A DNA stretch of 61,986 nucleotides, filler included. It is 10 parts of 10 records of this genome, joined end to end, with 100 filler letters (N's around TTAATTAATTAA, not from the genome) between each part and the next. Parts side by side here need not be neighbours in the genome. Positions count along the whole stretch, not along the records: positions 1 to 6,038 come from SRR7504441_5237; positions 6,139 to 11,250 come from SRR7504441_5240; positions 11,351 to 20,498 come from SRR7504441_5243; positions 20,599 to 27,352 come from SRR7504441_5253; positions 27,453 to 30,994 come from SRR7504441_5255; positions 31,095 to 37,344 come from SRR7504441_5257; positions 37,445 to 43,939 come from SRR7504441_5259; 3 more parts are not named here. One strand, 5' to 3'. The stretch's first letter is position 1. Every line of letters begins with the position of its first letter. The translations under genes were made by a program, and so were the position numbers. Shown piece by piece: positions 1 to 61,986 of this stretch. Under the pieces are notes generated by a model. It was not told the origin of the DNA. It worked only from the letters and a program-made list of their open reading frames with translations, and made no database searches.

Positions 1-191
1 AAATCGATGCGCGCTTCGCTGTAGCTTAGATTCTTGAGCTGCTCGAGTCGCACAATCGCGCTAATGACGCGATGGTCCCAAGAACGCGCCTAGATCCATC
101 GCAGCTCTATCGCAGCTCCAGCCCTCACGTGGCCTAGTGCAAGTTACATGGCTCAACAAAAGCCCAATCCCGGTTGCGGGGCAAAAGTGAT

Positions 192-263
192 CGCCACGAC
201 CGGGAATCGAACCCGGGTCACCTGCGTGACAGGCAGGTATACTCACCGCTATACTATCGCGAC
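192..263 (-). tRNA. trnD: tRNA-Asp(GTC)
   Basis: Minus strand GTCGCGATAGTATAGCGGTGAGTATACCTGCCT-GTC-ACGCAGGTGACCCGGGTTCGATTCCCGGTCGTGGCG folds as a cloverleaf with GTC anticodon and GTTCGA T-loop; no encoded CCA; TTTT Pol III terminator at 183-186. Confidence 0.97.
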
Positions 264-325
264 AACTTGACTTCAGGTGCAAACTGTAATAGATTTTTAT
301 ATCATGTTAGTCGGCGCCCGGCCAG

Positions 326-1336
326 ATGCTAGCAGCGGCGGAGGTCGAGCTCGCTGGGCTCCAGCAGGCGGTGCGGGCCGACAGGGCGGCGCGGCTCTGC
401 TGCGCCGCCGGCCCGATGCGCGTGTGCCCCGACTGCCTGGCCCAGGCCCGGGCGGGCTGGGCCGCCGGCGGGGTGCGGGCTGAGGATCCGGACCACCGCC
501 GGTGCGGACGGCGGGTGGCTGTAGACACGTCCAGCAGGGGGCTCAAGCCGTTCCTGCTGGCCCAGTGCGCCTGGACCCGCCCGGTGCTGGCCGGGCTGAT
601 GCAGCGGATCGCCCCTGTGGATGCGGCTGAGACCAAGCAGATGCTCCACGGCCTGGACCTGGTCACCCGGAACGGCAGGATGGGCGAATTCGGGGCCGAG
701 GGCGGCCGGAGCGGGTACATTTACAAGCGATTCCTCAAGCGCGCCTCCTACGTCGGGGCAGCGCTCCTCCAGCCTGAGGCCGCCGAGCTGCTGCAGCGGC
801 TGTTCAGTCGTCCCAAGCTGCGCGTGGCCTCTGTCGGCGGGGCGGCCGGGTCGGATGTGGCCGGGCTGCTGGCGCTGCGCGAGTACCTGCGTAGCGGCAC
901 CCGGCTCAGCTGCGCGGTTTATGACTACGAGCAAGGGTGGTCTCCGGCTGTCTGTGCTCTGTCCGCAGCACTGCGGGAGCACACAGGCGTGCATTCGGGC
1001 GTGCAGTTCGGGCGGTGCGACGTGCGGCAACCGCTGAGCGCACCGGTGAATCGGCAGCTGGCGGGGCAGCAGCCGGAGTTGCTGATGTTTTGGTATGTCC
1101 TGGTAGAGAACTATCAGGCACTGAGGGAAGGCCGATTCGCGTTGCTGCGGGGGTTGCTCGACCAAGCCAATCCGGGGACAGTGTTTGTGTTTATGGATAG
1201 CTCGTTCATGCTCTGGGAGGAGATTGTTGCGCTCGCCAAGGAGGCGTGGGGCGGTCAGGCCGTGCAGGCTCTGTATCCGAAGCACGGTCGGATGTTCGGC
1301 AACACACTCATATTATGCCATGCAAATAGCCAATAG
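326..1336 (+). CDS. hypothetical protein, possible SAM-dependent methyltransferase fold
   Basis: 336-aa ORF; VASVGGAAGSD resembles class I MTase motif I, followed by VYDYE, FGRCDV and VFVFMD strands; AT-rich 3' flank. Confidence 0.55.
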   Translation: MLAAAEVELAGLQQAVRADRAARLCCAAGPMRVCPDCLAQARAGWAAGGVRAEDPDHRRCGRRVAVDTSSRGLKPFLLAQCAWTRPVLAGLMQRIAPVDAAETKQMLHGLDLVTRNGRMGEFGAEGGRSGYIYKRFLKRASYVGAALLQPEAAELLQRLFSRPKLRVASVGGAAGSDVAGLLALREYLRSGTRLSCAVYDYEQGWSPAVCALSAALREHTGVHSGVQFGRCDVRQPLSAPVNRQLAGQQPELLMFWYVLVENYQALREGRFALLRGLLDQANPGTVFVFMDSSFMLWEEIVALAKEAWGGQAVQALYPKHGRMFGNTLILCHANSQ

Positions 1337-1369
1337 AGCTGCAATGGGCTCTCAGTAAAGTTAATACTG

Positions 1370-2235
1370 CTAGCTCAGGGTTGTTGCTATTAACTTAGCG
1401 GTGCTAGATGGTGAGCTATGCACGCTTTGCTTGCAGGTAGGGCACACTGGCCTACAAGCAGTGCCTAGCCAACGGCGAATGCAATCCAGGTGAAACGTGT
1501 GACTACACGGTAGTGAGACCACCTGTTCAGCGCTGGCCATGTCCTCTAGGCAGATTGGGCAGCAGTCTCCGGGCAGACCCTCTCTCTTAATCCAATCATT
1601 TGGAATGCTAAACGACCGCGGCACCGCCGGCCTGCCAGCCGGTGGGCGCGACCAGCTGCCCAGCCACCTGTCGCTGACTGAGGGCACACCCGGCCGCCGG
1701 AGCAGCCCCGCTTGTCCCAGCGCAGCCGCCACCCTCTGCCCCGGGCTCGCCTGGCTACCATCGGCCGGGCGCCTGGCCGGCTCGTCGGGCCATCCCGTTC
1801 GACGGCGGCACGATCGGTGCAGGAGTCACACGCACCGCGGGCTGCCGCCTGCGGGGCCGGCGGGGGGGTGGGGCAAGCTCGGCCGCCCTGGCCTCGACCC
1901 GCCGGACCGCCGGCCGGTTGACACGGTGCACCTGCCCACCCTGCCCACCCTCTACACTGTGCGCGCACCTGCTCTGCCAGCGCACCGGCCGCTCGGCGGA
2001 TCGCGCGGGTCTCGCTGCCCAGGTCGGTTGCTGTGGGAGCGGCCGGGCGGAGGGAGACCACCCGCTGCTGCAACGAGCGGATCCTGGCGCTGCGCCGGCT
2101 GGCTGAGAGGCGAGGCGGGCGGCGCCTGAGGGCCGGGTCGTCGGCCAGCAGCGGCAGCTCGAGCAGCTCGCCCAGGCCCCGGTCGATCGAGGCCGCCGCC
2201 CGCTCCCTTCGCGCCAACAGGGGTCCACCCTGCAT
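1370..2235 (-). CDS. RING-H2 zinc-finger protein (putative E3 ligase), spliced
   Basis: C-terminal CPICLEDM..LPCSHTFHLDCIRRWL..CPTCK; frames joined by short introns including a GC-AG intron at 1736-1772 that carries an in-frame TAG. Start approximate. Confidence 0.75.
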
Positions 2236-2343
2236 TGAGAGATTTCCGTTGCGGAAGAACGTTGGACAGGCGGCAACTCCGGCAAGGGCTTGAGCAGCAG
2301 CGGAGGAGCTCCACGGTCAGACCAGATGCCGGGGTCACAATCG

Positions 2344-4941
2344 ATGGGTGCGCGGGCTTAGCGTCGGTACGGCTGAGCCGGGGGCAGGCGCGTTGGAGGG
2401 GCTGGTGCCTCTCGTGAACGACCTCCAAGACATCTTCAACGGGCTGGGCTTCTCTCCCATTCAACTGCCCCAGATCTGCGTACCTGCCCCCTCCGCCGGC
2501 CCCCCAGCGGCGGGCAGACGCTCGGCGGACAATCCGCGGGGAAGAGTTCGGTGCTCGAAGCGATCGTCGGGAAGGATTTTCTGCCTCGTGCGCCTCCCCC
2601 CCCGCCCCGGGCCGCTGACCGGCCGCAGGCGGCTCCGGGATCGTCACCCGGCGCCCGCTGCTGCTCCAGCTGGTCAACCCGCACAAGACCGAGTGGGAGG
2701 AGACCGAGGACGAGGTGCGCTGGCCCACGGCCCACGGCCGAACCGCCCCGGGCCAGACCACCGGCAAGACAATCTGGGTCAACGTACTTACCAACGAGCG
2801 ACGGGACACCGAGCCGCCGCGTACGGCCGGCGGGGAAGGTGCGCCCGGCCGGGTCGGCGGGCGGCTGAGCGGGCGGCAGAGTATGGCGAGTTCCTGCACC
2901 TGCCAGACAAGAAATTCCGTGACTTTGCCGCGATTCGCGATGAGATCGATCGGTACACAGAAGAGACCTGCCCGAACCAGACAGTCTCACCGGAGCCGAT
3001 CCGGCTCAAAATCGTCTCGCCGGACGTGCTCACCATGACGCTGGTCGACTTGCCCGGTATGACACGCAACCCCGTCGGCGGGCAGCCGGAGGATATCATG
3101 ATTCAGATAAACAACATGGTCGAGACGTACATCTCGAACGAGAATTGTATCATCCTGGCGGTCACCCCGGCCAACCAGGACTTGGCCAACTCGGACGCGC
3201 TCGCGATGGCCCGCAAGCACGACCCGAGCGGGACCCGCACGATCGGTGTGCTCACCAAGCTTGACTTGATGGACGACGGGACTGACGCTTCGGGCATGCT
3301 TGAGGGCCGGGACTACCCGCTCCGGTTAGGGTACGTTGGGGTGGTCAACCGGTCGCAGAAGGCAATCAATGAGCGGCAGCCGATGCGAGTGGCGTTTGCT
3401 GAGGAGCGAAAGTTCTTTGAGCAGCATGCAGCGTATCTGCACATGGCCAATAGAATGGGGACAGCCTACCTGTGCAAGGTGCTCAACAAGACGCTGGTCA
3501 ACCACATCAAAGACAAACTTCCGGAGATTCGAGCCAAAATCAACATGATGGCCGCCGCAAAGGAGGCCGAGCTTGAGGAGCTCGGAGGCGACGCCATTCT
3601 GGAGGAAGAAGACAGGAAATATCTGCTGCTCACCACTCTCAACAAGATTGCCAACGACTTTCGCAAGGTGCTCGACGGCACCTCCGAAAAGGTGTCCGAC
3701 AAGGAGGTGATGGGCGGCGCTAAGATCCGTCAGATCTTTGCCAAGAATTTCGCCCAGACGATGGGTGATCTAGTCAAAAGCAACATGCAGGAAATGAACA
3801 AAGAGCTGCCGGTGCTGTTCCAGAACGTCCAGGGCGTTAGCAGGGGCATCTTCGTGCCCGACCGTCTGTTCGAGGTGCTGGTCCAGAAACAGGTCGAGCG
3901 GTTCCGTGACCCGTCTAGGATGTGTGCCAGACACGTTCACGACGAGCTCAACACGCTGGTTAATGACCTCCAGTCGCCGGAACTGTCCCGGTTTGTCAAC
4001 CTGAGGGAGCACGTGGTGCAAGTGATTGCTGGGATGCTGCACTCGCGGCTGCAGAACACCACCGACATGATCAACGGGCTGCTTGATATGGAGCTCAAGG
4101 TAAACACTGAGCACCCGGACTTCGTATCTGGCCAGTCGATGCAGTCACTGTATGGCGAGGACGAGGCGTTCGAGAAGTCAATCGGGACGCACGCGGCGGA
4201 CGATATCGCGATCCCTGAGGAGCAGGAGAAGTACCGGACCCAGATGCTCACGCTCGTGTTTAACCACCTGGATAAGAACCACGACGGCGCCGTCGATATT
4301 GATGAGATCAAGAAGTGGGGAGAGGACCTGCGTGGCAAGCCGTACACTCCGGAGGAGGTGGACAAGATCCTCGAGTCCTTCGATGCCGACCAGAACAAGC
4401 AAATCACGCTCGAGGAGTGGCTCAAGTACCACCGGGTGGTGATCCCGGCCGCCTATTCTGTAGCTCAATTCGACAAGAGCCTGGAGAATTACCTTCCAAA
4501 GAAGACGCTCTCGGAGATGACTACCCGGCTGCCCACTGTGGTCCGGCACGAGGCTATGAGGTCGCAGGACGACACCAAGAAGATGGTGCTCATCGCACGG
4601 TGGGCCGATTGGCTTGCCGGCTTGAGCTGGCGGTGCAGGATGGTCACGGACTACACGTCGATCGTGCACAAGACTGTACAAGACTCGATTCCGAAGGCGA
4701 TCATGCTACTCATGGTCAACGATGTGGCCTACAACGTGCAGGACGAGCTTCTCAAGAGGCTGTGCGCCGTTCCCCGCGGCTGGTGGGCTCACTGGCCGGC
4801 AGGTATCAAGACTCTATGCTCGAGCAGTTGCTTGAGGAAGATCCGGAGATTGATGCACAGCGCCGCCGGTGCAGACAAATGGTCACAGTGCTCAGGAAAG
4901 CTTGTGAGGTCCTCAACACTGTGAACGACAAGACGGTTTAG
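2344..4941 (+). CDS. dynamin-related GTPase (DRP/Vps1/Dnm1-like) with WW-like and EF-hand inserts; 7 introns
   Basis: Removing GT-AG introns 2348-2387, 2480-2517, 2588-2628, 2715-2756, 2839-2879, 4600-4638 and 4762-4802 gives MGALEGLVPLVNDLQD, GGQSAGKSS, GIVTRRP, DLPG, TKLD, a middle domain and a GED (DSIPKAIM..LLEEDP). Confidence 0.95.
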
Positions 4942-5171
4942 TCGCCCGGCAGACGAGACGGGCCGGTGGTAGACTTGTAGGCTAGTTGGCTAGAATGGTG
5001 ATGGGCACAGACTCCGTTTCGGATTGATCTGCTGTCGTTGGCAATCTTGTTAGGTGTCCATGACCAATCTGGCCACTAGCCTGCATTTACTAGATTAGCC
5101 ACAACTGCCGGCATTACAGAGAAAATAAGTTTATCTGCCGCTATTAGTACGTGATTAAGCAGAGTTTTATG

Positions 5172-5863
5172 CTATCGCATGTGCATTTTGTCTATATCCT
5201 CAAAGTCCACACTCTGGCCATCCACAATCCGGAACCGCGCATAGATCCGCCGGCCGTATCTACAGATCAGGCAGAGCCCGCCCACCAGGATCAGGGACCC
5301 GAGCACCGCAATATCTGGGTCCATCAGGATCCAGCACGCCGCGATCGCCGCCAGCATAAACGAGACGATCCCCGCCGCGAACGCAAAGAACACTTGGTAC
5401 CGCTCCTCTATCATCCCATCCACCGCCCGGTTGATCGACCCGTCCGGGCCACGCAGCGCCAGCCCCGGACCTGCCCCGCGCCGTCGGCCGGCCGGAGCTG
5501 GCTCCAGCCACCCCAGACGCAGATGAACGTAGTGCTGCACACGCAGTGCAGCTCAAAGGCCAGGCACAATACTGTAGAGACGTAGAAACAGGTCTGGACC
5601 ACCGATGAGCAGCCCCGGGCCCGGGCCGGCGCCTTGAACAGCCTCGGAGTGTCCTCCGGCACGTGCAGCTCGGCCAGGGCCGTCATCGAGAAACCAGCGA
5701 TCAGCGCGGCCTGCCCAACCCTCTCCGGCGGGCGGGCGGCGGGCGGCGCCTGGGTGCCGACCGCCGAGAAGTTATCGTTGAAGAAGTTGAGCTCCTTCTC
5801 GCGCAGGGTGAGCGCGCTCTGCTTCAGGTTGGACAAGAGCAGCTCCTTGTCCGCGTTCAACAT
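5172..5863 (-). CDS. Orai-like four-TM membrane protein; 3 introns
   Basis: Removing introns 5711-5749 and 5594-5632 (GC-AG) and 5471-5511 (GT-AG) gives NFSAVGTQAALIAGFSMTALAEL (compare Orai TM1 SRTSALLSGFAMVAMVEV), WGPGLALRGPDGS and four hydrophobic segments. Confidence 0.65.
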
Positions 5864-5926
5864 CTTGCCTGCAGCCGCCCGGGGGCAATTTGCCGTTGGT
5901 CACCAGGCGGGTGGCCAGGGTCGCCG

Positions 5927-5980
5927 ATCTCCCCACAGATGGAGGCTGCGGCCATCTCCCCACAGATGGAGGCGGCGGCC
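5927..5980 (+). repeat. 27-bp tandem duplication over a probable start codon of a contig-truncated gene
   Basis: ATCTCCCCACAGATGGAGGC(T/G)GCGGCC twice (5927-5953, 5954-5980), one mismatch. Confidence 0.85.
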
Positions 5981-6038
5981 AAGCTGGGGTACATGAAGCT
6001 CAAGCGTTGGCTGGTCGAGCTCGGGGTGCCCAAGAGCA

Positions 6039-6138
6039 NNNNNNNNNNNNNNNNNNNNNNNNNNNNNNNNNNNNNNNNNNNNTTAATTAATTAANNNNNN
6101 NNNNNNNNNNNNNNNNNNNNNNNNNNNNNNNNNNNNNN
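6039..6138. other. artificial contig spacer (also 11251-11350, 20499-20598, 27353-27452, 30995-31094, 37345-37444, 43940-44039, 48633-48732, 56459-56558)
   Basis: Identical 100-bp N44-TTAATTAATTAA-N44 linkers with stops in all six frames. Confidence 0.99.
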
Positions 6139-6139
6139 C

Positions 6140-8269
6140 TTGTATCGCTACTTTGGACCTCCCTCCCCAAGGACTACTGGCTGCTGTATGGGCCCCAACC
6201 AGGTCTCAACCCACCGCCGGGGACGAACCTTTCGGGCGTCAGTGGCTCGCAAGCGATCGACGGGCGCGCGACTCTGTAGCAGCGGTAGAAACCCTAGCCG
6301 GACGGTGCCGCGGCCTCGGGTGAGGGGACGCAGCTCGAGCCCACCAGTCTCCGAACTCGTGTGCGGGATGGTCCTTGGCCAGCAATCGGGCTACATTGAA
6401 GCTAGACGGCATGCCGAATCACAGAAACAGCCGAACACATCCTCCCTGGATCACAGCCGGCTACACCCGCGGGCCCAGCTGAGCGGTCCCAATATGCTAG
6501 GGCAGGCTTGCCAGCCCATACAATTGCCAGATGATCGGTCCAGCAGCGGCCCTCCAGGGTGGCCGCCATCCTCCTGCGCGATGCCAATGGCTGATTCCAG
6601 CCGCCAGAGCCAGCTGACCATTACCCAACAAGGGATGACAACTGGGCCTGTGACGTTCGCGCATCCCAGAGCGCGGGCCGCCTTGGGGCTGACTAGGTCT
6701 GGTGAGCAGGTACCTGGGAGCGGGGAGGTCATCACCAGCCCCTCCCCCACACCGGAACGGGTGGAGGCTTCCCTTGAATGGTTCCGGACTCTATCTCCTG
6801 GTAGGAAGCACGATGCTGCCGAGCATGCAGTCGCCAGAGTGAGTGTGTCGGCCAAGGAAGAGGTGGATCAAGCGCTTAAAGACGTGCAGCAGCACGCTTT
6901 CACTGCCAAGACGCTCATACAGCAAATCGCGCCGTTTCCAAAACAATGTCGCCACAACTACAGTGACCCAGCTTCCCAGCCAGTAGACGCTGCCACGCCA
7001 TCACCACTTGTGCAAGCGGCTGCGCTTGCCAAGCAACGTGAAGAGCATCTCTGCCAGTTTCAACCGCACCAGCCCAGGCAGAGGCTTGTCCCAACTAGTC
7101 CGTCGGGTCCATCCCAGGGCCTTGTACCCCCTCTTCTCCAGCCGGGCCAACGACACAGGTCTGGCCACCCGGGGCAACCAGACTCGCGTCGCGGGCCCAA
7201 GCCCCACCACCGGCTGCAGGACCAAAGCCAGAATTTGCCTAATCAGATGGTTGCCAGCATTGCCGCCCCAATGCTGCAGCATCCGCCACCAGGAAGATCT
7301 GCGCCAACGCCAGAGCAAGTACACCAGCCAGAGGTGGAGCCGAAAGTCCCGGCTCGTTCAGCCTCGGAGTATGCAGCAGCTCATTCAGCCAGTGTTGCAG
7401 CTGCCACCACAGCAAGCACTGAGAAGTCAATTGCAGCCGCACTGCAGCAGCTAAAGCCTGAATCAATGCAGGAGCACCAGGCTGTCGAGGGTGGGAGGGC
7501 GACACGGTGCGCAGTGGCAGAGGCAGCGGCCGAGTGGACCAAGCGTGAAGAATCTGAAGCGTATGCCAAGGTTGAGGCCATAGGCAAGATGGCTGATCAC
7601 CATCTGGCTACCTGGGAGGAGCAGCAAGAGTCCAGGACAAAGGCACCAAAGGAAGCAGCCAGCGCCGTGGCCGCTGAAGTTGCGACACGCGCAATGTGCA
7701 CAACAGCCCAGCACAGCAGCCCAGGCTGTCCTGAGGCAAACGAGCTGAGTCTAGGCAGCTTAGCCGGGCCGCACCAACGGGTCTCCCACACTCCGTCATT
7801 GGTACGGGAGCTAACCCTAGAGAGGGGACACGATCGGACCCAGCTTGAAACTGTATTGATCGAATCTCACCGAACTAGGTACTCTAAGCCAGCCAGTTCG
7901 CTGTCCTGCTCAACCCGTTCAGTGATATCAAGTGCCAAGCCAGCAGGCGGATTCAGTTCGAGCGAACAAGTATCGTCTCTGCCTGCAGCCAGTGAGTGCG
8001 TGTCGAGCCAGCTGTCCATCTCCATATCAGAGATCCGAAGGCTCAAGGCTGAGAACCAGCAGCTTGGACTCAAACTTTGCAAACTCAAGGGAGCAGATTT
8101 AAGTGATACAGATGAACCTACCAAAGTGGAGTCAACTATGTGTAATCTTGCTAACGAACCTCAAGCAGTGGCTGAGATCCAAACACTCAAGTGCGAAAAC
8201 TTGCGGCGAAGGATGATGGTCCACCACCTTCATGAGTTAAATTGTACAGAAGAGCAAAATGAATGTTAA
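6140..8269 (+). CDS. hypothetical low-complexity protein with short coiled-coil segments; true start uncertain
   Basis: 709-codon open frame rich in S/P/Q/A, two similar EIxxLKxENxxL segments near the C-terminus, AT-rich 3' flank; no recognisable domain. Confidence 0.5.
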   Translation: MYRYFGPPSPRTTGCCMGPNQVSTHRRGRTFRASVARKRSTGARLCSSGRNPSRTVPRPRVRGRSSSPPVSELVCGMVLGQQSGYIEARRHAESQKQPNTSSLDHSRLHPRAQLSGPNMLGQACQPIQLPDDRSSSGPPGWPPSSCAMPMADSSRQSQLTITQQGMTTGPVTFAHPRARAALGLTRSGEQVPGSGEVITSPSPTPERVEASLEWFRTLSPGRKHDAAEHAVARVSVSAKEEVDQALKDVQQHAFTAKTLIQQIAPFPKQCRHNYSDPASQPVDAATPSPLVQAAALAKQREEHLCQFQPHQPRQRLVPTSPSGPSQGLVPPLLQPGQRHRSGHPGQPDSRRGPKPHHRLQDQSQNLPNQMVASIAAPMLQHPPPGRSAPTPEQVHQPEVEPKVPARSASEYAAAHSASVAAATTASTEKSIAAALQQLKPESMQEHQAVEGGRATRCAVAEAAAEWTKREESEAYAKVEAIGKMADHHLATWEEQQESRTKAPKEAASAVAAEVATRAMCTTAQHSSPGCPEANELSLGSLAGPHQRVSHTPSLVRELTLERGHDRTQLETVLIESHRTRYSKPASSLSCSTRSVISSAKPAGGFSSSEQVSSLPAASECVSSQLSISISEIRRLKAENQQLGLKLCKLKGADLSDTDEPTKVESTMCNLANEPQAVAEIQTLKCENLRRRMMVHHLHELNCTEEQNEC

Positions 8270-9018
8270 AGAGATTTATGAATTAATGAGCCATTTTAAT
8301 GTGTTGTAAAGGGTCGTTTACCGAAGGGGAAGGGTGGGCACCCTTAGGTTATTATTACCCTTGTGCACATGTGTGCCAAAGGCGCTCGCCTCCGACAGCG
8401 ACAGTTCCAGGTCGGTTATGAGTCGGGTTACAACCGGCTCGTCCAACCTCTACGACTATAGACCCATGAAGGATCCATAAGACAAGCGGCGCACGTGCAC
8501 GATTCGCACGGTTTATTTACGTGGTGCTGCACGCAAATGAGACATTTTCGATACACCCCGACGAGCCTCACGTGCACGTGCGCGACCTGCCGCGCGATCC
8601 AGGCGGCTCGAGGCCGCCGGTGGCCTCTCCAATGAGCTACCAATGAGTAACCAATGAGCGGCTTGAGGCTGCCTTCTATACCGCCGACGGCACCTTGCGA
8701 TCGGCTCTACGGTACCGGTAGAATGCTTTGGAATCGAATGCGATTTGACATTCGGAGGACGGCAGTCTGCGGGAAATACTCCACAAGGGGTCTAGGCAAT
8801 TTTAGAGGATTTCAATAAATATTCTGAGCAAGTTTCTTTTTCGACAAGAAGGCTACAAGAAGGCGCTCGCCACCCCGAGACATTAGCGAGCTAGACCTTG
8901 CCATGAGAGCTCCCATGTCACACCCTTTAGTGAGCCGTATTTCAATCTGAATAAAACTGAGATGAACGCCATGACGATTGCGCAAAGCACCTAGGAGTTC
9001 CTGGCTACTAGCCTCCTA

Positions 9019-11135
9019 CTAGCCTCCCTCCTCAAACATCAAACCTGCTACCTAGCGGCCCTCATGCGACACAATCAAATGTAGAACCTCTTCCTCGAAT
9101 GCTGCCAGCTGCTCTTTGGGCATTTCATATGGCGAGTAGGCCTCTCCTGGGAAGCTTTGGTCCCTCACCTGAATGACTGCTCACTGTCACTATATGGTAC
9201 TGACCTCGCTAAACTGACTGTCACTACACCATAATTATACTACGCTGCAATACACTAGATTATTTTGCACTGTGCTACACTGGCCTCGTCTTTGTACTGT
9301 TCTAGCGCTTGCTCAATGAGTTTACCCACTGCAGCGTACTGTTTACAGAACTTGGGCACCACCTGATTGACAGGGGCTCAGCAGCTCAAAGCCGTCTCGC
9401 TTATTATGCTACCTTGGCGTGGTGGTGGTGCTGCATCATTCCAAGCAAGTCGTGGTATACCAGAACCTACCAACAACGCTGTGGCCCAGACGACTAGCAT
9501 GTATGTACAGAGCTATATACTAGAGCTACTCATCGGGCACTGCCCAACAGTGATAGGCACTGCCCACTATCAAATAAAAGTATTGTATGAATCCGATCGA
9601 ATAAAATAGAGATACCCTATAGAATGAATCAGAGAAGTGCAGTGCTTCAGACCAGAGATCGGTTAGCCCGTCTTCAGCCGGGATCAGCATTCTGTTCACA
9701 GATCAGGGGCGCAGGCCCGCCGCACAAGGCCTAAAGCACGCTCAGCCAACAGACAGAACAGCCTCATTCCCAAAGACGCACACATGCGCTTCAAAGACAG
9801 CGGGCAACGATCCGGCCACCCCGCCAGACCCAGCAGCCACAGCGCACTTGATTCAACAGGCAACAGTATCAACGCATCACAGCCACAAGCGTCTCGGACA
9901 CAGCCAGGAAGATGGTCAGCGGACTTGCCATGATCACTGTCACAGTCACAGCGTGAGAATTTCATCTAGCCACAGGGTATCGTTGTTAAGGTCACCAGGC
10001 CACCCCAGGTATACCTGCCCACTGGTGTGGCCTCCAGCCCCGATACCGATAGTTGGAATTTCCACCTGGCCGCTGGCAATCAATCTGCTCACGTGTGGCG
10101 TCTTCAACCGCCTCCGTGATCACTTGGGCAACCCTTGCTGGCACGCACTCGATCACAATTGCGAATGCCCCGGCCTCCTGACACGACATCAGCTGATGGG
10201 TTATGAATATGAGACCTGCAGGGCTCGAGCCTCAAGTACTAGCTGAGTGGCCTTCCGGGCGGTCTTGCCTTGCACTCGAAACCCGCCCAGCGTGCCCACA
10301 GCCTACCGTCACACAGTCAGCCCACCACTGCGAAATTGAGAAATATAGCCAAATTAAGATTGCGTGGCTGCAACTGAATTTGCCTGTGGCATGAGTCCAA
10401 TGTGCCCCATCACAGCCACGCCTCCAGACACCTGGCCTTCAGCCTTGAGAGCTAAAAATAACTGAATAGAATTGACCACTGCTTGCACAGTTTCTATCCT
10501 CTTTGGGCTGCCGCCTTCCAACTTGATGGCATCCATGCTATGAATAGCTCAATCCAGGATGATGCCACAGCTTACCAGCCCTCCTTTATCAGCCGGTACG
10601 CGTTCCGTTGGGCCTCGACAGGGCAAGCTTCGTACGACCCGAACGGAAGGTCGCCCACCTTCACAGGTCCGTCAACGGCCGCAGCACCCCACGGACCAGC
10701 AATGGGCGGTTGCACCCACGCTGAACGGCCTTGCAGTGGCCAAGCATATCGTCCATCGTCACTGGTAGGGTGGTGTCGTGGCCCTGGCCAGCACTCCCTG
10801 GGTTGTTTTTTATTAATTGTCACCAGCTGGACCATTCCAACAGAATCGCCCACCAGCACAATGTCAATTCCGGCTTTGTCCACATGCACCTTCCAGCACC
10901 GTCACCTATTTATATAATCCCCTCTCTAGCACCGCGGACGGGAAGTCGTAGGCGGTCACCATCGAGATTTTCTGTCCGCGGGCGCGCATACGCTGCAACT
11001 CGACCTATTATAGCCCATCCGTCCGGCAGCCCAGCTGCCGCACACGATGTTGATGTTCTTGCGTGGAGGAGCCGGTGCCGCTGGCGTGCACAGCCACTGC
11101 GCCCGCCCGACCACACGACACCGGACGCCGGACAT
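9019..11135 (-). CDS. panB: 3-methyl-2-oxobutanoate hydroxymethyltransferase, about 14 introns
   Basis: Spliced exons give [67 protein letters not shown] and PKFCKQY; the [12 protein letters not shown] segment resembles plant enzymes. Confidence 0.93.
9611..9981 (-). ncRNA. candidate structured RNA inside panB intron 9467-10014, family unidentified
   Basis: Nested stems 9970-9981/9611-9622, 9728-9739/9642-9653, 9889-9897/9770-9779 and 9841-9847/9784-9790; non-Watson-Crick positions are G-U on the transcribed strand. Confidence 0.5.
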
Positions 11136-11350
11136 AGCGGTCTAGATTGAGTTCTCTAATGCCGTTAGAGATCTGCCCTACCGTAGTACTTGAAGCGGTA
11201 GACCGGATCGAGGCTAGGAGGCATAGATGTGTAGCCCGGTAGCTCGGTCANNNNNNNNNNNNNNNNNNNNNNNNNNNNNNNNNNNNNNNNNNNNTTAATT
11301 AATTAANNNNNNNNNNNNNNNNNNNNNNNNNNNNNNNNNNNNNNNNNNNN

Positions 11351-14152
11351 ATACTGTATTTGATCCCAATCCAGCGCTTCAAAGTCAGCTGTCGAGATCC
11401 GAGACATGACTAAGCCCTTCTCTAATTCGACCCCATGTCTTGACTCAATCTTGCGAGCAGTGGACGCATCTTCCCACGAGCCAGCCAGATAGACCCACTC
11501 GCCCTGCTGCGCGATCCCTGAATACCAATGGAGGTTCCGTTGCTTGTTCATGTAACTACGCGTGTATTTCCAGCCATTCACTGGAGCTTCGGGGTTCTGC
11601 ACGATGAACACCAGTGTGCCCTGCGAGCTGAACATGGTGTGTGGTGCTAGCCAAAAGTCTGCTCCAAGCAGGTAGAGCCGTCGGTTGAGCATCAGTCCAG
11701 TGAATATCCACCACCAATGCTCCTGGTGCACTTGCCTATCAGTCCGTCCAGGAGGTTTCAATAGATCTACTGCCAAACCGCCTGCCCCCATCTGCAGGTG
11801 CAGACAGCTCGAGTTGGCCTGGCTCACCACAAACGCATTTCGAGGTAATGCCTTACCCTCTCGAGAACATGCCTGGGCATCATATCGGCCCCAGACTGTA
11901 TCTCCGAGCAGCCACAGCATCCGGGGCTCATCGGTTTGCCTGCCATTCAGAAGCGGGGGGAGCTGTATTGAGGTGGCTATGTCGGAACCAAGCATGCCTT
12001 GCAGCTGTACGCCCAGAGCTCGAACCAGTCCAGGCACCGCCTGTGGCACAAGACGCCACCCGTTGAGATCAACCGCGGTCGGCTGCCCTGGCTCCACAGG
12101 CAAGGCACATTTTTGCGTTTGATGCGCTGACAGAAGCGGAACGTTGCAGAATGCAGCCGCACTAGTCAGTGAACGGGGCTTACGGTTGCTCGCGGCGCTC
12201 TGCAGCGGGTATCGGATGTCTTGATGCGACAAGAGTGGCTTACACTGTGTGTCTGATGCAACGGCCGACGAATTTCCCGGAAGATGCCAGTAGATTATAT
12301 GAGCACACAGCGCAGACTGCACCACAGAGCTGCCCAGCATTGGCAGTGAGCCTGCAGCCTGCTCGAACAGCGGCGCGTGGCTGTAGCCCAAGTCTGAAAA
12401 CCGATGCACCCTGAACGGATCCACAAACATAGCCACGGCTAGAGTGCGGATAGGGGCGTCGCCCCACCTGTGAGTGTAAATCCCACCCGCTTTCCGAACT
12501 GAGTCCATCCATCGCTGCACTGGTGCAGATTGCCACACTGTAGCGTGTGAAATCTCAAAGTTGTTATAAAAGACAGCTTCGATGGGCCACTCATAGAAGA
12601 AGCTCGCCTCGGTTTCCGTGTCACTAAGGTGGTCCTGCGCCAGCTCCCACAGCCCGCTCACGCATTTAGGCTCCTCCTGGACCACAGAGACGTAAGAGTA
12701 CAGCATGTTGTTGGTCGCCATCATCTCGAACACGTCATAACCGATGGGCGACGGCAGTCTGGAATCGTCGTCCAGCCTCCAGTGCCACTCGAATCCCATC
12801 GCACTCAACAGTTTTGAAGCCTCAATTGCGTGGAATCGACACATGTGCCTGTACGAGAGCTGCCTTGGGCCGCACTCGGTGCTCTCCGGCACGCTCTCCG
12901 GTTTCAGACTCGGCTCGAGCGCTCCAAGCGACAGCTCCACCTGCGCAAATCGCACCCAGGACCACTGGCCGTCCATTGTGAGCATCTGCTGCGCCTCGGT
13001 GCTCAGTCCGCTTTCGTGGAACAGCACAATCGGGTAGCGGTACTGTGCATTGAAGTGCAAGTGGAGCTGCCGCAGCGTAATTACGAGCTGTGAGAGCCGT
13101 CCGGTATTGACTAGAAAGTAAATGGCCGCTCTGAGCCGGGTGGGCTTGCTGAAAAGCAGGCGAGGCGAAAGGCGGGCCGGCTCTGCTGGCAGCAGTTTGT
13201 TCCGGATGAACGAATACTCGCAGGCTGTAGGCAGCTGGCCGGTCAGCGTGGGCCCGATGTTGACCTCGCGGGCGAACGCCCGCATGTTGACGGCTTCCAG
13301 GTGGCCGAATAATTCAAACATGCGCTCCTGGATCGCAGCTGAGCTCGAGCTGTTGCCCAGGTGCAACTCTACCAACAGCTGGTCGAACGGCATGGCCAGC
13401 CCAGCCTCGTTCAGCGCTTCAAACACGGCCCACTCACAGCCCTCGCAGTCTATTTTGAGCAGCGACAGGTGCGAGTGCCCGAGTGATGCCATGTGCCCAA
13501 GCAGAGAGTTGGCAACTGGCCAGGTCCGGTCCTTGCCTGGGTGCGCACTGAGCGCCGCCTTGTGGAAATGCAGCTCTGGCGCGGCGTACCTGGGCAGTCC
13601 GCCCACCGTCGGGTCAAACACGTGCACTTCGCACCGGCCGGCCGACCGGGACAGGATTTCCTGCTCAAACGTCACGTCGTCCCGCGCACCGAACGAGTAC
13701 ACCACGCAGTTGGGCGACGATCCGAGCGCGTCTGGCTCGCAGACCCACTTGCCGCCGTCGCCCAGCCGGCCGAGCCGCTCGACCGACGGGCAGCTGAAAT
13801 CTGGGGCGAACCAGTCCCAGATGTAAACCCCGCGCATCACGTCCCATGGGTCGAACCGGCCGTTGATCAGGTTCTCGAGCGCCCCCCGCCGCCGATCCAG
13901 CCCGCGCCGGTACAGCTGCTCGGCCCGCGCCATCCAACCGCCGGACTCCGGCTCCGGGAGCCGGGAGCCGGCCACTCGGCGGGCCACGGTGGGCGAGAGC
14001 GTCGGGAGCGCCTCGGGCGCCCGGGGCGAGAGCACGAGCCAGAGAGCCCCCAGGCTGGCAACAGCCAGCACCAGCCCGATCCGGCCCCGGAGCGAACCCG
14101 CCGCACCCCTTAGCGGCGAGTGCGGAAGGGCGCGGGCCGGCGAGTGCACCAT
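11351..14152 (-). CDS. type II membrane fusion: METTL24/Methyltransf_22-like + GT15 (KRE2/KTR-type) mannosyltransferase + DUF4185-like domain; 3' truncated
   Basis: N-terminal TM; GDGGKWVC, VYSFG, LKIDCEGCEW, QLLVELH (MTase); YRHMCRF, WRLDDD, FYNNFEI, GGIYTHRWGDAP (GT15); LWLLGDT (DUF4185-like, weaker). Confidence 0.85.
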
Positions 14153-14251
14153 CTCCCGCTCGGCTATGCTCGGGTCTCCGGCGGTAACGCAGGAGCGGCA
14201 ACGGAAGCTGCCGGCTGCTCGATCCGTGACTCTGTGGATCACTACGAGGGG

Positions 14252-15431
14252 ATGCTGCCTCGGCTGCTGGTGGGGTTGGCTGGGGTCGGCCTGGCACTGG
14301 CCGGTCTGCGGGCCGCGATCCGACGGGGCAAGCGGGCTAGGCTGATACGAGCGCTGCCAAAGGCCTGCCTGCACGAGTGCGGCCAGCCGGCGCGCGGCCG
14401 GCGAGCTGGTCCGGCAGGCACCTGAACGGCTGCATCCGGGCCCAGACGCTGCGCGAGCTGTGCCTGGCCAAGCGAAGCGGGCTGGACGACCTGGACCGGG
14501 CGCTGGCTGTGATCGACCTGCCCGACCGCTCGCTGGGCGACTGCTTTGCCATCTTCGACCTGATCCACCGGGCGGTCGACGGGCTGCCCGCGGTCCGCAG
14601 GGTGGCCCGGGAGGCGCTCGAGGACTTCCAGGCGGCCGGCTGCCTGTGGGTCTGGCCGGAGGCGCGGTGTGACTGGCCGGCAGGTACCTGGAGCTCCGGA
14701 CCACCCCGCGGGGCGCGAGCAAGCGGCGGTACCTGGAGGCCGTCATCCAGGAGATGCGCGACTGGCCCGGTCCAATGGTGCCCCGGCTGCTCGTCTCGGT
14801 CGATCGGACCGCTGGACCGGCCTCCGCGATGGAGACGGCCGAGCTTGCGGTGTGTCTGGCGGCCGAGAGCCGGTTTGTGGTCGGATTAGACTTCAGCGGC
14901 AACCCGACAAAGGGCTGCTTCAAAGATTTCGTGCCGGCGTTCGAGCGGGCCCGGGCCGGGGGGCTCCGGTGCGCGGTGCACTGCGGGGAGACAGCTGGGC
15001 CGAATGAGAACCCGATGTTTGCTGTCGGGTTTGGGGCAGATCGGCTGGGGCACGCAGTGCACTGGCCGGAGGGGCAGCTAGAGCCGCTGCTCAGAGCAGG
15101 CACCCCGGTGGAGATATGTCCGACCAGCAACCTCAAGACGCTCCAGCTGAGCAGACTAGAGCAGCACCCCACGCTCGGAGCGCTGCTGCAGGCGGGCCAC
15201 CCGATCAGCATCAACTGCGATGACTGCGGCGTGTTCAGCAACGACATCTGTGCCGAGTACGCGCTGGTCAGCCGGGTGTTTGGGCTCTCGGTCGAGCGGC
15301 TCGGGCGGATTGGGCTGGCTGCGCTAGATCAAGGGTTTGCAGATGACGGCCTTAAGGCTCGGCTGAGACCGGTGTTTGAAGCAAAGCTAGCAGAGCTTGG
15401 CATCCAATTGACCGACTCGACTGATGCGTGA
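14252..15431 (+). CDS. ADAL: adenosine deaminase-like protein (N6-methyl-AMP deaminase type), 2 introns
   Basis: Spliced LPKACLHEHLNGCIR, YLELRTTPR, GLDFSGNP, VHCGE, RLGHA, EICPTSN, NCDD. Confidence 0.85.
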
Positions 15432-15621
15432 GCCACAAATAGCCAGGCTAAGCCAGGCCGGCCCTCCAGAGTCCAGAGTTCCGTGGAAATTGTTGGGTAG
15501 TCCTGAGCTCTAAATTAAATTAAATCTACGCCATGATCTAATGTTAGATCTGCGTTAGATTTATTTATTGCCATTCTATAAACTCGGTCTTACCAGCAAA
15601 TAAGTTGCTACGTAAATGTAG

Positions 15622-16274
15622 TCATTCTCCCTTATTGGGTCGCATCTTAATAAAGTGAATCGTAGCTTTCCGGAGCGAGTCACTCATCAGTCGCTTCAAA
15701 ACCAGTAGACCGACCGATGCTAGTACCCAGATGCTTAGCACCACGACCCAGACCCAGCGGTTCTCGTTGAGCTTGGCCACGGCGATCACCATCGAGACCA
15801 TGAACGCGAACGAGCTGGTGATCACCAGCACGCTCCCACCCTTGCCCACGAACGTGCTCCCCAGCAGGAAGGGCACGAAGTCGTCCAGCGGCTGCATTCG
15901 GATGTTGGTGACCAGAATCAGCACGAATGCGTTCCCGATCAGAGGGATCAGGATAGTGCAGCCGCCTATCACCAGACTAAGCGCTGAGTCCGGCGGGAGC
16001 ATCGCTGCACCACCCCCTGCTCAGCTGGGCGGCATGCAGGCGCACCGAAGAAGGCGGCCGCACCCCCGAAGAGCAGCATCAGGCACTGGCTCTGCAGATC
16101 GAACAGCGCCAGAATATCGTCCCGGCAGCTCTCCGGCCCATCCCGCACCGCTAGCACCAGCCAGTTGAGCTTGCGGTAGCACAAGCTGTCGACCGATCCC
16201 GGCTGACTGTCCAGCCAGGCGCGGACCAGTTGGCCCGACTCGGAGCTCCAAGCCTCACCGGCCCCTTTCGACAT
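15622..16274 (-). CDS. hypothetical multi-pass membrane protein, spliced
   Basis: Two ORF segments joinable by one short intron near 16005-16045; about four hydrophobic helices; head-to-head with the next gene. Confidence 0.5.
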
Positions 16275-16412
16275 GGTGTACCCGAGCTCCAGCCCGAACA
16301 CCGCCTTCTTGGGCCGGCTGAACCAAGCCTGCTGCTGGACCATGCGCCTGTGACACCCGGGGCGCCAGCTGCAGATTGCAGCAGTGCCAACCGACAACGG
16401 CCGCGGGGTCGG

Positions 16413-17247
16413 ATGCGTGTGCTGCTCCTGTGGCTGGCCTGGGCCGGCGCAGCCCCACCGCAGCCGGAGTGGGCGGAGAGCCAGTACCCGCTGGACCAGT
16501 GCCCGGCCTGCGGCCACTGCCCGGCTGGCTCGGTCTGCGGGCAGCTTGTGCCGACCAGCCGGGCCCAGCTCGAGGCCGACCTCCGCCGGCAGCGCGAATC
16601 GCTCGACTGGTTCGCGCTGCTCGTGATGGTGCCCCCGTCCTGTTGCAGCGGCTGATCCGGCTGCAGCTCCACATACCGGGCTGCCCTTTCTGCGCAACTG
16701 CGGCTAGCACGATGGCCGCGGTTGTGGCCCGGTGATCTGCCGCTCTCGGCAGGCTGAACGGCCTGGGCAGCTTCCCGCAGGTGCAGGCGGTGCGGCTGGA
16801 CGTAAGTTGGGAGCCGAGGCGCGCTGTGGGCAGCGCAGGCCGTTCAGCCGGGGCAGGTTCCTGTTAGATAATTCGGTGGCCGGAGTGCCAGTGGTGCTCG
16901 CTTTCAGCCCGAGCGGCATTGCTAGATATGAGCCCGAGACCCGCGAGCAGCAGCAGGCAACCCGCAGCCGTGCTAGGGCTCAACCACCCCCAGGACGTAG
17001 CCACACTTGTCAAATGGGTAGCGAAAGTTTCAGGCTGCCAACCTGGCCCCGAGCGGTGAGATGGGCAGTGGGTCGAACTGATTGGCCGTCGTGCAGGGAA
17101 CTGAGTTCAGTATCCTGGGCCACAGATATTGATAATGAGGAGAGGGGCTGGAGTTTGTTTGCATTGAGCTTGACGTTTCTCGTTGGTTTGGCTTCGGCGA
17201 GTGTTATGAACTTGATTCCCAAGTCTTGGAAATATCACTTTTCTTGA
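16413..17247 (+). CDS. secretory thioredoxin-like protein (CPFC) with C-terminal TM, spliced
   Basis: Signal peptide MRVLLLWLAWAGA; LHIPGCPFC after an intron; VAGVPVVLAF cis-Pro strand; C-terminal hydrophobic helix. Confidence 0.6.
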
Positions 17248-17395
17248 GCCTACTGGAACTAACTAATAATCATGCTAAATGTTGAATAAACGATCTTGCA
17301 AAAAGATCATTGAGAAGAGACTAGTTGCCATAGAATATAATCAAGTTTGTTTGTTAGAAGTTTGACGAACTTTAAATTGACCTTTGGATTGATTA

Positions 17396-17800
17396 TCAAT
17401 GGATTATGCTCTTGATCTGGTCGAGTTTGCGATCAAGGTCGTCGAGTTTAACGTGCTGTCCATCCGGGGCAGGGTCCTCAGAGTCCATGTCTTGCGACTC
17501 GCCCAAATCCTGTTGCATCTCTTCAGATGCTTCGCGCTGTTGCATCTCATGAAATCTGGTCATGTATTCTTTGAACATGGAGCGTGCGGCCTTCTTCACC
17601 CTGCTGTCATATTCGGTAGCGCGCTGCGCCCTTGCTTTTCGGCGTGCTGCCTGCCGCTCTTTGCGCTGTTGTTTTAATAACTTGATTTGGTCTTTCAATT
17701 TTCGCTGTTGATTTACCATAGGTTTTTGTAGTGATCTAAACTTTTTTGTTGCCAAGCGGCTAGCTGCTGCAATCGCTTTTGCGTGAAATTGAGACGACAC
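17396..17800 (-). CDS. hypothetical coiled-coil protein (probably a last exon)
   Basis: K/R/Q/E-rich helical ORF; upstream exons unresolved. Confidence 0.4.
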   Translation of the reverse strand: MSSQFHAKAIAAASRLATKKFRSLQKPMVNQQRKLKDQIKLLKQQRKERQAARRKARAQRATEYDSRVKKAARSMFKEYMTRFHEMQQREASEEMQQDLGESQDMDSEDPAPDGQHVKLDDLDRKLDQIKSIIH

Positions 17801-18735
17801 TCCAGCCAGTCTACTGGTCAGTTTTGCATCGTACTGCTTTTTGTATTTCTGAAATCTGTATTGAGCCGCCTGAGCTGGTCAAGAGAAGAGAACAGCAGCG
17901 GATCCAGAGAATCATGGACCGCGCAGCGGCACTGCAAAGCATCCGCAAATGCTTCCAGCATTGGTGCTCCAAGACGGGTCCACCAGGCAGTCACAAGATC
18001 AGATATCCGCCTCCACTTACACTTAATCAGCGGATGAAGTTTCAAAACGCCGAACGGAACGCAAGAAGACAGCTACATCTACTGTCCGCAAAGATCAAGA
18101 AAGCCACAGAAGACTGCCCCTCAGAGCAGCGCGAGGTACGCTAGTTGAGCGCTGTTCACTGAGATGTGCTGTGCCTGAAGGCGACAGGTGGCTCCGGCAT
18201 ACCTAGGGAGACAGCCCAGCAAAAGAAGCTAGAGGTGATTCTGCTGCCTCAAGTTTTGCCTCACTTGATCGTAACTTGCCTTTGTAGAAACTGAGAATGG
18301 AGCGGCAAGAACTCGCGGATTTAGTAGAACAATATGAGGAGCGCCTCGCGCTTGATGAATCTCTAAAGTCGAGGAAGGGAAGAAATCAACGGAAGCACGG
18401 TAAAGTTTGAACAAAAATAATAATAGCTAGTATTTGATTTCCCGATCACAACCAATCAATGACACTCGCACCGGGGAACTGTCGGCATACCGTCTAATAC
18501 CGTCGGCAGGGGAACAGAGGGAACGGGTGGCTAGAGGTAGGCCCACTGATGTACTTACTAGTGAGTTAGTAACTCGTACTCGTAGCTTATTAAGCTAGAG
18601 TGCGTGACCCATGGCTAGACCGCTGCGACCGCTGTTGAGTAGCTAGAACTCTCAAATGATTAATGGTGTAATCATCAGTTGATTGGCGGTGAGGAACTTT
18701 ACGATGAGGTAGCTATCTACTACTATCTACTAGAG

Positions 18736-20127
18736 CTATCGCGGACTAAGGTGCTCGTAGTTAGCACACCTCCCAAGCCGCGCACAGTCACGCATCGTAA
18801 TGGCCACCGCAAAAGCAAAACCAACCAAAAGGATGACCCCCAATGCCTTGATCTGGCCTCTCACGTCGAGCTGAATGCCAAACATGTTGTTTAGGCGTCC
18901 CCACCGTGGCCAGACTATTAGCATCGTGATCGTCTCGACCACCAGTGAACCAAGATATTTGACTGCCATTGAAAGCATGTACTGTGCCCCAACGTTTTCA
19001 GGAACGCGTGCAGCAGCTAATGCGGCGTGTGCAATCCTGGCGGAAGCGACCGTGAGCAGCAGCTCAGAGCATGAGTTGTAAGCAAGGATCCAAGCTCCAA
19101 GCTGCCACAGGGTCTTGGATACTGAGATCCCCAGTAGCAACATGCCGCTAAGCAGGAAAAAGGGTGCGACTGCAAACTTACCATATGCTGCTGTGGTCTT
19201 GCTATACCGAGCTGGTAGAAGAACGGCCACCGCTGCGCCAAGATAGGCCACGAATGATATCAGGGAATTGAACCGCTGGTCTGTGCACTTTGGTGCGATC
19301 TCGTATGAGACCAGTGGCCAGAGCGTCACTATTTGAGTGTGGATCCCGCGGGTGAAGGCCGACACGAGCAGCCATAGCACCAGGCTGATGGATGTGATGT
19401 TAGTGTGCATCTGCGCCCTCAGCCCGGCCAAGCTTCCCATCGACCGGCTGCCCAGTGTGTTCTCTGGAATCCAGCCGGCGTACCAGCCAGCCATCAGGCT
19501 GAGCAGTGAGAGCCCAGCTGAGCCGAGAGAGATGAGGAAGGGCATCCGGTACTGGGAGGTGGAGGAGCTGCCGCAGACCATCTCCGGGGCGAGCAATGAG
19601 ACCACAAAGCTGAACAGATTTGCCGAGAGCGAGGCGCAGAGCATGGCGCAGTTGTTGAGGCTGGCCACGGTCTGGAACTTATCGGGTGGGGCCAGCCAGT
19701 ACAACACAGCCGGCACTAGGAAAAGCGCAGTGAACGAGACCGCCCATGTGGCCTGTGATATCAGCAGTGCCGTGAACGAGCGGGCAAACAGCACAATCGC
19801 CACCGTCGCCACAGCAGCCGCGGCGGACAGGAGCAGCGCCGCCCGGCTGCCCAGAGCGACCAAGCCGGTCAGCATGAGCACGGCTGCCCCGATCTGGAAG
19901 GGGGTGTCCCAGGCGTACACGTCGGCCACCAGGGTGCTCCGGCTAATCCCGTACCGGATGAACACATAATCGGCGAAGAAGGCCTCCGACGGCTTGAACC
20001 AGTGGAAGAACTGGAAGCAGAACAGCGTGCCCAGCAGCAAATGCAGCCGCCGGCCATCCGGACCGGCCTCCAGTAGCGCCTCGCCCGCTGAGCCGGGCTC
20101 ACTGGGCTTTGCGGTCGGCGTGTCCAT
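18736..20127 (-). CDS. MFS transporter, reduced-folate/thiamine carrier (SLC19-like)
   Basis: About 12 TM segments; FCFQFFHWFKPSEAFFADY resembles the SLC19 N-terminal RPxExFxxxY motif; no obvious introns. Confidence 0.7.
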   Translation of the reverse strand: MDTPTAKPSEPGSAGEALLEAGPDGRRLHLLLGTLFCFQFFHWFKPSEAFFADYVFIRYGISRSTLVADVYAWDTPFQIGAAVLMLTGLVALGSRAALLLSAAAAVATVAIVLFARSFTALLISQATWAVSFTALFLVPAVLYWLAPPDKFQTVASLNNCAMLCASLSANLFSFVVSLLAPEMVCGSSSTSQYRMPFLISLGSAGLSLLSLMAGWYAGWIPENTLGSRSMGSLAGLRAQMHTNITSISLVLWLLVSAFTRGIHTQIVTLWPLVSYEIAPKCTDQRFNSLISFVAYLGAAVAVLLPARYSKTTAAYGKFAVAPFFLLSGMLLLGISVSKTLWQLGAWILAYNSCSELLLTVASARIAHAALAAARVPENVGAQYMLSMAVKYLGSLVVETITMLIVWPRWGRLNNMFGIQLDVRGQIKALGVILLVGFAFAVAITMRDCARLGRCANYEHLSPR

Positions 20128-20598
20128 CAGCAGCTCGCCGTCTTGCGCTTTGCTGCTTGTGAGGGCTGCCGATGGGAGGAGAGTGGCTGGCTGCTGGCTG
20201 CACACTGGCCGTGGGCTCTCTGCTAACGGGGCATCTCCTTTTACGCAACACGCATGCGCCCACGAGCGCGCGCTGGCTGCCTCGGGGTTTTTGACCTCGC
20301 CCGGAGACTCTGAGACAGACCGGCCAGACCGGCCACGCAAAAGACTCACGGACTCAAGGCGCTGGCAATGCAAAGGAAGGCTGAGTGCTGAGCTCAATTT
20401 AGTAACTCAACAACGAGTGAGCCTCACTAACTAAAGGAGAGCTCTGCGCAATGCACGGCCGGACAATAGTGAGTAAACTAGTCAACACACTATGTATTNN
20501 NNNNNNNNNNNNNNNNNNNNNNNNNNNNNNNNNNNNNNNNNNTTAATTAATTAANNNNNNNNNNNNNNNNNNNNNNNNNNNNNNNNNNNNNNNNNNNN

Positions 20599-21431
20599 TA
20601 CTCCTTCCGATTTTGGCACATAATCACATTCTTCACAGCATCATCGCATGGTCCCTTGACCGAGTCTATGGAGGCATCAGGGCTGTCCCCCTCTGGAGGG
20701 TACCCTGCACGTACTACCGACTTTTTCAACGGCATCCACGAAACTAGCTCCCCGGTCAACATGGTGAGCCCGCTCAATCCTGGGACGTCACTACCAGGAG
20801 TTGTCCTCGCAGCTTCTCTGAGGCCTGTGATAGAAGCCCAGTACAGATCTGTCCAGTTGTCTAGAAGCCCCTCAGTCTCGTCAGGAATACTGGAGTGTAA
20901 TATGGCAAACCATGTTTCTTCAAGAGTGGGTCTCTTGTCTGGTGGGCTTCGGGTCCAATCTTCAGGAGGAAAACTGGCCTTTCCGAGTCTTGTGAACGTC
21001 CTGCAGGCGGCACTCAGGCCGGAGACGGACTGCGAGCTCACCCGTCCTCGACAAAGTGCATATTGTATGCGACAGCACAGTAGAAATCAACCAACCGCTT
21101 TGAGTCAGCATAGTCAGGCTGCTCACCAGCAATGATCGCTTCAACGATTGAGCGCTGGACGGTGTGCAGGGCGCTTTGCGGAGACCTACTCTCCACAGCT
21201 GCCGGGGCCGGAGACGAGCCGTTGTGGGTGGCCACCACCTGCAGGCGGCACTCAAGCCGGGGGACGGACCACGAGCTTACGACCAGAGCGACGGCAAGCC
21301 CCGCCACCAGGAATCCCATGATCACGGCCGGCCAGCTCCACGACTCCTCCCAGTCGCCTTCAGGAGCGGCCGGCGCCTCGACGTCCGCCCCCGCCGGCAG
21401 CAATGGCGTCGCCAATTCAGTCGCAGCCATT
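20599..21431 (-). CDS. hypothetical protein with N-terminal TM; spliced, 3' truncated
   Basis: TM segment PAVIMGFLVAGLAVALVV; frames continue across short introns to the contig end. Confidence 0.45.
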
Positions 21432-21732
21432 GATGCAGCGACAGCGGCCTGGCCGATTGCAGGGTCAGTGCTGAATACTACCCGCACCGCGGCACCGCGA
21501 CTGGCCACTACGGAAGAGGCACAGAACGAGTGTCACATAGGAGTAGGTTGGAGATCATCCGTTGATGCATTTGCATCAAAATCCTCTGTCTTGAAGGGTA
21601 CTTAAAGGGTACTCGTACGGTAACTCATACAATCGTAATTATCGACCAACAGCATCGAAAACCAACCGTTCTACGTTTCGGTCATAATTGTCGATCGATT
21701 ATACCGAATATACAGTACATGTACTGTACGCT

Positions 21733-24700
21733 TTAGTATTCTTCGATTGCGAGTCCACTTTGATCAGATCTGCATCCGATTCTAAGTCCGTCATATACGA
21801 TCATCCAGCAATCATGATTGTACCAGTGGTGGACTAAATATCGTTCAAATGCACTTCTAATTCTTCGCCGCCATGTCCCGGGAGCCATGAGCCTATGACT
21901 TTGCCCATTGCTGTGCCCCAAGATCATCAGTCATTGCATATAACCTAAAAGGCCACCAAAATTGATGAGTCGCTGAGCAAACTACGAATGCTTTCAGCAT
22001 CCTGCCACGGGCCCAATGTTATTGTTGGGTTGTCACAATGGGTAAAGCGAGCTTCTTGCCTGGTTCAATGTCGCATGCGGACAGATGTCCTCGCCAATTT
22101 TGTCAACACTTGGATCCCTCGGGATGCCATGGTACAGCAGCAACGTCATCAAGCGATCCAGATGGTCAAACGGAAACCAAACCTGCATCAGATTTGAACA
22201 CACAATGACTTGCCACGGCACAGCCCACCTTGGCCATTGGGTGTAATTCGCTCGGGTTATTGCGTTGGTGAGTGGTTGCATTCTGATGGGCTCTCAGGGC
22301 GTCCTGAACTAGAATTGCTGCCTGTGGACAAGGTTGCTGAGCACATCATATTAAGCTGTGGTCACCTCGTGTAGAAGAGAAGGGGTGTGGTGTTTGACTG
22401 CTAACATGATGACAGTTGTCAACAAAGACATTCCGAGCAGCCCACTTTTCTCAAAAAAGTTGACATGCACTCCTACCGCCAGGGAGTCGTCTTCTGGAAG
22501 GCTGTGCTCAATCTCGAGGCCTAGGCTGCACTCGATACAACTGCGCAATAATAGTGCGTTAAGGCCAGACACATATCACTGATGGCACCTCCTGAAGCTG
22601 TGAAGGAGGATGACAGGGAACCCAAGCCGGCTATCCTCGCAAAGTATTTGATCAAGCACAGCTTTGTGCAGTTCAAAGCTTGGACTCCTGCCATTTATAC
22701 TCTCGTGTTGCTGGTCGTGCTCTATCAGCAGCCGGCATAGCAACTTCCATTCGTCAGTATCGCGGACTAGACTTGCTCGTGCTGTGTTGACGGCCGATGC
22801 GACTCGCTTTGGGGCCTGCTCCATAATGGATCGCGCACCGCGCATGTGTGACTGGATGCAGTCAGAGGCAAGTTGCTCAAAGATGGGAATCAAACTCATG
22901 TCATAGATCGCACAGAGCTCAGCAGCTGGCTCATACAATGCACACTGCAGGAGCTTGTTCACGATCTCTTGCACTTCTGAGCACGGTGGTGGCAGCACTG
23001 CAGCATGTCGCTCTGCACTGGCATGCACGGACTTGCGTGCTAATGCCACGTAAGCCCTGGTCACAGCACACCACTGTTCCACCTGCTTGCTTGCCATGAC
23101 TACTCGAGCCTTGTGCTCCAAATTTGCATCTGACGAGACCTCTGCCTCTGATTCCTCCCCTGGAACAAGCACCGCAATGAGGCAGTGTGAGGCAGCACAG
23201 GCTATCATACCATTTCGCTTGCGCTTGTTCACAACAGGCATTTCGCGATAATCACACAAGATGTATCGTCCCCCATTCTCAGCGCCAGACAAACTGCTCG
23301 AGTGGCTCACTGGCTTGACTAGTTGAAGCGCATTAGCTGCCGCTGCATAGCTACTCGCCTGCTGCTCCAGCGCCTCCAGCGAATTCTTATTGTTTGATTG
23401 AGTCAACCTCTGTGCTTTTTCCAGGGCAGCAGCTGCCACACTGCGATACATATTGCGCGAGCTCAGGTAGGCGTGTAGCACATCGTAGTAGCTTAGGTCG
23501 TGATGCCTGGCTTCCTCCCATAGTACCGACTCCACCTCTACTTCCAGCCCAATCAAAGGTACCAAACAGAGTGCCTCGATATCCCTCACACAGCTTCTGA
23601 TTGGCACAAGTGCCTTTACCAGCTGCCTCACAGCTGTCTTGCGATGAGAGGCCGGGAGTCGATGTAGACTGGCTACCACCTGGTCAAGCACCGCTTGGCT
23701 CCGTGGCGGACTCTCCTGCAGCAACCAATCAGAAACCATAGCTGCGGCCTACATACCCGCAGTTTCTCGAGAGATGCTCGGAAGAGCATCTGAAGCATCT
23801 GATCCCGAGCATCCTGCACAGATATGGCGCTAGATTCACCATCATCTGCGTCCATTTCGTCCGTGTCCATTCCTTGCATACTGCTACACTGTTCAATTGC
23901 TGACAATGCAGCGTACGAGAGCTCAATCACACCGTCCCACGCTTTGCTCCGTTGCACCAGCTCAATCACACCCCTTCCTGCATTCATGAAGTATGAGTAC
24001 ATGCTTTCCCATGTAGGGCTCTGGCTGCTCACTGCCCTAGCACACCAAAGCTCGCGTAACAATTCAGAAGTAGGAACTGCCACAGGAGCTGCAGCTAAGA
24101 AGTACTCACTGGCCTGGCTGAACAAATGCTGAGCACCAGTTGCGCGGGCGGAGGAGTGCACTCGCAGCTCCAGCACCTTGGAGGTCTGAAGCAGGGTGGT
24201 GAGCTGGTTGGTGCTCATTGTAGCCACATTGATACCATTCACCAGCATTATGATATCGCCTATCCTCAGTTGGTCGCTTTGTCCAGCGACACTGTCCTCT
24301 TCCATCCCAACAATGATCAGACCATCAGACGACCCATGAAGCATCAGCCCAAGAACCTCCGAACCCTCGGTTTTCTCCAACACAACTGTCTCCATGGCGC
24401 TGTCATTCCGCTGGTCATGATGTACAGATGCCTTTTCATTCTCGCCCATCTGCAAACAGCTGCAGCCGCGGAGATACATTAGGGCCGGTGTGTCTGCTTG
24501 GTCACCAAGATGCTTGAACAAAGCCTCAAGTGTGCGATGCTCACTATGTTGATGCAGGAACTGGCAAAGTTTCACAGTCTCATCCCGCTGCCCGTGCCGC
24601 TCTAAGCAAGATACTGTCATGATTGCTGTAAGTGAGACAGCGGCTAGGGCAACTGCTGGTACCCCCTGAAGCTCACTTGCAGTGCTCAGCTCCTCGCGGT

Positions 24701-27272
24701 GCACATCTAAATAGAGCGCCATCACCGACTGTTCACACATGGACCCACTCTGTCCACGCGCATGAGCTGCGCTTTCGCTCAGGATCGCCATGCTCCGTTC
24801 AGGCTCGAGGTGGGTCCGTCCCAGCAGCGGCTGCAGCGCCAGCCAGTTTGCGACAAACAGTGCCTTGAAGAGCCTCATCACCTCAACCAGCAGTTGCTTG
24901 GCCCGACCAGCGTACCCGGCGCAATGGGGAATACAGCCCAAGTAAGACAGTTCGTCAGAGTGTACGTTGGGCAGCACGACAAATGTGAGCAGCATAGCCA
25001 GGCGCTTGACCAATTCCAGTCGCTCATAAAGTAGACTCCGCGCCAGCCTAATCACAAGAGTGTCAGGTGCCACCCACTGCCTCGAGGCTGGAGAAGGCTC
25101 ACTTGCAGGCATCCGGCTCAGTCCAGCCGTCAGCTGCTTAATGCTGTCAAGGAAGGATGCAAACCCATCAGCAGCTTGTGGTGCCACAGGGAACTGATCA
25201 ATCAAATGCACAAGCTCGAGTCTGGCTTCAAGGCTCATTTGCTTGAGCAGCAACTGGTGTATGTCGTGCAGCATGGGCGGTTGGTTGATCTTGAACCCCT
25301 CTAGTTCGCCCATTTTGCCTAGCAATAGCTGCAGGTGTCTGCTGGGCTCGCTGTCCATTGGACTTGGAGAACATGAGATTGAAGAGACATCCAGCAACAA
25401 GCTGACTGCATGCCTCCGGATCACCATTAATGAGTCTGGCTGTCCGGACTGACAGGCCACTGAGAGCGCCACTGGGCCGCACAGCTCAGCACTTGCCTCC
25501 CGCGTGTACACTGCCAGCTTGGTCGCAATCTCAATTTGACGCTCTGCATTGGCCCAAGTAAGAAGGCTGAGAACAGCACGAGCGATCTCGTGTGGCTGTG
25601 GAGTTTCAGGGAGCTGTGGCGTAGACACGGCCTCGTTCTGCAGCCGGATTAGTGCTTTGTGCAGAGGCAGCATCTGTGATGGTCCACAGCCAAGCCCGAG
25701 CAGTGCAGCTGCAACCCCAGCTGCAACGGCAGACCTGTATGCAGTAGGATCCGAACGGATCGAATCGCAGGTAGCAGGGTCGCCCTGGAGCTGGCAGCCA
25801 GTATCTGAGATATCCAAGCACCAACCAGGCTGAACAAGCACACTCATGATCTCTCTAGTCTGCTCAGGCAGAACGTCGTCCAAGAATAACCCCATCTCAA
25901 CTAAACCAATAGCACGCCACTCGTGCCCCTGTTGGGCCACAGTATGACAGCTGGCCTGCCAATGCGCTGTGCTAGTGGACTGCAACTCGACCAGCACGCA
26001 CTGCATAGCCGTGGTGAGCATGACCGCAGATTCGTCATTTTGGTCCACCTCTGGCACCTGTGTCGAATCGACCAGCATCATCAACCTGTTCTGGCACGGG
26101 TCCACTTCGTAATGTACCAGCTGCCCGGCCGCCGCGTCCAATCTCTCCATCGGATTCCAGCACTCGGGCTCCGCCCCCCAGCGACACGATCCATCCCGTT
26201 GGGGCATCACCTGGCCAGAAGCTCAGCAGCAGCTGGTGGGTAAGGCGGCCTGGTGGGCGTAGACGCAGTACGAACCCTGAGTGGCCATGCCGATCATGAG
26301 CCGCACTGGTTGGTGGGCCTCCTGTGAGCCTGCCAGGATGTTCCCACAGCTGGGCACCTGCAGCTGCGCTCAGCCAAATCTAGGCACTAGGCACCAGGTC
26401 CATTGGCTGCGTGATCGGCCTGTGCGGGCCCGTGACTGAGACCTCGTAGCACTGTCCTCGTGACCACAGCCGCAGCATGTGGTCGGTGCATGCTCCGATG
26501 ACGCTCCATACTACCCCCAGCTCCGCCTCCTGAGCACAGACCAGATGCAGACTGCAGATTTCGAACCCGGTCGAGGCGCCGCCCCACAGGCTCTTGACTG
26601 GAGTTAGGATCCGGCCCACCATACCGTGCACTGCAGTGACTTCATGCGGCTCGTACCCAGGCTCGACTCGCCAACACTTTCCCCCGGGCGCTCCGATCGC
26701 CGTGCACAGACTACTGCCCTGGGTGGTCTCGCACAGATCGCACCCAAACGCGACAGCCTGTGGGACGTGGAAGTTCAACTGCTCGGTGTGCGGCTGGACT
26801 GCATCGTCGAAGAAGGAGCCCAGCTGCGGCGGCTTGCGCCAGGTCACCCGAAAGATGCCCCCCCGGCTGGCAGTCGCGCACACGAAAGTGAGCATGTCAG
26901 GGTCGTGACAGAACAGCCGCCCCCCGGGGAGCAGGTTCCCGCCAAAGCATAGCAGCGTGCCTCGTCCGCCCGGGCTGCACCCAGTCTCGGCCAGCCGCAC
27001 CTGCCCGGCGTTCGACCGGCGGGTGGGGCGCGGGGCTGCCTGCGAGCCGGTAACCATAAAGAACCAGCGGCGGTCGGTGACGCCCTGACTGGCGCCCTGC
27101 AATTGACAGTCTCGACCGGCGTACGCATACGGCGCTGCGGCCCGGCTCGCAAGCAGCCGGGCTGAGGGTGGCGGGCACCTGAGTCGTCGTCGTCGATGTT
27201 CTGCGGGCCTATGTGCTCCACTCTCCATTGGTCGCTGTGCAGCTCGAAGTACGGTACCTCCAGCAGCGCCAT
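21733..27272 (-). CDS. NUP160: nucleoporin Nup160/Nup120 with internal PDZ insertion; multi-intron, ends approximate
   Basis: YYDVLHAYLSSRNMYRSVA..LEQQASSYAAAANALQLV, LIPIFEQLASDC and WFPFDHLDRL resemble Nup160 C-terminal segments; N-terminal beta-rich region (CTDHMLRLWS). Confidence 0.8.
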
Positions 27273-27616
27273 TCGGGCACGGCTCGAAGCAACCCGCTCG
27301 CGCTCGGTGCGCCGCCCCGGCTCGGGCCTTTCGTAAGCCTCGCTGTTGTTGTNNNNNNNNNNNNNNNNNNNNNNNNNNNNNNNNNNNNNNNNNNNNTTAA
27401 TTAATTAANNNNNNNNNNNNNNNNNNNNNNNNNNNNNNNNNNNNNNNNNNNNGCGAAGAACTGATCGAAATCGTCGTCCATCGCTCCGGCGGACAGGAGC
27501 GGTGCCCTGGAGGTGAGTGCCGTTTCGACCGTTGGCTTGCCGCCCCTACCGTCCCTACTACCTGGTAGAGCCCTCCGAGCAGAGCACCCGCAAGAGGCGC
27601 TCCGCGGCTCGCGGGG

Positions 27617-30600
27617 ATGGGCTTGCTGTTCAACCTCGGGTCGTACGCGGCCGATGCCTCGTTCCGGGTCGGCAACTTCATGGCGCGCACGGTCTCAGGG
27701 ATGGGGGTGCCCCGGCCTGAGCACAGCCGGCTGACGGCTGGCCAGATCCCTGAGACCGTACTTTGGTTCCTCCGGAGCTACGTCTCGATCGCGCCAGGCA
27801 CCGAGATGTCCACCAGTCCGATCCACTTCAAGGTGACGGAGATCACGCTCACGTCCTACTCCGTCGACCTCATCTATCAGCTCACTGGTGCGCCGCACGC
27901 TCGATCCCCCCGCCCGTGCCGAGCTCACGGGGGCACAGGGCTGGTGATTGAGGCGGTGATCGGGAGCTTTGAGTTCTCGCTGGCCTGGGACCCGGACTCC
28001 AGCGCCTTGGGCTCACCCAGGCAGGCCAACAGGGTCTTCTTCGACGCCGAGGAGCCCCCTTCGCACAAGCGGGCCCCTGTGCTTACCGGGGAGCTGGTGG
28101 CACTGTTTGTCGAGAGCGCCGGGCTGCATATTGAGCTGCGCGGGGTCTCATTCAAGCTGTACAGCGATCGGTTTCCCGAATGGTTCAGCAGGCAGCAGGC
28201 CGGCCTCCAGTCAGACAAGCTCGCGATGCCGGAGCCCGAGCACCCAGCGCCGCCGCCGGAGGAGCCGGCCGCGGGGGGCAAGCCGGGGTACTTGCAGAGC
28301 TACGTGATCTCCCCGATACAAGACCAAGTCGGGGCCGTGCTTGGACGAGCCGGTGCTGTCCTCGGCTGCTGGCGAGTTAGCCGGTGCCAGTGTTACAGGA
28401 CTTAAGAGTTGAGGTGCGTGGGCTGACGGCGCGGTACTGCGGGAACCAGGACATGTACGATATGCTCCCGTTCACAGGCTCGGCGGATCTGGAGCTCGAG
28501 GGCTTGCTAGTCTCGAGCATCGGTCAGCACTCGGTGTGGGCCGAGCACTCACCCGGGCGCAGAGTTAGACTTGAAGGCCATGGACGCCTCTGCCGACGGA
28601 GTGGTCACCGCGGATGAGTTTCTGCAAGCCGGCGGCGCCAAGCATGAGTTCGCGCTGCTCGATGCGAACAACGATGGAGTGCTCGACGAGAAGGACGAGG
28701 CGATCAAATGGGCGGGCGGTGCTGCCGTCTCGCCGGCCTGGCTAGCCTGGGCAGGGTGGAAAGGGTTCATGGCTCGCGTGCAGAACATGCCGCTCCAGGC
28801 CCAGATTGGGGCGGTCAGCTGCGCGATCTCTGATAGGAACGGACATAACCAGCTCGCGCTGGTGCGGCTGATGGGCACCGAAGCCGGGCTGGATGCGGCC
28901 AAGGATAAGCCCGGCGCGATGCACTGCTCGGCCCCGGTGCTGTTGCAAGAGCACGCTAAGCTGGAGGGCCCGGCGAGCATCGAGGTCGTGGTCCGGCACG
29001 CTGAGTGGCAAAAGTTCAGGATGGACGCAGTCTTGCATCGACTGCAGGCCGCTCGTAGCCTGAGTGTCTCTGTTGAGCCAGAGCTGGCAGGTGACGGTCG
29101 GCGGCGAAGTGCTGGTCGAGTCCCAGGACCCGACTGTGCCTCTGTGCTCTGTAGAGTTCTGCGATTGGAGCACAGACGAGTCGGCCGAAGCTCTTCAAAA
29201 CCACGAGAAGATGGCCAAGTGCAAGGAGGTGCGCCCGATCAAATCAACTTCGTTCAAATTGCTTTCGCTGCAGGAGGCGCTGGTTGCGCTGCAGCGAGAC
29301 GATTTGGACGAGGTTTATTTGATGCTGCACAAAATGACCAGGAAGATGCACAAGAGGGCTGTGCGGACCGCCCTCACGGATCTCCCCCAGCTGAGTGCAC
29401 GGCTGCAAGTGCTGCAGGTGGTGGCCTCGCCAAAGCTACTCACGCAGCTCTTTCGAGGGATATCCAAGGAGATGCCACAGGATGAGACTCCAGCTTCAGG
29501 GCCACGGAATTATATGCTGGAGCTCACTGTTCTGAGCTGGGAGGCCTGTGAAGGGATCGTTGGCTTCCACGGCACGCAGAATGCCGTCTGCGCTCGGTGT
29601 GGCCTCGTCACAAGCGCCAAGCGGTTCTGGAATTTTCACTCGCCGGAGCTGTGCACCGCATACAAGGCTGAGCGTGATGATATGCTAGTTTCAATAGAGC
29701 CAGATCTTGTAGCGTTAGCAACCACTGTTGGTACAGCGACTGGGTGGCGGGAGCGCGAGTCGGCCCTGGCTGGCTCGGTGAGCTGGCTGCCAGTCCGGCC
29801 CTATTGAAGGGATGGCTGTGGCAGGGTTCGGCACAGGAAATTGTGGCTGCGGCGAGGAAGAAGTTTACTCAGCTTGACGTGGATGGCAATGGAGTGTTGG
29901 ACGGCGGTGAGCTCTCCGGGTTGGTCGATTGGGTTTGCTCGCAGTGCCACCCAAGTCACGCAAAGATGTCCCACGAGCGCAAGGAAGAACTAAAGGCCGA
30001 GCTGACAACCCAGATTGATGCAAACCAGGACGGTGGGCTTGACTGGAGTGAATTTGTGAGATACTTTGGGATGATTTGCGGGTTTGGTAACCCAGCTCCG
30101 GACATCGCCGAGGTGCATTTACCTGATAAATCGCACCCGATTGAATCCATGCCAGATGCATTCGCCGCATCTGCCTCCGCCAGCATTTGTTAATCCGATC
30201 AACCTGGACATTATGGCGGCATCTCCACACATTGTGCTTCCAATCGAGGCTTCGGAGGGGCTGAGCGAGCTCACAAGCTACGAAGCGCTGCATATCCACC
30301 TGGGCCAGATTGTTGTGCAGTCTGTCAGCCCAACCAAACTGGCAATTGAGGTGTGCTGCAACAGATTCAAGACTGAGGCTTGGTTCGCAGATCACTCCAG
30401 ACCTTAGCATACTCGGCCGGGAGACCGCTCTGGTCGCCTTGAGTTGGCTATGGGAGGGCGTTGGGCCTCGCCCAGGTCGAGGTTTTGACCCGTCTGGAGC
30501 TTCACCAGGTTCAGACCCGATGATGCTGGAGCACAGCTGCATTGTGGACCTCGTTGGGCCTGACACCCTGGGAGGAGATGCTCCCGCGGTCAACAAGATT

Positions 30601-30994
30601 CAAGTGACTGTGACCATGTCGGACAGCGAGCTGAGTGATATAGCGAAGACTGAATGGGAATTTGAGAAAATTGGCCACATCAAGTATGAGAGCCGGCACC
30701 TGCATGTGGTGGTTGACAGCCCAGGTATGAGCTTGGGCAGCAGCAGCTGAGTGATGGCCAGGGATCAACGTTCACTTCGACCGCCGGTGGATGCCAGTGC
30801 TGCTGCTGCGTCTAAAGGGGGCACTAAAAGCGCTGAATGAGCCGGAGGTGACTAGACCGGCTGTAGCCCATGCGATGGCGCTCGACTAAGGGATTGATGG
30901 CACAGGAACCACTCGATTCGGATGGTAACGCGATCAAAGCAATTGCTGAGATGCAGCAGAAAATGAAAAGCTTAAATGATGACTTGACTGAGAA
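27617..30994 (+). CDS. large EF-hand protein, possibly VPS13/RBG lipid-transfer family; spliced, 3' truncated
   Basis: EF loops DASADGVVTADE, DANNDGVLDEKD, DVDGNGVLDGGE, DANQDGGLDWSE; NLDIMAASPHIVLP..LHIHLGQIVV resembles a VPS13 repeat strand motif. Confidence 0.5.
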
Positions 30995-31235
30995 NNNNNN
31001 NNNNNNNNNNNNNNNNNNNNNNNNNNNNNNNNNNNNNNTTAATTAATTAANNNNNNNNNNNNNNNNNNNNNNNNNNNNNNNNNNNNNNNNNNNNACAGTA
31101 ATTACATTGTAATGTAATGAGCCTTGGCTGTAATGCCAACCTTGGCCACATTCAGTCATTTGCCGCTTCTGATGATGCGAGTATTATTTATTCCGGCCCG
31201 GGGCGGCGCCCGGCAACAGCAGACAGGAGTGACGC

Positions 31236-32543
31236 ATGCTGTGGGTGGGCACGGCGGTGGGGGCGGCTGCAGTGGCCTTTGCGGCTGTGCGCCGGCGGCC
31301 CAGCCGGCCGGGCTCGGGACCCGGGGCTCCGCTGGCCTCGCTCACGGCGCACGAGGCTGTCTATCTCGATTGGAATGCCACCACGCCGATCTTCCCGGAG
31401 GTGACCGCCGCCATGCTGCCCTTCACCAGCTGCTGCTTCGGCAACCCCAGCTCGAGCTCAGTGTTCTCGGCCCCGTGCCGGGCGGCGGTGGATCTGGCCC
31501 GGCAGCAGGCGGCCGATCTGCTCGGGGCGGCCCCGACCGAGATCGTCTTCACCGGCAGCGGCAGCGAGAGCGACAACACAGCGATCCTGCTCGGGCTGGC
31601 GGCGGGCCGACGGGGCGTTGGGCTACCGCATGTGGTGACCACCAATATCGAGCACCCGGCCATCGAGGCCTGCCTGGCGGTGCGCGAGGCGGCGGGCGAG
31701 CTGCGGGCAACAAGGGTTCCGGTCGACCACGAGGGGCGGGTGTCCGCGGAGGCAGTGCTGGGCGCGATCACGGCGGACACGGTGCTGGTGACCGTGATGC
31801 ACTCCAACAACGAGGTGGGCAGCCTGCAGCCGATCCGGGCGATCGCAGAGGGATGCCGAGCGAGGGGAGTGCTCTGCCACACGGATGCAGCGCAGTCGTG
31901 CGGCAAGGTCTCAGTTCGGCTGGACGAAGGCCCAGTGGATATGATGACAGTTGTCGGCCACAAGTTTGGCTGCCCAAAGGGTGTCTCCTTCCTGTACATA
32001 CGCGACGGGTGCCTGGCTGAGGCAGGCCGGTCACCCCCGGTGAACGTAGGACAGCACGGGATAATGCTGTTAGGAGGAGGCCAGGAAGCCGGCCGTCGGG
32101 CCGGGACTGAGAATGTGCTTCTAATTGCGGCTCTTGGCGCTGCCTGTGCTATTGCCAAATCCGAGCTCGACTGCACAGCAGCACACATGAATATGCTGAG
32201 GTCGAGACTGCTCAGTCGACTACAAGCAGCAGAGGGGCTGCAGGTGAGAGCGAATGGCCCAGCCGATCCGATGGCACGGTTGCCCAACACGCTGAGTGTT
32301 GGCTTGCGCGGAGTGCAGGCAGGCAGGCTGCTCTCCTCGATTAGTGCTAAAGTGGCAGCATCAGCTGGAAGTGCGTGTCATACGGGCGGGGGTGTCAGTG
32401 CCATCTTGCAAGCATTATCAGTGCCAAAGGAATATGCAGTGGGCACTTTGAGATTGAGTGTTGGCCGACACACCACGATAGCAGACATAGATAAAGCAGC
32501 CGACATCATCATACGCGCAGCCCTTTTGCAATTGTCAAAGTAG
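31236..32543 (+). CDS. PLP-dependent cysteine desulfurase / selenocysteine lyase (group I NifS family)
   Basis: YLDWNATTP, FGNPSS, NIEHPA, NNEVG, HTDAAQ, VGHKF (PLP lysine), RAGTENV, SAGSACH (catalytic Cys); intronless. Confidence 0.92.
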   Translation: MLWVGTAVGAAAVAFAAVRRRPSRPGSGPGAPLASLTAHEAVYLDWNATTPIFPEVTAAMLPFTSCCFGNPSSSSVFSAPCRAAVDLARQQAADLLGAAPTEIVFTGSGSESDNTAILLGLAAGRRGVGLPHVVTTNIEHPAIEACLAVREAAGELRATRVPVDHEGRVSAEAVLGAITADTVLVTVMHSNNEVGSLQPIRAIAEGCRARGVLCHTDAAQSCGKVSVRLDEGPVDMMTVVGHKFGCPKGVSFLYIRDGCLAEAGRSPPVNVGQHGIMLLGGGQEAGRRAGTENVLLIAALGAACAIAKSELDCTAAHMNMLRSRLLSRLQAAEGLQVRANGPADPMARLPNTLSVGLRGVQAGRLLSSISAKVAASAGSACHTGGGVSAILQALSVPKEYAVGTLRLSVGRHTTIADIDKAADIIIRAALLQLSK

Positions 32544-32752
32544 CGAGGTAATAGCACCGCGTCACGTTTTCAAGGCTCCATTTTGTGATTTTCGTCCTCA
32601 CTGGCTTATCACTGGCTATGCTCATTATATGCTCATTAGACTCATTTGTAGGCATTACTTGCTAGAGGTGAATCAATGTAGATAAACTAGATATTCATTA
32701 AAATAAAATTGCAAAACGTTCGTATCAATGCAGTTCACTGCTAGAGCTCTAA

Positions 32753-35700
32753 TTACTCGTAGTTGCCAGTGTTTGCGGCTAAAAATGGTGCAACCACAAG
32801 GGACATAGTCGCCAACAACTTGATGAGCACATGCAAGGATGGCCCTGCGGTATCTTTGAATGGATCTCCAACTGTATCACCTGTAACTGTTGCCTTGTGG
32901 CATTCACTCCCCTTTCCACCATATGCTCCAGTCTCGACGTATTTTTTTGCGTTGTCCCACGCCGCACCCCCATTGTTAAAGAACATGCCCATCATGATCC
33001 CTGTGGAAGTTGCAAACATGATGAAGGAGGTGAGACACTGCGGCCCGAGCAGGGGCTGGTCTGTCATGTGACCAAGGTATTTGAAAAACCATCCAGTAGC
33101 AAGAGGAAAGAAAACAGCCAGAGCGCCAGGAGTGATCATCTCCTTTAATGCACGTGCTGATACAATCGCTACACCTGAACCACACCACAAGCTCAGCGAA
33201 GATCACAGCGAAAAGGCATTACATTGATGATAGTCGGGCAACTGAGTGCCACTCATAATCTCGGGACGATCCTTGAACTGCCGCCGAACTTCTCGCACCA
33301 CCTCCGCTGCAGCATTGCCAACAGCCGTGATGGCAAAGGCTGAAAAGACAAACACAAGCATGGAACCCAGCATCCCTGCCACATAGATTTCTGGGGTGGA
33401 TATATCGATCACTGTCAAGGGTGTCCCGGAAAACTGCGATACTTCATCCATGAAAGCTGAGAATAAGAGGAAGCATGCCAGTGCAGCTGAGCCCACAGCA
33501 TAGCCCTTAGTAAGAGCCTTGGTAACATTCCCCACTGCGTCCAATTGGTCAGTGATATCTCTCACACCCTCTGGCTGATTTGACATCTCGACAATTCCTC
33601 CAGCATTGTCTGCAATCGGACCAAACACATCCATGGCCAGAATGAAAACTGCTGTGGAGAGCATTCCTAGGGTCCCAACGGCTGTGCCAAAAATACCACC
33701 GTGCACTGTGCCAGCTGCGTTGGTGATTCCAGAAGTCTTTCCGAGGTAAAAGGTGGTAAGAATTGCGGCTGTGACTGTCAAGACTGAGAAACCAATGGAC
33801 ATAAGACCCACACCAACCCCTGCGATGACGTTGGTGCCATGCCCTGTTTTTGAGGCTTCAACAATTGACCTCACTGGGCCGTAGTTGTAATCAGTGTAGT
33901 ACTGGGTAATGAGAACAAACATGTAAGCTGTTGCAATTCCAGTGACTCCGCAGAGGGCAAAATGCCACCATGCATCCGGAGCCTGCTCAACATGCAGCAT
34001 GCATCGGCTGGCCATCGTGAAGAATACCAGCGCGAGGATAATTGATACTGCATATCCACGCTTGAGGATGAGGAGGGGGTCTTCATTTTTACCCCTGCCA
34101 GCAGCCGCTCAGAGTGCAACAAATTTGAGTGAGAGAATTATCAATGCTCACAGTGCAGTGTATGGAGCTCCAAAAAAGTCATGAAGGCCACCACGGGTGT
34201 TGATAGTGATAACCCCCAATCCCGACAGAACCAGGTCGAAGGCGTGAATTACCTGTTTCAGCCAGACTCAGCATTGAGCACGCAGGCGATTGTTTGAGCA
34301 CTGACCAGGGGGAACATCACAAAGCCTGCAGGCTCCTTGATGCCTGCAGAAGTTGCGAACTGACCACCAAGAATCATTGCAGAAATTATCTCAGCTGAGA
34401 TGCTCTCAAAGAGATCTGCACCACGTCCCTGCCACACATAGCGATCAAGTCTAGCATACTACTTGAAGAAGGTAAGTAAATAGATGGCATGAAACACTGG
34501 TGGTAAGGAAATCCATCAGCACTGACGAGCTGCGGTCTCCAGCTACCAGTGAGCAAGACCACAATTAGCGAGCTGATGCCAGACAAGCTAATCACAGCCT
34601 CTTGATCTAAGCACCCTCGTAGAGTCCGGGAACCACTGAAAAGGCTACAGACAGGATAGAGTGCTGGGATTTTGCTTTCAGGGGAGTTAATGAGTACTCA
34701 CCGCACAGTCGCCAACGTTGTCGCCGACCAGATCAGCAATTACAGCAGGGTTGCGCGGATCGTCCTCGGGGATGTCTTGCTCGAGTTTCCCGACCTGAAA
34801 TCATCACTCATGCAGGCTTAAGAGGCTGATGGAACCATGTCAGCGCCCACATCTGCAGCCTTGGTGTATATTCCACCGCCGAGCTGAGCAAAGAGAGCCA
34901 CAAACGAGGCACCAAAGCAGTAGCCGACCAGGAGCAGAGGTACTTGAGCCAGAGATATGCCCTTCGAGTGAGCTGATCCTGCGGGAGAGTAAGCAGAGCA
35001 CAACAGCAGACAGTTTCACCGCCAAAAAGCGTGTACGCAATTAGGAACAACGCTGCGATCCCTATCAGCGTGAGAGCTACTACAATCACTCCGCAGAAGG
35101 CTCCACTCCGAAGGCAAACTTGGATTGTCTCGTGGTAGGACCTGCGGGCGACCGACGCAACACGAACATTTGCTCTCACAGAAGACCACATGCCCACGTA
35201 GCCTGAAATTCCGGAGCATAGGCAGCCGCTCAGGAAGCTGAAGCTTGTGAAGAAAGCAACGCTTGTGGTCGACAGGCCAGTGCTATCCGGTTTGCGGTTT
35301 GTGTACAGGAAGAAAAGGAACACGGCCATAACAACAGCCAGTCGGAAGATCATCGTGTATTGGGTTTTCAGAAACCCTTCTGAGCCCTCACGGATTGGCT
35401 CTGACACCTGGCACACACAGATTTGGTACAGCTCTGGAGAGCACCAACAGACCTGCTTCATGGCTGGTGAACCACTGTCTTTTGCTAGTACCCATTTGAT
35501 CAGCCATGACGCAAACACGAGTGAGCCGCCAGCATATCCGATCACGAGTAACATGTTCAGCATCCACGAACCCTGCACAGACCCAGCAGTGAGCCGCTGC
35601 CCCTTCGGCAAACAAACAGCCTTAGATCAGCAAGTGGCGCGGACCTGGCTGATAATCAGGAAGGAGACGACCACCGCTGCCGCGAGCACCCCGGCGAAAG

Positions 35701-36031
35701 TGCTGAACGGTATAGTGTCGCCAGGCATCTGCACAACGCAGAGTCAGCCACAGCCGTGGTGCGCTGGGGCGCGATTGCACGGCGAGGGGCGGGTGACCTT
35801 TCTATTGGGAGCCAGCGGTTGATCGTCGACAAGGTGCCCGTCCATCATATCAGCAAGACCACCGGCCGAGTATCCCGCTGGGCCGTTGAAGCCTGCACTG
35901 GGCGGCGGGTACGACACACTCGGCGGGAGCAGCGAGCCGGCTGCAGGTGGCTGGCCATACGGAGCCGCTGGTGGTGGCGGCGGGAAACTGGGAGCCTCGC
36001 CGCGGTCATTGAACGGAATGCGCCCCTGCAT
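32753..36031 (-). CDS. membrane H+-translocating pyrophosphatase, K+-independent type II; multi-intron
   Basis: [71 protein letters not shown] (Lys marks the K+-independent type), [14 protein letters not shown]. Confidence 0.95.
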
Positions 36032-36437
36032 GCTGGTGGCCCTGGAACAGCTTGCACCTCTCGGCGGCTGTCCGCTCCGCTCCACACCACTCGTGCCTCG
36101 AGCGATCAAGGCTAGATGTTGCCGTTGCAGACGTCGACTCACATTAAATTCGGAGCCAAGGACAGTCTGTTTATACCTTTGCTTCACTTGTAACGCGCAT
36201 GAGTTTAGAAGCATGCCATCAAATCGGGCGAATCTCGAGAGAGATCCAGGCCTCGGACTTGGAATTGTTTTCGGAACACGCACTCGTACGTGATAAAATG
36301 ATCGCATGGATGACGTGGAATTTAGAATGCGATACCGATTCGATGTAATCATGACTTGACACACCGCGAAGCAGGCCCTCTGTAAGTGACTGTACCGTCA
36401 CTGGTGCCTTGGCCATCCCACGGGAGAAGGTCCAGTG

Positions 36438-37106
36438 TCATCCCAGGCTCACAGTGTCACGGCCCTCTGTGCATTTGATCCGAGACCTGCCCACACACTG
36501 CTCAGCGCTGAGTCTGACTGACGGCCACTCACCGTTGTTGAGAGCCGCGACCACCTTCTCCGATTTGGGAAAGTCAAAAGCTGTCGCGCCGTCTTTGGCA
36601 GGGAGTTCAACGTTGGCGGAGGCATCCACCAGCTCTGCGACCACCGCGATGTTGCCTCGCTGCGATGCGATGTATGACGGAGACCGCCCCCACTTATCTT
36701 CCGCATTCGGATTAGCGCCCCCCGCCAGCACCAGCTGCACGCACGCCACGTGGTTGTAGGCGGCGGCGAAGTGCAACCCAGTCCAGTTTTCCACCGCGTC
36801 GGGCGTATCGAGCGCAATGCCCCCCTGCACCATCGCACGAACAGCGTTTGCAGTGCCGTCCGCGCAGGCCCCGTGCAGTGCGGTGCGCCCCATCGCGTCC
36901 AAGAGATCGGCGTTGGCCCCCTCCCTAAGCAGCCATTCCACCACCTCGGAGCTGTTCCCTTCGCAAGCCACGTGCAGAGTGGATTTGCCATCCGGGTCAT
37001 CCTGCGGCACAAACGTGACTGCCCCGCCCGCGTTCCGTGCATCGATGCAGGTGTGCATGTCGCCTCTCGAGGCCGCTGTGCGCAGCCGCCGGCTCTGAAC
37101 TTCCAT
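36438..37106 (-). CDS. ankyrin-repeat protein
   Basis: GKSTLHVAC, GRTALHGAC, WTGLHFAA and GRSPSYIA repeats; the 3' end may be spliced. Confidence 0.85.
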   Translation of the reverse strand: MEVQSRRLRTAASRGDMHTCIDARNAGGAVTFVPQDDPDGKSTLHVACEGNSSEVVEWLLREGANADLLDAMGRTALHGACADGTANAVRAMVQGGIALDTPDAVENWTGLHFAAAYNHVACVQLVLAGGANPNAEDKWGRSPSYIASQRGNIAVVAELVDASANVELPAKDGATAFDFPKSEKVVAALNNGEWPSVRLSAEQCVGRSRIKCTEGRDTVSLG

Positions 37107-37239
37107 CGCAACCTGGCTGCAAGGTTTGTTGTGCGAATCGATGTAACGGCCTTCTCTGCACGCGGCACAGCGGCACAGAACCCGCCCGGTGCAACTGCGA
37201 GCCCGCTACGAGCCCGCGATCACGATGTATACATCAGGG

Positions 37240-37301
37240 CACATCACGATCGATCATGACAAGTCAGGACCACATCATGATCGATCATGACAAGTCAGGA
37301 C
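37240..37301. repeat. 31-bp tandem duplication
   Basis: CACATCAYGATCGATCATGACAAGTCAGGAC twice, one mismatch, near a contig end. Confidence 0.85.
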
Positions 37302-37696
37302 CTCTTTGGACACGAAGTGATTGGCACTGTACATAACAAAGCTGNNNNNNNNNNNNNNNNNNNNNNNNNNNNNNNNNNNNNNNNNNNNTTAATTAATTAA
37401 NNNNNNNNNNNNNNNNNNNNNNNNNNNNNNNNNNNNNNNNNNNNCAGTTGACGATCTCGAGAAAATACATAATTATGATTTTTTAAGTTCAAAGTTCGAA
37501 TTCAAGAGTCGTCTGTAGATGGTCTATAGAGTCGTCCGTTTACAATCACGACAATCATAGTGCCAACTTTTGCATACTTCCAGTGACGCCTGGCCGCGCA
37601 ATGCGATCTAGGCTTAAAAAAGCAGCAATTCTCATTCAACCGGTAGCCATTGACACAAACGACACAATTCTGGGCGTGTAGTGCTGTGCTAGTTTG

Positions 37697-40345
37697 CTAC
37701 TCGTCCATCTCAAAGCCTGTGGCCTCGAGCTCGATCACCATCGAGAGCACGTGCACCATCTCCTCCTTTGTCGGATAATCTGCCCACCCGCTCAGCCAGA
37801 GCACCTGCGCCGCGTCACCAGGCAAGTCCAGGGTATTGAAGCAGGTGTGAGCCCTAGGCAGCGGCGAGGTCGGCTTGCCAGGTTGGTTTGTAGTGGCCAC
37901 TAACGTCACTTGGAACAGTCGGCTCACCTGCGCCATCCCGTGAGCGGCCTACTTAGACCCATCTTTACCCCGCGGCCAGACTGGAGGCCGGCGAAGCCTT
38001 CGACGGGCAGGTTGGTGGTGCCGGTGGTGAACTGGAGCAGCTTGCACCTTTGCTCGTCGCTGAACTCTCGAACAACCTCCCAGAACCATTTCACCACCTG
38101 GTTGTCGGCCCTGGTGCTCCGGTAGACTGTGTGCGACTCCCAGTCATCCACGTCGATCTTGGAGACGCCGCACGCCAGCAGCTCGAGCTCGCGATACGAG
38201 AAGACCGAGAGGAGCTCGGATGGGATCACAGAGAAAAGTCCGGACGCGAACGCGACCCGCTGGTGCTCGACTCGTGTACAGAGCAAGTACGAGAGCTTGG
38301 ACCGAATGTACTCGAGCTTGTTGTCGTTGGTTACGTCGATGTTCCGGCCGTTTGGGCAGAGATCGTGCACCACCATGTCACCGAACGCGTCCTCTGTTTC
38401 GACAGAGAAAGTCTCATACAAGATGTCGGTGATGTCGTTCTGGAGTGTCCAGACCATGCTGTCGTGCTGCCCGAGGTCGACTGACTGAAGGTCGGACATG
38501 GTGGGCTCCATCCGGAGCAGGAACTTGTACATCGGGATGATGAAGTGGGTGTGGATGTACATCCCGTCCAGGATCATCTTGCCAAACACTTGTCCGGCCA
38601 GCTTAAACAGGTTCAAGTGGTTTGGGTGGATCGTGCCCGAATTAGGGTTGACCATGTACGTGAAGTTGCTCCCCTCGGACCGCTGGAACAGCCCGAAGTC
38701 TGGATTGAACAGCTGCTCCTGCGCAAGCAGGTAAACCTCTCTGCTCACGCCGCCGACGTCAAGAGTAAAGTCGGTCTCATCTTTGATTGCATATAAAAAC
38801 TGTCGGTTGAACGACCCAGGCGGCAGCTTGCTGAACGCCGAGACCAGGTCGTCCAGCAGGAACTGCCGTCGGACCCAAATCTTTACGGGCCCGCCCTCCG
38901 CGTGCATTGAGAGTTGCCTTTGCTCGAGCTCGTGCCGAAGCCACTTGCGCCGGAGTTCCAGGCTGGCGTTTGCGACGTCCTGCAAGTCCTTGAAGCCCTT
39001 GAGCTGGAGCGCCAGTTGGGCGTCGTCGCTCCGGATCCGCCAGACTTGGCCGCCGTCGTCTGTCCTCTGCACCCACCAGACCATCCGATGGACAGGACAG
39101 TCGCGTGGCCTCTCAAACGCATCCGGGTCGTCCGGCCGGCGCTGCTCGGGCCGGATGTACCTGTCGGACATCCAACGGACAGTCCCGAGCGGGTCGAGAA
39201 CTCTCAGGTTGAGAAACTGCATCGACTCAGGGTCGGCGATCGCGAGGACTTCAGTGCCAGATTCCTCACGGATCGGCATCCAGCCGCCTGCGGAAGACGA
39301 GTGCGCCATCTGCTGGCCCGAGAGCGAGTCGACCACCACCGCGTCGATCACCAGCACCTCTCCCTTCCGGCAGGTGTTCTTCCGGCCCTGCGGCATCCTG
39401 TCCCGCCAGTCAGCTCGGAATCGCACCAAAGGCTCGCACCGCTCCTCGAAGTCCGAAGAGCACCGGAGGGTCACGCCGCTCTGCCAGACGACCTCGTACA
39501 GCGTCGGGTCCATCCCAGGGTCCCGGGCCTGCAGGATCTACCCCCCCCCCCTGAGCTGGCGCGAGCTGGCAGCGCACCGCACTGCCTTCGATAGAAATCG
39601 GGAGCCAGCCGCCGGCGCAATGGATCATCTCGACGTGGTATCCGTTCTCTCGGAAGTGCGTGACCACGTGCTTGGCCCACACCATCGAGCCCACCCGGGG
39701 GCCGACACCGTGCTTGATCACGTTCTCTAGTGTGGGCGCTGACCGGTAGTCGACGTGTTGCATCACCTCGAACAGCTTGGTCTCGTAGGCCTGGGAGCGC
39801 GGAATAACCATCTCGGCGTCGCGCACCATCGCGCTCTCCCGCAAGTCTGGGTCGAGCCGGGACGGGTCGGCGACCGGAGGCGCGAGGCTCGAGGCGCGCA
39901 GCCTATTGATGTGCTGGGTGTTGCGGTCGCGGGCGCTGAGGTGGCGGTTGGTCCACACACGGAGCTGCGACGGGGCTTGGTTGGGCACCGCGCTGGCCGC
40001 GTCCGGGATCGTGATCTGGTTCGGCTGTGTGTTGGCCCGTCGAGGATTCGCCCGGCGGGTGCGCGGCTGGCCCTGGGCAGACTGGGTGCGGGCGGGGGCC
40101 GCCGCGGAGGCGGGGAGGGTCCAGTGGGTGGTCCTGGTGTTAAAGTCGATGTAGTAGTACCGCCGCTGCCGTGAGTCCCACATGCGCTGCCAGTTGGGCG
40201 GCAGCGGCTGGTTATCGTTTTGGACAGCATGCTGCGCGTTGATGTCGTTGTTGAGCGCCCGGTCCACCCGCTGCCGATTGAAGTTCTGCACGCTACTCGA
40301 CGGCGGCGCATGGTTCTGCGCCTCCGGCTCGGTGCAGTTACCCAT
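37697..40345 (-). CDS. HECT E3 ubiquitin ligase with WW domain (NEDD4-like), 3 introns
   Basis: WW LPPNWQRMWD..YYYIDFNTRTTHWTLP; HECT DVGGVSRE, WFWEVV, LLQFTTGT, LPRAHTCFNTLDLP. Confidence 0.92.
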
Positions 40346-40445
40346 ACCGAAGGTGCGCCCGCCGCGGTCGCGCTGTGCCTTGTCCTCCGCTCCTGCTTGC
40401 TCAAGTGCGGCCGTTGCGTTCCCAACGGCAAGTCAGTGAATCCAC
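40346..40445. promoter_or_regulatory. 100-bp bidirectional promoter with an inverted pair of YAACGG (Myb-type) sites
   Basis: Between divergent ATGs 40345 and 40446; CCGTTG at 40411-40416 and CAACGG at 40423-40428; the same hexamer recurs near many other gene starts. Confidence 0.6.
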
Positions 40446-41156
40446 ATGCCGCGGCTGCTGTTCGGCTGGACAGCCGCGCGACGCTTGCTCAGCTCCAAGT
40501 CGGGGATGGCCGTCCCTGAGCTCGGGACTACCTCCAAGGACGCAGCCGGGGCCCGGCAGCTCTATGACAAGTGGGCCGACGGCTACGACCAGGCGCTCAA
40601 GTCGTGGGCGTACCCGGTCCCGGACCGCGTAGCCGAGGAGCTCGCAGGGCTGGGGGTGCCCAAGCAGGGCAAGCTGCTCGACCTCGGGTGCGGCACTGGG
40701 CTGAGTGGAGAGGCCCTGCGGCGAGCCGGGTTTGACGGGCAGCTGGTTGGTGTGGACATCTCGCCGGTCAGCCTGGAGGTGCTGATGAAGGACAAGCCCG
40801 GCCTGTACGACGCCTCGGCAGTGGGCAACCTGGACCAGCCGATCCCGCTGGAATCTGGCCAATTTGACGCGGTGGTGGCGGTTGGGGTGCTGTCGTACGT
40901 TCAAGACTTTGGTTCGCTGTTCGGCGAGGCGGCGCGGCTGTGCAGGCCTGGCTCTGGGGTCTTTTTGTTTTCTCATCGTGACGGCCTTTGGGATGGGGAC
41001 GAGCGCGGCTGTAAGACGGCGGCTGCTGGGCTGGAGCAAGACGGGCGCTGGAGGCAGCTGATCGAGGGCGAGCCTGAAGCCTACATGCCGGACAACCCGG
41101 ACCCCAAGGAGAGCTGCAAGCGCGTTCGGCTGATAGCGTACCGGCGGGGTGCATGA
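40446..41156 (+). CDS. class I SAM-dependent methyltransferase (METTL27/WBSCR27-like)
   Basis: YDKWADGYD, LLDLGCGTGL, GVDIS, FDAVVAVGV; possible N-terminal transit peptide. Confidence 0.85.
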   Translation: MPRLLFGWTAARRLLSSKSGMAVPELGTTSKDAAGARQLYDKWADGYDQALKSWAYPVPDRVAEELAGLGVPKQGKLLDLGCGTGLSGEALRRAGFDGQLVGVDISPVSLEVLMKDKPGLYDASAVGNLDQPIPLESGQFDAVVAVGVLSYVQDFGSLFGEAARLCRPGSGVFLFSHRDGLWDGDERGCKTAAAGLEQDGRWRQLIEGEPEAYMPDNPDPKESCKRVRLIAYRRGA

Positions 41157-41602
41157 GTGAGCGGCCCGTTCGCTTGGTTGGAAGTGTTGACCGTGTTTGG
41201 GCGGCGGCTTACAGACCCACACTGCCCCCAGATTGAGGAGCTAGGCCTGGACTGCCCGACAGATCTGGAGGGCCAGATGAGCTGTTATGTAGCTGTTATG
41301 ATTCTGGAAGCACGACAACGTTCAAACTCGGTTTCATTAGTCCCAAGCCCCTTAGTGTGCAGCTGTCTCTTGCGATCGACAACGGAACAAAGGCCATTTC
41401 GAGTTCGCTCAACTGTGATCGACAAACACGACAACACGACAAACAGTGCTCACTTGATATTGACTCCACGAGTACTCTAGTTATACTCTAGTTGGTCTAG
41501 TATATACTCCAGGGTACTCTGGTTGGTCATTTACTCGTCAATTATTTTATTTTAAAACTCTCAGTTTTTGCGCAGCACGTCAGATAAGTACGTACAAATA
41601 AT

Positions 41603-43937
41603 TCATTTGGACCGCGAGCAGTAAGCAATCACACCACAAACGACCACACCGACCACGAAGAACGAGATCTCAAGAATCCCGAGGATCCGCTGTTGGGTAT
41701 CCCGCTGCCTCGGATTGTCGTTCACACCGGACTCCGCGTCGAATTGAAGAGGGACGTACTTGACCTTCCGATAGCCCTCAAAGTTACTCAAATGCTCATT
41801 CTCCACCCGAATGAACCCCCACATCGTCCTGCGCACAATCTCTAGAATCCCGAGGAACGGAGTGAACACTTTGCCGAACGGGGTCTTGTTGTCCCTTGGG
41901 ATCAAACTGAGTACCCACAGATATCGCAGGAACAAGTCGAGTACCACTGCCATGTAATACCCAGACCGGCTCTTGAACATCATCTTGGAGCGGAGCCCGG
42001 CGTGCTTCCAGTCGGCTAGCCCCCAGTCCTGCACCACGTCCCAGCTGTACGTGTACAGCGTGCTCAGAATGCAAAACACTATGAACACCACGTGAGACAC
42101 CGACATCACGTGCACGTCATACAGATCGGGACTGAATGTGCCAAACCAGACAACACTCGTGGCAAACGCGTATTTGAACGCGTTGGCCAGGTTTGGCATC
42201 CGAGCGCCGGTGTCTCTGTACTTGCGCAGGCACTGCATCATTTGGATCACAAGCGGGAAGGCGGATATGAGAGGCAGCATGATTGTGACTAGTGTCGAGC
42301 CATCTTGGAGCCCCTGAGGCCCGTCCGGATCACAGTTCCATAGCCACTCGTCACACTTGCCGAACGCCCTGCCCGAGAACACAAAGACCAGTGTGTGGAG
42401 CAGGTCCTGCATAGGCTTGACCAGGCTGGTCAGCCAGTCGCCTATGAACGTGTGGAAGAATGTGACCTGAGCGAACGGTGCCCGGACGACTCGGCACAGT
42501 GACTTACACAGGCACCGTTGGAGCATGAGCTCTCGACTGAGCACCAGCACAAAGTATGCCAGCAGTGCGAGCACGTAGTAGTTGATATCTATCGTGGCAG
42601 GAAACTCTTGGATCCTCACCTTATTATAAAGCAAGAACACCGCAAAGTACGCAAAAGACAAATGAGACGCTAGCTGGAACACCTGGCCGCCGTCTGTGCG
42701 GCCAGCCCCGCCGGGCGCCTGGGTGTGGTTCTGGGTTGAGTGAGGCGCCAACTCGAACAAGTAGAGAGCGTTGACTCTCGCGGAGCTCCATACCCACAGG
42801 CTGATACCCCAGCACCACACGACCGAGCACACACATCCAAGCAATCTGAACACCTGTCCAGGGCTCGAGCGCGCCCGCGGCAGGCTGCACCGGGAACCCG
42901 ACAGTGTCCACTAGATCCTTGTTCTCCGGCTTGACCGGCTTGGTGTTGACTATTTTCGGATCTATCAGAATATCCCACGCCAGCCAAAACCTGCCCCCGG
43001 TGAGCTCTCGCCAGCCCCCGAGCCACCCGAGAGTGAGCGTGATCCCAATCCGGCTGCCCATCATGAAAAGCCCCCAATTCACGCGGCTCCCATGCTTGAC
43101 TAACAGTTCACCCCTCGCGACTCTCCGATCGCCTCCCGTAAACAGATCCGCAAACTGTACCTCGGCTGTGGTGATCATCTCATCGAGCCGCCCGCCGTCC
43201 GCGAACCCCTTGGCCTCCAGCGCTGTCTGCAGCGCGGCCTCCAGCGCGTCCAGCCCCTGGTCATGCCCCGGCTTCTGCGCCTTCACAAACTTTTTCAAGC
43301 TCTTCACGAACCTGCGCCCACCGGTCGCCCACCGCCGCCGGCCGCCGCACCCCGTGTAATTGAGCGCCGAGAAATTCTTGAGCAGATTCAGCTCCCGGAA
43401 CAGCTCGGTCAGCTCCCCGCGCACAGACTCCCAAGACACCGGCCCCAGTCCGCTGATCGGCTCCTCGCCGTCGTCCAGCCTGCCCGGCCGCTCACCTGGC
43501 CCGGCGGCCGGCGCACGAGGAGTGGTCCGTGTGGAAGGAGCGGTGCGGCTGTAGCTCGGTCCGGGCCGGGACTAGCGGCGCGTCCGGTCCGGAATCTTCA
43601 GGCTGGAGCTCGGGTGGCCTGGTTGAGTCGGTCGCCCTCACCTGCGCCGCGTCCTCCTGGATCGCCTGCAGCCACTGCCCAAACTGCCCGGCCCGCTCAG
43701 CCGGCCCAGCAGCGGCCGGGCGCCTCGGCCAGCTGGCTTGAGAAGAACCGTTCCACCTGTGTGCGGTCAGCCGGCCAGCAGCGGCGCGGGTGCCTTGTCC
43801 AGCTCGGCACGGAACTTGGATTCGAACCCGCTCGACTCGTGGCCCAGGTAGGCGGCCTGCTTGAGCTGCCCGTAGTCCAGGTAGAACTGCTGCCACTGCG
43901 GCCGCATCGAGCCGGCCAGCCGCTGCCCGAACTTCAT
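41603..43937 (-). CDS. XPR1: SPX-EXS phosphate exporter (XPR1/SYG1/PHO1 family), at least 6 introns
   Basis: MKFG..YLDYGQLK, ELDK|VERFF, LNYTGFVKSLKKF (SPX); IGDWLTSL, NAFKY, YSWDVVQDWGL, EIVRRTMWGFIRVENEH (EXS). Confidence 0.93.
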
Positions 43938-44039
43938 CGNNNNNNNNNNNNNNNNNNNNNNNNNNNNNNNNNNNNNNNNNNNNTTAATTAATTAANNNNN
44001 NNNNNNNNNNNNNNNNNNNNNNNNNNNNNNNNNNNNNNN

Positions 44040-46045
44040 CTGCTGACCCATCCCACGAGTGGCGGGTGTGGCGGGATCCGCCAGGTGGCCGCCGGGGCTG
44101 CCGGTGGCAAGCTGGCGGTCAGGCCGCAAAGCAGCGGTTCGGGCTAGCCCCGCGGGCGGTGCGCAAAGAGTGGCGGCAGTTTGTGCGGCTGGAGAGCTGC
44201 AGCGCCGACCCTGTCCAAGCGCGCGAGCAGTTCTTGCAGTTCATGGATCAGCGGCACGCCCGCGCCCAGGTGGGCGTCCCGGCCCCCAGCCCCGAGCCCT
44301 AGCCAGGCGCTGGCCACAAACCTTTCCACCTGTAGCGACATGCGCGCCCCGCAGGACTGGTACCCGCCCGCCCGCCCAGCGCCCAGCGGCCAGTCAGGTA
44401 TCCATCGGCCCGGCGACTGGGCAGGAGGCTGATCTTCCACGCTGGGCCGACCAACTCGGGCAAGACTTTCCAGGCGCTCGAGGCGGCCGCCCGGAGCCAG
44501 TCGACGGTCTACTGCGCCCCGCTCCGGCTGCTGGCGGCCGAAGTTTACGAGCGGCTGAGCGACCGTCTGCCGGGCCGGGAGGTCGGGCTGCTGACGGGAG
44601 ACCACCGGTGCGGGCCGGCCAATCCATCGCACCTGGCTTGCACAGTCGAGATGGCCGACCTGGAGCGGGTGAGGGAGGTGGGGGTGCTGGATGAAGTCCA
44701 GCTGCTCGGCGACCCGCACCGCGGCTGGGCCTGGACCCGCGCGCTGCTGGGGCTGCCGGTGCGCGAGCTGCACCTGTGCGGGTCTATCTCGGCGCTGCCC
44801 ATAGTGGAGCAGCTAGCGGAGATGAGCAACGAGCCGCTCGAGCTGCGCGAGTATGAGCGGAAGACGCCTCTGGTGGTGAGCGCAGCCAGCCTGAGGGGCG
44901 ACATCAGCCGGTGCGAACCTGGGGACTGCCTGGTGGCCTTCAGCAGGCGTGAGCTGTTCGGGCTGCGCCATCAGCTCGAGTCTGTGCACAAGCGGAGCGT
45001 GGCGATGGTGTACGGCTCGCTGCCCCCCGAGAACAGGCTGGAGCAGTGCGAGCGGTTCAACTCGGGCCAGGCCGAGGTTCTGGTGGCCTCCGATGCGGTC
45101 GGGATGGGTCTGAACCTCAACATTAAGAGGGTGGTCTTGAGCACGATGCACAAGTTTGATGGCGAGGCGGTCCGGCCCATATCCCCGGCCCACCTGCTCC
45201 AGATCGGCGGCCGGGCCGGGCGTTACCAGTCGGCGCACAGCCAGCAGGGCGAGGTTCTTGATTTAAAGATCTACCGCGCCCCTCCTAATTATTACGATTT
45301 ATCATTTGTGCAACCCCAGCCAGGCTGAGCCGATTGCTTATTGGCGGCAGGTGCTGGCCTTGCATGCTCGCGACAGCCGGCCGCTCCAGCGGGCCTGGGA
45401 GTTGGGCCCGGAGCCTGTGGTCTCCGGCGGGCTCCTCCCAAGTTGGGAGCAGCTAGAACTGTTTGGCCGATCGGCCGAGCAGCTTGCCGGGCCGATGAGC
45501 CTGGCCCAGCTGCTGCTCACATTTGAAAAGTGCTGCTCGCGCTATTAATAGTCGATCCCAGGGCAGGTACGCCAGGCTGGATGACTCGTACTTCATGGCC
45601 GACACTGAGGAGCAGCGCGCTGTGGCCGAGGTCGCGGCCGGGCCAGCTCCGAGCCCGAGCGGCGGGCCAGATGCTCGCTCATATTCAGCTCGATAAGAGC
45701 GAGGCTTTCACCTTCAGCATCGCCCCTTCCGACCTCAAGGACCCGACTGTGGCCAAGGAGCTGGTCCGGCCGCCGGCCGTCAAGTCTGACCCCGAGCAGG
45801 TGCGATTCGCAAGGGGGCACGCGGCTGGCGAGCCGGTGTCGCTGCCGGGCCAGCCAATGGGCCAGCTAGCGCTCAAGGAGCTTGAGACGCTGCACAAGGT
45901 GTTCTCATTGTGGCTCTGGCTTAGTTATAGGTTTCCGATGACGTTCGTGGAGCAGCAAGTGTGCCAAGAGGCACAGGCGCACTGCCGCGAACTGATCACT
46001 CTCAAACTAGAGGAGCAGTCGCGGCTGCCTAGATGGATGCGCTAG
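44040..46045 (+). CDS. SUV3: mitochondrial ATP-dependent RNA helicase SUV3; spliced, 5' truncated
   Basis: HAGPTNSGKT, YCAPLRLLA, CTVEM, DEVQ, RGWAWTRALLG, YGSLPPE, DAVGMGLNLNI, QIGGRAGR, WLSYRFP. Confidence 0.93.
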
Positions 46046-46230
46046 GGTACAACGGTCTCTTAAATACGAGTACTTGCATGTAACTTCCATATAACTATCT
46101 CCTCATGGAGGGCTAACCTTTTGAACTTTATTTACAAGCGGGGTGCCGAACTGCTGGATTCGGTTCACAATCCCCGTTGATGGTCTTTAGCATTCTCAAG
46201 GCGCTACTTCGATTAAATTATCCTTGGGCA

Positions 46231-48632
46231 CTATTGGGCACTTTCTTTGAGTATTTTCCTCTTACTATTTGCACGCCAAACGCCACCCCGCCCCGACGAT
46301 TTGCGAAGAAGCCCAGATCCTAGAATCTCGTTGAATGCCTCGTCATCCACCACGACAGCCACAATATGCCGGCCGCAATCTGAACCACACACCAGCTCAA
46401 TGAGCGGCCAAGGGGTTAGCAGCACCTTTAGCGTACGTAAGCTGCCCCTCGCACCAAGACGACCACAGAAACTCACGAGTTATCAAAAGTAAACAAATCT
46501 GGGCCTCTTCACAATGGTTGAACCAATCTGGGTCTCCGACTTCAAAGACCATGGTAGCTATGGCTTCAGGCTGGTGGTCATAGATCTCGCCCTCGAGCCG
46601 AATCGCTGCATCCATGTTGTCATGCACAAATATGAGCGTCAGAACTTCCTCAAGCTCAGTTGCCCGCTCCAACATCATAGACATTCTTGACATTCGATCG
46701 CTCGTAGATACATCCAAACTTTCTGGTGGAGCTGGCCAGCTGGGCGGTGTGATTGGTTCGTCAAACCATGCTGTTGGACGAGCATGGGGCACAAGCTTCG
46801 CTGACTTTGAGCACAGCGCGGTCATCAACTCCTTCATATTGTTACTTGCACATGAGTCGCCATAAAATGGCCTGTTGTCGCTGGGCACCTTAACCACCTC
46901 CCCCGAACCGATCACCGACGCATACTTGGGCAAGCGTTGGAGCATGAGCCCGTTTCGACTCCGATTGGACAAGTTGTGGAGCTCAATGGCCTCTTGGAGG
47001 GCTGTGAGAGCGAACGGGTCTTTGTCAAAGTCTTGATTTGGAGGGACGCGGTTATGCCTGTTTAGAACCGAGCGCAAGAAGGGCAGCCACGGATAGCCCG
47101 TCAGGGGCCGTGCGTTCATAGCGTCTTTATATGCCTCATAGTGGCACAACACGGGTACAATTGCCATGTCCCGCCGACATGCCCACAACAAGCCATTCGA
47201 GCAAGATTTGGAAAACAAGAATTTGTCGGTAAGGATTGGAATGATGACTTCGGCATCTGACCACGAATCCTTGACATCCTGGCCATAGCATGATGGTATT
47301 CTGTTTTGATTCAGGGCAGTGGAGACTTGCATCGCAAACTGTTCGTCCTCAGAAGCACACAAGAGCACCGCCTGCAAACGCCTGTCCTGCCCCAGAAAAG
47401 GAATCATCTGTACCAGCAGCTCGACAAGGCAATCAAAGAAATTGTCGGATTCACACGAGGTGTGACGCTGGAGCGCAACGGCACAACTTGGCACAATCTG
47501 TGTGAAGTAGAGCTTATACGTCGCTGTCCTAGCCTGCGACTGCGCGTCCTGTTTGGCCGTGGCTGCTGCCCAGCCACTGGCGTCAACCAAGTAGCCGAGT
47601 GCTGGTAACCCAACGCTCTCAGCACGGCAGGCCTCCTCGTAACAAGCCGATGAAGCCATGTAATTGGATGAAAGTACGGGCAAAAAAATCTTGGCAGACT
47701 CTAACCGGTCAAAATAATAGGACCTGCAGGCAACAATCGTCAGAGCCAAGGGCAATTGGAGTGCATCAACCTCCAATCGAAACCGGACGGAACTTCCGTG
47801 CCGTCAGCTGTGCTGATCCCTAACACATTCAAAGCCTGTCGCAGCCGCTTCATCTGGGATACTTGGGTGCTCTGGTAGCTAATAATCACGTCGAGGTAAG
47901 CGTCAGGCGCCGGCAGCTCTGGTAATTCAATCTCGTGCTCCCAGAAAAGTGGGTGGGCTAGTACTTCATCGATGCTCTGGAACCGAGCCTCGGGGTCGCC
48001 CTGCAGGCAGCAACACAGCAGATCCACCGCCGCCAGCCTTCGGGCTACTGAGCAGCCCGGGAGCACCTGGCTGAGCTGCGAGGCTGACGGCTGCTGCCAT
48101 GTAGCCAGTAGCATTCTCTGTTCGTTCGAGGCCATCCGTCCCTCGACAAGCGAGTGCTGGAAAAGCGGCAGCCCGGTGAAGAGCGAGTACAAAATGACCC
48201 CAAACCCCCACACGTCAACCGTCGGCGAGCCTACGATGGTGGGCAGCTCGGATCTTGCTGGGCTGGTTGAGCAACGGAACACTTGCACTTGGTTGAGCAA
48301 CGGCATCACCTGCCCATGGGCTCGTCGGCAGTTTGGCCAGCAGTTAGTGCACCTCTCGCATGTATTCGGGCGGCATGTATGCTTCGGTGTATTTCCCGGG
48401 TCGGAGTTTATTTCCCGTGGGCACCGCCGCGTCTAGATCAATCAGCTGCAACCGCCCGTCGATCGAAACCACGTTGAAGGGCTTCAAGTCGCCTGGGCCG
48501 GAGCATTCATATTATGCCAGGCTCGCCGCGCACCGTGCACAATGCCGTTCTGGTGCAAGTGATGGACAGCCCTGGCAATCTCGAGTGCGGACTGCCGGAT
48601 CCTCCGCAGGTCCTTGCCCGCAAAGTCCTGCT
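46231..48632 (-). CDS. Ser/Thr kinase fused to three TIR-like domains; spliced, 5' truncated
   Basis: Spliced VHGDLKPFN, IDLDAA, YMPPE, DVWGFGV; then VIISYQ..FLPVLSSNYMASSACYEE, IIPILTDKFLFSKSC and LLLITREFLWSSWC TIR_2-type motifs. Confidence 0.8.
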
Positions 48633-49030
48633 NNNNNNNNNNNNNNNNNNNNNNNNNNNNNNNNNNNNNNNNNNNNTTAATTAATTAANNNNNNNNNNNN
48701 NNNNNNNNNNNNNNNNNNNNNNNNNNNNNNNNGCGATCCGTCCTCCGAGGGACGGGCAGGCGGTGCGCAAAGAACTGCGATCGGCTCAGGGCCGTCGCAA
48801 AGTGCCGTAGTGGCCGGCGTGTACGCCAGTCCAAGAGCGCCCACCCCCTCAGGAGGGGCAGGCTGGGGAGCGGCCACAGCGGCGGTCAGGCCGTCTGGGG
48901 CAGCGCAAGTCGCGGGGAAGGACCATGTAGTTGCAAATCGTTGCAAATGTAAATGACTCGGTCTGCGCATATGGGGCAGAAAAGCAAATTTGATCAGAAA
49001 CGTACTACTGTATTCCATATTGCACCCCTA

Positions 49031-49841
49031 TCTAATCCGTATTGTCACCCACGAAGCGCCGGTCCGAAAGTAATGCCAAATACTCATTCAATCCGTCATC
49101 AACTGGCACACACCGACGGCAGGTCGCAGCCGCTTCTCGGCCCAGACCGGCGCGGGCCGAGAGCACAGCCTACTGGGACCGGTTGGACGGCAGTGAGCCT
49201 TCTTTCCAGTTTGGATTTCCGTTCTTCGCAGCCATCGGGCCTTTCTTAAAACCCCGGTCCTCGCAGACCAGCCCGCAGCTGACCGGCGGGTGCCCGCACG
49301 GCAGGTCCTTTTGGGCTGGATACCGCGTGTATGTACCGCCGTTCATGCATTTACAAAAACCACTCCAGTTGCTGTCCACCCGCTGCACGCACCCGGTAGG
49401 CGCGTCCCTAAACGGCGGCTCGGACCCAACGCGGCACCCGCGCGTGGTCTGCCAGCCCAGGCACTGCGGGGCTTGGGCGCACTGGTCGATGCACCGGAAC
49501 GGCCTGTGCCCGCACTTTGCGTGGGCAGCCGTGTGGTTGAGGCACTGGCAGTAACCTGATCGGCCCCGTGCGATTCGGGTGCGGCAGCCGGCCTGATTGG
49601 TGGGCTCCAACGGACCGTCGGGCTGGCAGTTTGTGGTTTGCCGCCACATCTTGCACTTGCCAGCACCCCACTCGCCCAGGTCTACCGATTTGCCCGATCG
49701 ATGCCGCCAGTTGCTCTTATCTGTGAGCAAGATCCACGCGCGGGAGGCCACCAGCGAGGCGGCGTGCAGCATTCCGCATATCGCGAGCACCAGCCCGAAG
49801 GTTACCAACACTCGCTGCACCCGCGACATCCTCAGCGGCAT
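49031..49841 (-). CDS. membrane-anchored Cys-rich repeat protein (CxxWRQT..GP.EP..SGYCxC repeats); 3' end approximate
   Basis: N-terminal TM and two Cys-rich repeats (CKMWRQTTNC..SGYCQC..CGH, CLGWQTTRGC..SGFCKC..CGH). Confidence 0.65.
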
Positions 49842-49918
49842 TCAACCGAAGACCAGGCGCTCCGCATTGCTTTGTGAGCGAGCCGAGTCAAGTCTTCTAT
49901 AACGGCACGATCCCACCC

Positions 49919-50677
49919 ATGGAGAGCCAACCCTGCGAGGGTCTCACCCTCCCTGACGGCTCGCAGGCGCCGGCCGAGCGCAGCAAAGAGGCGGAGGAGG
50001 CGGAGGAGATGCAGCGGATGCTTCTGGAGCTGCGACGGATGACGGAGATGCTCGAGGCCGCCGTGGACCTCATCCCAGCCGAGGCGCCACCGGACGCGCT
50101 TCCGGCAGCTTTGAAGCAGGCCGCAGCCCGCCGACGGCGCGCGGACGTCCGACGGGCCGCGCTCCGGCAGCAGCTTAGGCGGATGACCGTCGAGGAGCAG
50201 ACCCAGTGCGGGGCCCCCCGACCGAGCTGAGCCGGTGCGGGCAGGTACGCCATCGAGAGGAATGCCGGTGGGAACGGTGAGCTGTGCAAGGCCGTGGAGC
50301 TTCAGCTGCTGGACGCTGAGCTATCTCAGCTTAGCCCCGAGGAGCAGCAGCTGGCAGACATGAGCAAGCCGGTCGATCTGAGTTATGTGCCTCCCTCGGC
50401 CGAGCCCGGGGAGGCAGCGCCGCCGGAGCTGGACAGCCACAGGCGGGCAGGGGAACAGGCCGAGCGATCGGCTCACGAGTTGGCCCGCGGGAGGACGGCT
50501 GAGGAGCGCGGCAGGGCGCAGCGGGGGGATGGCCGGGGTGAGTGCGACCAGGGAGAGGGCGATGGCAAGTGGTGGGAGGAACTACCCTGCAGCTGGAAAG
50601 GGGACAGTGAGCCTCTGTGGAAAGTGTTCGTCCCGAGTGAGGACCGCAGCCCTCGGTTCAGTGAGGACCGCGGATGA
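49919..50677 (+). CDS. hypothetical protein, one probable intron
   Basis: Two ORF segments joinable by a GT-AG intron near 50206-50243; helical E/R/A-rich composition. Confidence 0.45.
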
Positions 50678-50788
50678 CGATCATTGAATGGCTGATCCCT
50701 TCACCATGCGGCAGTAATACAGTACGTACTGTACTTGTACGTGTACACATACTAGCAATAAACAATCACGCTTGTAGAGAATAAACAA

Positions 50789-51214
50789 CTACGGGGCGGA
50801 CTGCTCTTCCAACCGAGCCGCAAACAGGCCATGGGTCCCCTCCGACCCGTTTTGCCAAGTCCCCTTGAGCACAGGCTGGCCGTCAGCGTCGGCTGTGAGT
50901 GAGCCTTTATACCCCACGCGCAGCTCGGTCGGCACTTTGGAGGCGTCATATTGCTTATCGAACTGGACATCGCCGGTGTCAGGGTCCCACTGGCCGGCCA
51001 GGTGGAAGAACAGCACCGGAGAGCCAGGGATATCTCCAGCGTCATCGAAATACCCGCCTCCGAACAGGCTGACGGCGTCGCCCTCGACCAGGGACAAAGA
51101 CCACTTGATCGGGTTGGTCGCCACCTCGGCCTCGAATGCCGGATCGGGCACCGCCTCACCGAGCCACATGCCGCTCAGGTGGCGGCGCCTTGGCGGTGCC
51201 GGTGCGGCCTCCAT
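50789..51214 (-). CDS. hypothetical small beta-rich protein
   Basis: LSGMWLG..FHLAGQW..VQFDKQY..VGYKG..LKGTW strand pattern; intronless. Confidence 0.55.
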   Translation of the reverse strand: MEAAPAPPRRRHLSGMWLGEAVPDPAFEAEVATNPIKWSLSLVEGDAVSLFGGGYFDDAGDIPGSPVLFFHLAGQWDPDTGDVQFDKQYDASKVPTELRVGYKGSLTADADGQPVLKGTWQNGSEGTHGLFAARLEEQSAP

Positions 51215-51245
51215 ACCACCGGTGCGTCTAACGGCAACAACCTGA

Positions 51246-54200
51246 ATGGCGAGTATGCAGAGAGCCAGGCTCGTTGCGCTGCTGGCCCTGCTCGGGGTGG
51301 GCAGCGGCAGCCGGGAGCTCGAGGAGTCCAACCTACAGCTGTACCCGTGCTCGAGCGATATGCGCATCGCCCCCCACCAGCGCTTTGTGCAGGCACCAGG
51401 CGGGACTATCACGCTGGCGGGCGGAGTCGTGGCCGCCCAGAGGCCTCAGCCGGTCAATGCGACCACTTGTCCGGGAGAGAGCAGCTGCATCAACCTGGTG
51501 GTGTCGGCAGACAGCGCCAGGGCCCTCAGATTCGTCCGCGATCCGAGCCACACCAACAGCACTTTCCGGCTGCGGACTTCGATCAACCACCTTCCGCTCT
51601 GCATGACAGCCGACTGGGCTCTCTCACACGGCTATCTGCCAAACGTCTTTCTGGGCCCCTGTGAATCCGCCGACACCTGGCTCCAGCCTGCCGCAGGCGG
51701 CCTGGCCGGCAGCCGGACCGGGGGTGTGCGCGGGCTGCAGTGCCTGGACGTCTCCAGCGGCGGCTCGTCGATCGGTCATTTCTCCTTACCGCTAATGCCT
51801 GCGCGCGCGGCATTCAACAGTTCTGAGTTTGCTAGCTGGGGCGGGAGCGTGCTGCCAGACGACCGTGGCCAGTATCACATGTTTGCTGCTGTATTTGCGA
51901 ACGGCGACGGCTTGAAATCGTGGACGACCACTTCAGAGATAATGCACGCGACGGCCGACACACCAGAGGGTCCATTCACCGCTCAAGAGATTGTGGCCGA
52001 GCCGTTTGCACACAACCCACAAGTGGCGCGGGCCAATGATGGCACCTATCTGCTCTTTATGATAGGAGGGCACAAGATGATGTCGGCAGTCTCACTCAAC
52101 GGCCCATGGACTCCAGTGGAGGGTTTCTCACAGGTCTCGTGTAACAACCCCGCCCCCGTGATTGTCCCAGGCTCTGATGTGATGTACTGCGTTTGCCACG
52201 GGGGACCATGGCCTAATCACTGGGGTATCAGTGTCGAGATGCTGCAAGCACCGTCCTGGAGAGGCCCATGGACTACATGGCGCCGCAATCAGTCAGACCC
52301 GACCATTGACCTCTACGATGGAGGAACCGCGTTATTTGCACACCCAGTCGAAGACCCCACCGTCTGGGTGGGTTCGGACGGTAGATGGCACCTACTGTGT
52401 CACGCTTTCCGCATGGGTATGGTCAACAGCTCAGGCCGCTCACGAAATGCATACGGTGGCTACGCCTGGGCTCCAGGACCACACGGGCCGTGGCACTTTC
52501 AAGAAAATCTACTCGCATATGTTGGAGAGATAGAATTCGAGGATGGCAGTAGCTGGGAGGCCAGTCGGAGGGAACGTCCAAAGGTGCTCCTAGATCCGAG
52601 CACGCGCATGCCAAGCCACTTGTACACGGGAGTTTGCCCTCCAGATTCGAGCTTTGGTGGTGTGCATCGACCGGGCCACTGTTTTACGCTGGTGCAAAGG
52701 GTGGACACGTCTAGCGCTAGCGCGCCTTGGGACTCAAGCGCACCTGCACCTGTGCCACCAGTGATCTACTGTGGCGTTTGTGAGAACGGCGGGAAGCCAC
52801 CACTCTCTGATACTGCCTTGACCCTGCAATGCATGCAGGATGGTGCCACTATCAGCGCTATTAATTTTGTATCATATGGCAACCCCAAGTCAGTCGACAA
52901 TGTTTGTGGGACATGGTCAGTCGGGACATGCAACGCTGCCAATAGTAGCAGTGTGGTGAAGACAGCCTGCCTTGGTCAGCCCTCATGCACCGTGTATCCG
53001 AACACTACATCATTTGGGGACCCCTGTTTCGGCACAGCTAAGAAATTGGTGGTGGAGCTGCAGTGCTCTGCTGGTTCCGGAGTGGGCAAATGCCGCATCC
53101 CGCCACCTCCTCCGCCCCCTCCTGCACCTCCGTCTACAGCAGCAGTGACCGTCGACTGGGGCAAGACACAAAACACTGTCAGCACTCACGCCTCGCTTCA
53201 AGTGGTGTCGCATCGCTATCTGGAGCGTGGGTCGCCGATTCACAATGCCTCGTTCTCCCTACTCCGAGATCTTCAGCCACAGTATGCCCGGTATGTTCCT
53301 TGGTTCACACACGAACTCGCTTTCTCCGGTTGTGAGCCAACGGCACCGACTGGTATCGGCACAGCTGATTGCACATCTTCATGGAACTGCACGCTCGCAG
53401 ACGAAATGATGGCAGATTTCTGGGAGGCTGTGGATGGAGATCATTCGCAAGCAATCCCAAACTTCAGCACTCAGCCCTCCTGGTTGTACAAGGGTGGCAG
53501 TGCGGACTTGCAAGCGCTGGGCGACTATTACGGGCGGCTGCTTGCCTGGTACACGCGTGGCGGAGTGAAAGACGAATGTGGATTGTACCACCACAGTGGC
53601 CATGCCTACAACATCACCATCTGGGAGGTCTTCAATGAGCCTATCGCCGAGCATTCTCACACAATGGAGTCGTATACTGCTGAATTTGATGCTGTCGTAA
53701 AAGGGATTCGTAAATGGGCCGACCCTGAACACCGCATCAAGTTTGTGGGGTTGAATCTAGCAAACATACGACCAGCAGCCCAAGTGCAGCAGTGGGTCCG
53801 ATACTTTCTTACTCCATCAAACCACGCAGAAGAATGCCGAGATGCACTGGATTACATCGCATATCACTCCTACCCGACGAATTCTGAATCAGTCTCTTCA
53901 GACCCGACAACGCTCACGCATTTCTTTGATTACTACGATGCATTTGTCAGTGAAGTGAAAGATACAGCTGCACTTTCCCACTCCCTCTCCCCGAGCACAG
54001 GCACCGTCCTCGACGAGTGTGGCACGTTGCGTGTCCCTCCTTTCGACGATCCCTCCGACCCTACTAAGTCGGGGGGGCTCTACTGGGTTGCGAGTGGAGC
54101 AGGATTCGCTTATCTCTACCTGCGGATAGCGGCCCTCGAGCTAACACGGGGCGTCGCAGTAGTCGGGATGTCGCAGCTAATGGATGATGTGACGCGTGAG

Positions 54201-54542
54201 CCTGGTGTCACGATGATTGACTGGACAAATGGCAAGGGCACAGCAAGATATTGGGTATTGCGGTTGATTCGAGAGGCAGTGGCCCCTGGGGACAAGTTTT
54301 TAACGACAACCGCGACTGCAGGCATTCACGCGCAGGGAGTGATCGGTCTGGATGGGGCCAAGAGGGTTGTGGTTGTGAACAAGCAGTACACGAATGCTAC
54401 TGTGGCTATTCAAGCGGGAAGCGAGGGAGAGTGTTACGCTCTAGTTGTTGACACAACGAGTGGGGAAGGGGCTCCAAGAAAGGTGAATGCAAATGACCAA
54501 TTTAAGCTCGGCCCTTATGCGTCAGCTATTGTTTACCTATAG
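51246..54542 (+). CDS. secreted multimodular glycosidase: ricin-like + GH43-like propeller + SUEL/Gal-lectin + Pro linker + GH39-like domain
   Basis: Signal peptide; SWGGSV, HNPQV, NNPAP, EDPTVW, RERPKV (propeller); FVSYGNP..CLGQPSC..FGDPCFGTAKKL (SUEL); WEVFNEP and LDECG (clan GH-A catalytic Glu); intronless 1098 aa. Confidence 0.85.
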   Translation: MASMQRARLVALLALLGVGSGSRELEESNLQLYPCSSDMRIAPHQRFVQAPGGTITLAGGVVAAQRPQPVNATTCPGESSCINLVVSADSARALRFVRDPSHTNSTFRLRTSINHLPLCMTADWALSHGYLPNVFLGPCESADTWLQPAAGGLAGSRTGGVRGLQCLDVSSGGSSIGHFSLPLMPARAAFNSSEFASWGGSVLPDDRGQYHMFAAVFANGDGLKSWTTTSEIMHATADTPEGPFTAQEIVAEPFAHNPQVARANDGTYLLFMIGGHKMMSAVSLNGPWTPVEGFSQVSCNNPAPVIVPGSDVMYCVCHGGPWPNHWGISVEMLQAPSWRGPWTTWRRNQSDPTIDLYDGGTALFAHPVEDPTVWVGSDGRWHLLCHAFRMGMVNSSGRSRNAYGGYAWAPGPHGPWHFQENLLAYVGEIEFEDGSSWEASRRERPKVLLDPSTRMPSHLYTGVCPPDSSFGGVHRPGHCFTLVQRVDTSSASAPWDSSAPAPVPPVIYCGVCENGGKPPLSDTALTLQCMQDGATISAINFVSYGNPKSVDNVCGTWSVGTCNAANSSSVVKTACLGQPSCTVYPNTTSFGDPCFGTAKKLVVELQCSAGSGVGKCRIPPPPPPPPAPPSTAAVTVDWGKTQNTVSTHASLQVVSHRYLERGSPIHNASFSLLRDLQPQYARYVPWFTHELAFSGCEPTAPTGIGTADCTSSWNCTLADEMMADFWEAVDGDHSQAIPNFSTQPSWLYKGGSADLQALGDYYGRLLAWYTRGGVKDECGLYHHSGHAYNITIWEVFNEPIAEHSHTMESYTAEFDAVVKGIRKWADPEHRIKFVGLNLANIRPAAQVQQWVRYFLTPSNHAEECRDALDYIAYHSYPTNSESVSSDPTTLTHFFDYYDAFVSEVKDTAALSHSLSPSTGTVLDECGTLRVPPFDDPSDPTKSGGLYWVASGAGFAYLYLRIAALELTRGVAVVGMSQLMDDVTREPGVTMIDWTNGKGTARYWVLRLIREAVAPGDKFLTTTATAGIHAQGVIGLDGAKRVVVVNKQYTNATVAIQAGSEGECYALVVDTTSGEGAPRKVNANDQFKLGPYASAIVYL

Positions 54543-54764
54543 CTATAGTGTACAATCATGTACATACCGTAACGAATATAGCAAGCCCAGGGGATGTGCG
54601 AATTGTTACAAGTCGGTACAATCATATGCATGTATTTCCCTCTGTTTGAAGCAATACTCTTCTAAAGACATTCCAATCTTACATGTACAAGTACGTAGTA
54701 ACTAGTGCACGCGTGAATCGGCGTGATCATGAGCATGAGCCACGGTGAACTCGCCTGGGCCGGT

Positions 54765-56363
54765 TTACACGCACTTCCCTCCGCTGGCGCACTTGCCAGC
54801 CGGGCACTTGCACTTCGGCCAGACGCATTGGGCATTTCGCCACGAGTAGCAACTCGACCACCAGCAGGTGCCTCCGGTGTTGGTGTTGCACGGCGGGGTG
54901 GGCGCCGGGGTCGGCGGTGGTGGGGTCGGCGGTGGGGTGGGGGGGGCAGCGCCGGCCGGGCCGCAGTTGGCTTCAGTGGTCTTCATGATCTTCTCCTTGG
55001 CCCTTGGGTGGAAGTGCATGTTGAGGTTTGCGACTCCGCCACACAGGTGACAGTAGCTCATGATTGTGCCCTTGACACACTTGGGGCTGTTGCGCGATAC
55101 AGGCCCAACATTGCTCCCACCTTGCTTGCATTGGGCCTCAGTGAAACCTTCCCGACACGAGACACATTCATCAATCGGCGGGTCGTAGTCGTGACTATGC
55201 CCAGATCCAAAGTTGTGCCCGAGCTCGTGAGCTGTCACTTCCAAATCCCAGTTGAAGGCGCTCGAATGTTGCTCGCCCTTCCACTGGCCTCGGAGCGACG
55301 AGACTCCAACGTTGTAGCTCTTTCTGCAGACTGTGCCCAGGTAGGCCACCCCGCCCTCTTGGATTCCTGTCATCAGGTGGGCCACATCATAATCTTGGGT
55401 CGGCGGGCGGTCCTTCCAATAGGTGCGGTAATCGGTTAAAGAATTGACCCCAGAGTCAAACGAGCTAGCTGAGTTCCAGTACTTGACGTAGCTGATCTTG
55501 AGCCCACGGCCGAGGTCGCGCTGGTAAATCACTGACACGCCGGCGATCAGCGCAGCCATATATTCCTGGGCGTTGGACCCTTGCCCCGACCCGGGCGCGT
55601 GCTGGTTCAGCCGGGCGACACACCGCTGGTCGCAATCAATCGCAAGGTTGATATAGTACTTATTCCCGACCCCCGACTGGGTCTGGGCCATCTCGTCTTC
55701 TGGCGGGTCAAGAACAGTAGCGAGCCGCTGTGTTTTGGGCGGCTCGAGCTCATCCGGAGCTCCGGCATCATGTCTGGCAATCATCTTGTCCAGCTTCTCG
55801 ACCGGATCCTCGTCGCTAGCCTCGAGCAGCACCGAGTGTCCGTCCGGGTCCCTCTCCAGAGAGAACTGGCCCTTGCCCGTGGTGACCATCCCCATCGAGC
55901 CCGCAGGCCCGATGTTGAGCAAAACGAACGAGGACGGGTCGTGCGCGATGCTCCCGTGCAAGTGCACCATCTTGGGTTGCTCGAGCTTGGTGAGGCTCCC
56001 ATCCCGGTTGGCTAGCTCCATGATCGCGTCCTCTGTGAAGACCTCCACCCGCTTGAGAATCAGTTGGCCCGGCGAGTCCGGGTCGGCATGCAGATGCTTT
56101 GGGAGAAAGCTCGGCATCGTGACCTGCCCGTGCTGCTCGAGCTGCTCGAACATCTGCACGAACGAGTCCTTGTCGAACCCGAGCCTGACAGGCCCGGTCT
56201 GCGCACCGTCCTGGACAAACAGCGGCGAGCGGACCGCCAGGCCCGCCTTGGACTCGGCCGGCGCCTCGGTCCACTCATCCTCCGAGCTCTGAGCCCCGAA
56301 GCTAGGGGCTGCTAGAAAGAAGCACACAGCCACGAGGAGGCGCAGCAGCGTCTTCATGGCCAT
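54765..56363 (-). CDS. secreted zinc metalloprotease, M12B/reprolysin-like, with Cys-rich tail
   Basis: Signal peptide; HELGHNFGSGH zinc motif; GTIMSYCH Met-turn; PT-rich linker; intronless. Confidence 0.88.
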   Translation of the reverse strand: MAMKTLLRLLVAVCFFLAAPSFGAQSSEDEWTEAPAESKAGLAVRSPLFVQDGAQTGPVRLGFDKDSFVQMFEQLEQHGQVTMPSFLPKHLHADPDSPGQLILKRVEVFTEDAIMELANRDGSLTKLEQPKMVHLHGSIAHDPSSFVLLNIGPAGSMGMVTTGKGQFSLERDPDGHSVLLEASDEDPVEKLDKMIARHDAGAPDELEPPKTQRLATVLDPPEDEMAQTQSGVGNKYYINLAIDCDQRCVARLNQHAPGSGQGSNAQEYMAALIAGVSVIYQRDLGRGLKISYVKYWNSASSFDSGVNSLTDYRTYWKDRPPTQDYDVAHLMTGIQEGGVAYLGTVCRKSYNVGVSSLRGQWKGEQHSSAFNWDLEVTAHELGHNFGSGHSHDYDPPIDECVSCREGFTEAQCKQGGSNVGPVSRNSPKCVKGTIMSYCHLCGGVANLNMHFHPRAKEKIMKTTEANCGPAGAAPPTPPPTPPPPTPAPTPPCNTNTGGTCWWSSCYSWRNAQCVWPKCKCPAGKCASGGKCV

Positions 56364-56558
56364 GAGGCGCGAGATGCAGCTTCGTTAAAAGTACGGATTC
56401 TTTGTCCCGGCAGATAAAAGAATACGTGCACGTTCAAATAATTCACTGTCCCGAGCTCNNNNNNNNNNNNNNNNNNNNNNNNNNNNNNNNNNNNNNNNNN
56501 NNTTAATTAATTAANNNNNNNNNNNNNNNNNNNNNNNNNNNNNNNNNNNNNNNNNNNN

Positions 56559-58571
56559 GCAGAGATCAGGACTCGAATGGCTGCTTTGGCCTCCGAGAAG
56601 CAGAAGCTGTTGGCAGACAAAAACAGGCTGGAAGCTCAGATCAACGAGGCGCAAATGGAGCTAGGCAACGAACAGGAGGCGGACGAAGAGGAAGAGATGA
56701 ATGAAGAAGACGAGAGAGCAGCGCGCCTGGAACAGCAGCTAATGTCACTCACTCAGGAACGCGAGGAGCTTGTGATGGCCAAGCAGCAGCTCGAGTCGCA
56801 GATCATCCAGGCACAAGATGATCTGGTCGAAGAGAAGGGCGAGATCGCCGAGCTGCTCGAAACTGGGAACACTGCATCTGCAGAGCAGCTGGGCGTGATG
56901 GCTGAAGCCGAGCGCATTGTGAACGACCCCAACGTCCCAGAGGCAATGAAAGCCGATGTCCGACAAATGCTTGGTCAGCTAGAATCTGCACGGTCAGAAA
57001 TGGCGACCGCTGCCCAGTCTCTGTCGCGGCTAAGAGAGGACACCGAAGAGGAAGAAAGCAAGCTGTTTGAATCTCAGAGATCTAATGATGGGGCAGTTAC
57101 TCTCAAGTGGGAGAAGGGCGGTCCTCTTGGACTGAGCATCATGAAAAAAGAGACTGAGCAAGGCGAGCGGGTTATTGTCTCTGGAAGGACTGACGAGCGC
57201 ATCCCGCTCTCACTTGTTGGACTGGTGGTTGCGAAGGTGAACGGTCAACCTGTTCAACAAGCTAGCTTCGATTCTGTGCGCAGGATGCTTGATGACCGTC
57301 CCATCACTCTTTCATTTGAGCCGCTAGCCAGCCAGGAACCCATGCAAGAGCTCGTAGACGAGCGCCAGGAGGTCGAAGCCGAGACTGCCGCTCTGATTTC
57401 TCAGCTGGCTGAAGCCGAGGCCGAGCGCGACAGGCTCATGGCGATGCGCAGCAGGCTGGAGACTTCTATCTCTGCTGCCCAACAGGAGCCAGAGAAGGAG
57501 GAGCCGCAGCAGGAGGGACCAGAGCAGCAACTGGCCCGGCTGCACAAGGAGCGCGAGATGTTGATGGCAGCCAGGGCGGACCTGCAGCAGAGCGCGGCCT
57601 CAGGCATGTCGATTGAGGACTGGCAGCGCAAGTGGGAGGGCAACACACTCACCACGGTCAACAAGCCTCGGCCCACACCGCTGGACGTCTCGAGTCAGCA
57701 GCCGCGCGCCGTTGGCAGCGTTGGGACCGGTGAGGAAGGAGTCATGCTGGACCAAATCTCTCAGCTGTCGGTGGCAGAGAAGCAGGAGATGGTAAAGGAG
57801 CTCTCGCTGCTCGAGTCGGTCCAGAGACTCACCAACCAGCAGCGGGCGCAATTCTCGCAGCACCTAACGCAAGCCCAAGACCCGGATGCGTCTAGACTCA
57901 CTGCACAGAAGTTTGCCGAGATCCAGGAGCTGTGCGCGGCCGTGGTTAAGAGCGACGTGTCTCCCGAGGCTAAGGCCAAGATTCAGTCCATTCTCGACTC
58001 ACTCTCCTCTGAGTTCCCTGATCTCCAGAGCCCAGCACCGCTGCACCGCACCCCTCCGGCAACCGTGCCCACAATGACAACCAAAGGCAGCGACCCAGCA
58101 CAGGCATCGCCGCCATCGCCCAACGCACCGCCGTCGGCCAATGTGTCCATGTTGATGGGGCACCTCCAATCGCTCCAGTCCAGCCTGGACCAGCTTAGAA
58201 TCCCAACAGAAGCCGAGGCTCTCCGGGCCACCCTGGCGAGGCTCGAGATGATGCCACAACCGGCCACTAGCCCACCCACGGCCGATCCCCGGGTCGAGCT
58301 GCTCAGACCGAGTCCGCCGCTCACCCCGATCCATTCGATGGTCCCAGCTCACCCGAACATGATGGCCTCACATCCGTCGCCGTTCCTAGCCTCACCCTAT
58401 GTATTCCCGGCGGCGGTGAGTCCTGCACAACCAGCTAGTGTCCAACCAGAGGTCGCCAGTAGGTTGCAGCAGCTGCAGCGGCAGCAGGCCGAGCTTGCTC
58501 AGCTGAATCAAGCTATCAACTCAAGCCGACAAGCAATCCCAAGTCCGCTTCGCAGCCCTCGAGAGATGTAA
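56559..58571 (+). CDS. coiled-coil protein with PDZ-like domain and Pro-rich tail; probably 5' truncated
   Basis: E/Q-rich heptads; GGPLGLSI..VVAKVNGQPV..RPITLSF PDZ pattern at about 57090-57325. Confidence 0.7.
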   Translation, partial: AEIRTRMAALASEKQKLLADKNRLEAQINEAQMELGNEQEADEEEEMNEEDERAARLEQQLMSLTQEREELVMAKQQLESQIIQAQDDLVEEKGEIAELLETGNTASAEQLGVMAEAERIVNDPNVPEAMKADVRQMLGQLESARSEMATAAQSLSRLREDTEEEESKLFESQRSNDGAVTLKWEKGGPLGLSIMKKETEQGERVIVSGRTDERIPLSLVGLVVAKVNGQPVQQASFDSVRRMLDDRPITLSFEPLASQEPMQELVDERQEVEAETAALISQLAEAEAERDRLMAMRSRLETSISAAQQEPEKEEPQQEGPEQQLARLHKEREMLMAARADLQQSAASGMSIEDWQRKWEGNTLTTVNKPRPTPLDVSSQQPRAVGSVGTGEEGVMLDQISQLSVAEKQEMVKELSLLESVQRLTNQQRAQFSQHLTQAQDPDASRLTAQKFAEIQELCAAVVKSDVSPEAKAKIQSILDSLSSEFPDLQSPAPLHRTPPATVPTMTTKGSDPAQASPPSPNAPPSANVSMLMGHLQSLQSSLDQLRIPTEAEALRATLARLEMMPQPATSPPTADPRVELLRPSPPLTPIHSMVPAHPNMMASHPSPFLASPYVFPAAVSPAQPASVQPEVASRLQQLQRQQAELAQLNQAINSSRQAIPSPLRSPREM

Positions 58572-58869
58572 GCAAGCGGCAATGTGCTCACTAACTCTAA
58601 TCCTCTTGAATTGTGGGCGAATTAATTTTAATCTATACACGTTTAAAACATATTATCGTATCTATGTCCAGATCTCCGCCCTCGTACTACCCTCGCACCT
58701 ATTCATTCTATTGTTTTACCTGCGGGGTACCAGGTAACCGGTAGTCTACTTGTAATATTCGTTCCCTCAATAACCCTCAACACATGTCAGTCCTCGGTTG
58801 CTTTTCTATATTTGACCCTGACCGGACAATAACTCGGCCAGCGTCCGGGCGCCCTGTGACGCAGAGAGC

Positions 58870-59946
58870 ATGGGCATCTTTGGCAGCTCCGACCCGCCAC
58901 CCAGCGTGCACGAGCGGTACAAGGCCGGCTCGCCCGCCGCACTCGCTTGGTTTCGGCGGCCGCTCGACGGCGGCGACAAGCCGGCCGACTGTTTCTACCT
59001 GCACCCGACCACAGCTCTGGGTCTGTTCAGCTACAACACCGAGTGGGACAACTACGCGACTGGGGAGCAACTAACAGGGATGGCCGCGGGCACTCCGGAC
59101 CTGTGGGAGACGCAAGCCGGCTGCATGGAGGCTTCGTGCAACGTCTGGGCTCCCCGGTACAGTCAGGTAGGCTTGGCCGGACTGGGGGCCGCGACTCCAG
59201 ACCAGAGCGAGGCCAAGCTGGCCGCGTTCGTCGAGGCGCTGGCTGTGGCCACGGAGGACGCCAAGGCGGCGTTCACAGCGTTCTTGGAAGAAAGGCCCGA
59301 CCCGGCGCGGCCGTTTGTGGTGCTGGCGCACTCGCAGGGATCGATTGTGATGACCAAGCTGATCCAGCAGGTGCTAGTGGGCCACGCGCAGCAGCCGCGG
59401 TTTGTGGCTGCCTACCTGGCCGGCGGGTACATTCCTACCGACCTGGTGCCTCAGCTTGGTGGCGAGATTCACGTGTGCTCCGGGCCGACGGATAGCAACT
59501 GCATCATCTCGTATGATACCCGGACCAAGGCTCTGTGGGAACCGGCGGGGCTGCATGCCGGCATGCTCGCGCTCTGGCCCCACCTTCTATACTATCACTA
59601 TTTCGACAAGTACTGCGATCATCCGGCCGATGTGAAAGATCCAGAGAGCAAGCCCCGCGTCCAGGTCAACCCGCTCAGCTGGAAGTCGGTTGGCGGTCCG
59701 GGCAGCGGATACCTCGGGGCCAAGCAGTTTGGACATGCCGATCCGGTCCTGCCAGCTGACGAGGCCTGGGGTGCGGCGGTGAGTGTGTCGGATCACTGCC
59801 TGTGGGTGGACGACCCGAGACCGTGGCTGCATAACAACGACGCCGGTCCGGCGGCCGGCGACGGGAATCTGCACCCCGTGGACGTCTCGCTCTGGCATTA
59901 CAATATTCAGGCTAATGTGGCCGAGAGGCTGAGCGCTTTTACTTAG
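58870..59946 (+). CDS. DUF3089-family alpha/beta hydrolase
   Basis: DCFYLHPTT, WAPRYSQ, PFVVLAHSQG nucleophile elbow, VNPLSW, LHPVD; intronless. Confidence 0.85.
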   Translation: MGIFGSSDPPPSVHERYKAGSPAALAWFRRPLDGGDKPADCFYLHPTTALGLFSYNTEWDNYATGEQLTGMAAGTPDLWETQAGCMEASCNVWAPRYSQVGLAGLGAATPDQSEAKLAAFVEALAVATEDAKAAFTAFLEERPDPARPFVVLAHSQGSIVMTKLIQQVLVGHAQQPRFVAAYLAGGYIPTDLVPQLGGEIHVCSGPTDSNCIISYDTRTKALWEPAGLHAGMLALWPHLLYYHYFDKYCDHPADVKDPESKPRVQVNPLSWKSVGGPGSGYLGAKQFGHADPVLPADEAWGAAVSVSDHCLWVDDPRPWLHNNDAGPAAGDGNLHPVDVSLWHYNIQANVAERLSAFT

Positions 59947-60129
59947 CTTTTATTTAGCTTTTGCTGGTGCGAAACATTACTTAATATCATCAAATAAGCG
60001 CTCGATAGTCGTCTCGTTGCTATCAACTCCTAGCTGCAGCGACCACGACGCTACTACACGGAATCGTTAAATACGAGATCGTCGATTTAAGTGTTAAACA
60101 AAACATTTCTTAATTAATTTCTTGTGGAG

Positions 60130-61059
60130 TCATTCACTTCGGGATCTCGCAAGTGCTTGAACGCCCTGCACAAATCGGCTCGGCCTGCCACGGCCCCGGG
60201 CCGTCACCAGGCATACACTTGCTCGAACACCTCCAGCCTCTGAGCACCCTACGGCCCAGCTTAGCCAGCACACCACGAAGCTCACCTCTTCGCAGAATGC
60301 AAGGAACTGACCAAAACTAAACCCGCTCGCCGGAATCGCCTCGCCGCTGGCCGATCGGCCGGCCTCCAGGTGCAGCAGCTCGGCCATCTCCACCAGTTGC
60401 CTGCCCGCGCTGGTCAGGCCGCGCGAGCGCCCCGCGCACCTCGGCTCGCTGCTGCTAGGCGTGCGGCCGGCCCACCACTGCCGAGCCACCCAGAGGCAGA
60501 ACGGGCCGGCGTCCTCGCTGGCCCGGAGCACCGCGTGCCGGGCCTCGGCCAGGTTGTGCAGCAGGCCCGGTCCAATCATCTCCCGCTTCCAACGGGCCAT
60601 CAGCAGCCGGCCGGCGGACCACTCTAGGTATATCCGGCGCACCGCCCGCTCGAGCTGGTCAACCGACATGCTCGCCCCATCGGCCGGCCCGAACCGGCAG
60701 ACGAGCATCTGGACGTCCCACTGGCGCAGCCTGAGCGAGCAGCCCGGGGAGGCCAACTTGTCCACAAGGCGCTGCCACAGGAGCACAGCCCCAATTCGCT
60801 CAAGCCTACCAGCCCAGCCGGGGTCGCCCTCTTGCATCAGCTTTAGCGCGGTCTCAGTCGCCTCATTGTAGCTGAGCGACTGCCGCAAAGACCAGCAGCA
60901 GAGCATTCCACTGGGTATCGGTGGGTTGGTGGCCGGCGGGGCCTCCAGTTGGGCGAGGTGAGGCTCGGACCCGGGGACCTCGGTGGCCTTGATCACGGCG
61001 CAGCAGGTCGATCTGCTCTCCTCCCGGCTCTGGCAGCAGTTGGTTCCCACGGCCCCCAT
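60130..61059 (-). CDS. hypothetical protein with probable N-terminal acylation motif
   Basis: MGAVGTNCCQ start; the ORF probably contains in-frame short introns; head-to-head with the next gene. Confidence 0.45.
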   Translation of the reverse strand: MGAVGTNCCQSREESRSTCCAVIKATEVPGSEPHLAQLEAPPATNPPIPSGMLCCWSLRQSLSYNEATETALKLMQEGDPGWAGRLERIGAVLLWQRLVDKLASPGCSLRLRQWDVQMLVCRFGPADGASMSVDQLERAVRRIYLEWSAGRLLMARWKREMIGPGLLHNLAEARHAVLRASEDAGPFCLWVARQWWAGRTPSSSEPRCAGRSRGLTSAGRQLVEMAELLHLEAGRSASGEAIPASGFSFGQFLAFCEEVSFVVCWLSWAVGCSEAGGVRASVCLVTARGRGRPSRFVQGVQALARSRSE

Positions 61060-61153
61060 AGATCGCTAGTTCCGACTCATTCCGGCCTCCTTCCCGGGCC
61101 AGAAGCGAAGCCGTTGCAGCTAGACAGACACGTGCCACTGCAGCTGACAGCAG

Positions 61154-61775
61154 ATGGACGGGGACGACGACATCCTCTTTGGCGACGACCCAGCAGGTTG
61201 TGGCCCGCACGGGCTGCCGGCTCACCCCGTGGGCGGCAGTGCAGCCGGAAGTGCCACCGGAGGAGGCAGCGGGTGAGCCAATCGAGGCGGCCAGGAGGGC
61301 CGCTGAGACGGCCGCAGCGATCAGAAAGACCTACGAGGATGCGGCCGCGGAGGCCGAGATGGCTGCAGAGTGCGGCCTCAATGCCGAGGAGCTGGCATGG
61401 CTGGATGAGGCCGCAGCCGACGCCAAAGTCAGCAAGCTGGTCGAGACGGTCGCAGGGGCCGCGCCAGCTGCACCGCTCTCCAGCAGGGAGCCCGAGCCGG
61501 AGCCAGAATGGTCCACCGAGCTCGACGCGCACTTGTCGGACGTTGCTCAGGCTCCGGCAGTCGCAGCGAGCCAACGCGATGCGGCAATGGTCGGCGCCGG
61601 GGACGCGGAGCAGGCGCTGAGGTGCGGGACGGCGCTGGGCGTGCTGCTGGGCGCGTTTGGCGTGCTGGCAGTCCAGCGGCTGCGGAGCCACGTGGGGCAC
61701 CCAGCAGCCGGGTACGGGCCTCTCTGTTTCGGGACGGGTTTTCTGGCGGGGCTGAAGATAATACGAAACCTTTGA
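61154..61775 (+). CDS. hypothetical acidic protein with C-terminal hydrophobic segments, one probable intron
   Basis: MDGDDDILFGDDPA, then a GT-AG intron near 61197-61238 joins the 61179-61775 frame. Confidence 0.5.
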
Positions 61776-61986
61776 GCCCGGAAGAGGAGCACGGCTGGAG
61801 GTAGGCGTGCTATAGGCGTCCCAGGGTGTTCGCCGCCTTGACCAATCGTCGCGGGCATCACCCCGGCAATCTTTAGTCGTTTCTATACATACTCGTACTA
61901 TACTCGCTTGAAAAATGAACTAGGCAAAGTTATGATTGTACTGTAGTTCTGAGATATCGATTAGTTCTGAGATCATCTGACACCAC

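Follow-up and report, generated by a model that had tools for sequence, protein, structure and literature searches.

This study analyzed a window of 61,986 nucleotides, the whole stretch of DNA under investigation, which comprises ten eukaryotic contigs separated by N spacers. A preliminary description of the window had reported nine short segments that follow an exonic AG, begin with GC, and end with AG, and had interpreted them as introns that point to relaxed or modified recognition of the 5' splice site. Two questions were addressed, namely, whether these segments are introns and whether their donors require an unusual splicing apparatus. The source organism is a GC-rich marine protist whose nearest named relative is Telonema subtile; the G+C content of the contigs is 56-63%, and that of the third codon positions is 71%. 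All nine segments (9/9) were found at the reported positions on the minus strand, and an exonic AG precedes every one of them (9/9). Seven of the nine begin with GCGCC or GCACC, the exceptions being GCAAAT (10303-10383) and GCCAGT (9169-9284). Overall, the observation in the preliminary description was partly confirmed and its interpretation was partly supported.

Intron evidence from homologs, reading frames, and RNA

The features on which the analysis is based are listed in the table. Where close homologs were available, junctions were placed by enumeration, in which every possible junction pair, irrespective of its dinucleotides, was scored against a homologous protein. For the SPX-EXS gene on contig 7, this protein was P0121, a Telonema-like SPX-EXS protein. 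The results revealed that the GC-AG placements of i1 and i2 were among the top-scoring ties and that the placement of i7 scored at most one point below the best. A stop is present in the upstream frame at i1, and removing this intron restores ELDK|VERFF; an exon of 33 nt sits between i1 and i2.

Table. Coordinates of the genes and of the introns and candidate introns discussed in the text (window positions)
Feature	Coordinates	Strand	Type, length, and borders	Evidence or remarks
RING-finger gene, candidate intron	1736..1772	-	GC-AG, 37 nt, CAG|GCGCCC...GGGCAG	candidate from sequence only; low-complexity region, open in another frame
Same RING-finger gene, candidate intron	2090..2125	-	GC-AG, 36 nt, CAG|GCGCCG...GCGCAG	candidate from sequence only; low-complexity region
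Dynamin-like gene	2387..4938	+	six GT-AG introns, 38-42 nt; zero GC donors	enumeration against Telonema subtile P0001
Dynamin-like gene introns	2480-2517, 2588-2628, 2715-2756, 2839-2879, 4600-4638, 4762-4802	+	GT-AG	
Orai-like gene (contig 1)	5175..5863	-	three introns: o1 and o2 (GC), 5471-5511 (GT)	
Intron o1	5711..5749	-	GC-AG, 39 nt, CAG|GCGCCG...GGGCAG	in frame, stop-free; exact 13-residue gap in P0131 and P0132
Intron o2	5594..5632	-	GC-AG, 39 nt, AAG|GCGCCG...GTCCAG	in frame, stop-free; exact 13-residue gap in P0131 and P0132
panB gene (contig 2)	9054..10989	-	eleven introns: 9 GT, 2 GC	introns AT-richer than those of contigs 1 and 7
Intron p6	10303..10383	-	GC-AG, 81 nt, CAG|GCAAAT...GGTAG	in-frame stop; Pfam PF02548 positions 142|143 contiguous
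Intron p11 (probable)	9169..9284	-	GC-AG, 116 nt, GAG|GCCAGT...TTCAG	frame-changing; removal gives one ORF to the stop codon
HECT gene intron, near 3' end	37928..37968	-	GT-AG, 41 nt	skipped by a contig of RNA run X2
HECT gene intron, near 3' end	37780..37818	-	GT-AG, 39 nt	skipped by contigs of RNA runs X1 and X2 (one study)
SPX-EXS gene (contig 7)	41606..43937	-	seven introns: 3 GC, 4 GT	
Intron i1	43757..43793	-	GC-AG, 37 nt, AAG|GCACCC...CACAG	frame-changing; enumeration against P0121
Intron i2	43684..43723	-	GC-AG, 40 nt, GAG|GCGCCC...GGGCAG	frame-changing; enumeration against P0121
Intron i4	43312..43350	-	GT-AG, 39 nt, in frame, stop-free	contig of RNA run X2 skips the 39 nt; 13-residue gap in P0121
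Intron i7 (EXS domain)	42683..42718	-	GC-AG, 36 nt, CAG|GCGCCC...GGCCAG	in frame, stop-free; exact 12-residue gap in P0121

In the Orai-like gene, the residues of o1 and o2 are precisely those missing from the Telonema transcript proteins P0131 and P0132. We also compared the environmental relatives P0133 and P0134, both of which are read-through gene calls. P0133 carries an insert at the o1 position that starts with Val and finishes with Gln, and the inserts of both proteins at the o2 position begin with Val. The complete inserts terminate in Gln, which is consistent with CAG. Since Val is encoded by GTN, these inserts indicate GT donors in the relatives, so that at orthologous Orai intron positions, as read from the Val codon, the window has GC whereas the relatives have GT. 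A metagenome scan with the Orai-like alignment yielded three loci, all distant (34-43% identity), and only one of them spans the intron positions; this locus lacks an insert there but bears one elsewhere.

In panB, an alternative GT donor lies 9 nt downstream at p6, and by our reading its use would insert three residues. The exon preceding p11 extends to Pfam position 250 of 259 and the last exon has no Pfam match; p11 is less well supported because the profile is too short at that end to cover the junction. The introns of contigs 2 and 6 are AT-richer, and the origin of these contigs from one organism shared with contigs 1 and 7 is an assumption.

RNA evidence was drawn from five poly-A metatranscriptome runs that match contig 7 and hold 5-7% of its words, four of which were aligned. 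The RNA contigs skip three of this contig's GT-AG introns, 39-41 nt in length (two in the HECT gene and i4), and this size class is therefore spliced in vivo. The aligned RNA contigs fall outside i1, i2, and i7, all three GC introns of contig 7, and have no bearing on them either way.

The two segments in the RING-finger gene are candidate introns only. The motif AGGCGCC-N26-36-CAG had 9 matches in the window (8 distinct sites) compared with 4.05 +/- 2.26 in shuffled sequences, and 9 matches were attained in 2 of 100 shuffles. The motif by itself is thus only modestly enriched; the case for introns rests on homology. Two other matches were read as chance, one at 47905-47944 (+), which open frames place antisense to the local gene, and one at 50082-50126 (+), which falls within a single uninterrupted coding frame of high score. 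In the dynamin-like gene, the GCGCC of the intron at 2588 belongs to a GTGCGCC donor by which an Arg codon is interrupted.

These findings support the positions of the introns. The proposal that the GC segments are introns is supported for five of them through gaps in Telonema transcript proteins and for p6 through Pfam coordinates, with p11 on weaker ground. As to the accompanying proposal that several junctions are forced, i1, i2, and p11 change the frame and p6 contains an in-frame stop; i7, o1, and o2 keep the frame, contain no stop codon, and are therefore not forced.

Donor, acceptor, and branch-site composition

We compiled a catalogue of 49 introns in two tiers, most of which are 36-50 nt long. 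Junction calling by open frames and codon scores alone gave many GT-AG and GC-AG solutions per junction, and an RNA-verified intron ranked only fourth at its own junction. This ambiguity is the reason that such calling was used for the second tier only and that eight junctions (ef1, ef3, ef4, suv1, h2, h6, h7, and nupA) were omitted; at the H+-PPase junctions h2 and h6, six homologs failed to single out one solution. The 24 junctions of the second tier (tier B) were chosen by judgement, with preference given to the usual length and donor and to a CAG end, and this biases them toward GT. GC donors account for 7 of the 49 introns (14%), a share that is only rough because, of the four genes that have close homologs, two were selected for holding claimed GC introns, because tier B relied on judgement, and because junctions were omitted. 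Even as a rough figure for the window, this share is far above 1%, and the facts from which the preliminary description drew its inference are largely right.

An exonic AG precedes all seven GC donors but only 14 of the 42 GT donors (Fisher p = 0.0014). When the better-supported tier was considered separately, the corresponding values were 6/6 and 4/19 (p = 0.0012). GC donors in this window thus depend on an exonic AG.

The GT donors are themselves degenerate: among the 42, G at +3 (GTG) occurs in 26, A at +4 in 10, G at +5 in 20, and T at +6 in 12. Weak intronic signals are therefore general and not peculiar to GC donors. The supported GC donors have A at +4 in two of seven cases and G at +5 in one, in agreement with the earlier statement that most lack both, and C occupies +4 and +5 in five of seven. 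The canonical U1 5' end is of the ACUUACCUG type. The intronic half of the U1 match (+3 to +6), classically of the GCAAGT type, is absent in five of the seven GC donors, and the exonic half is present in all seven. In animals, fungi, and plants, GC-AG introns have near-consensus intronic positions, unlike the five donors with C at +4 and +5. The GCGCC consensus is possibly inflated, as the sites were originally located through that motif. The relaxed recognition of the 5' splice site put forward in the preliminary description fits these data, but it extends to the GT donors and is not specific to GC. GTGCGC(C), described as the common GT donor, is indeed the commonest hexamer, but it is present in just 6 of the 42 GT donors.

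All 49 introns end in AG (CAG in 43, TAG in 4, and AAG in 2). All seven supported introns and both candidate segments contain an A at 10-15 nt from the 3' end, as judged from sequence inspection; i2 and o2 each have a single internal A, which lies at 14 and 13 nt, respectively. U12-type introns have a rigid donor of the RTATCCTT type, and this donor occurs in none of the nine donor sequences. An Rfam search of the window detected no snRNA gene, its sole match being one tRNA.

The five GCGCC/GCACC introns have a G+C content of 78-88%. GC donors occur in 5 of 23 GC-rich introns and in 2 of 26 others, a difference that is not significant (p = 0.23).

The reported ambiguity of 2 nt was borne out by the enumeration: slid placements with AG..GC or AG..AC borders tie with GC..AG at the enumerated GC junctions. 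The boundaries are accordingly fixed to within this slide. At the five junctions for which close homologs allowed enumeration, the sole placement with an AG end among the top or near-top ties is GC-AG.

Origin of the GC donors

We consider it highly probable that these segments are ordinary U2-type introns in a GC-rich relative of Telonema, with GC donors produced by G+C pressure in combination with an exonic AG. In the proposed mechanism, little information would reside on the intron side of the 5' splice site. Its position would instead depend on the final base or bases of the exon, the G that opens the intron, a purine at +3, and a short, constant distance to the branch adenosine, itself placed 11-15 nt ahead of a nearly invariant CAG. 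With T at +2, nearly any exon end would be tolerated; with C at +2, an exon end of AG would be required and would offset the lost U1/U6 contact at that position. GC-biased substitution pressure would convert GT to GC wherever the exon end permits, and GC donors would be frequent for this reason. Both the snRNA contacts and mutation pressure as the cause are what we infer. The obligatory exonic AG is the usual logic of compensation shifted to the exon side.

A rival explanation is that U1 (or U6) is altered. An altered snRNA that pairs with GUGCGCC could read AG|GCGCC with the pairing displaced by 2 nt, and the cut would be fixed later by U5, U6, or Prp8. Such pairing would account for GCGCC at +1 to +5 in four supported and two candidate GC donors, for the 4 of 18 GC-rich GT donors that carry GCGCC at +3 to +7 (two more have GCGCT), and for the recurrent C at +4 and +5. 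However, GTGCGC is confined to the small minority of GT donors mentioned above, and a U1 tuned to GUGCGCC would therefore leave most introns unpaired; the GC donors of contig 2 are GCAAAT and GCCAGT, and the consensus is subject to the ascertainment already described. We regard an altered U1 as improbable. The tied placements could also be taken literally, with the intron starting 2 nt upstream as AG...GC or AG...AC, the final AG kept in the exon, and an identical transcript produced by non-canonical chemistry. Although the slid junction ties with GC-AG at all five GC junctions enumerated against a homolog and an exonic AG stands before all nine candidates, all 42 catalogued GT introns end in AG, and an exonic AG ahead of GC donors is a known compensation in other eukaryotes. 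To our knowledge, no spliceosome uses AG...GC borders. This chemistry is the least probable of the explanations considered.

The segments i7, o1, and o2 deserve separate consideration, since they might be species-specific coding inserts rather than introns. Their lengths are divisible by three, they are free of stops, and the RNA coverage lies outside all three. Nevertheless, the gaps are exact in Telonema proteins that are approximately 57-83% identical in the flanks, and the relatives' inserts at both Orai positions are unrelated in sequence, differ in length, and have ends of the GT...CAG type. Moreover, the RNA-verified intron i4, in the same gene as i7, is likewise in frame and stop-free, and all three segments are 36-39 nt long, start with GC after AG, and end in CAG. 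Coding inserts are thus very unlikely. Sequence similarity among the introns might alternatively reflect mobile "introner" copies, with the shared GCGCC and GGCTGAGCGGG blocks representing family sequence and not splice signals. The most similar pair, i2 and d4, reached 0.49, compared with at most 0.43 in 30 interior-shuffled sets (47 short introns), and the neighbours i1 and i2 have a block of approximately 20 nt in common. This similarity is marginal, however, and limited to the donor and branch regions, and the many near-identical copies expected of an introner family were not found in the window. The Orai intron positions are also common to the relatives, and the inserts there differ in length and sequence, which argues that those introns are old. 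An introner origin is very unlikely. Structured introns of the euglenid type, which have variable borders and a stable structure that brings the intron ends together by pairing, were rejected as well; the borders are uniformly GY...AG, and the mean folding z-score relative to shuffles was -0.23 for both GC (7) and GT (40) introns.

Beyond ordinary U2-type introns under G+C pressure, a more far-reaching interpretation has an outside chance of being correct. Pairing of U1 with the intron might be nearly dispensable in telonemids, the cut being set by the exon end (AG or G), the G at +1, and a branch ruler in introns of approximately 40 nt. Alternatively, the U1 5' end might have co-evolved to recognize the G/C-rich core GCGCC in both GU-GCGCC and AG|GCGCC, two registers of one motif. 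Both possibilities would represent a lineage-specific change beyond passive GC drift.

Gene prediction and comparison with known systems

Gene callers that expect GT-AG introns or intronless genes will mistranslate genes of this organism. The length is divisible by three in 12 of the 45 catalogued introns of at most 60 nt, and at least seven of these 12 are open in the coding frame and concealed within ORFs; the public environmental proteins P0133 and P0134 read through such introns. Introns should therefore be removed before any claim of domain fusion or insertion is made for this genome. The GC-donor habit raises no new question by itself, and its value here lies chiefly in correct gene prediction.

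The premise that GC donors are invariably rare and compensated almost perfectly does not extend to all eukaryotes. According to Feldmesser et al. (2014, PMC4028052), approximately 60% of donors in Emiliania huxleyi (65% G+C) are GC, as verified by RT-PCR and RNA-seq and attributed to G+C content, and these introns were overlooked by standard gene finders. The source organism resembles E. huxleyi, a GC-rich marine protist with very high GC-donor use, in retaining the AG acceptor, and differs from it in that the share here is only approximately 14% of 49 introns, mostly 36-50 nt long, with the GC introns deduced from the proteins of relatives and from reading frames. The pelagophytes Aureococcus anophagefferens and Pelagomonas calceolata are closer in proportion. 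In the account given in bioRxiv 10.1101/2024.10.30.620910, approximately 14-17% of their introns are predicted to be GC-AG, a share about equal to ours and explained by high G+C, compared with 0.32% in the low-GC relative Aureoumbra. Pelagophyte introns have mean lengths of 103-177 bp, with few in each gene, whereas those described here are approximately 40 nt long and dense, with 11 in panB and 7 in the SPX-EXS gene (bioRxiv 10.1101/2024.10.30.620910). Pelagophytes are stramenopile algae, whereas the window derives from a telonemid-like heterotroph. In animals, fungi, and plants, as reported by Frey and Pucker (2020, PMC7072748), ordinary GC-AG introns of the U2 type have a frequency of approximately 1% or less and a strong preference for an exonic AG; the introns of the window share with them the GC...AG borders and the exonic AG before the donor.

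As in the GC-donor-rich protists, GC donors make up at least 10% on a rough count, the acceptors are AG, and G+C is high. Abundant GC donors in GC-rich protists are an already published habit, with E. huxleyi and the pelagophytes as examples. A literature search, at the level of search results, returned no paper dedicated to telonemid nuclear introns. Telonemids, which are heterotrophic and of uncertain placement, join the few GC-rich protists with many GC donors, and they provide a concrete case in which orthologous introns have GT in relatives and GC here. The comparison fits G+C pressure, rather than a new splicing machine, as the force behind the GC-donor habit.

Support for the claimed GC-AG introns

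The preliminary description had listed nine GC-AG segments, and all nine (9/9, minus strand) showed the claimed sequence, an exonic AG followed by GC and an AG at the 3' end. These segments sit on three contigs, namely contig 1 (1-6038), contig 2 (6139-11250), and contig 7 (37445-43939); the 61,986 bases comprise ten contigs, and each spacer between them consists of TTAATTAATTAA with 44 N on either side. Junctions were placed by using an enumerator that spliced all donor/acceptor pairs of a region and scored the translation against a homolog, with no dinucleotides assumed. For the SPX-EXS gene, the reference was the Telonema-like transcript protein P0121 (57% identity across the EXS half). Segments 43757-43793 and 43684-43723 of this gene both shift the frame; among the top-scoring ties, the GC-AG placement was the only one ending in AG, and excising both segments restored ELDK/VERFF and SQLAE/FGQW. 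Segment 42683-42718 matched an exact 12-residue gap relative to P0121, with a score at most 1 point off the best. In the Orai-like gene, 5711-5749 and 5594-5632 each encode 13 residues that are exactly absent from the Telonema transcript proteins P0131 and P0132. Several of the introns had been called forced, a term that does not fit 42683-42718, 5711-5749, and 5594-5632, all of which are in frame and stop-free. The RNA-skipped intron of the SPX-EXS gene is also in frame and stop-free, like 42683-42718.

In panB, position 142 of Pfam PF02548 closes the exon preceding 10303-10383 and position 143 opens the next, and the junctions at 50/51, 79/80, and 171/172 are equally contiguous. Excising 9169-9284 produced an uninterrupted 278-residue reading frame; Pfam gave no confirmation of this junction, and the assignment also leans on what we take to be the form of the PanB C-terminus. 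The two RING-finger candidates are located in a low-complexity stretch. These results indicate that the earlier observation of GC-AG introns is largely right.

Poly-A metatranscriptomes were used as RNA evidence; five runs contained 5-7% of the words of contig 7, and four were used. The RNA contigs skipped three GT-AG introns, and introns of approximately 40 nt are therefore spliced in vivo. The RNA contigs on contig 7 do not reach its three GC introns; on the homolog and frame evidence, GC-class introns are candidates for removal from mRNA.

Coordinates of spacers, RNA-skipped introns, and other features of the window
Feature	Position	Strand	Remark
Spacer	6039-6138		
Other spacers (starts)	11251, 20499, 27353, 30995, 37345, 43940, 48633, 56459		
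GT-AG intron skipped by RNA contigs	37780-37818	minus	two runs, one study
GT-AG intron skipped by RNA contigs	37928-37968	minus	
GT-AG intron skipped by RNA contigs	43312-43350	minus	SPX-EXS gene
RING-finger gene candidate	1736-1772	minus	
RING-finger gene candidate	2090-2125	minus	
tRNA-Asp	191-264		ARAGORN and Rfam
tRNA-Asp call, 94 nt	56130-56223	minus	ARAGORN, without Rfam support
Dynamin-like protein	2387-4938	plus	
panB intron, 548 nt	9467-10014	minus	
H+-PPase intron, 273 nt	34429-34701		
HECT gene, probable GT-AG intron	39538-39577	minus	run of 11 G; would end in TAG instead of CAG
Two-domain open frame	11351-15328	minus	

Frequency and anatomy of the donors

GC donors accounted for 7 of the 49 catalogued introns (roughly 14%), or 9 of 51 when the RING-finger candidates were included. 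Tier A contained 25 introns (19 GT and 6 GC) backed by close homologs, contiguous Pfam coordinates, or RNA. Tier B contained 24 (23 GT and 1 GC) and comprised frame-forced junctions and the other panB junctions, for which a typical length, donor, and CAG end were picked by judgement. The 14% share is rough because claimed GC introns were the reason for selecting two of the four genes with homolog support, the tier-B picks lean to GT, eight ambiguous junctions were left out, and the other two homolog-backed genes had GC in 0 of 10 resolved introns (dynamin, 0/6; H+-PPase, 0/4).

An exonic AG preceded every GC donor (7/7), compared with 14 of 42 GT donors (p = 0.0014). Within the intron, the GT donors were weak (n = 42; GTG in 26, +4A in 10, +5G in 20, and +6T in 12). 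The proposed relaxed recognition is thus borne out insofar as the donors are relaxed, but this is true of all donors in this organism and is not GC-specific. GTGCGC(C), presented as the common GT donor, was the commonest hexamer but occurred in just 6 of 42. Of the GC donors, five have GCGCC or GCACC; the contig 2 pair have GCAAAT and GCCAGT. At dynamin position 2588, a seeming GCGCC donor proved to be GTGCGCC with a split Arg codon, which shows that the two classes are easily mistaken for each other.

The acceptor was CAG in 43 of the 49 introns. A residues were very scarce in the GC-rich introns; 43684-43723 and 5594-5632 each have a sole internal A, lying 14 and 13 nt from the 3' end, respectively. 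Excess folding was not found in either class (mean z = -0.23, GC and GT alike), and introner-like copies were not found among the window introns. The neighbouring introns 43757-43793 and 43684-43723 lie on either side of a 33-nt exon and have a block of approximately 20 nt in common ahead of the branch region (similarity 0.45 vs at most 0.43 in shuffled sets); this could reflect gene conversion or the local copying of an intron. Across the 49 introns, the next exon opened with GT in 24 and the preceding exon closed with G in 42; many junctions therefore have the form G/GT...CAG/GT, which resembles a strong proto-splice site and can slide 1-3 nt with the mRNA unchanged. The same slide was flagged when RNA reads were placed. 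The long panB intron stands beside ten short ones, and together with the long H+-PPase intron it suggests that intron lengths fall into two classes.

Host affinity and related proteins

The window carries eukaryotic genes, among them those for dynamin, Nup160, a HECT ligase, SPX-EXS, H+-pyrophosphatase, SUV3, and panB. For the three genes searched, on contigs 1 and 7, the top protein matches were EukProt transcriptome proteins, and P0001 and P0132 bear the accession of Telonema subtile EP00656. Dynamin was 65% identical to P0001, and the Orai-like protein matched P0132 in two stretches (83% and 64% identity). Features described as spanning the window are on separate contigs, which may derive from more than one organism. 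In the dynamin-like protein, the middle domain and GED are separated by a pair of EF hands, whereas classical dynamins have a PH domain at this place; the EF-hand layout was also found in Telonema and several environmental proteins. The second tRNA-Asp call lies within a reprolysin-like open frame and is probably false. One long open frame combines Methyltransf_22 and Glyco_transf_15 (alpha-1,2-mannosyltransferase) domains, and in-frame introns may hide there.

P0133 and P0134, gene calls from environmental relatives that read through introns, carry inserts of differing length at the same Orai positions. Val came first in 3/3 visible starts and Gln last in 3/3 visible ends; Val codons are always GTN, and Gln fits CAG. 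The orthologous Orai-gene introns are therefore GT in the relatives and GC in the window. Public gene calls in ENA (P0133, P0134, and the environmental P0285) translate introns of the Orai-like gene as coding sequence, and intron-encoded inserts are therefore present among the database proteins of this lineage.

G+C content and comparison with published GC donors

The contigs have 56-63% G+C, with 71% at third codon positions. Five of the seven GC donors belong to introns of 78-88% G+C; the association between GC donor and intron G+C was not significant (p = 0.23). No publication on telonemid nuclear introns appeared among the papers listed by a literature search. Frequent GC donors are a known consequence of GC-rich genomes. 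GC donors are given as approximately 1% or below in animals, fungi, and plants (PMC7072748), approximately 14-17% in Aureococcus and Pelagomonas (bioRxiv 10.1101/2024.10.30.620910), and approximately 60%, verified by RT-PCR, in Emiliania huxleyi (PMC4028052), and the latter two sources name high G+C as the cause of the GC-donor habit.

Follow-up and report, generated by a model that had tools for sequence, protein, structure and literature searches.

Y-complex nucleoporins, which consist of a propeller and a solenoid, are among the most architecturally conserved proteins of eukaryotes, and to our knowledge globular domains have rarely been added to them. Nup160 of vertebrates, or Nup120 of fungi, belongs as a subunit to the short arm of the Nup107-160 Y complex. 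Here we ask whether a PDZ domain which is encoded inside a Nup160 homologue of a marine protist related to Telonema is a genuine part of this nucleoporin, whether it is fixed or removed by splicing in a part of the transcripts, and what it may do at this position. The window, i.e., the whole stretch of DNA analysed, comprises 61,986 nt. The gene is contained in one contig of 6754 nt (20599-27352) which is flanked by a spacer at its upstream end and by a twin spacer (20499-20598) at the other.

The host protein and its gene

The gene model is based on tblastn searches of the contig with two full-length orthologues, P0038 and P0040. Once spliced, the model can be aligned with both from end to end, with P0038 at 44.9% identity (residues 3-1639 to 6-1657) and with P0040 at 50.0% (1-1639 to 1-1725). 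The Pfam families TPR_NUP160_120_M (E 6.5e-17) and TPR_Nup160_C (E 1.2e-10) are matched in the host protein; PF23354 scored 62.2 bits against a cut-off of 27.2 and PF23347 41.6 bits against 27.1, and HEAT_Nup120 (PF23300) with 24.4 bits stayed under its cut-off of 29. The same Nup160 families are matched by P0038 and P0040. A family profile made from alignment A1 matched the solved chains of human NUP160 (5a9q/7r5j) at E 1.9e-25, Xenopus Nup160 (7vci, 7vop, 6lk8) at E 5.8e-21 to 1.1e-20, 9hcj at E 1.3e-9 and Nup120 (4ycz) at E 3.2e-5; 9sob was also among the Nup160 chains matched. By these similarities the host is identified as Nup160 (Nup120 in yeast), which belongs to the Y complex of the outer ring, and the assignment made in an earlier note on this DNA holds.

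Nucleoporins of this family have an N-terminal seven-bladed β-propeller; Pfam scans of P0038 and P0040, both of full length, gave no propeller family at E<=0.01. A '..LRxWS' stretch aligned locally with residues 298-315 of human NUP160 at an insignificant score of -1.7. The protein resembles its vertebrate and fungal counterparts in length and in an all-helical C-terminal two-thirds, yet unlike them it has a PDZ of about 80 residues. In the profile the PDZ precedes the part alignable to human residues ~1020-1315 by about 130 positions. None of the solved Nup160/Nup120 chains matches the PDZ part of the profile; each has one significant stretch, in the C-terminal region. In the ESM Atlas no cluster joined PDZ and Nup160 families; the best score was 0.83, for TPR clusters or clusters with no name, and anything below 0.9 is taken as a lead only.

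Nine introns were inferred in the gene. All are 37-58 nt long, preceded by G and ended by CAG; seven are in phase 0. Three are GC-AG introns, the best supported of which is the 39-nt intron upstream of exon 5 with its in-frame stop. Across the 41-nt GT-AG intron which bounds exon 5 on the other side homology is continuous, with a change of frame between P0001 and P0002. Within exon 5 there is no intron on either side of the PDZ. The introns are unusually small and the share of GC-AG introns is high. This affects gene prediction in the group, as in-frame mini-introns are easily read through.

Table 1. Features of the locus; positions count along the whole window.
Feature	Position	Strand	Remarks
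Nup160/Nup120-homologue gene, complete	21945..27272	-	10 exons, 1643 aa (homology-guided model)
Exon 5, longest exon, carries the PDZ	23757..26210	-	2454 nt open frame, 822 codons
GC-AG intron, 39 nt, in-frame TGA	26211..26249	-	removal restores the P0038/P0040 alignment
GT-AG intron, 41 nt, GTATGT..TGCAG, phase 0	23716..23756	-	first downstream of the PDZ
318-nt segment, 106 aa	24114..24431	-	model residues 895-1000; N-linker, PDZ, start of next helix
PDZ fold proper	24156..24395	-	segment residues 13-92 (AlphaFold2, Foldseek)
42-nt GC..AG string	24390..24431	-	read as coding N-linker, 14 aa; retained in RNA-library contig
48-nt GT..AG string	24114..24161	-	read as coding, 16 aa; PDZ end and start of next helix
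Contig spacer N44-TTAATTAATTAA-N44	27353..27452	.	upstream end of contig

The PDZ domain, its relatives and its age

The segment from 24431 to 24114 is open, in frame and free of stops over all 318 nt, and the PDZ which the earlier note had read from it is confirmed. PF00595 was matched at E 1.2e-8 and 35.6 bits (curated cut-off 23.2) over segment residues 16-90, i.e., 24386-24162. The AlphaFold2 model calculated on alignment A3 has a mean pLDDT of 83.7, and 72 of its residues reach at least 90. It predicts strands at segment residues 13-19, 29-33, 38-43, 60-64 and 86-92 and helices at 48-52 and 74-83. Foldseek returned at least 500 matches in the PDB at E<=0.001, all of them PDZ domains among the matches listed, with a probability of 1.00 and a TM-score, normalised to the target, of up to 0.83. 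Superposition on solved PDZ domains gave an rmsd of 1.5-2.5 Å over 81-87 columns. The top matches, LNX1, PSD-95 PDZ3, CASK and PALS1, are PDZ domains whose structures were solved with C-terminal peptides.

The carboxylate-binding loop of PDZ domains has the pattern hydrophobic-Gly-hydrophobic and lies where strand B begins. The window PDZ has LGL at this position, and its Gly28 is invariant in all 18 PDZ domains aligned. Both this loop and the GD..NG motifs also occur in the PDZ domains of GRIP1, INADL/MPDZ, PSD-95, ZO-1, LNX and CASK. The strand order is not the permuted one of bacterial HtrA-type domains. Many class I PDZ domains have His at the first position of helix αB; here, unlike in canonical domains, Ser or Thr is aligned with this position in each of the four PDZ-bearing sequences. 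A further difference concerns the setting: canonical PDZ domains are arranged like beads on a string in scaffold proteins associated with membranes, whereas a single PDZ is placed inside an α-solenoid in this protein.

Matches by sequence alone were GRIP1 (2qt5, E 9.5e-7) and InaD-like (6ird, E 2e-6) among solved structures. The best PDZ matches were to multi-PDZ proteins of animals and choanoflagellates; for PDZ-only matches E values were 3e-9 at best, and the ten best were 28-31% identical. Since these reach at most 31%, a close or recent donor is apparently absent. The earlier note had proposed exon shuffling as an origin of the insertion; this may be so, but no intron borders the PDZ in the window from which it could be read.

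A PDZ is found at the same Nup160 site in three further lineages, represented by a EukProt Trinity transcript, a JGI metagenome protein and a Logan protein. All three exceed the Pfam cut-off of 23.2 bits (P0038 31.8, P0040 31.7, P0039 30.2). Identities between window and orthologues are 36, 49 and 49% in the PDZ core, 37, 50 and 50% in the N-terminal flank, and 47, 55 and 50% in the C-terminal flank. These figures demonstrate that the PDZ has evolved at the rate of the surrounding scaffold. Invariant in the four sequences are L185, G186, L187 and L189 of the LGL motif and G216, D217, N223 and G224. The linkers have kept their lengths, 13-14 aa and 16-17 aa, and PDZ and both linkers are present in either of the Trinity isoforms i4 (P0004) and i8 (P0038). 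The insertion is old and predates the divergence of the four lineages sampled. The site is covered by these four PDZ-bearing sequences and by one PDZ-less sequence. A Nup160 fragment of Telonema subtile, P0024, begins immediately downstream of this site, and a PDZ is predicted for the part in front of it. A word-based homologue search with the window protein gave no match; from P0039 it led to P0040 only and from P0038, at the 'shorter' setting, to P0004 only. Metagenome contigs scanned with alignment A2 and with P0039 contained no confirmed relative.

The PDZ-less sequence, P0006, is a more distant Nup160 homologue of 1460 aa from a metagenome. It matches the same Nup160 Pfam families as the window protein and no PDZ, and is 33% identical to the window protein over the C-terminal 650 residues (25% in further stretches). 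Where P0006 has about 20 residues (745-764), the window protein has 94 (model 888-981), i.e., about 74 extra residues. By this comparison the insertion is lineage-specific. It is also evident that the insertion and the 318-nt segment do not coincide: model residues 982-1000, the 19 at its end, belong to the BLAST stretch which is homologous to P0006. In a 383-aa AlphaFold model which includes the helices around the PDZ, moreover, both proposed borders lie inside helices. This model is of low confidence (pLDDT 49.8) and was used for secondary structure only; because it is poor, the putative display of the PDZ from a loop is read from secondary structure. The claim of the earlier note that a single unbroken helical repeat remains once the segment is removed does not hold.

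Artefact, spliced cassette or fixed domain

The window is made of short contigs strung together with spacers, and the assembly is apparently derived from a metagenome (marine metagenome runs). One may thus suspect that a chimeric contig or a wrong gene model fused a PDZ gene to Nup160. This is extremely improbable. Border 24114 is bridged by an independent DNA contig (23995-24302, X4) and border 24431 by an RNA-library contig; the frame is unbroken over the 822 codons of exon 5; and GC3 of the segment (0.623) is native to the exon (sliding mean 0.593, sd 0.052). The same architecture is found in the three other sources at 38-49% identity to the window. A mis-assembly common to all four sources is excluded because their pairwise identities are 38-69%. 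On these data the insertion is genuine and not chimeric, which answers a doubt that the earlier note itself had raised.

Another alternative is an exitron or cassette. The PDZ, as the 318-nt AAG/GC..CAG/G unit, or a linker, as the 42-nt or the 48-nt string, would be spliced out to give PDZ-minus or linker-minus products besides the PDZ-plus form. Several properties of the gene are in line with this. GC-AG introns are real in it, and one of these contains an in-frame stop; most of its introns are in phase 0; and the 42-nt and 48-nt candidates are within the size range of 37-58 nt. The borders AAG/GCATCT and ...TTCAGCCAG/GCC, described earlier as phase-0 splice signals, are present. Their information content differs with stringency. 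Of the 822 codons of exon 5, 145 have GT or GC as their first two letters and 91 have AG as their last two, resulting in 2661 phase-0 GY..AG pairs with a length of 30-600 nt. Such a loose pair surrounds 608 of 697 arbitrary stretches of 75 codons (87%) at a distance of up to 20 codons per side, whereas a strict AG/GY..YAG/G pair surrounds only 48 of the 697 (7%). One 151-nt RNA contig (X3) ends at 24430 beside the proposed donor, a weak hint at most.

Against this stands the transcript evidence. Joints had been proposed at 24431/24114 and at the internal sites 24390 and 24161; none was found in the four runs compared, in which Logan contigs gave a thin cover (depth 2-8.5). One RNA-library contig (24319-24538, X1) is colinear across 24431 and the entire 42-nt candidate, and another (24088-24286, X1) includes the entire 48-nt candidate. 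These contigs may derive from DNA or pre-mRNA, because none crosses a verified intron, and gene stretches 21500-23633 and 24798-26543 are without contig cover. At the downstream end of exon 5 a single 151-nt RNA contig (X2) stops at 23759, 2 nt from the exon end; neither this contig nor that of X3 was counted as evidence. With nine inferred introns of 37-58 nt, a length of 318 nt is far outside the range and more than five times that of the longest. The two short strings, postulated earlier as a GC-AG and a GT-AG intron, do exist, but they are retained in RNA-library contigs and their signals are unlike those of all nine introns: the 42-nt string ends GAG/A instead of CAG, and the 48-nt donor is preceded by A instead of G. 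As exons contain 500 GY..CAG strings of 37-58 nt, nine of them in the strict form, such strings carry little information. Furthermore, all three orthologues, the Trinity transcript included, have a counterpart of the 42-nt linker of 13-14 aa and one of the 48-nt string of 16-17 aa (19-44% identical to the window), and retain the PDZ in between. The 48-nt string partly lies inside the BLAST stretch common to the window protein and P0006, and excision would cut a helix which is shared with this PDZ-less homologue. Isoforms by exitron or cassette splicing are therefore very unlikely, although a minor PDZ-minus isoform may exist alongside the constitutive form. We are highly confident that the PDZ is a real, conserved and constitutive insertion in Nup160.

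A possible docking function at the pore

Taken together, the best explanation of the locus, and in our view a probable one, is a constitutive PDZ peptide-docking module on the Nup160 of the Y-complex arm. A complete canonical PDZ, some 80 residues long and joined by short linkers, is placed about 900 residues into the protein, between two helices of the α-solenoid, and is translated as a fixed part of Nup160. It may be displayed from the Nup160 arm and may bind there a short C-terminal tail or a β-hairpin motif of another protein of the pore or nuclear envelope. The bound partner would thereby be tethered to each of the pore's Y complexes. For the view that the PDZ acts through a partner peptide bound in the groove, our confidence is at or just below even.

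A constitutive PDZ might instead have lost peptide binding and act only as a structural spacer or as a contact surface within the molecule or between Y complexes. The Ser/Thr at the αB1-aligned position, where many class I domains have His, would fit such a role. So would the absence in P0039 of the basic residue upstream of the carboxylate-binding loop, and the C-termini of the four Nup160 proteins, which differ and have no conserved terminus resembling a PDZ ligand. Nevertheless, the LGL and GD..NG core which forms the groove is invariant in all four, and the confidently predicted fold superposes closely on ligand-bound PDZ domains. Conservation equal to that of the scaffold is compatible with any function and does not distinguish these two readings. 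On balance we consider a PDZ without peptide binding unlikely.

Returning to the peptide-docking module, we tentatively propose, with slightly less than even confidence, that all Y complexes of the telonemid pore display a working PDZ groove by which a lineage-specific partner is held at its tail, with the nucleoporin as an adaptor. Such a partner might be, for instance, a transport factor, a nucleoporin of the membrane, or a protein that is lamina-like or associated with chromatin. In the titles and beginnings of abstracts of the literature searched no description of a PDZ-bearing Nup160 was found, and to this extent the novelty suggested by the earlier note stands. If true, a PDZ would be known for the first time from a scaffold nucleoporin, a signalling-type scaffold domain would be wired directly into the outer ring of the pore, and the protein would be a natural handle on pore components still to be discovered in this orphan phylum of eukaryotes. 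The conserved PDZ inside Nup160 already shows, in a deep-branching and little-studied lineage, that the pore scaffold is able to acquire a modular domain of the peptide-docking type, and it provides a concrete bait for lineage-specific partners at the pore or nuclear envelope.

The PDZ domain and its Nup160 host

A complete, conserved PDZ domain lies within the middle solenoid of Nup160. Rather than one molecule, the window comprises ten short contigs linked by N44-TTAATTAATTAA-N44 spacers; the spacers are breaks across which no feature can be read. The Nup160 gene with its PDZ is located on the 6754-nt contig 20599-27352, minus strand. The segment 24431-24114, proposed in the earlier note as a PDZ insert in Nup160, lies inside a single open frame of 849 codons (26222-23673; protein P0001). 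The identification was correct: the 318 nt are in frame, free of stops, and translate into the peptide quoted at the time. Pfam PDZ (PF00595) recognizes the segment with E 1.2e-8 (35.6 bits vs a cut-off of 23.2). Around and after the PDZ the frame matches the Pfam families TPR_NUP160_120_M (E 6.5e-17) and TPR_Nup160_C (E 1.2e-10); a HEAT_Nup120 match directly upstream scores below its cut-off. A profile of the family matches the solved chains of human NUP160 (E 1.9e-25) and Xenopus Nup160 (about 1e-20), two more Nup160 entries and one Nup120 fragment; its PDZ part matches none of the solved Nup160/Nup120 chains. Thus, Pfam families and profile matches jointly establish a true PDZ in a true Nup160 homologue.

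The structure predicted from an 18-row alignment comprises five strands and two helices (segment residues 13-92; mean pLDDT 83.7), with low confidence for the 12 N-terminal and the 14 C-terminal residues. Foldseek returned at least 500 PDB matches at E<=0.001. Those listed are canonical PDZ domains, many with C-terminal peptides, with a TM to target of up to 0.83. In sequence comparison, GRIP1, InaD-like, PSD-95, and ZO-1 provide the nearest solved domains.

A gene model was built by aligning two full-length relatives to the contig and inspecting the DNA at every break. It spans 27272-21945, has 10 exons, encodes 1643 aa, and is alignable over its full length (identity 44.9% to P0038 and 50.0% to P0040, both PDZ-bearing orthologues). 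The segment corresponds to model residues 895-1000 within exon 5 (2454 nt), with no intron nearby. All nine inferred introns have G before the donor and CAG at their 3' end; their size is 37-58 nt, seven are in phase 0 and three are GC-AG. Removal of intron 4 is required because homology is otherwise lost. Downstream of the gene the same contig carries more open frames (20599-21900).

Coordinates of spacers, introns, intron-like strings and a neighboring open frame
Feature	Position	Strand	Remarks
Contig spacer	6039-6138		
Contig spacer	11251-11350		
Contig spacer	20499-20598		
Contig spacer	27353-27452		
Contig spacer	30995-31094		
Contig spacer	37345-37444		
Contig spacer	43940-44039		
Contig spacer	48633-48732		
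Contig spacer	56459-56558		
Inferred intron 1	27178-27135	minus	44 nt
Inferred intron 2	27039-27001	minus	39 nt; GC-AG, in frame, without stop; basis, homology alone
Inferred intron 3	26394-26358	minus	37 nt
Inferred intron 4	26249-26211	minus	39 nt; GC-AG, in-frame TGA inside
Inferred intron 5	23756-23716	minus	41 nt
Inferred intron 6	22588-22541	minus	48 nt
Inferred intron 7	22365-22322	minus	44 nt
Inferred intron 8	22228-22183	minus	46 nt
Inferred intron 9	22059-22002	minus	58 nt
Exonic intron-like string 1	26333-26277	minus	
Exonic intron-like string 2	26318-26277	minus	
Exonic intron-like string 3	26129-26086	minus	
Exonic intron-like string 4	26124-26086	minus	
Exonic intron-like string 5	25821-25785	minus	
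Exonic intron-like string 6	24035-23978	minus	
Exonic intron-like string 7	23562-23507	minus	
Exonic intron-like string 8	23210-23160	minus	
Exonic intron-like string 9	23094-23057	minus	
Open frame	21532-21041	minus	164 aa, hydrophobic stretch

Splice signals, borders and transcripts

The earlier note viewed the segment as bounded exactly by splice signals and as a possible source of PDZ-plus and PDZ-minus isoforms. The letters are present, but carry little weight. In exon 5, GT or GC opens 145 of the 822 codons and AG closes 91; among 697 slid 75-codon windows a loose phase-0 pair flanks 608 and a strict AG/GY..YAG/G pair 48. The exons contain 500 GY..CAG strings of 37-58 nt, nine of them in a strict intron-like form (G/GT[GA] or G/GC[AC] .. 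CAG/G; four of the nine in frame). This implies that intron recognition here needs more than these signals. As an intron the 318-nt segment would exceed the longest inferred one more than fivefold. The 42-nt candidate (24431-24390) ends in GAG and not in CAG, and the 48-nt candidate (24161-24114) has an A before the donor where all nine inferred introns have G.

Logan contigs of three RNA libraries and a DNA run, aligned to 21500-27300 (depth 2-8.5), showed no splice joint. One RNA-library contig (24319-24538) spans the upstream border, extending 113 letters to one side and 107 to the other, and includes the entire 42-nt candidate; another (24088-24286) includes the entire 48-nt candidate, reaching just 26 letters past 24114, a position also spanned by DNA contig 23995-24302. 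This colinearity speaks against splicing, yet the data are thin: contigs, not reads, none of which crosses a verified intron, and their origin from mature mRNA is not proven. P0038, itself a transcript, carries the PDZ and both linkers. Linker lengths are kept in the orthologues (13-14 and 16-17 aa) at 14-21% and 19-44% identity to the window. Taken with the absence of joints and the intron sizes and signals, this leaves the two isoforms unsupported, and the PDZ is apparently constitutive.

The RNA-library contigs stem from seawater samples. Their letters deviate from those of the window at 24369, 24396, and 24422, and also at 24629, 24550, and 26713, which indicates a close strain as source. 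The contig of X1, one of the runs compared, represents a slightly different strain with three changes in the segment, which on the frame as read here are two synonymous ones and one linker His to Tyr; all three orthologues have Tyr at this position.

According to the earlier note, excision of the segment leaves one continuous helical repeat. The PDZ-less homologue P0006 contradicts this. It has about 20 residues in place of 94 in the window, and its BLAST stretch restarts at model residue 982, 19 residues ahead of the proposed 3' border. Hence the true insertion is about 74-80 residues, i.e., the PDZ itself, and a cut at the proposed borders would delete a piece of an ancestral helix. In a low-confidence 383-aa model both borders fall within helices.

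In A1, an alignment of Nup160 family proteins, the metagenome-derived orthologues P0039 and P0040 possess 13 extra residues after the conserved 'YSYY' (columns about 1376-1388) that neither the window nor the Trinity transcript nor P0006 has. They may represent a 39-nt in-frame mini-intron missed by gene prediction. If so, P0039 and P0040 derive from genomic DNA, likewise without an intron beside the PDZ.

Relatives and age of the insertion

An exhaustive phmmer search of P0001 against 1.84 billion representative proteins yielded 34 at E<=0.001. Five are Nup160-like (P0004, P0005, P0006, P0011, P0024); the remaining 29 match the PDZ alone (E>=3e-9), the best ten at 28-31% identity. The closest of these are multi-PDZ scaffolds of choanoflagellate, sponge, jellyfish, and lampreys, plus metagenome proteins, and none qualifies as a recent donor. 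Exon shuffling, suggested in the earlier note, may be how the domain arrived. P0004 (i4) and its cluster mate P0038 (i8; full length, 1664 aa) are EukProt Trinity transcripts and isoforms of a single gene; JGI metagenomes are the source of P0005 and P0039, Logan that of P0040 (1730 aa). In P0038, P0039, and P0040 alike, the same site is occupied by a PDZ that scores above the Pfam cut-off; alignment and Pfam agree that P0006 (1460 aa) has none. The sole named relative, the Telonema subtile fragment P0024, begins right after the PDZ site; its identity is 66% with P0038, 57% with P0040, and 56% with the gene model of the window.

The PDZ core of the window is 36, 49, and 49% identical to the three orthologues, the N-terminal flanking helices 37, 50, and 50%, the C-terminal ones 47, 55, and 50%. 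Neither the LGL loop nor the GD..NG motifs vary among the aligned PDZ-bearing sequences. GC3 of the segment (0.623) is inside the exon sliding range (0.593 +/- 0.052). Judged by conservation and composition, the insertion is therefore older than the split of the sampled lineages, and the PDZ is constrained to the same degree as the surrounding scaffold.

Potential function

In titles and abstract openings of the literature, no description of a PDZ-bearing Nup160 or Nup120 was found. The listed co-mentions of Nup160 and PDZ are unrelated; nucleoporin, PDZ domain and Y complex together matched a parvovirus review, Nup120 and PDZ matched yeast studies, and nothing listed for Telonemia and nuclear pore concerned telonemid pore composition.

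Class I PDZ domains typically have His at alpha-B1. The aligned residue is Ser or Thr in all four PDZ-bearing sequences. Binding of Nup160's own C-terminus is unlikely, as the C-termini of these four differ. The main rival to peptide docking is a purely structural role of the domain. The presence of a PDZ in Nup160 is real and conserved; peptide docking is its proposed function, i.e., the PDZ would be presented from the Y-complex arm and would dock a short peptide of a partner protein.
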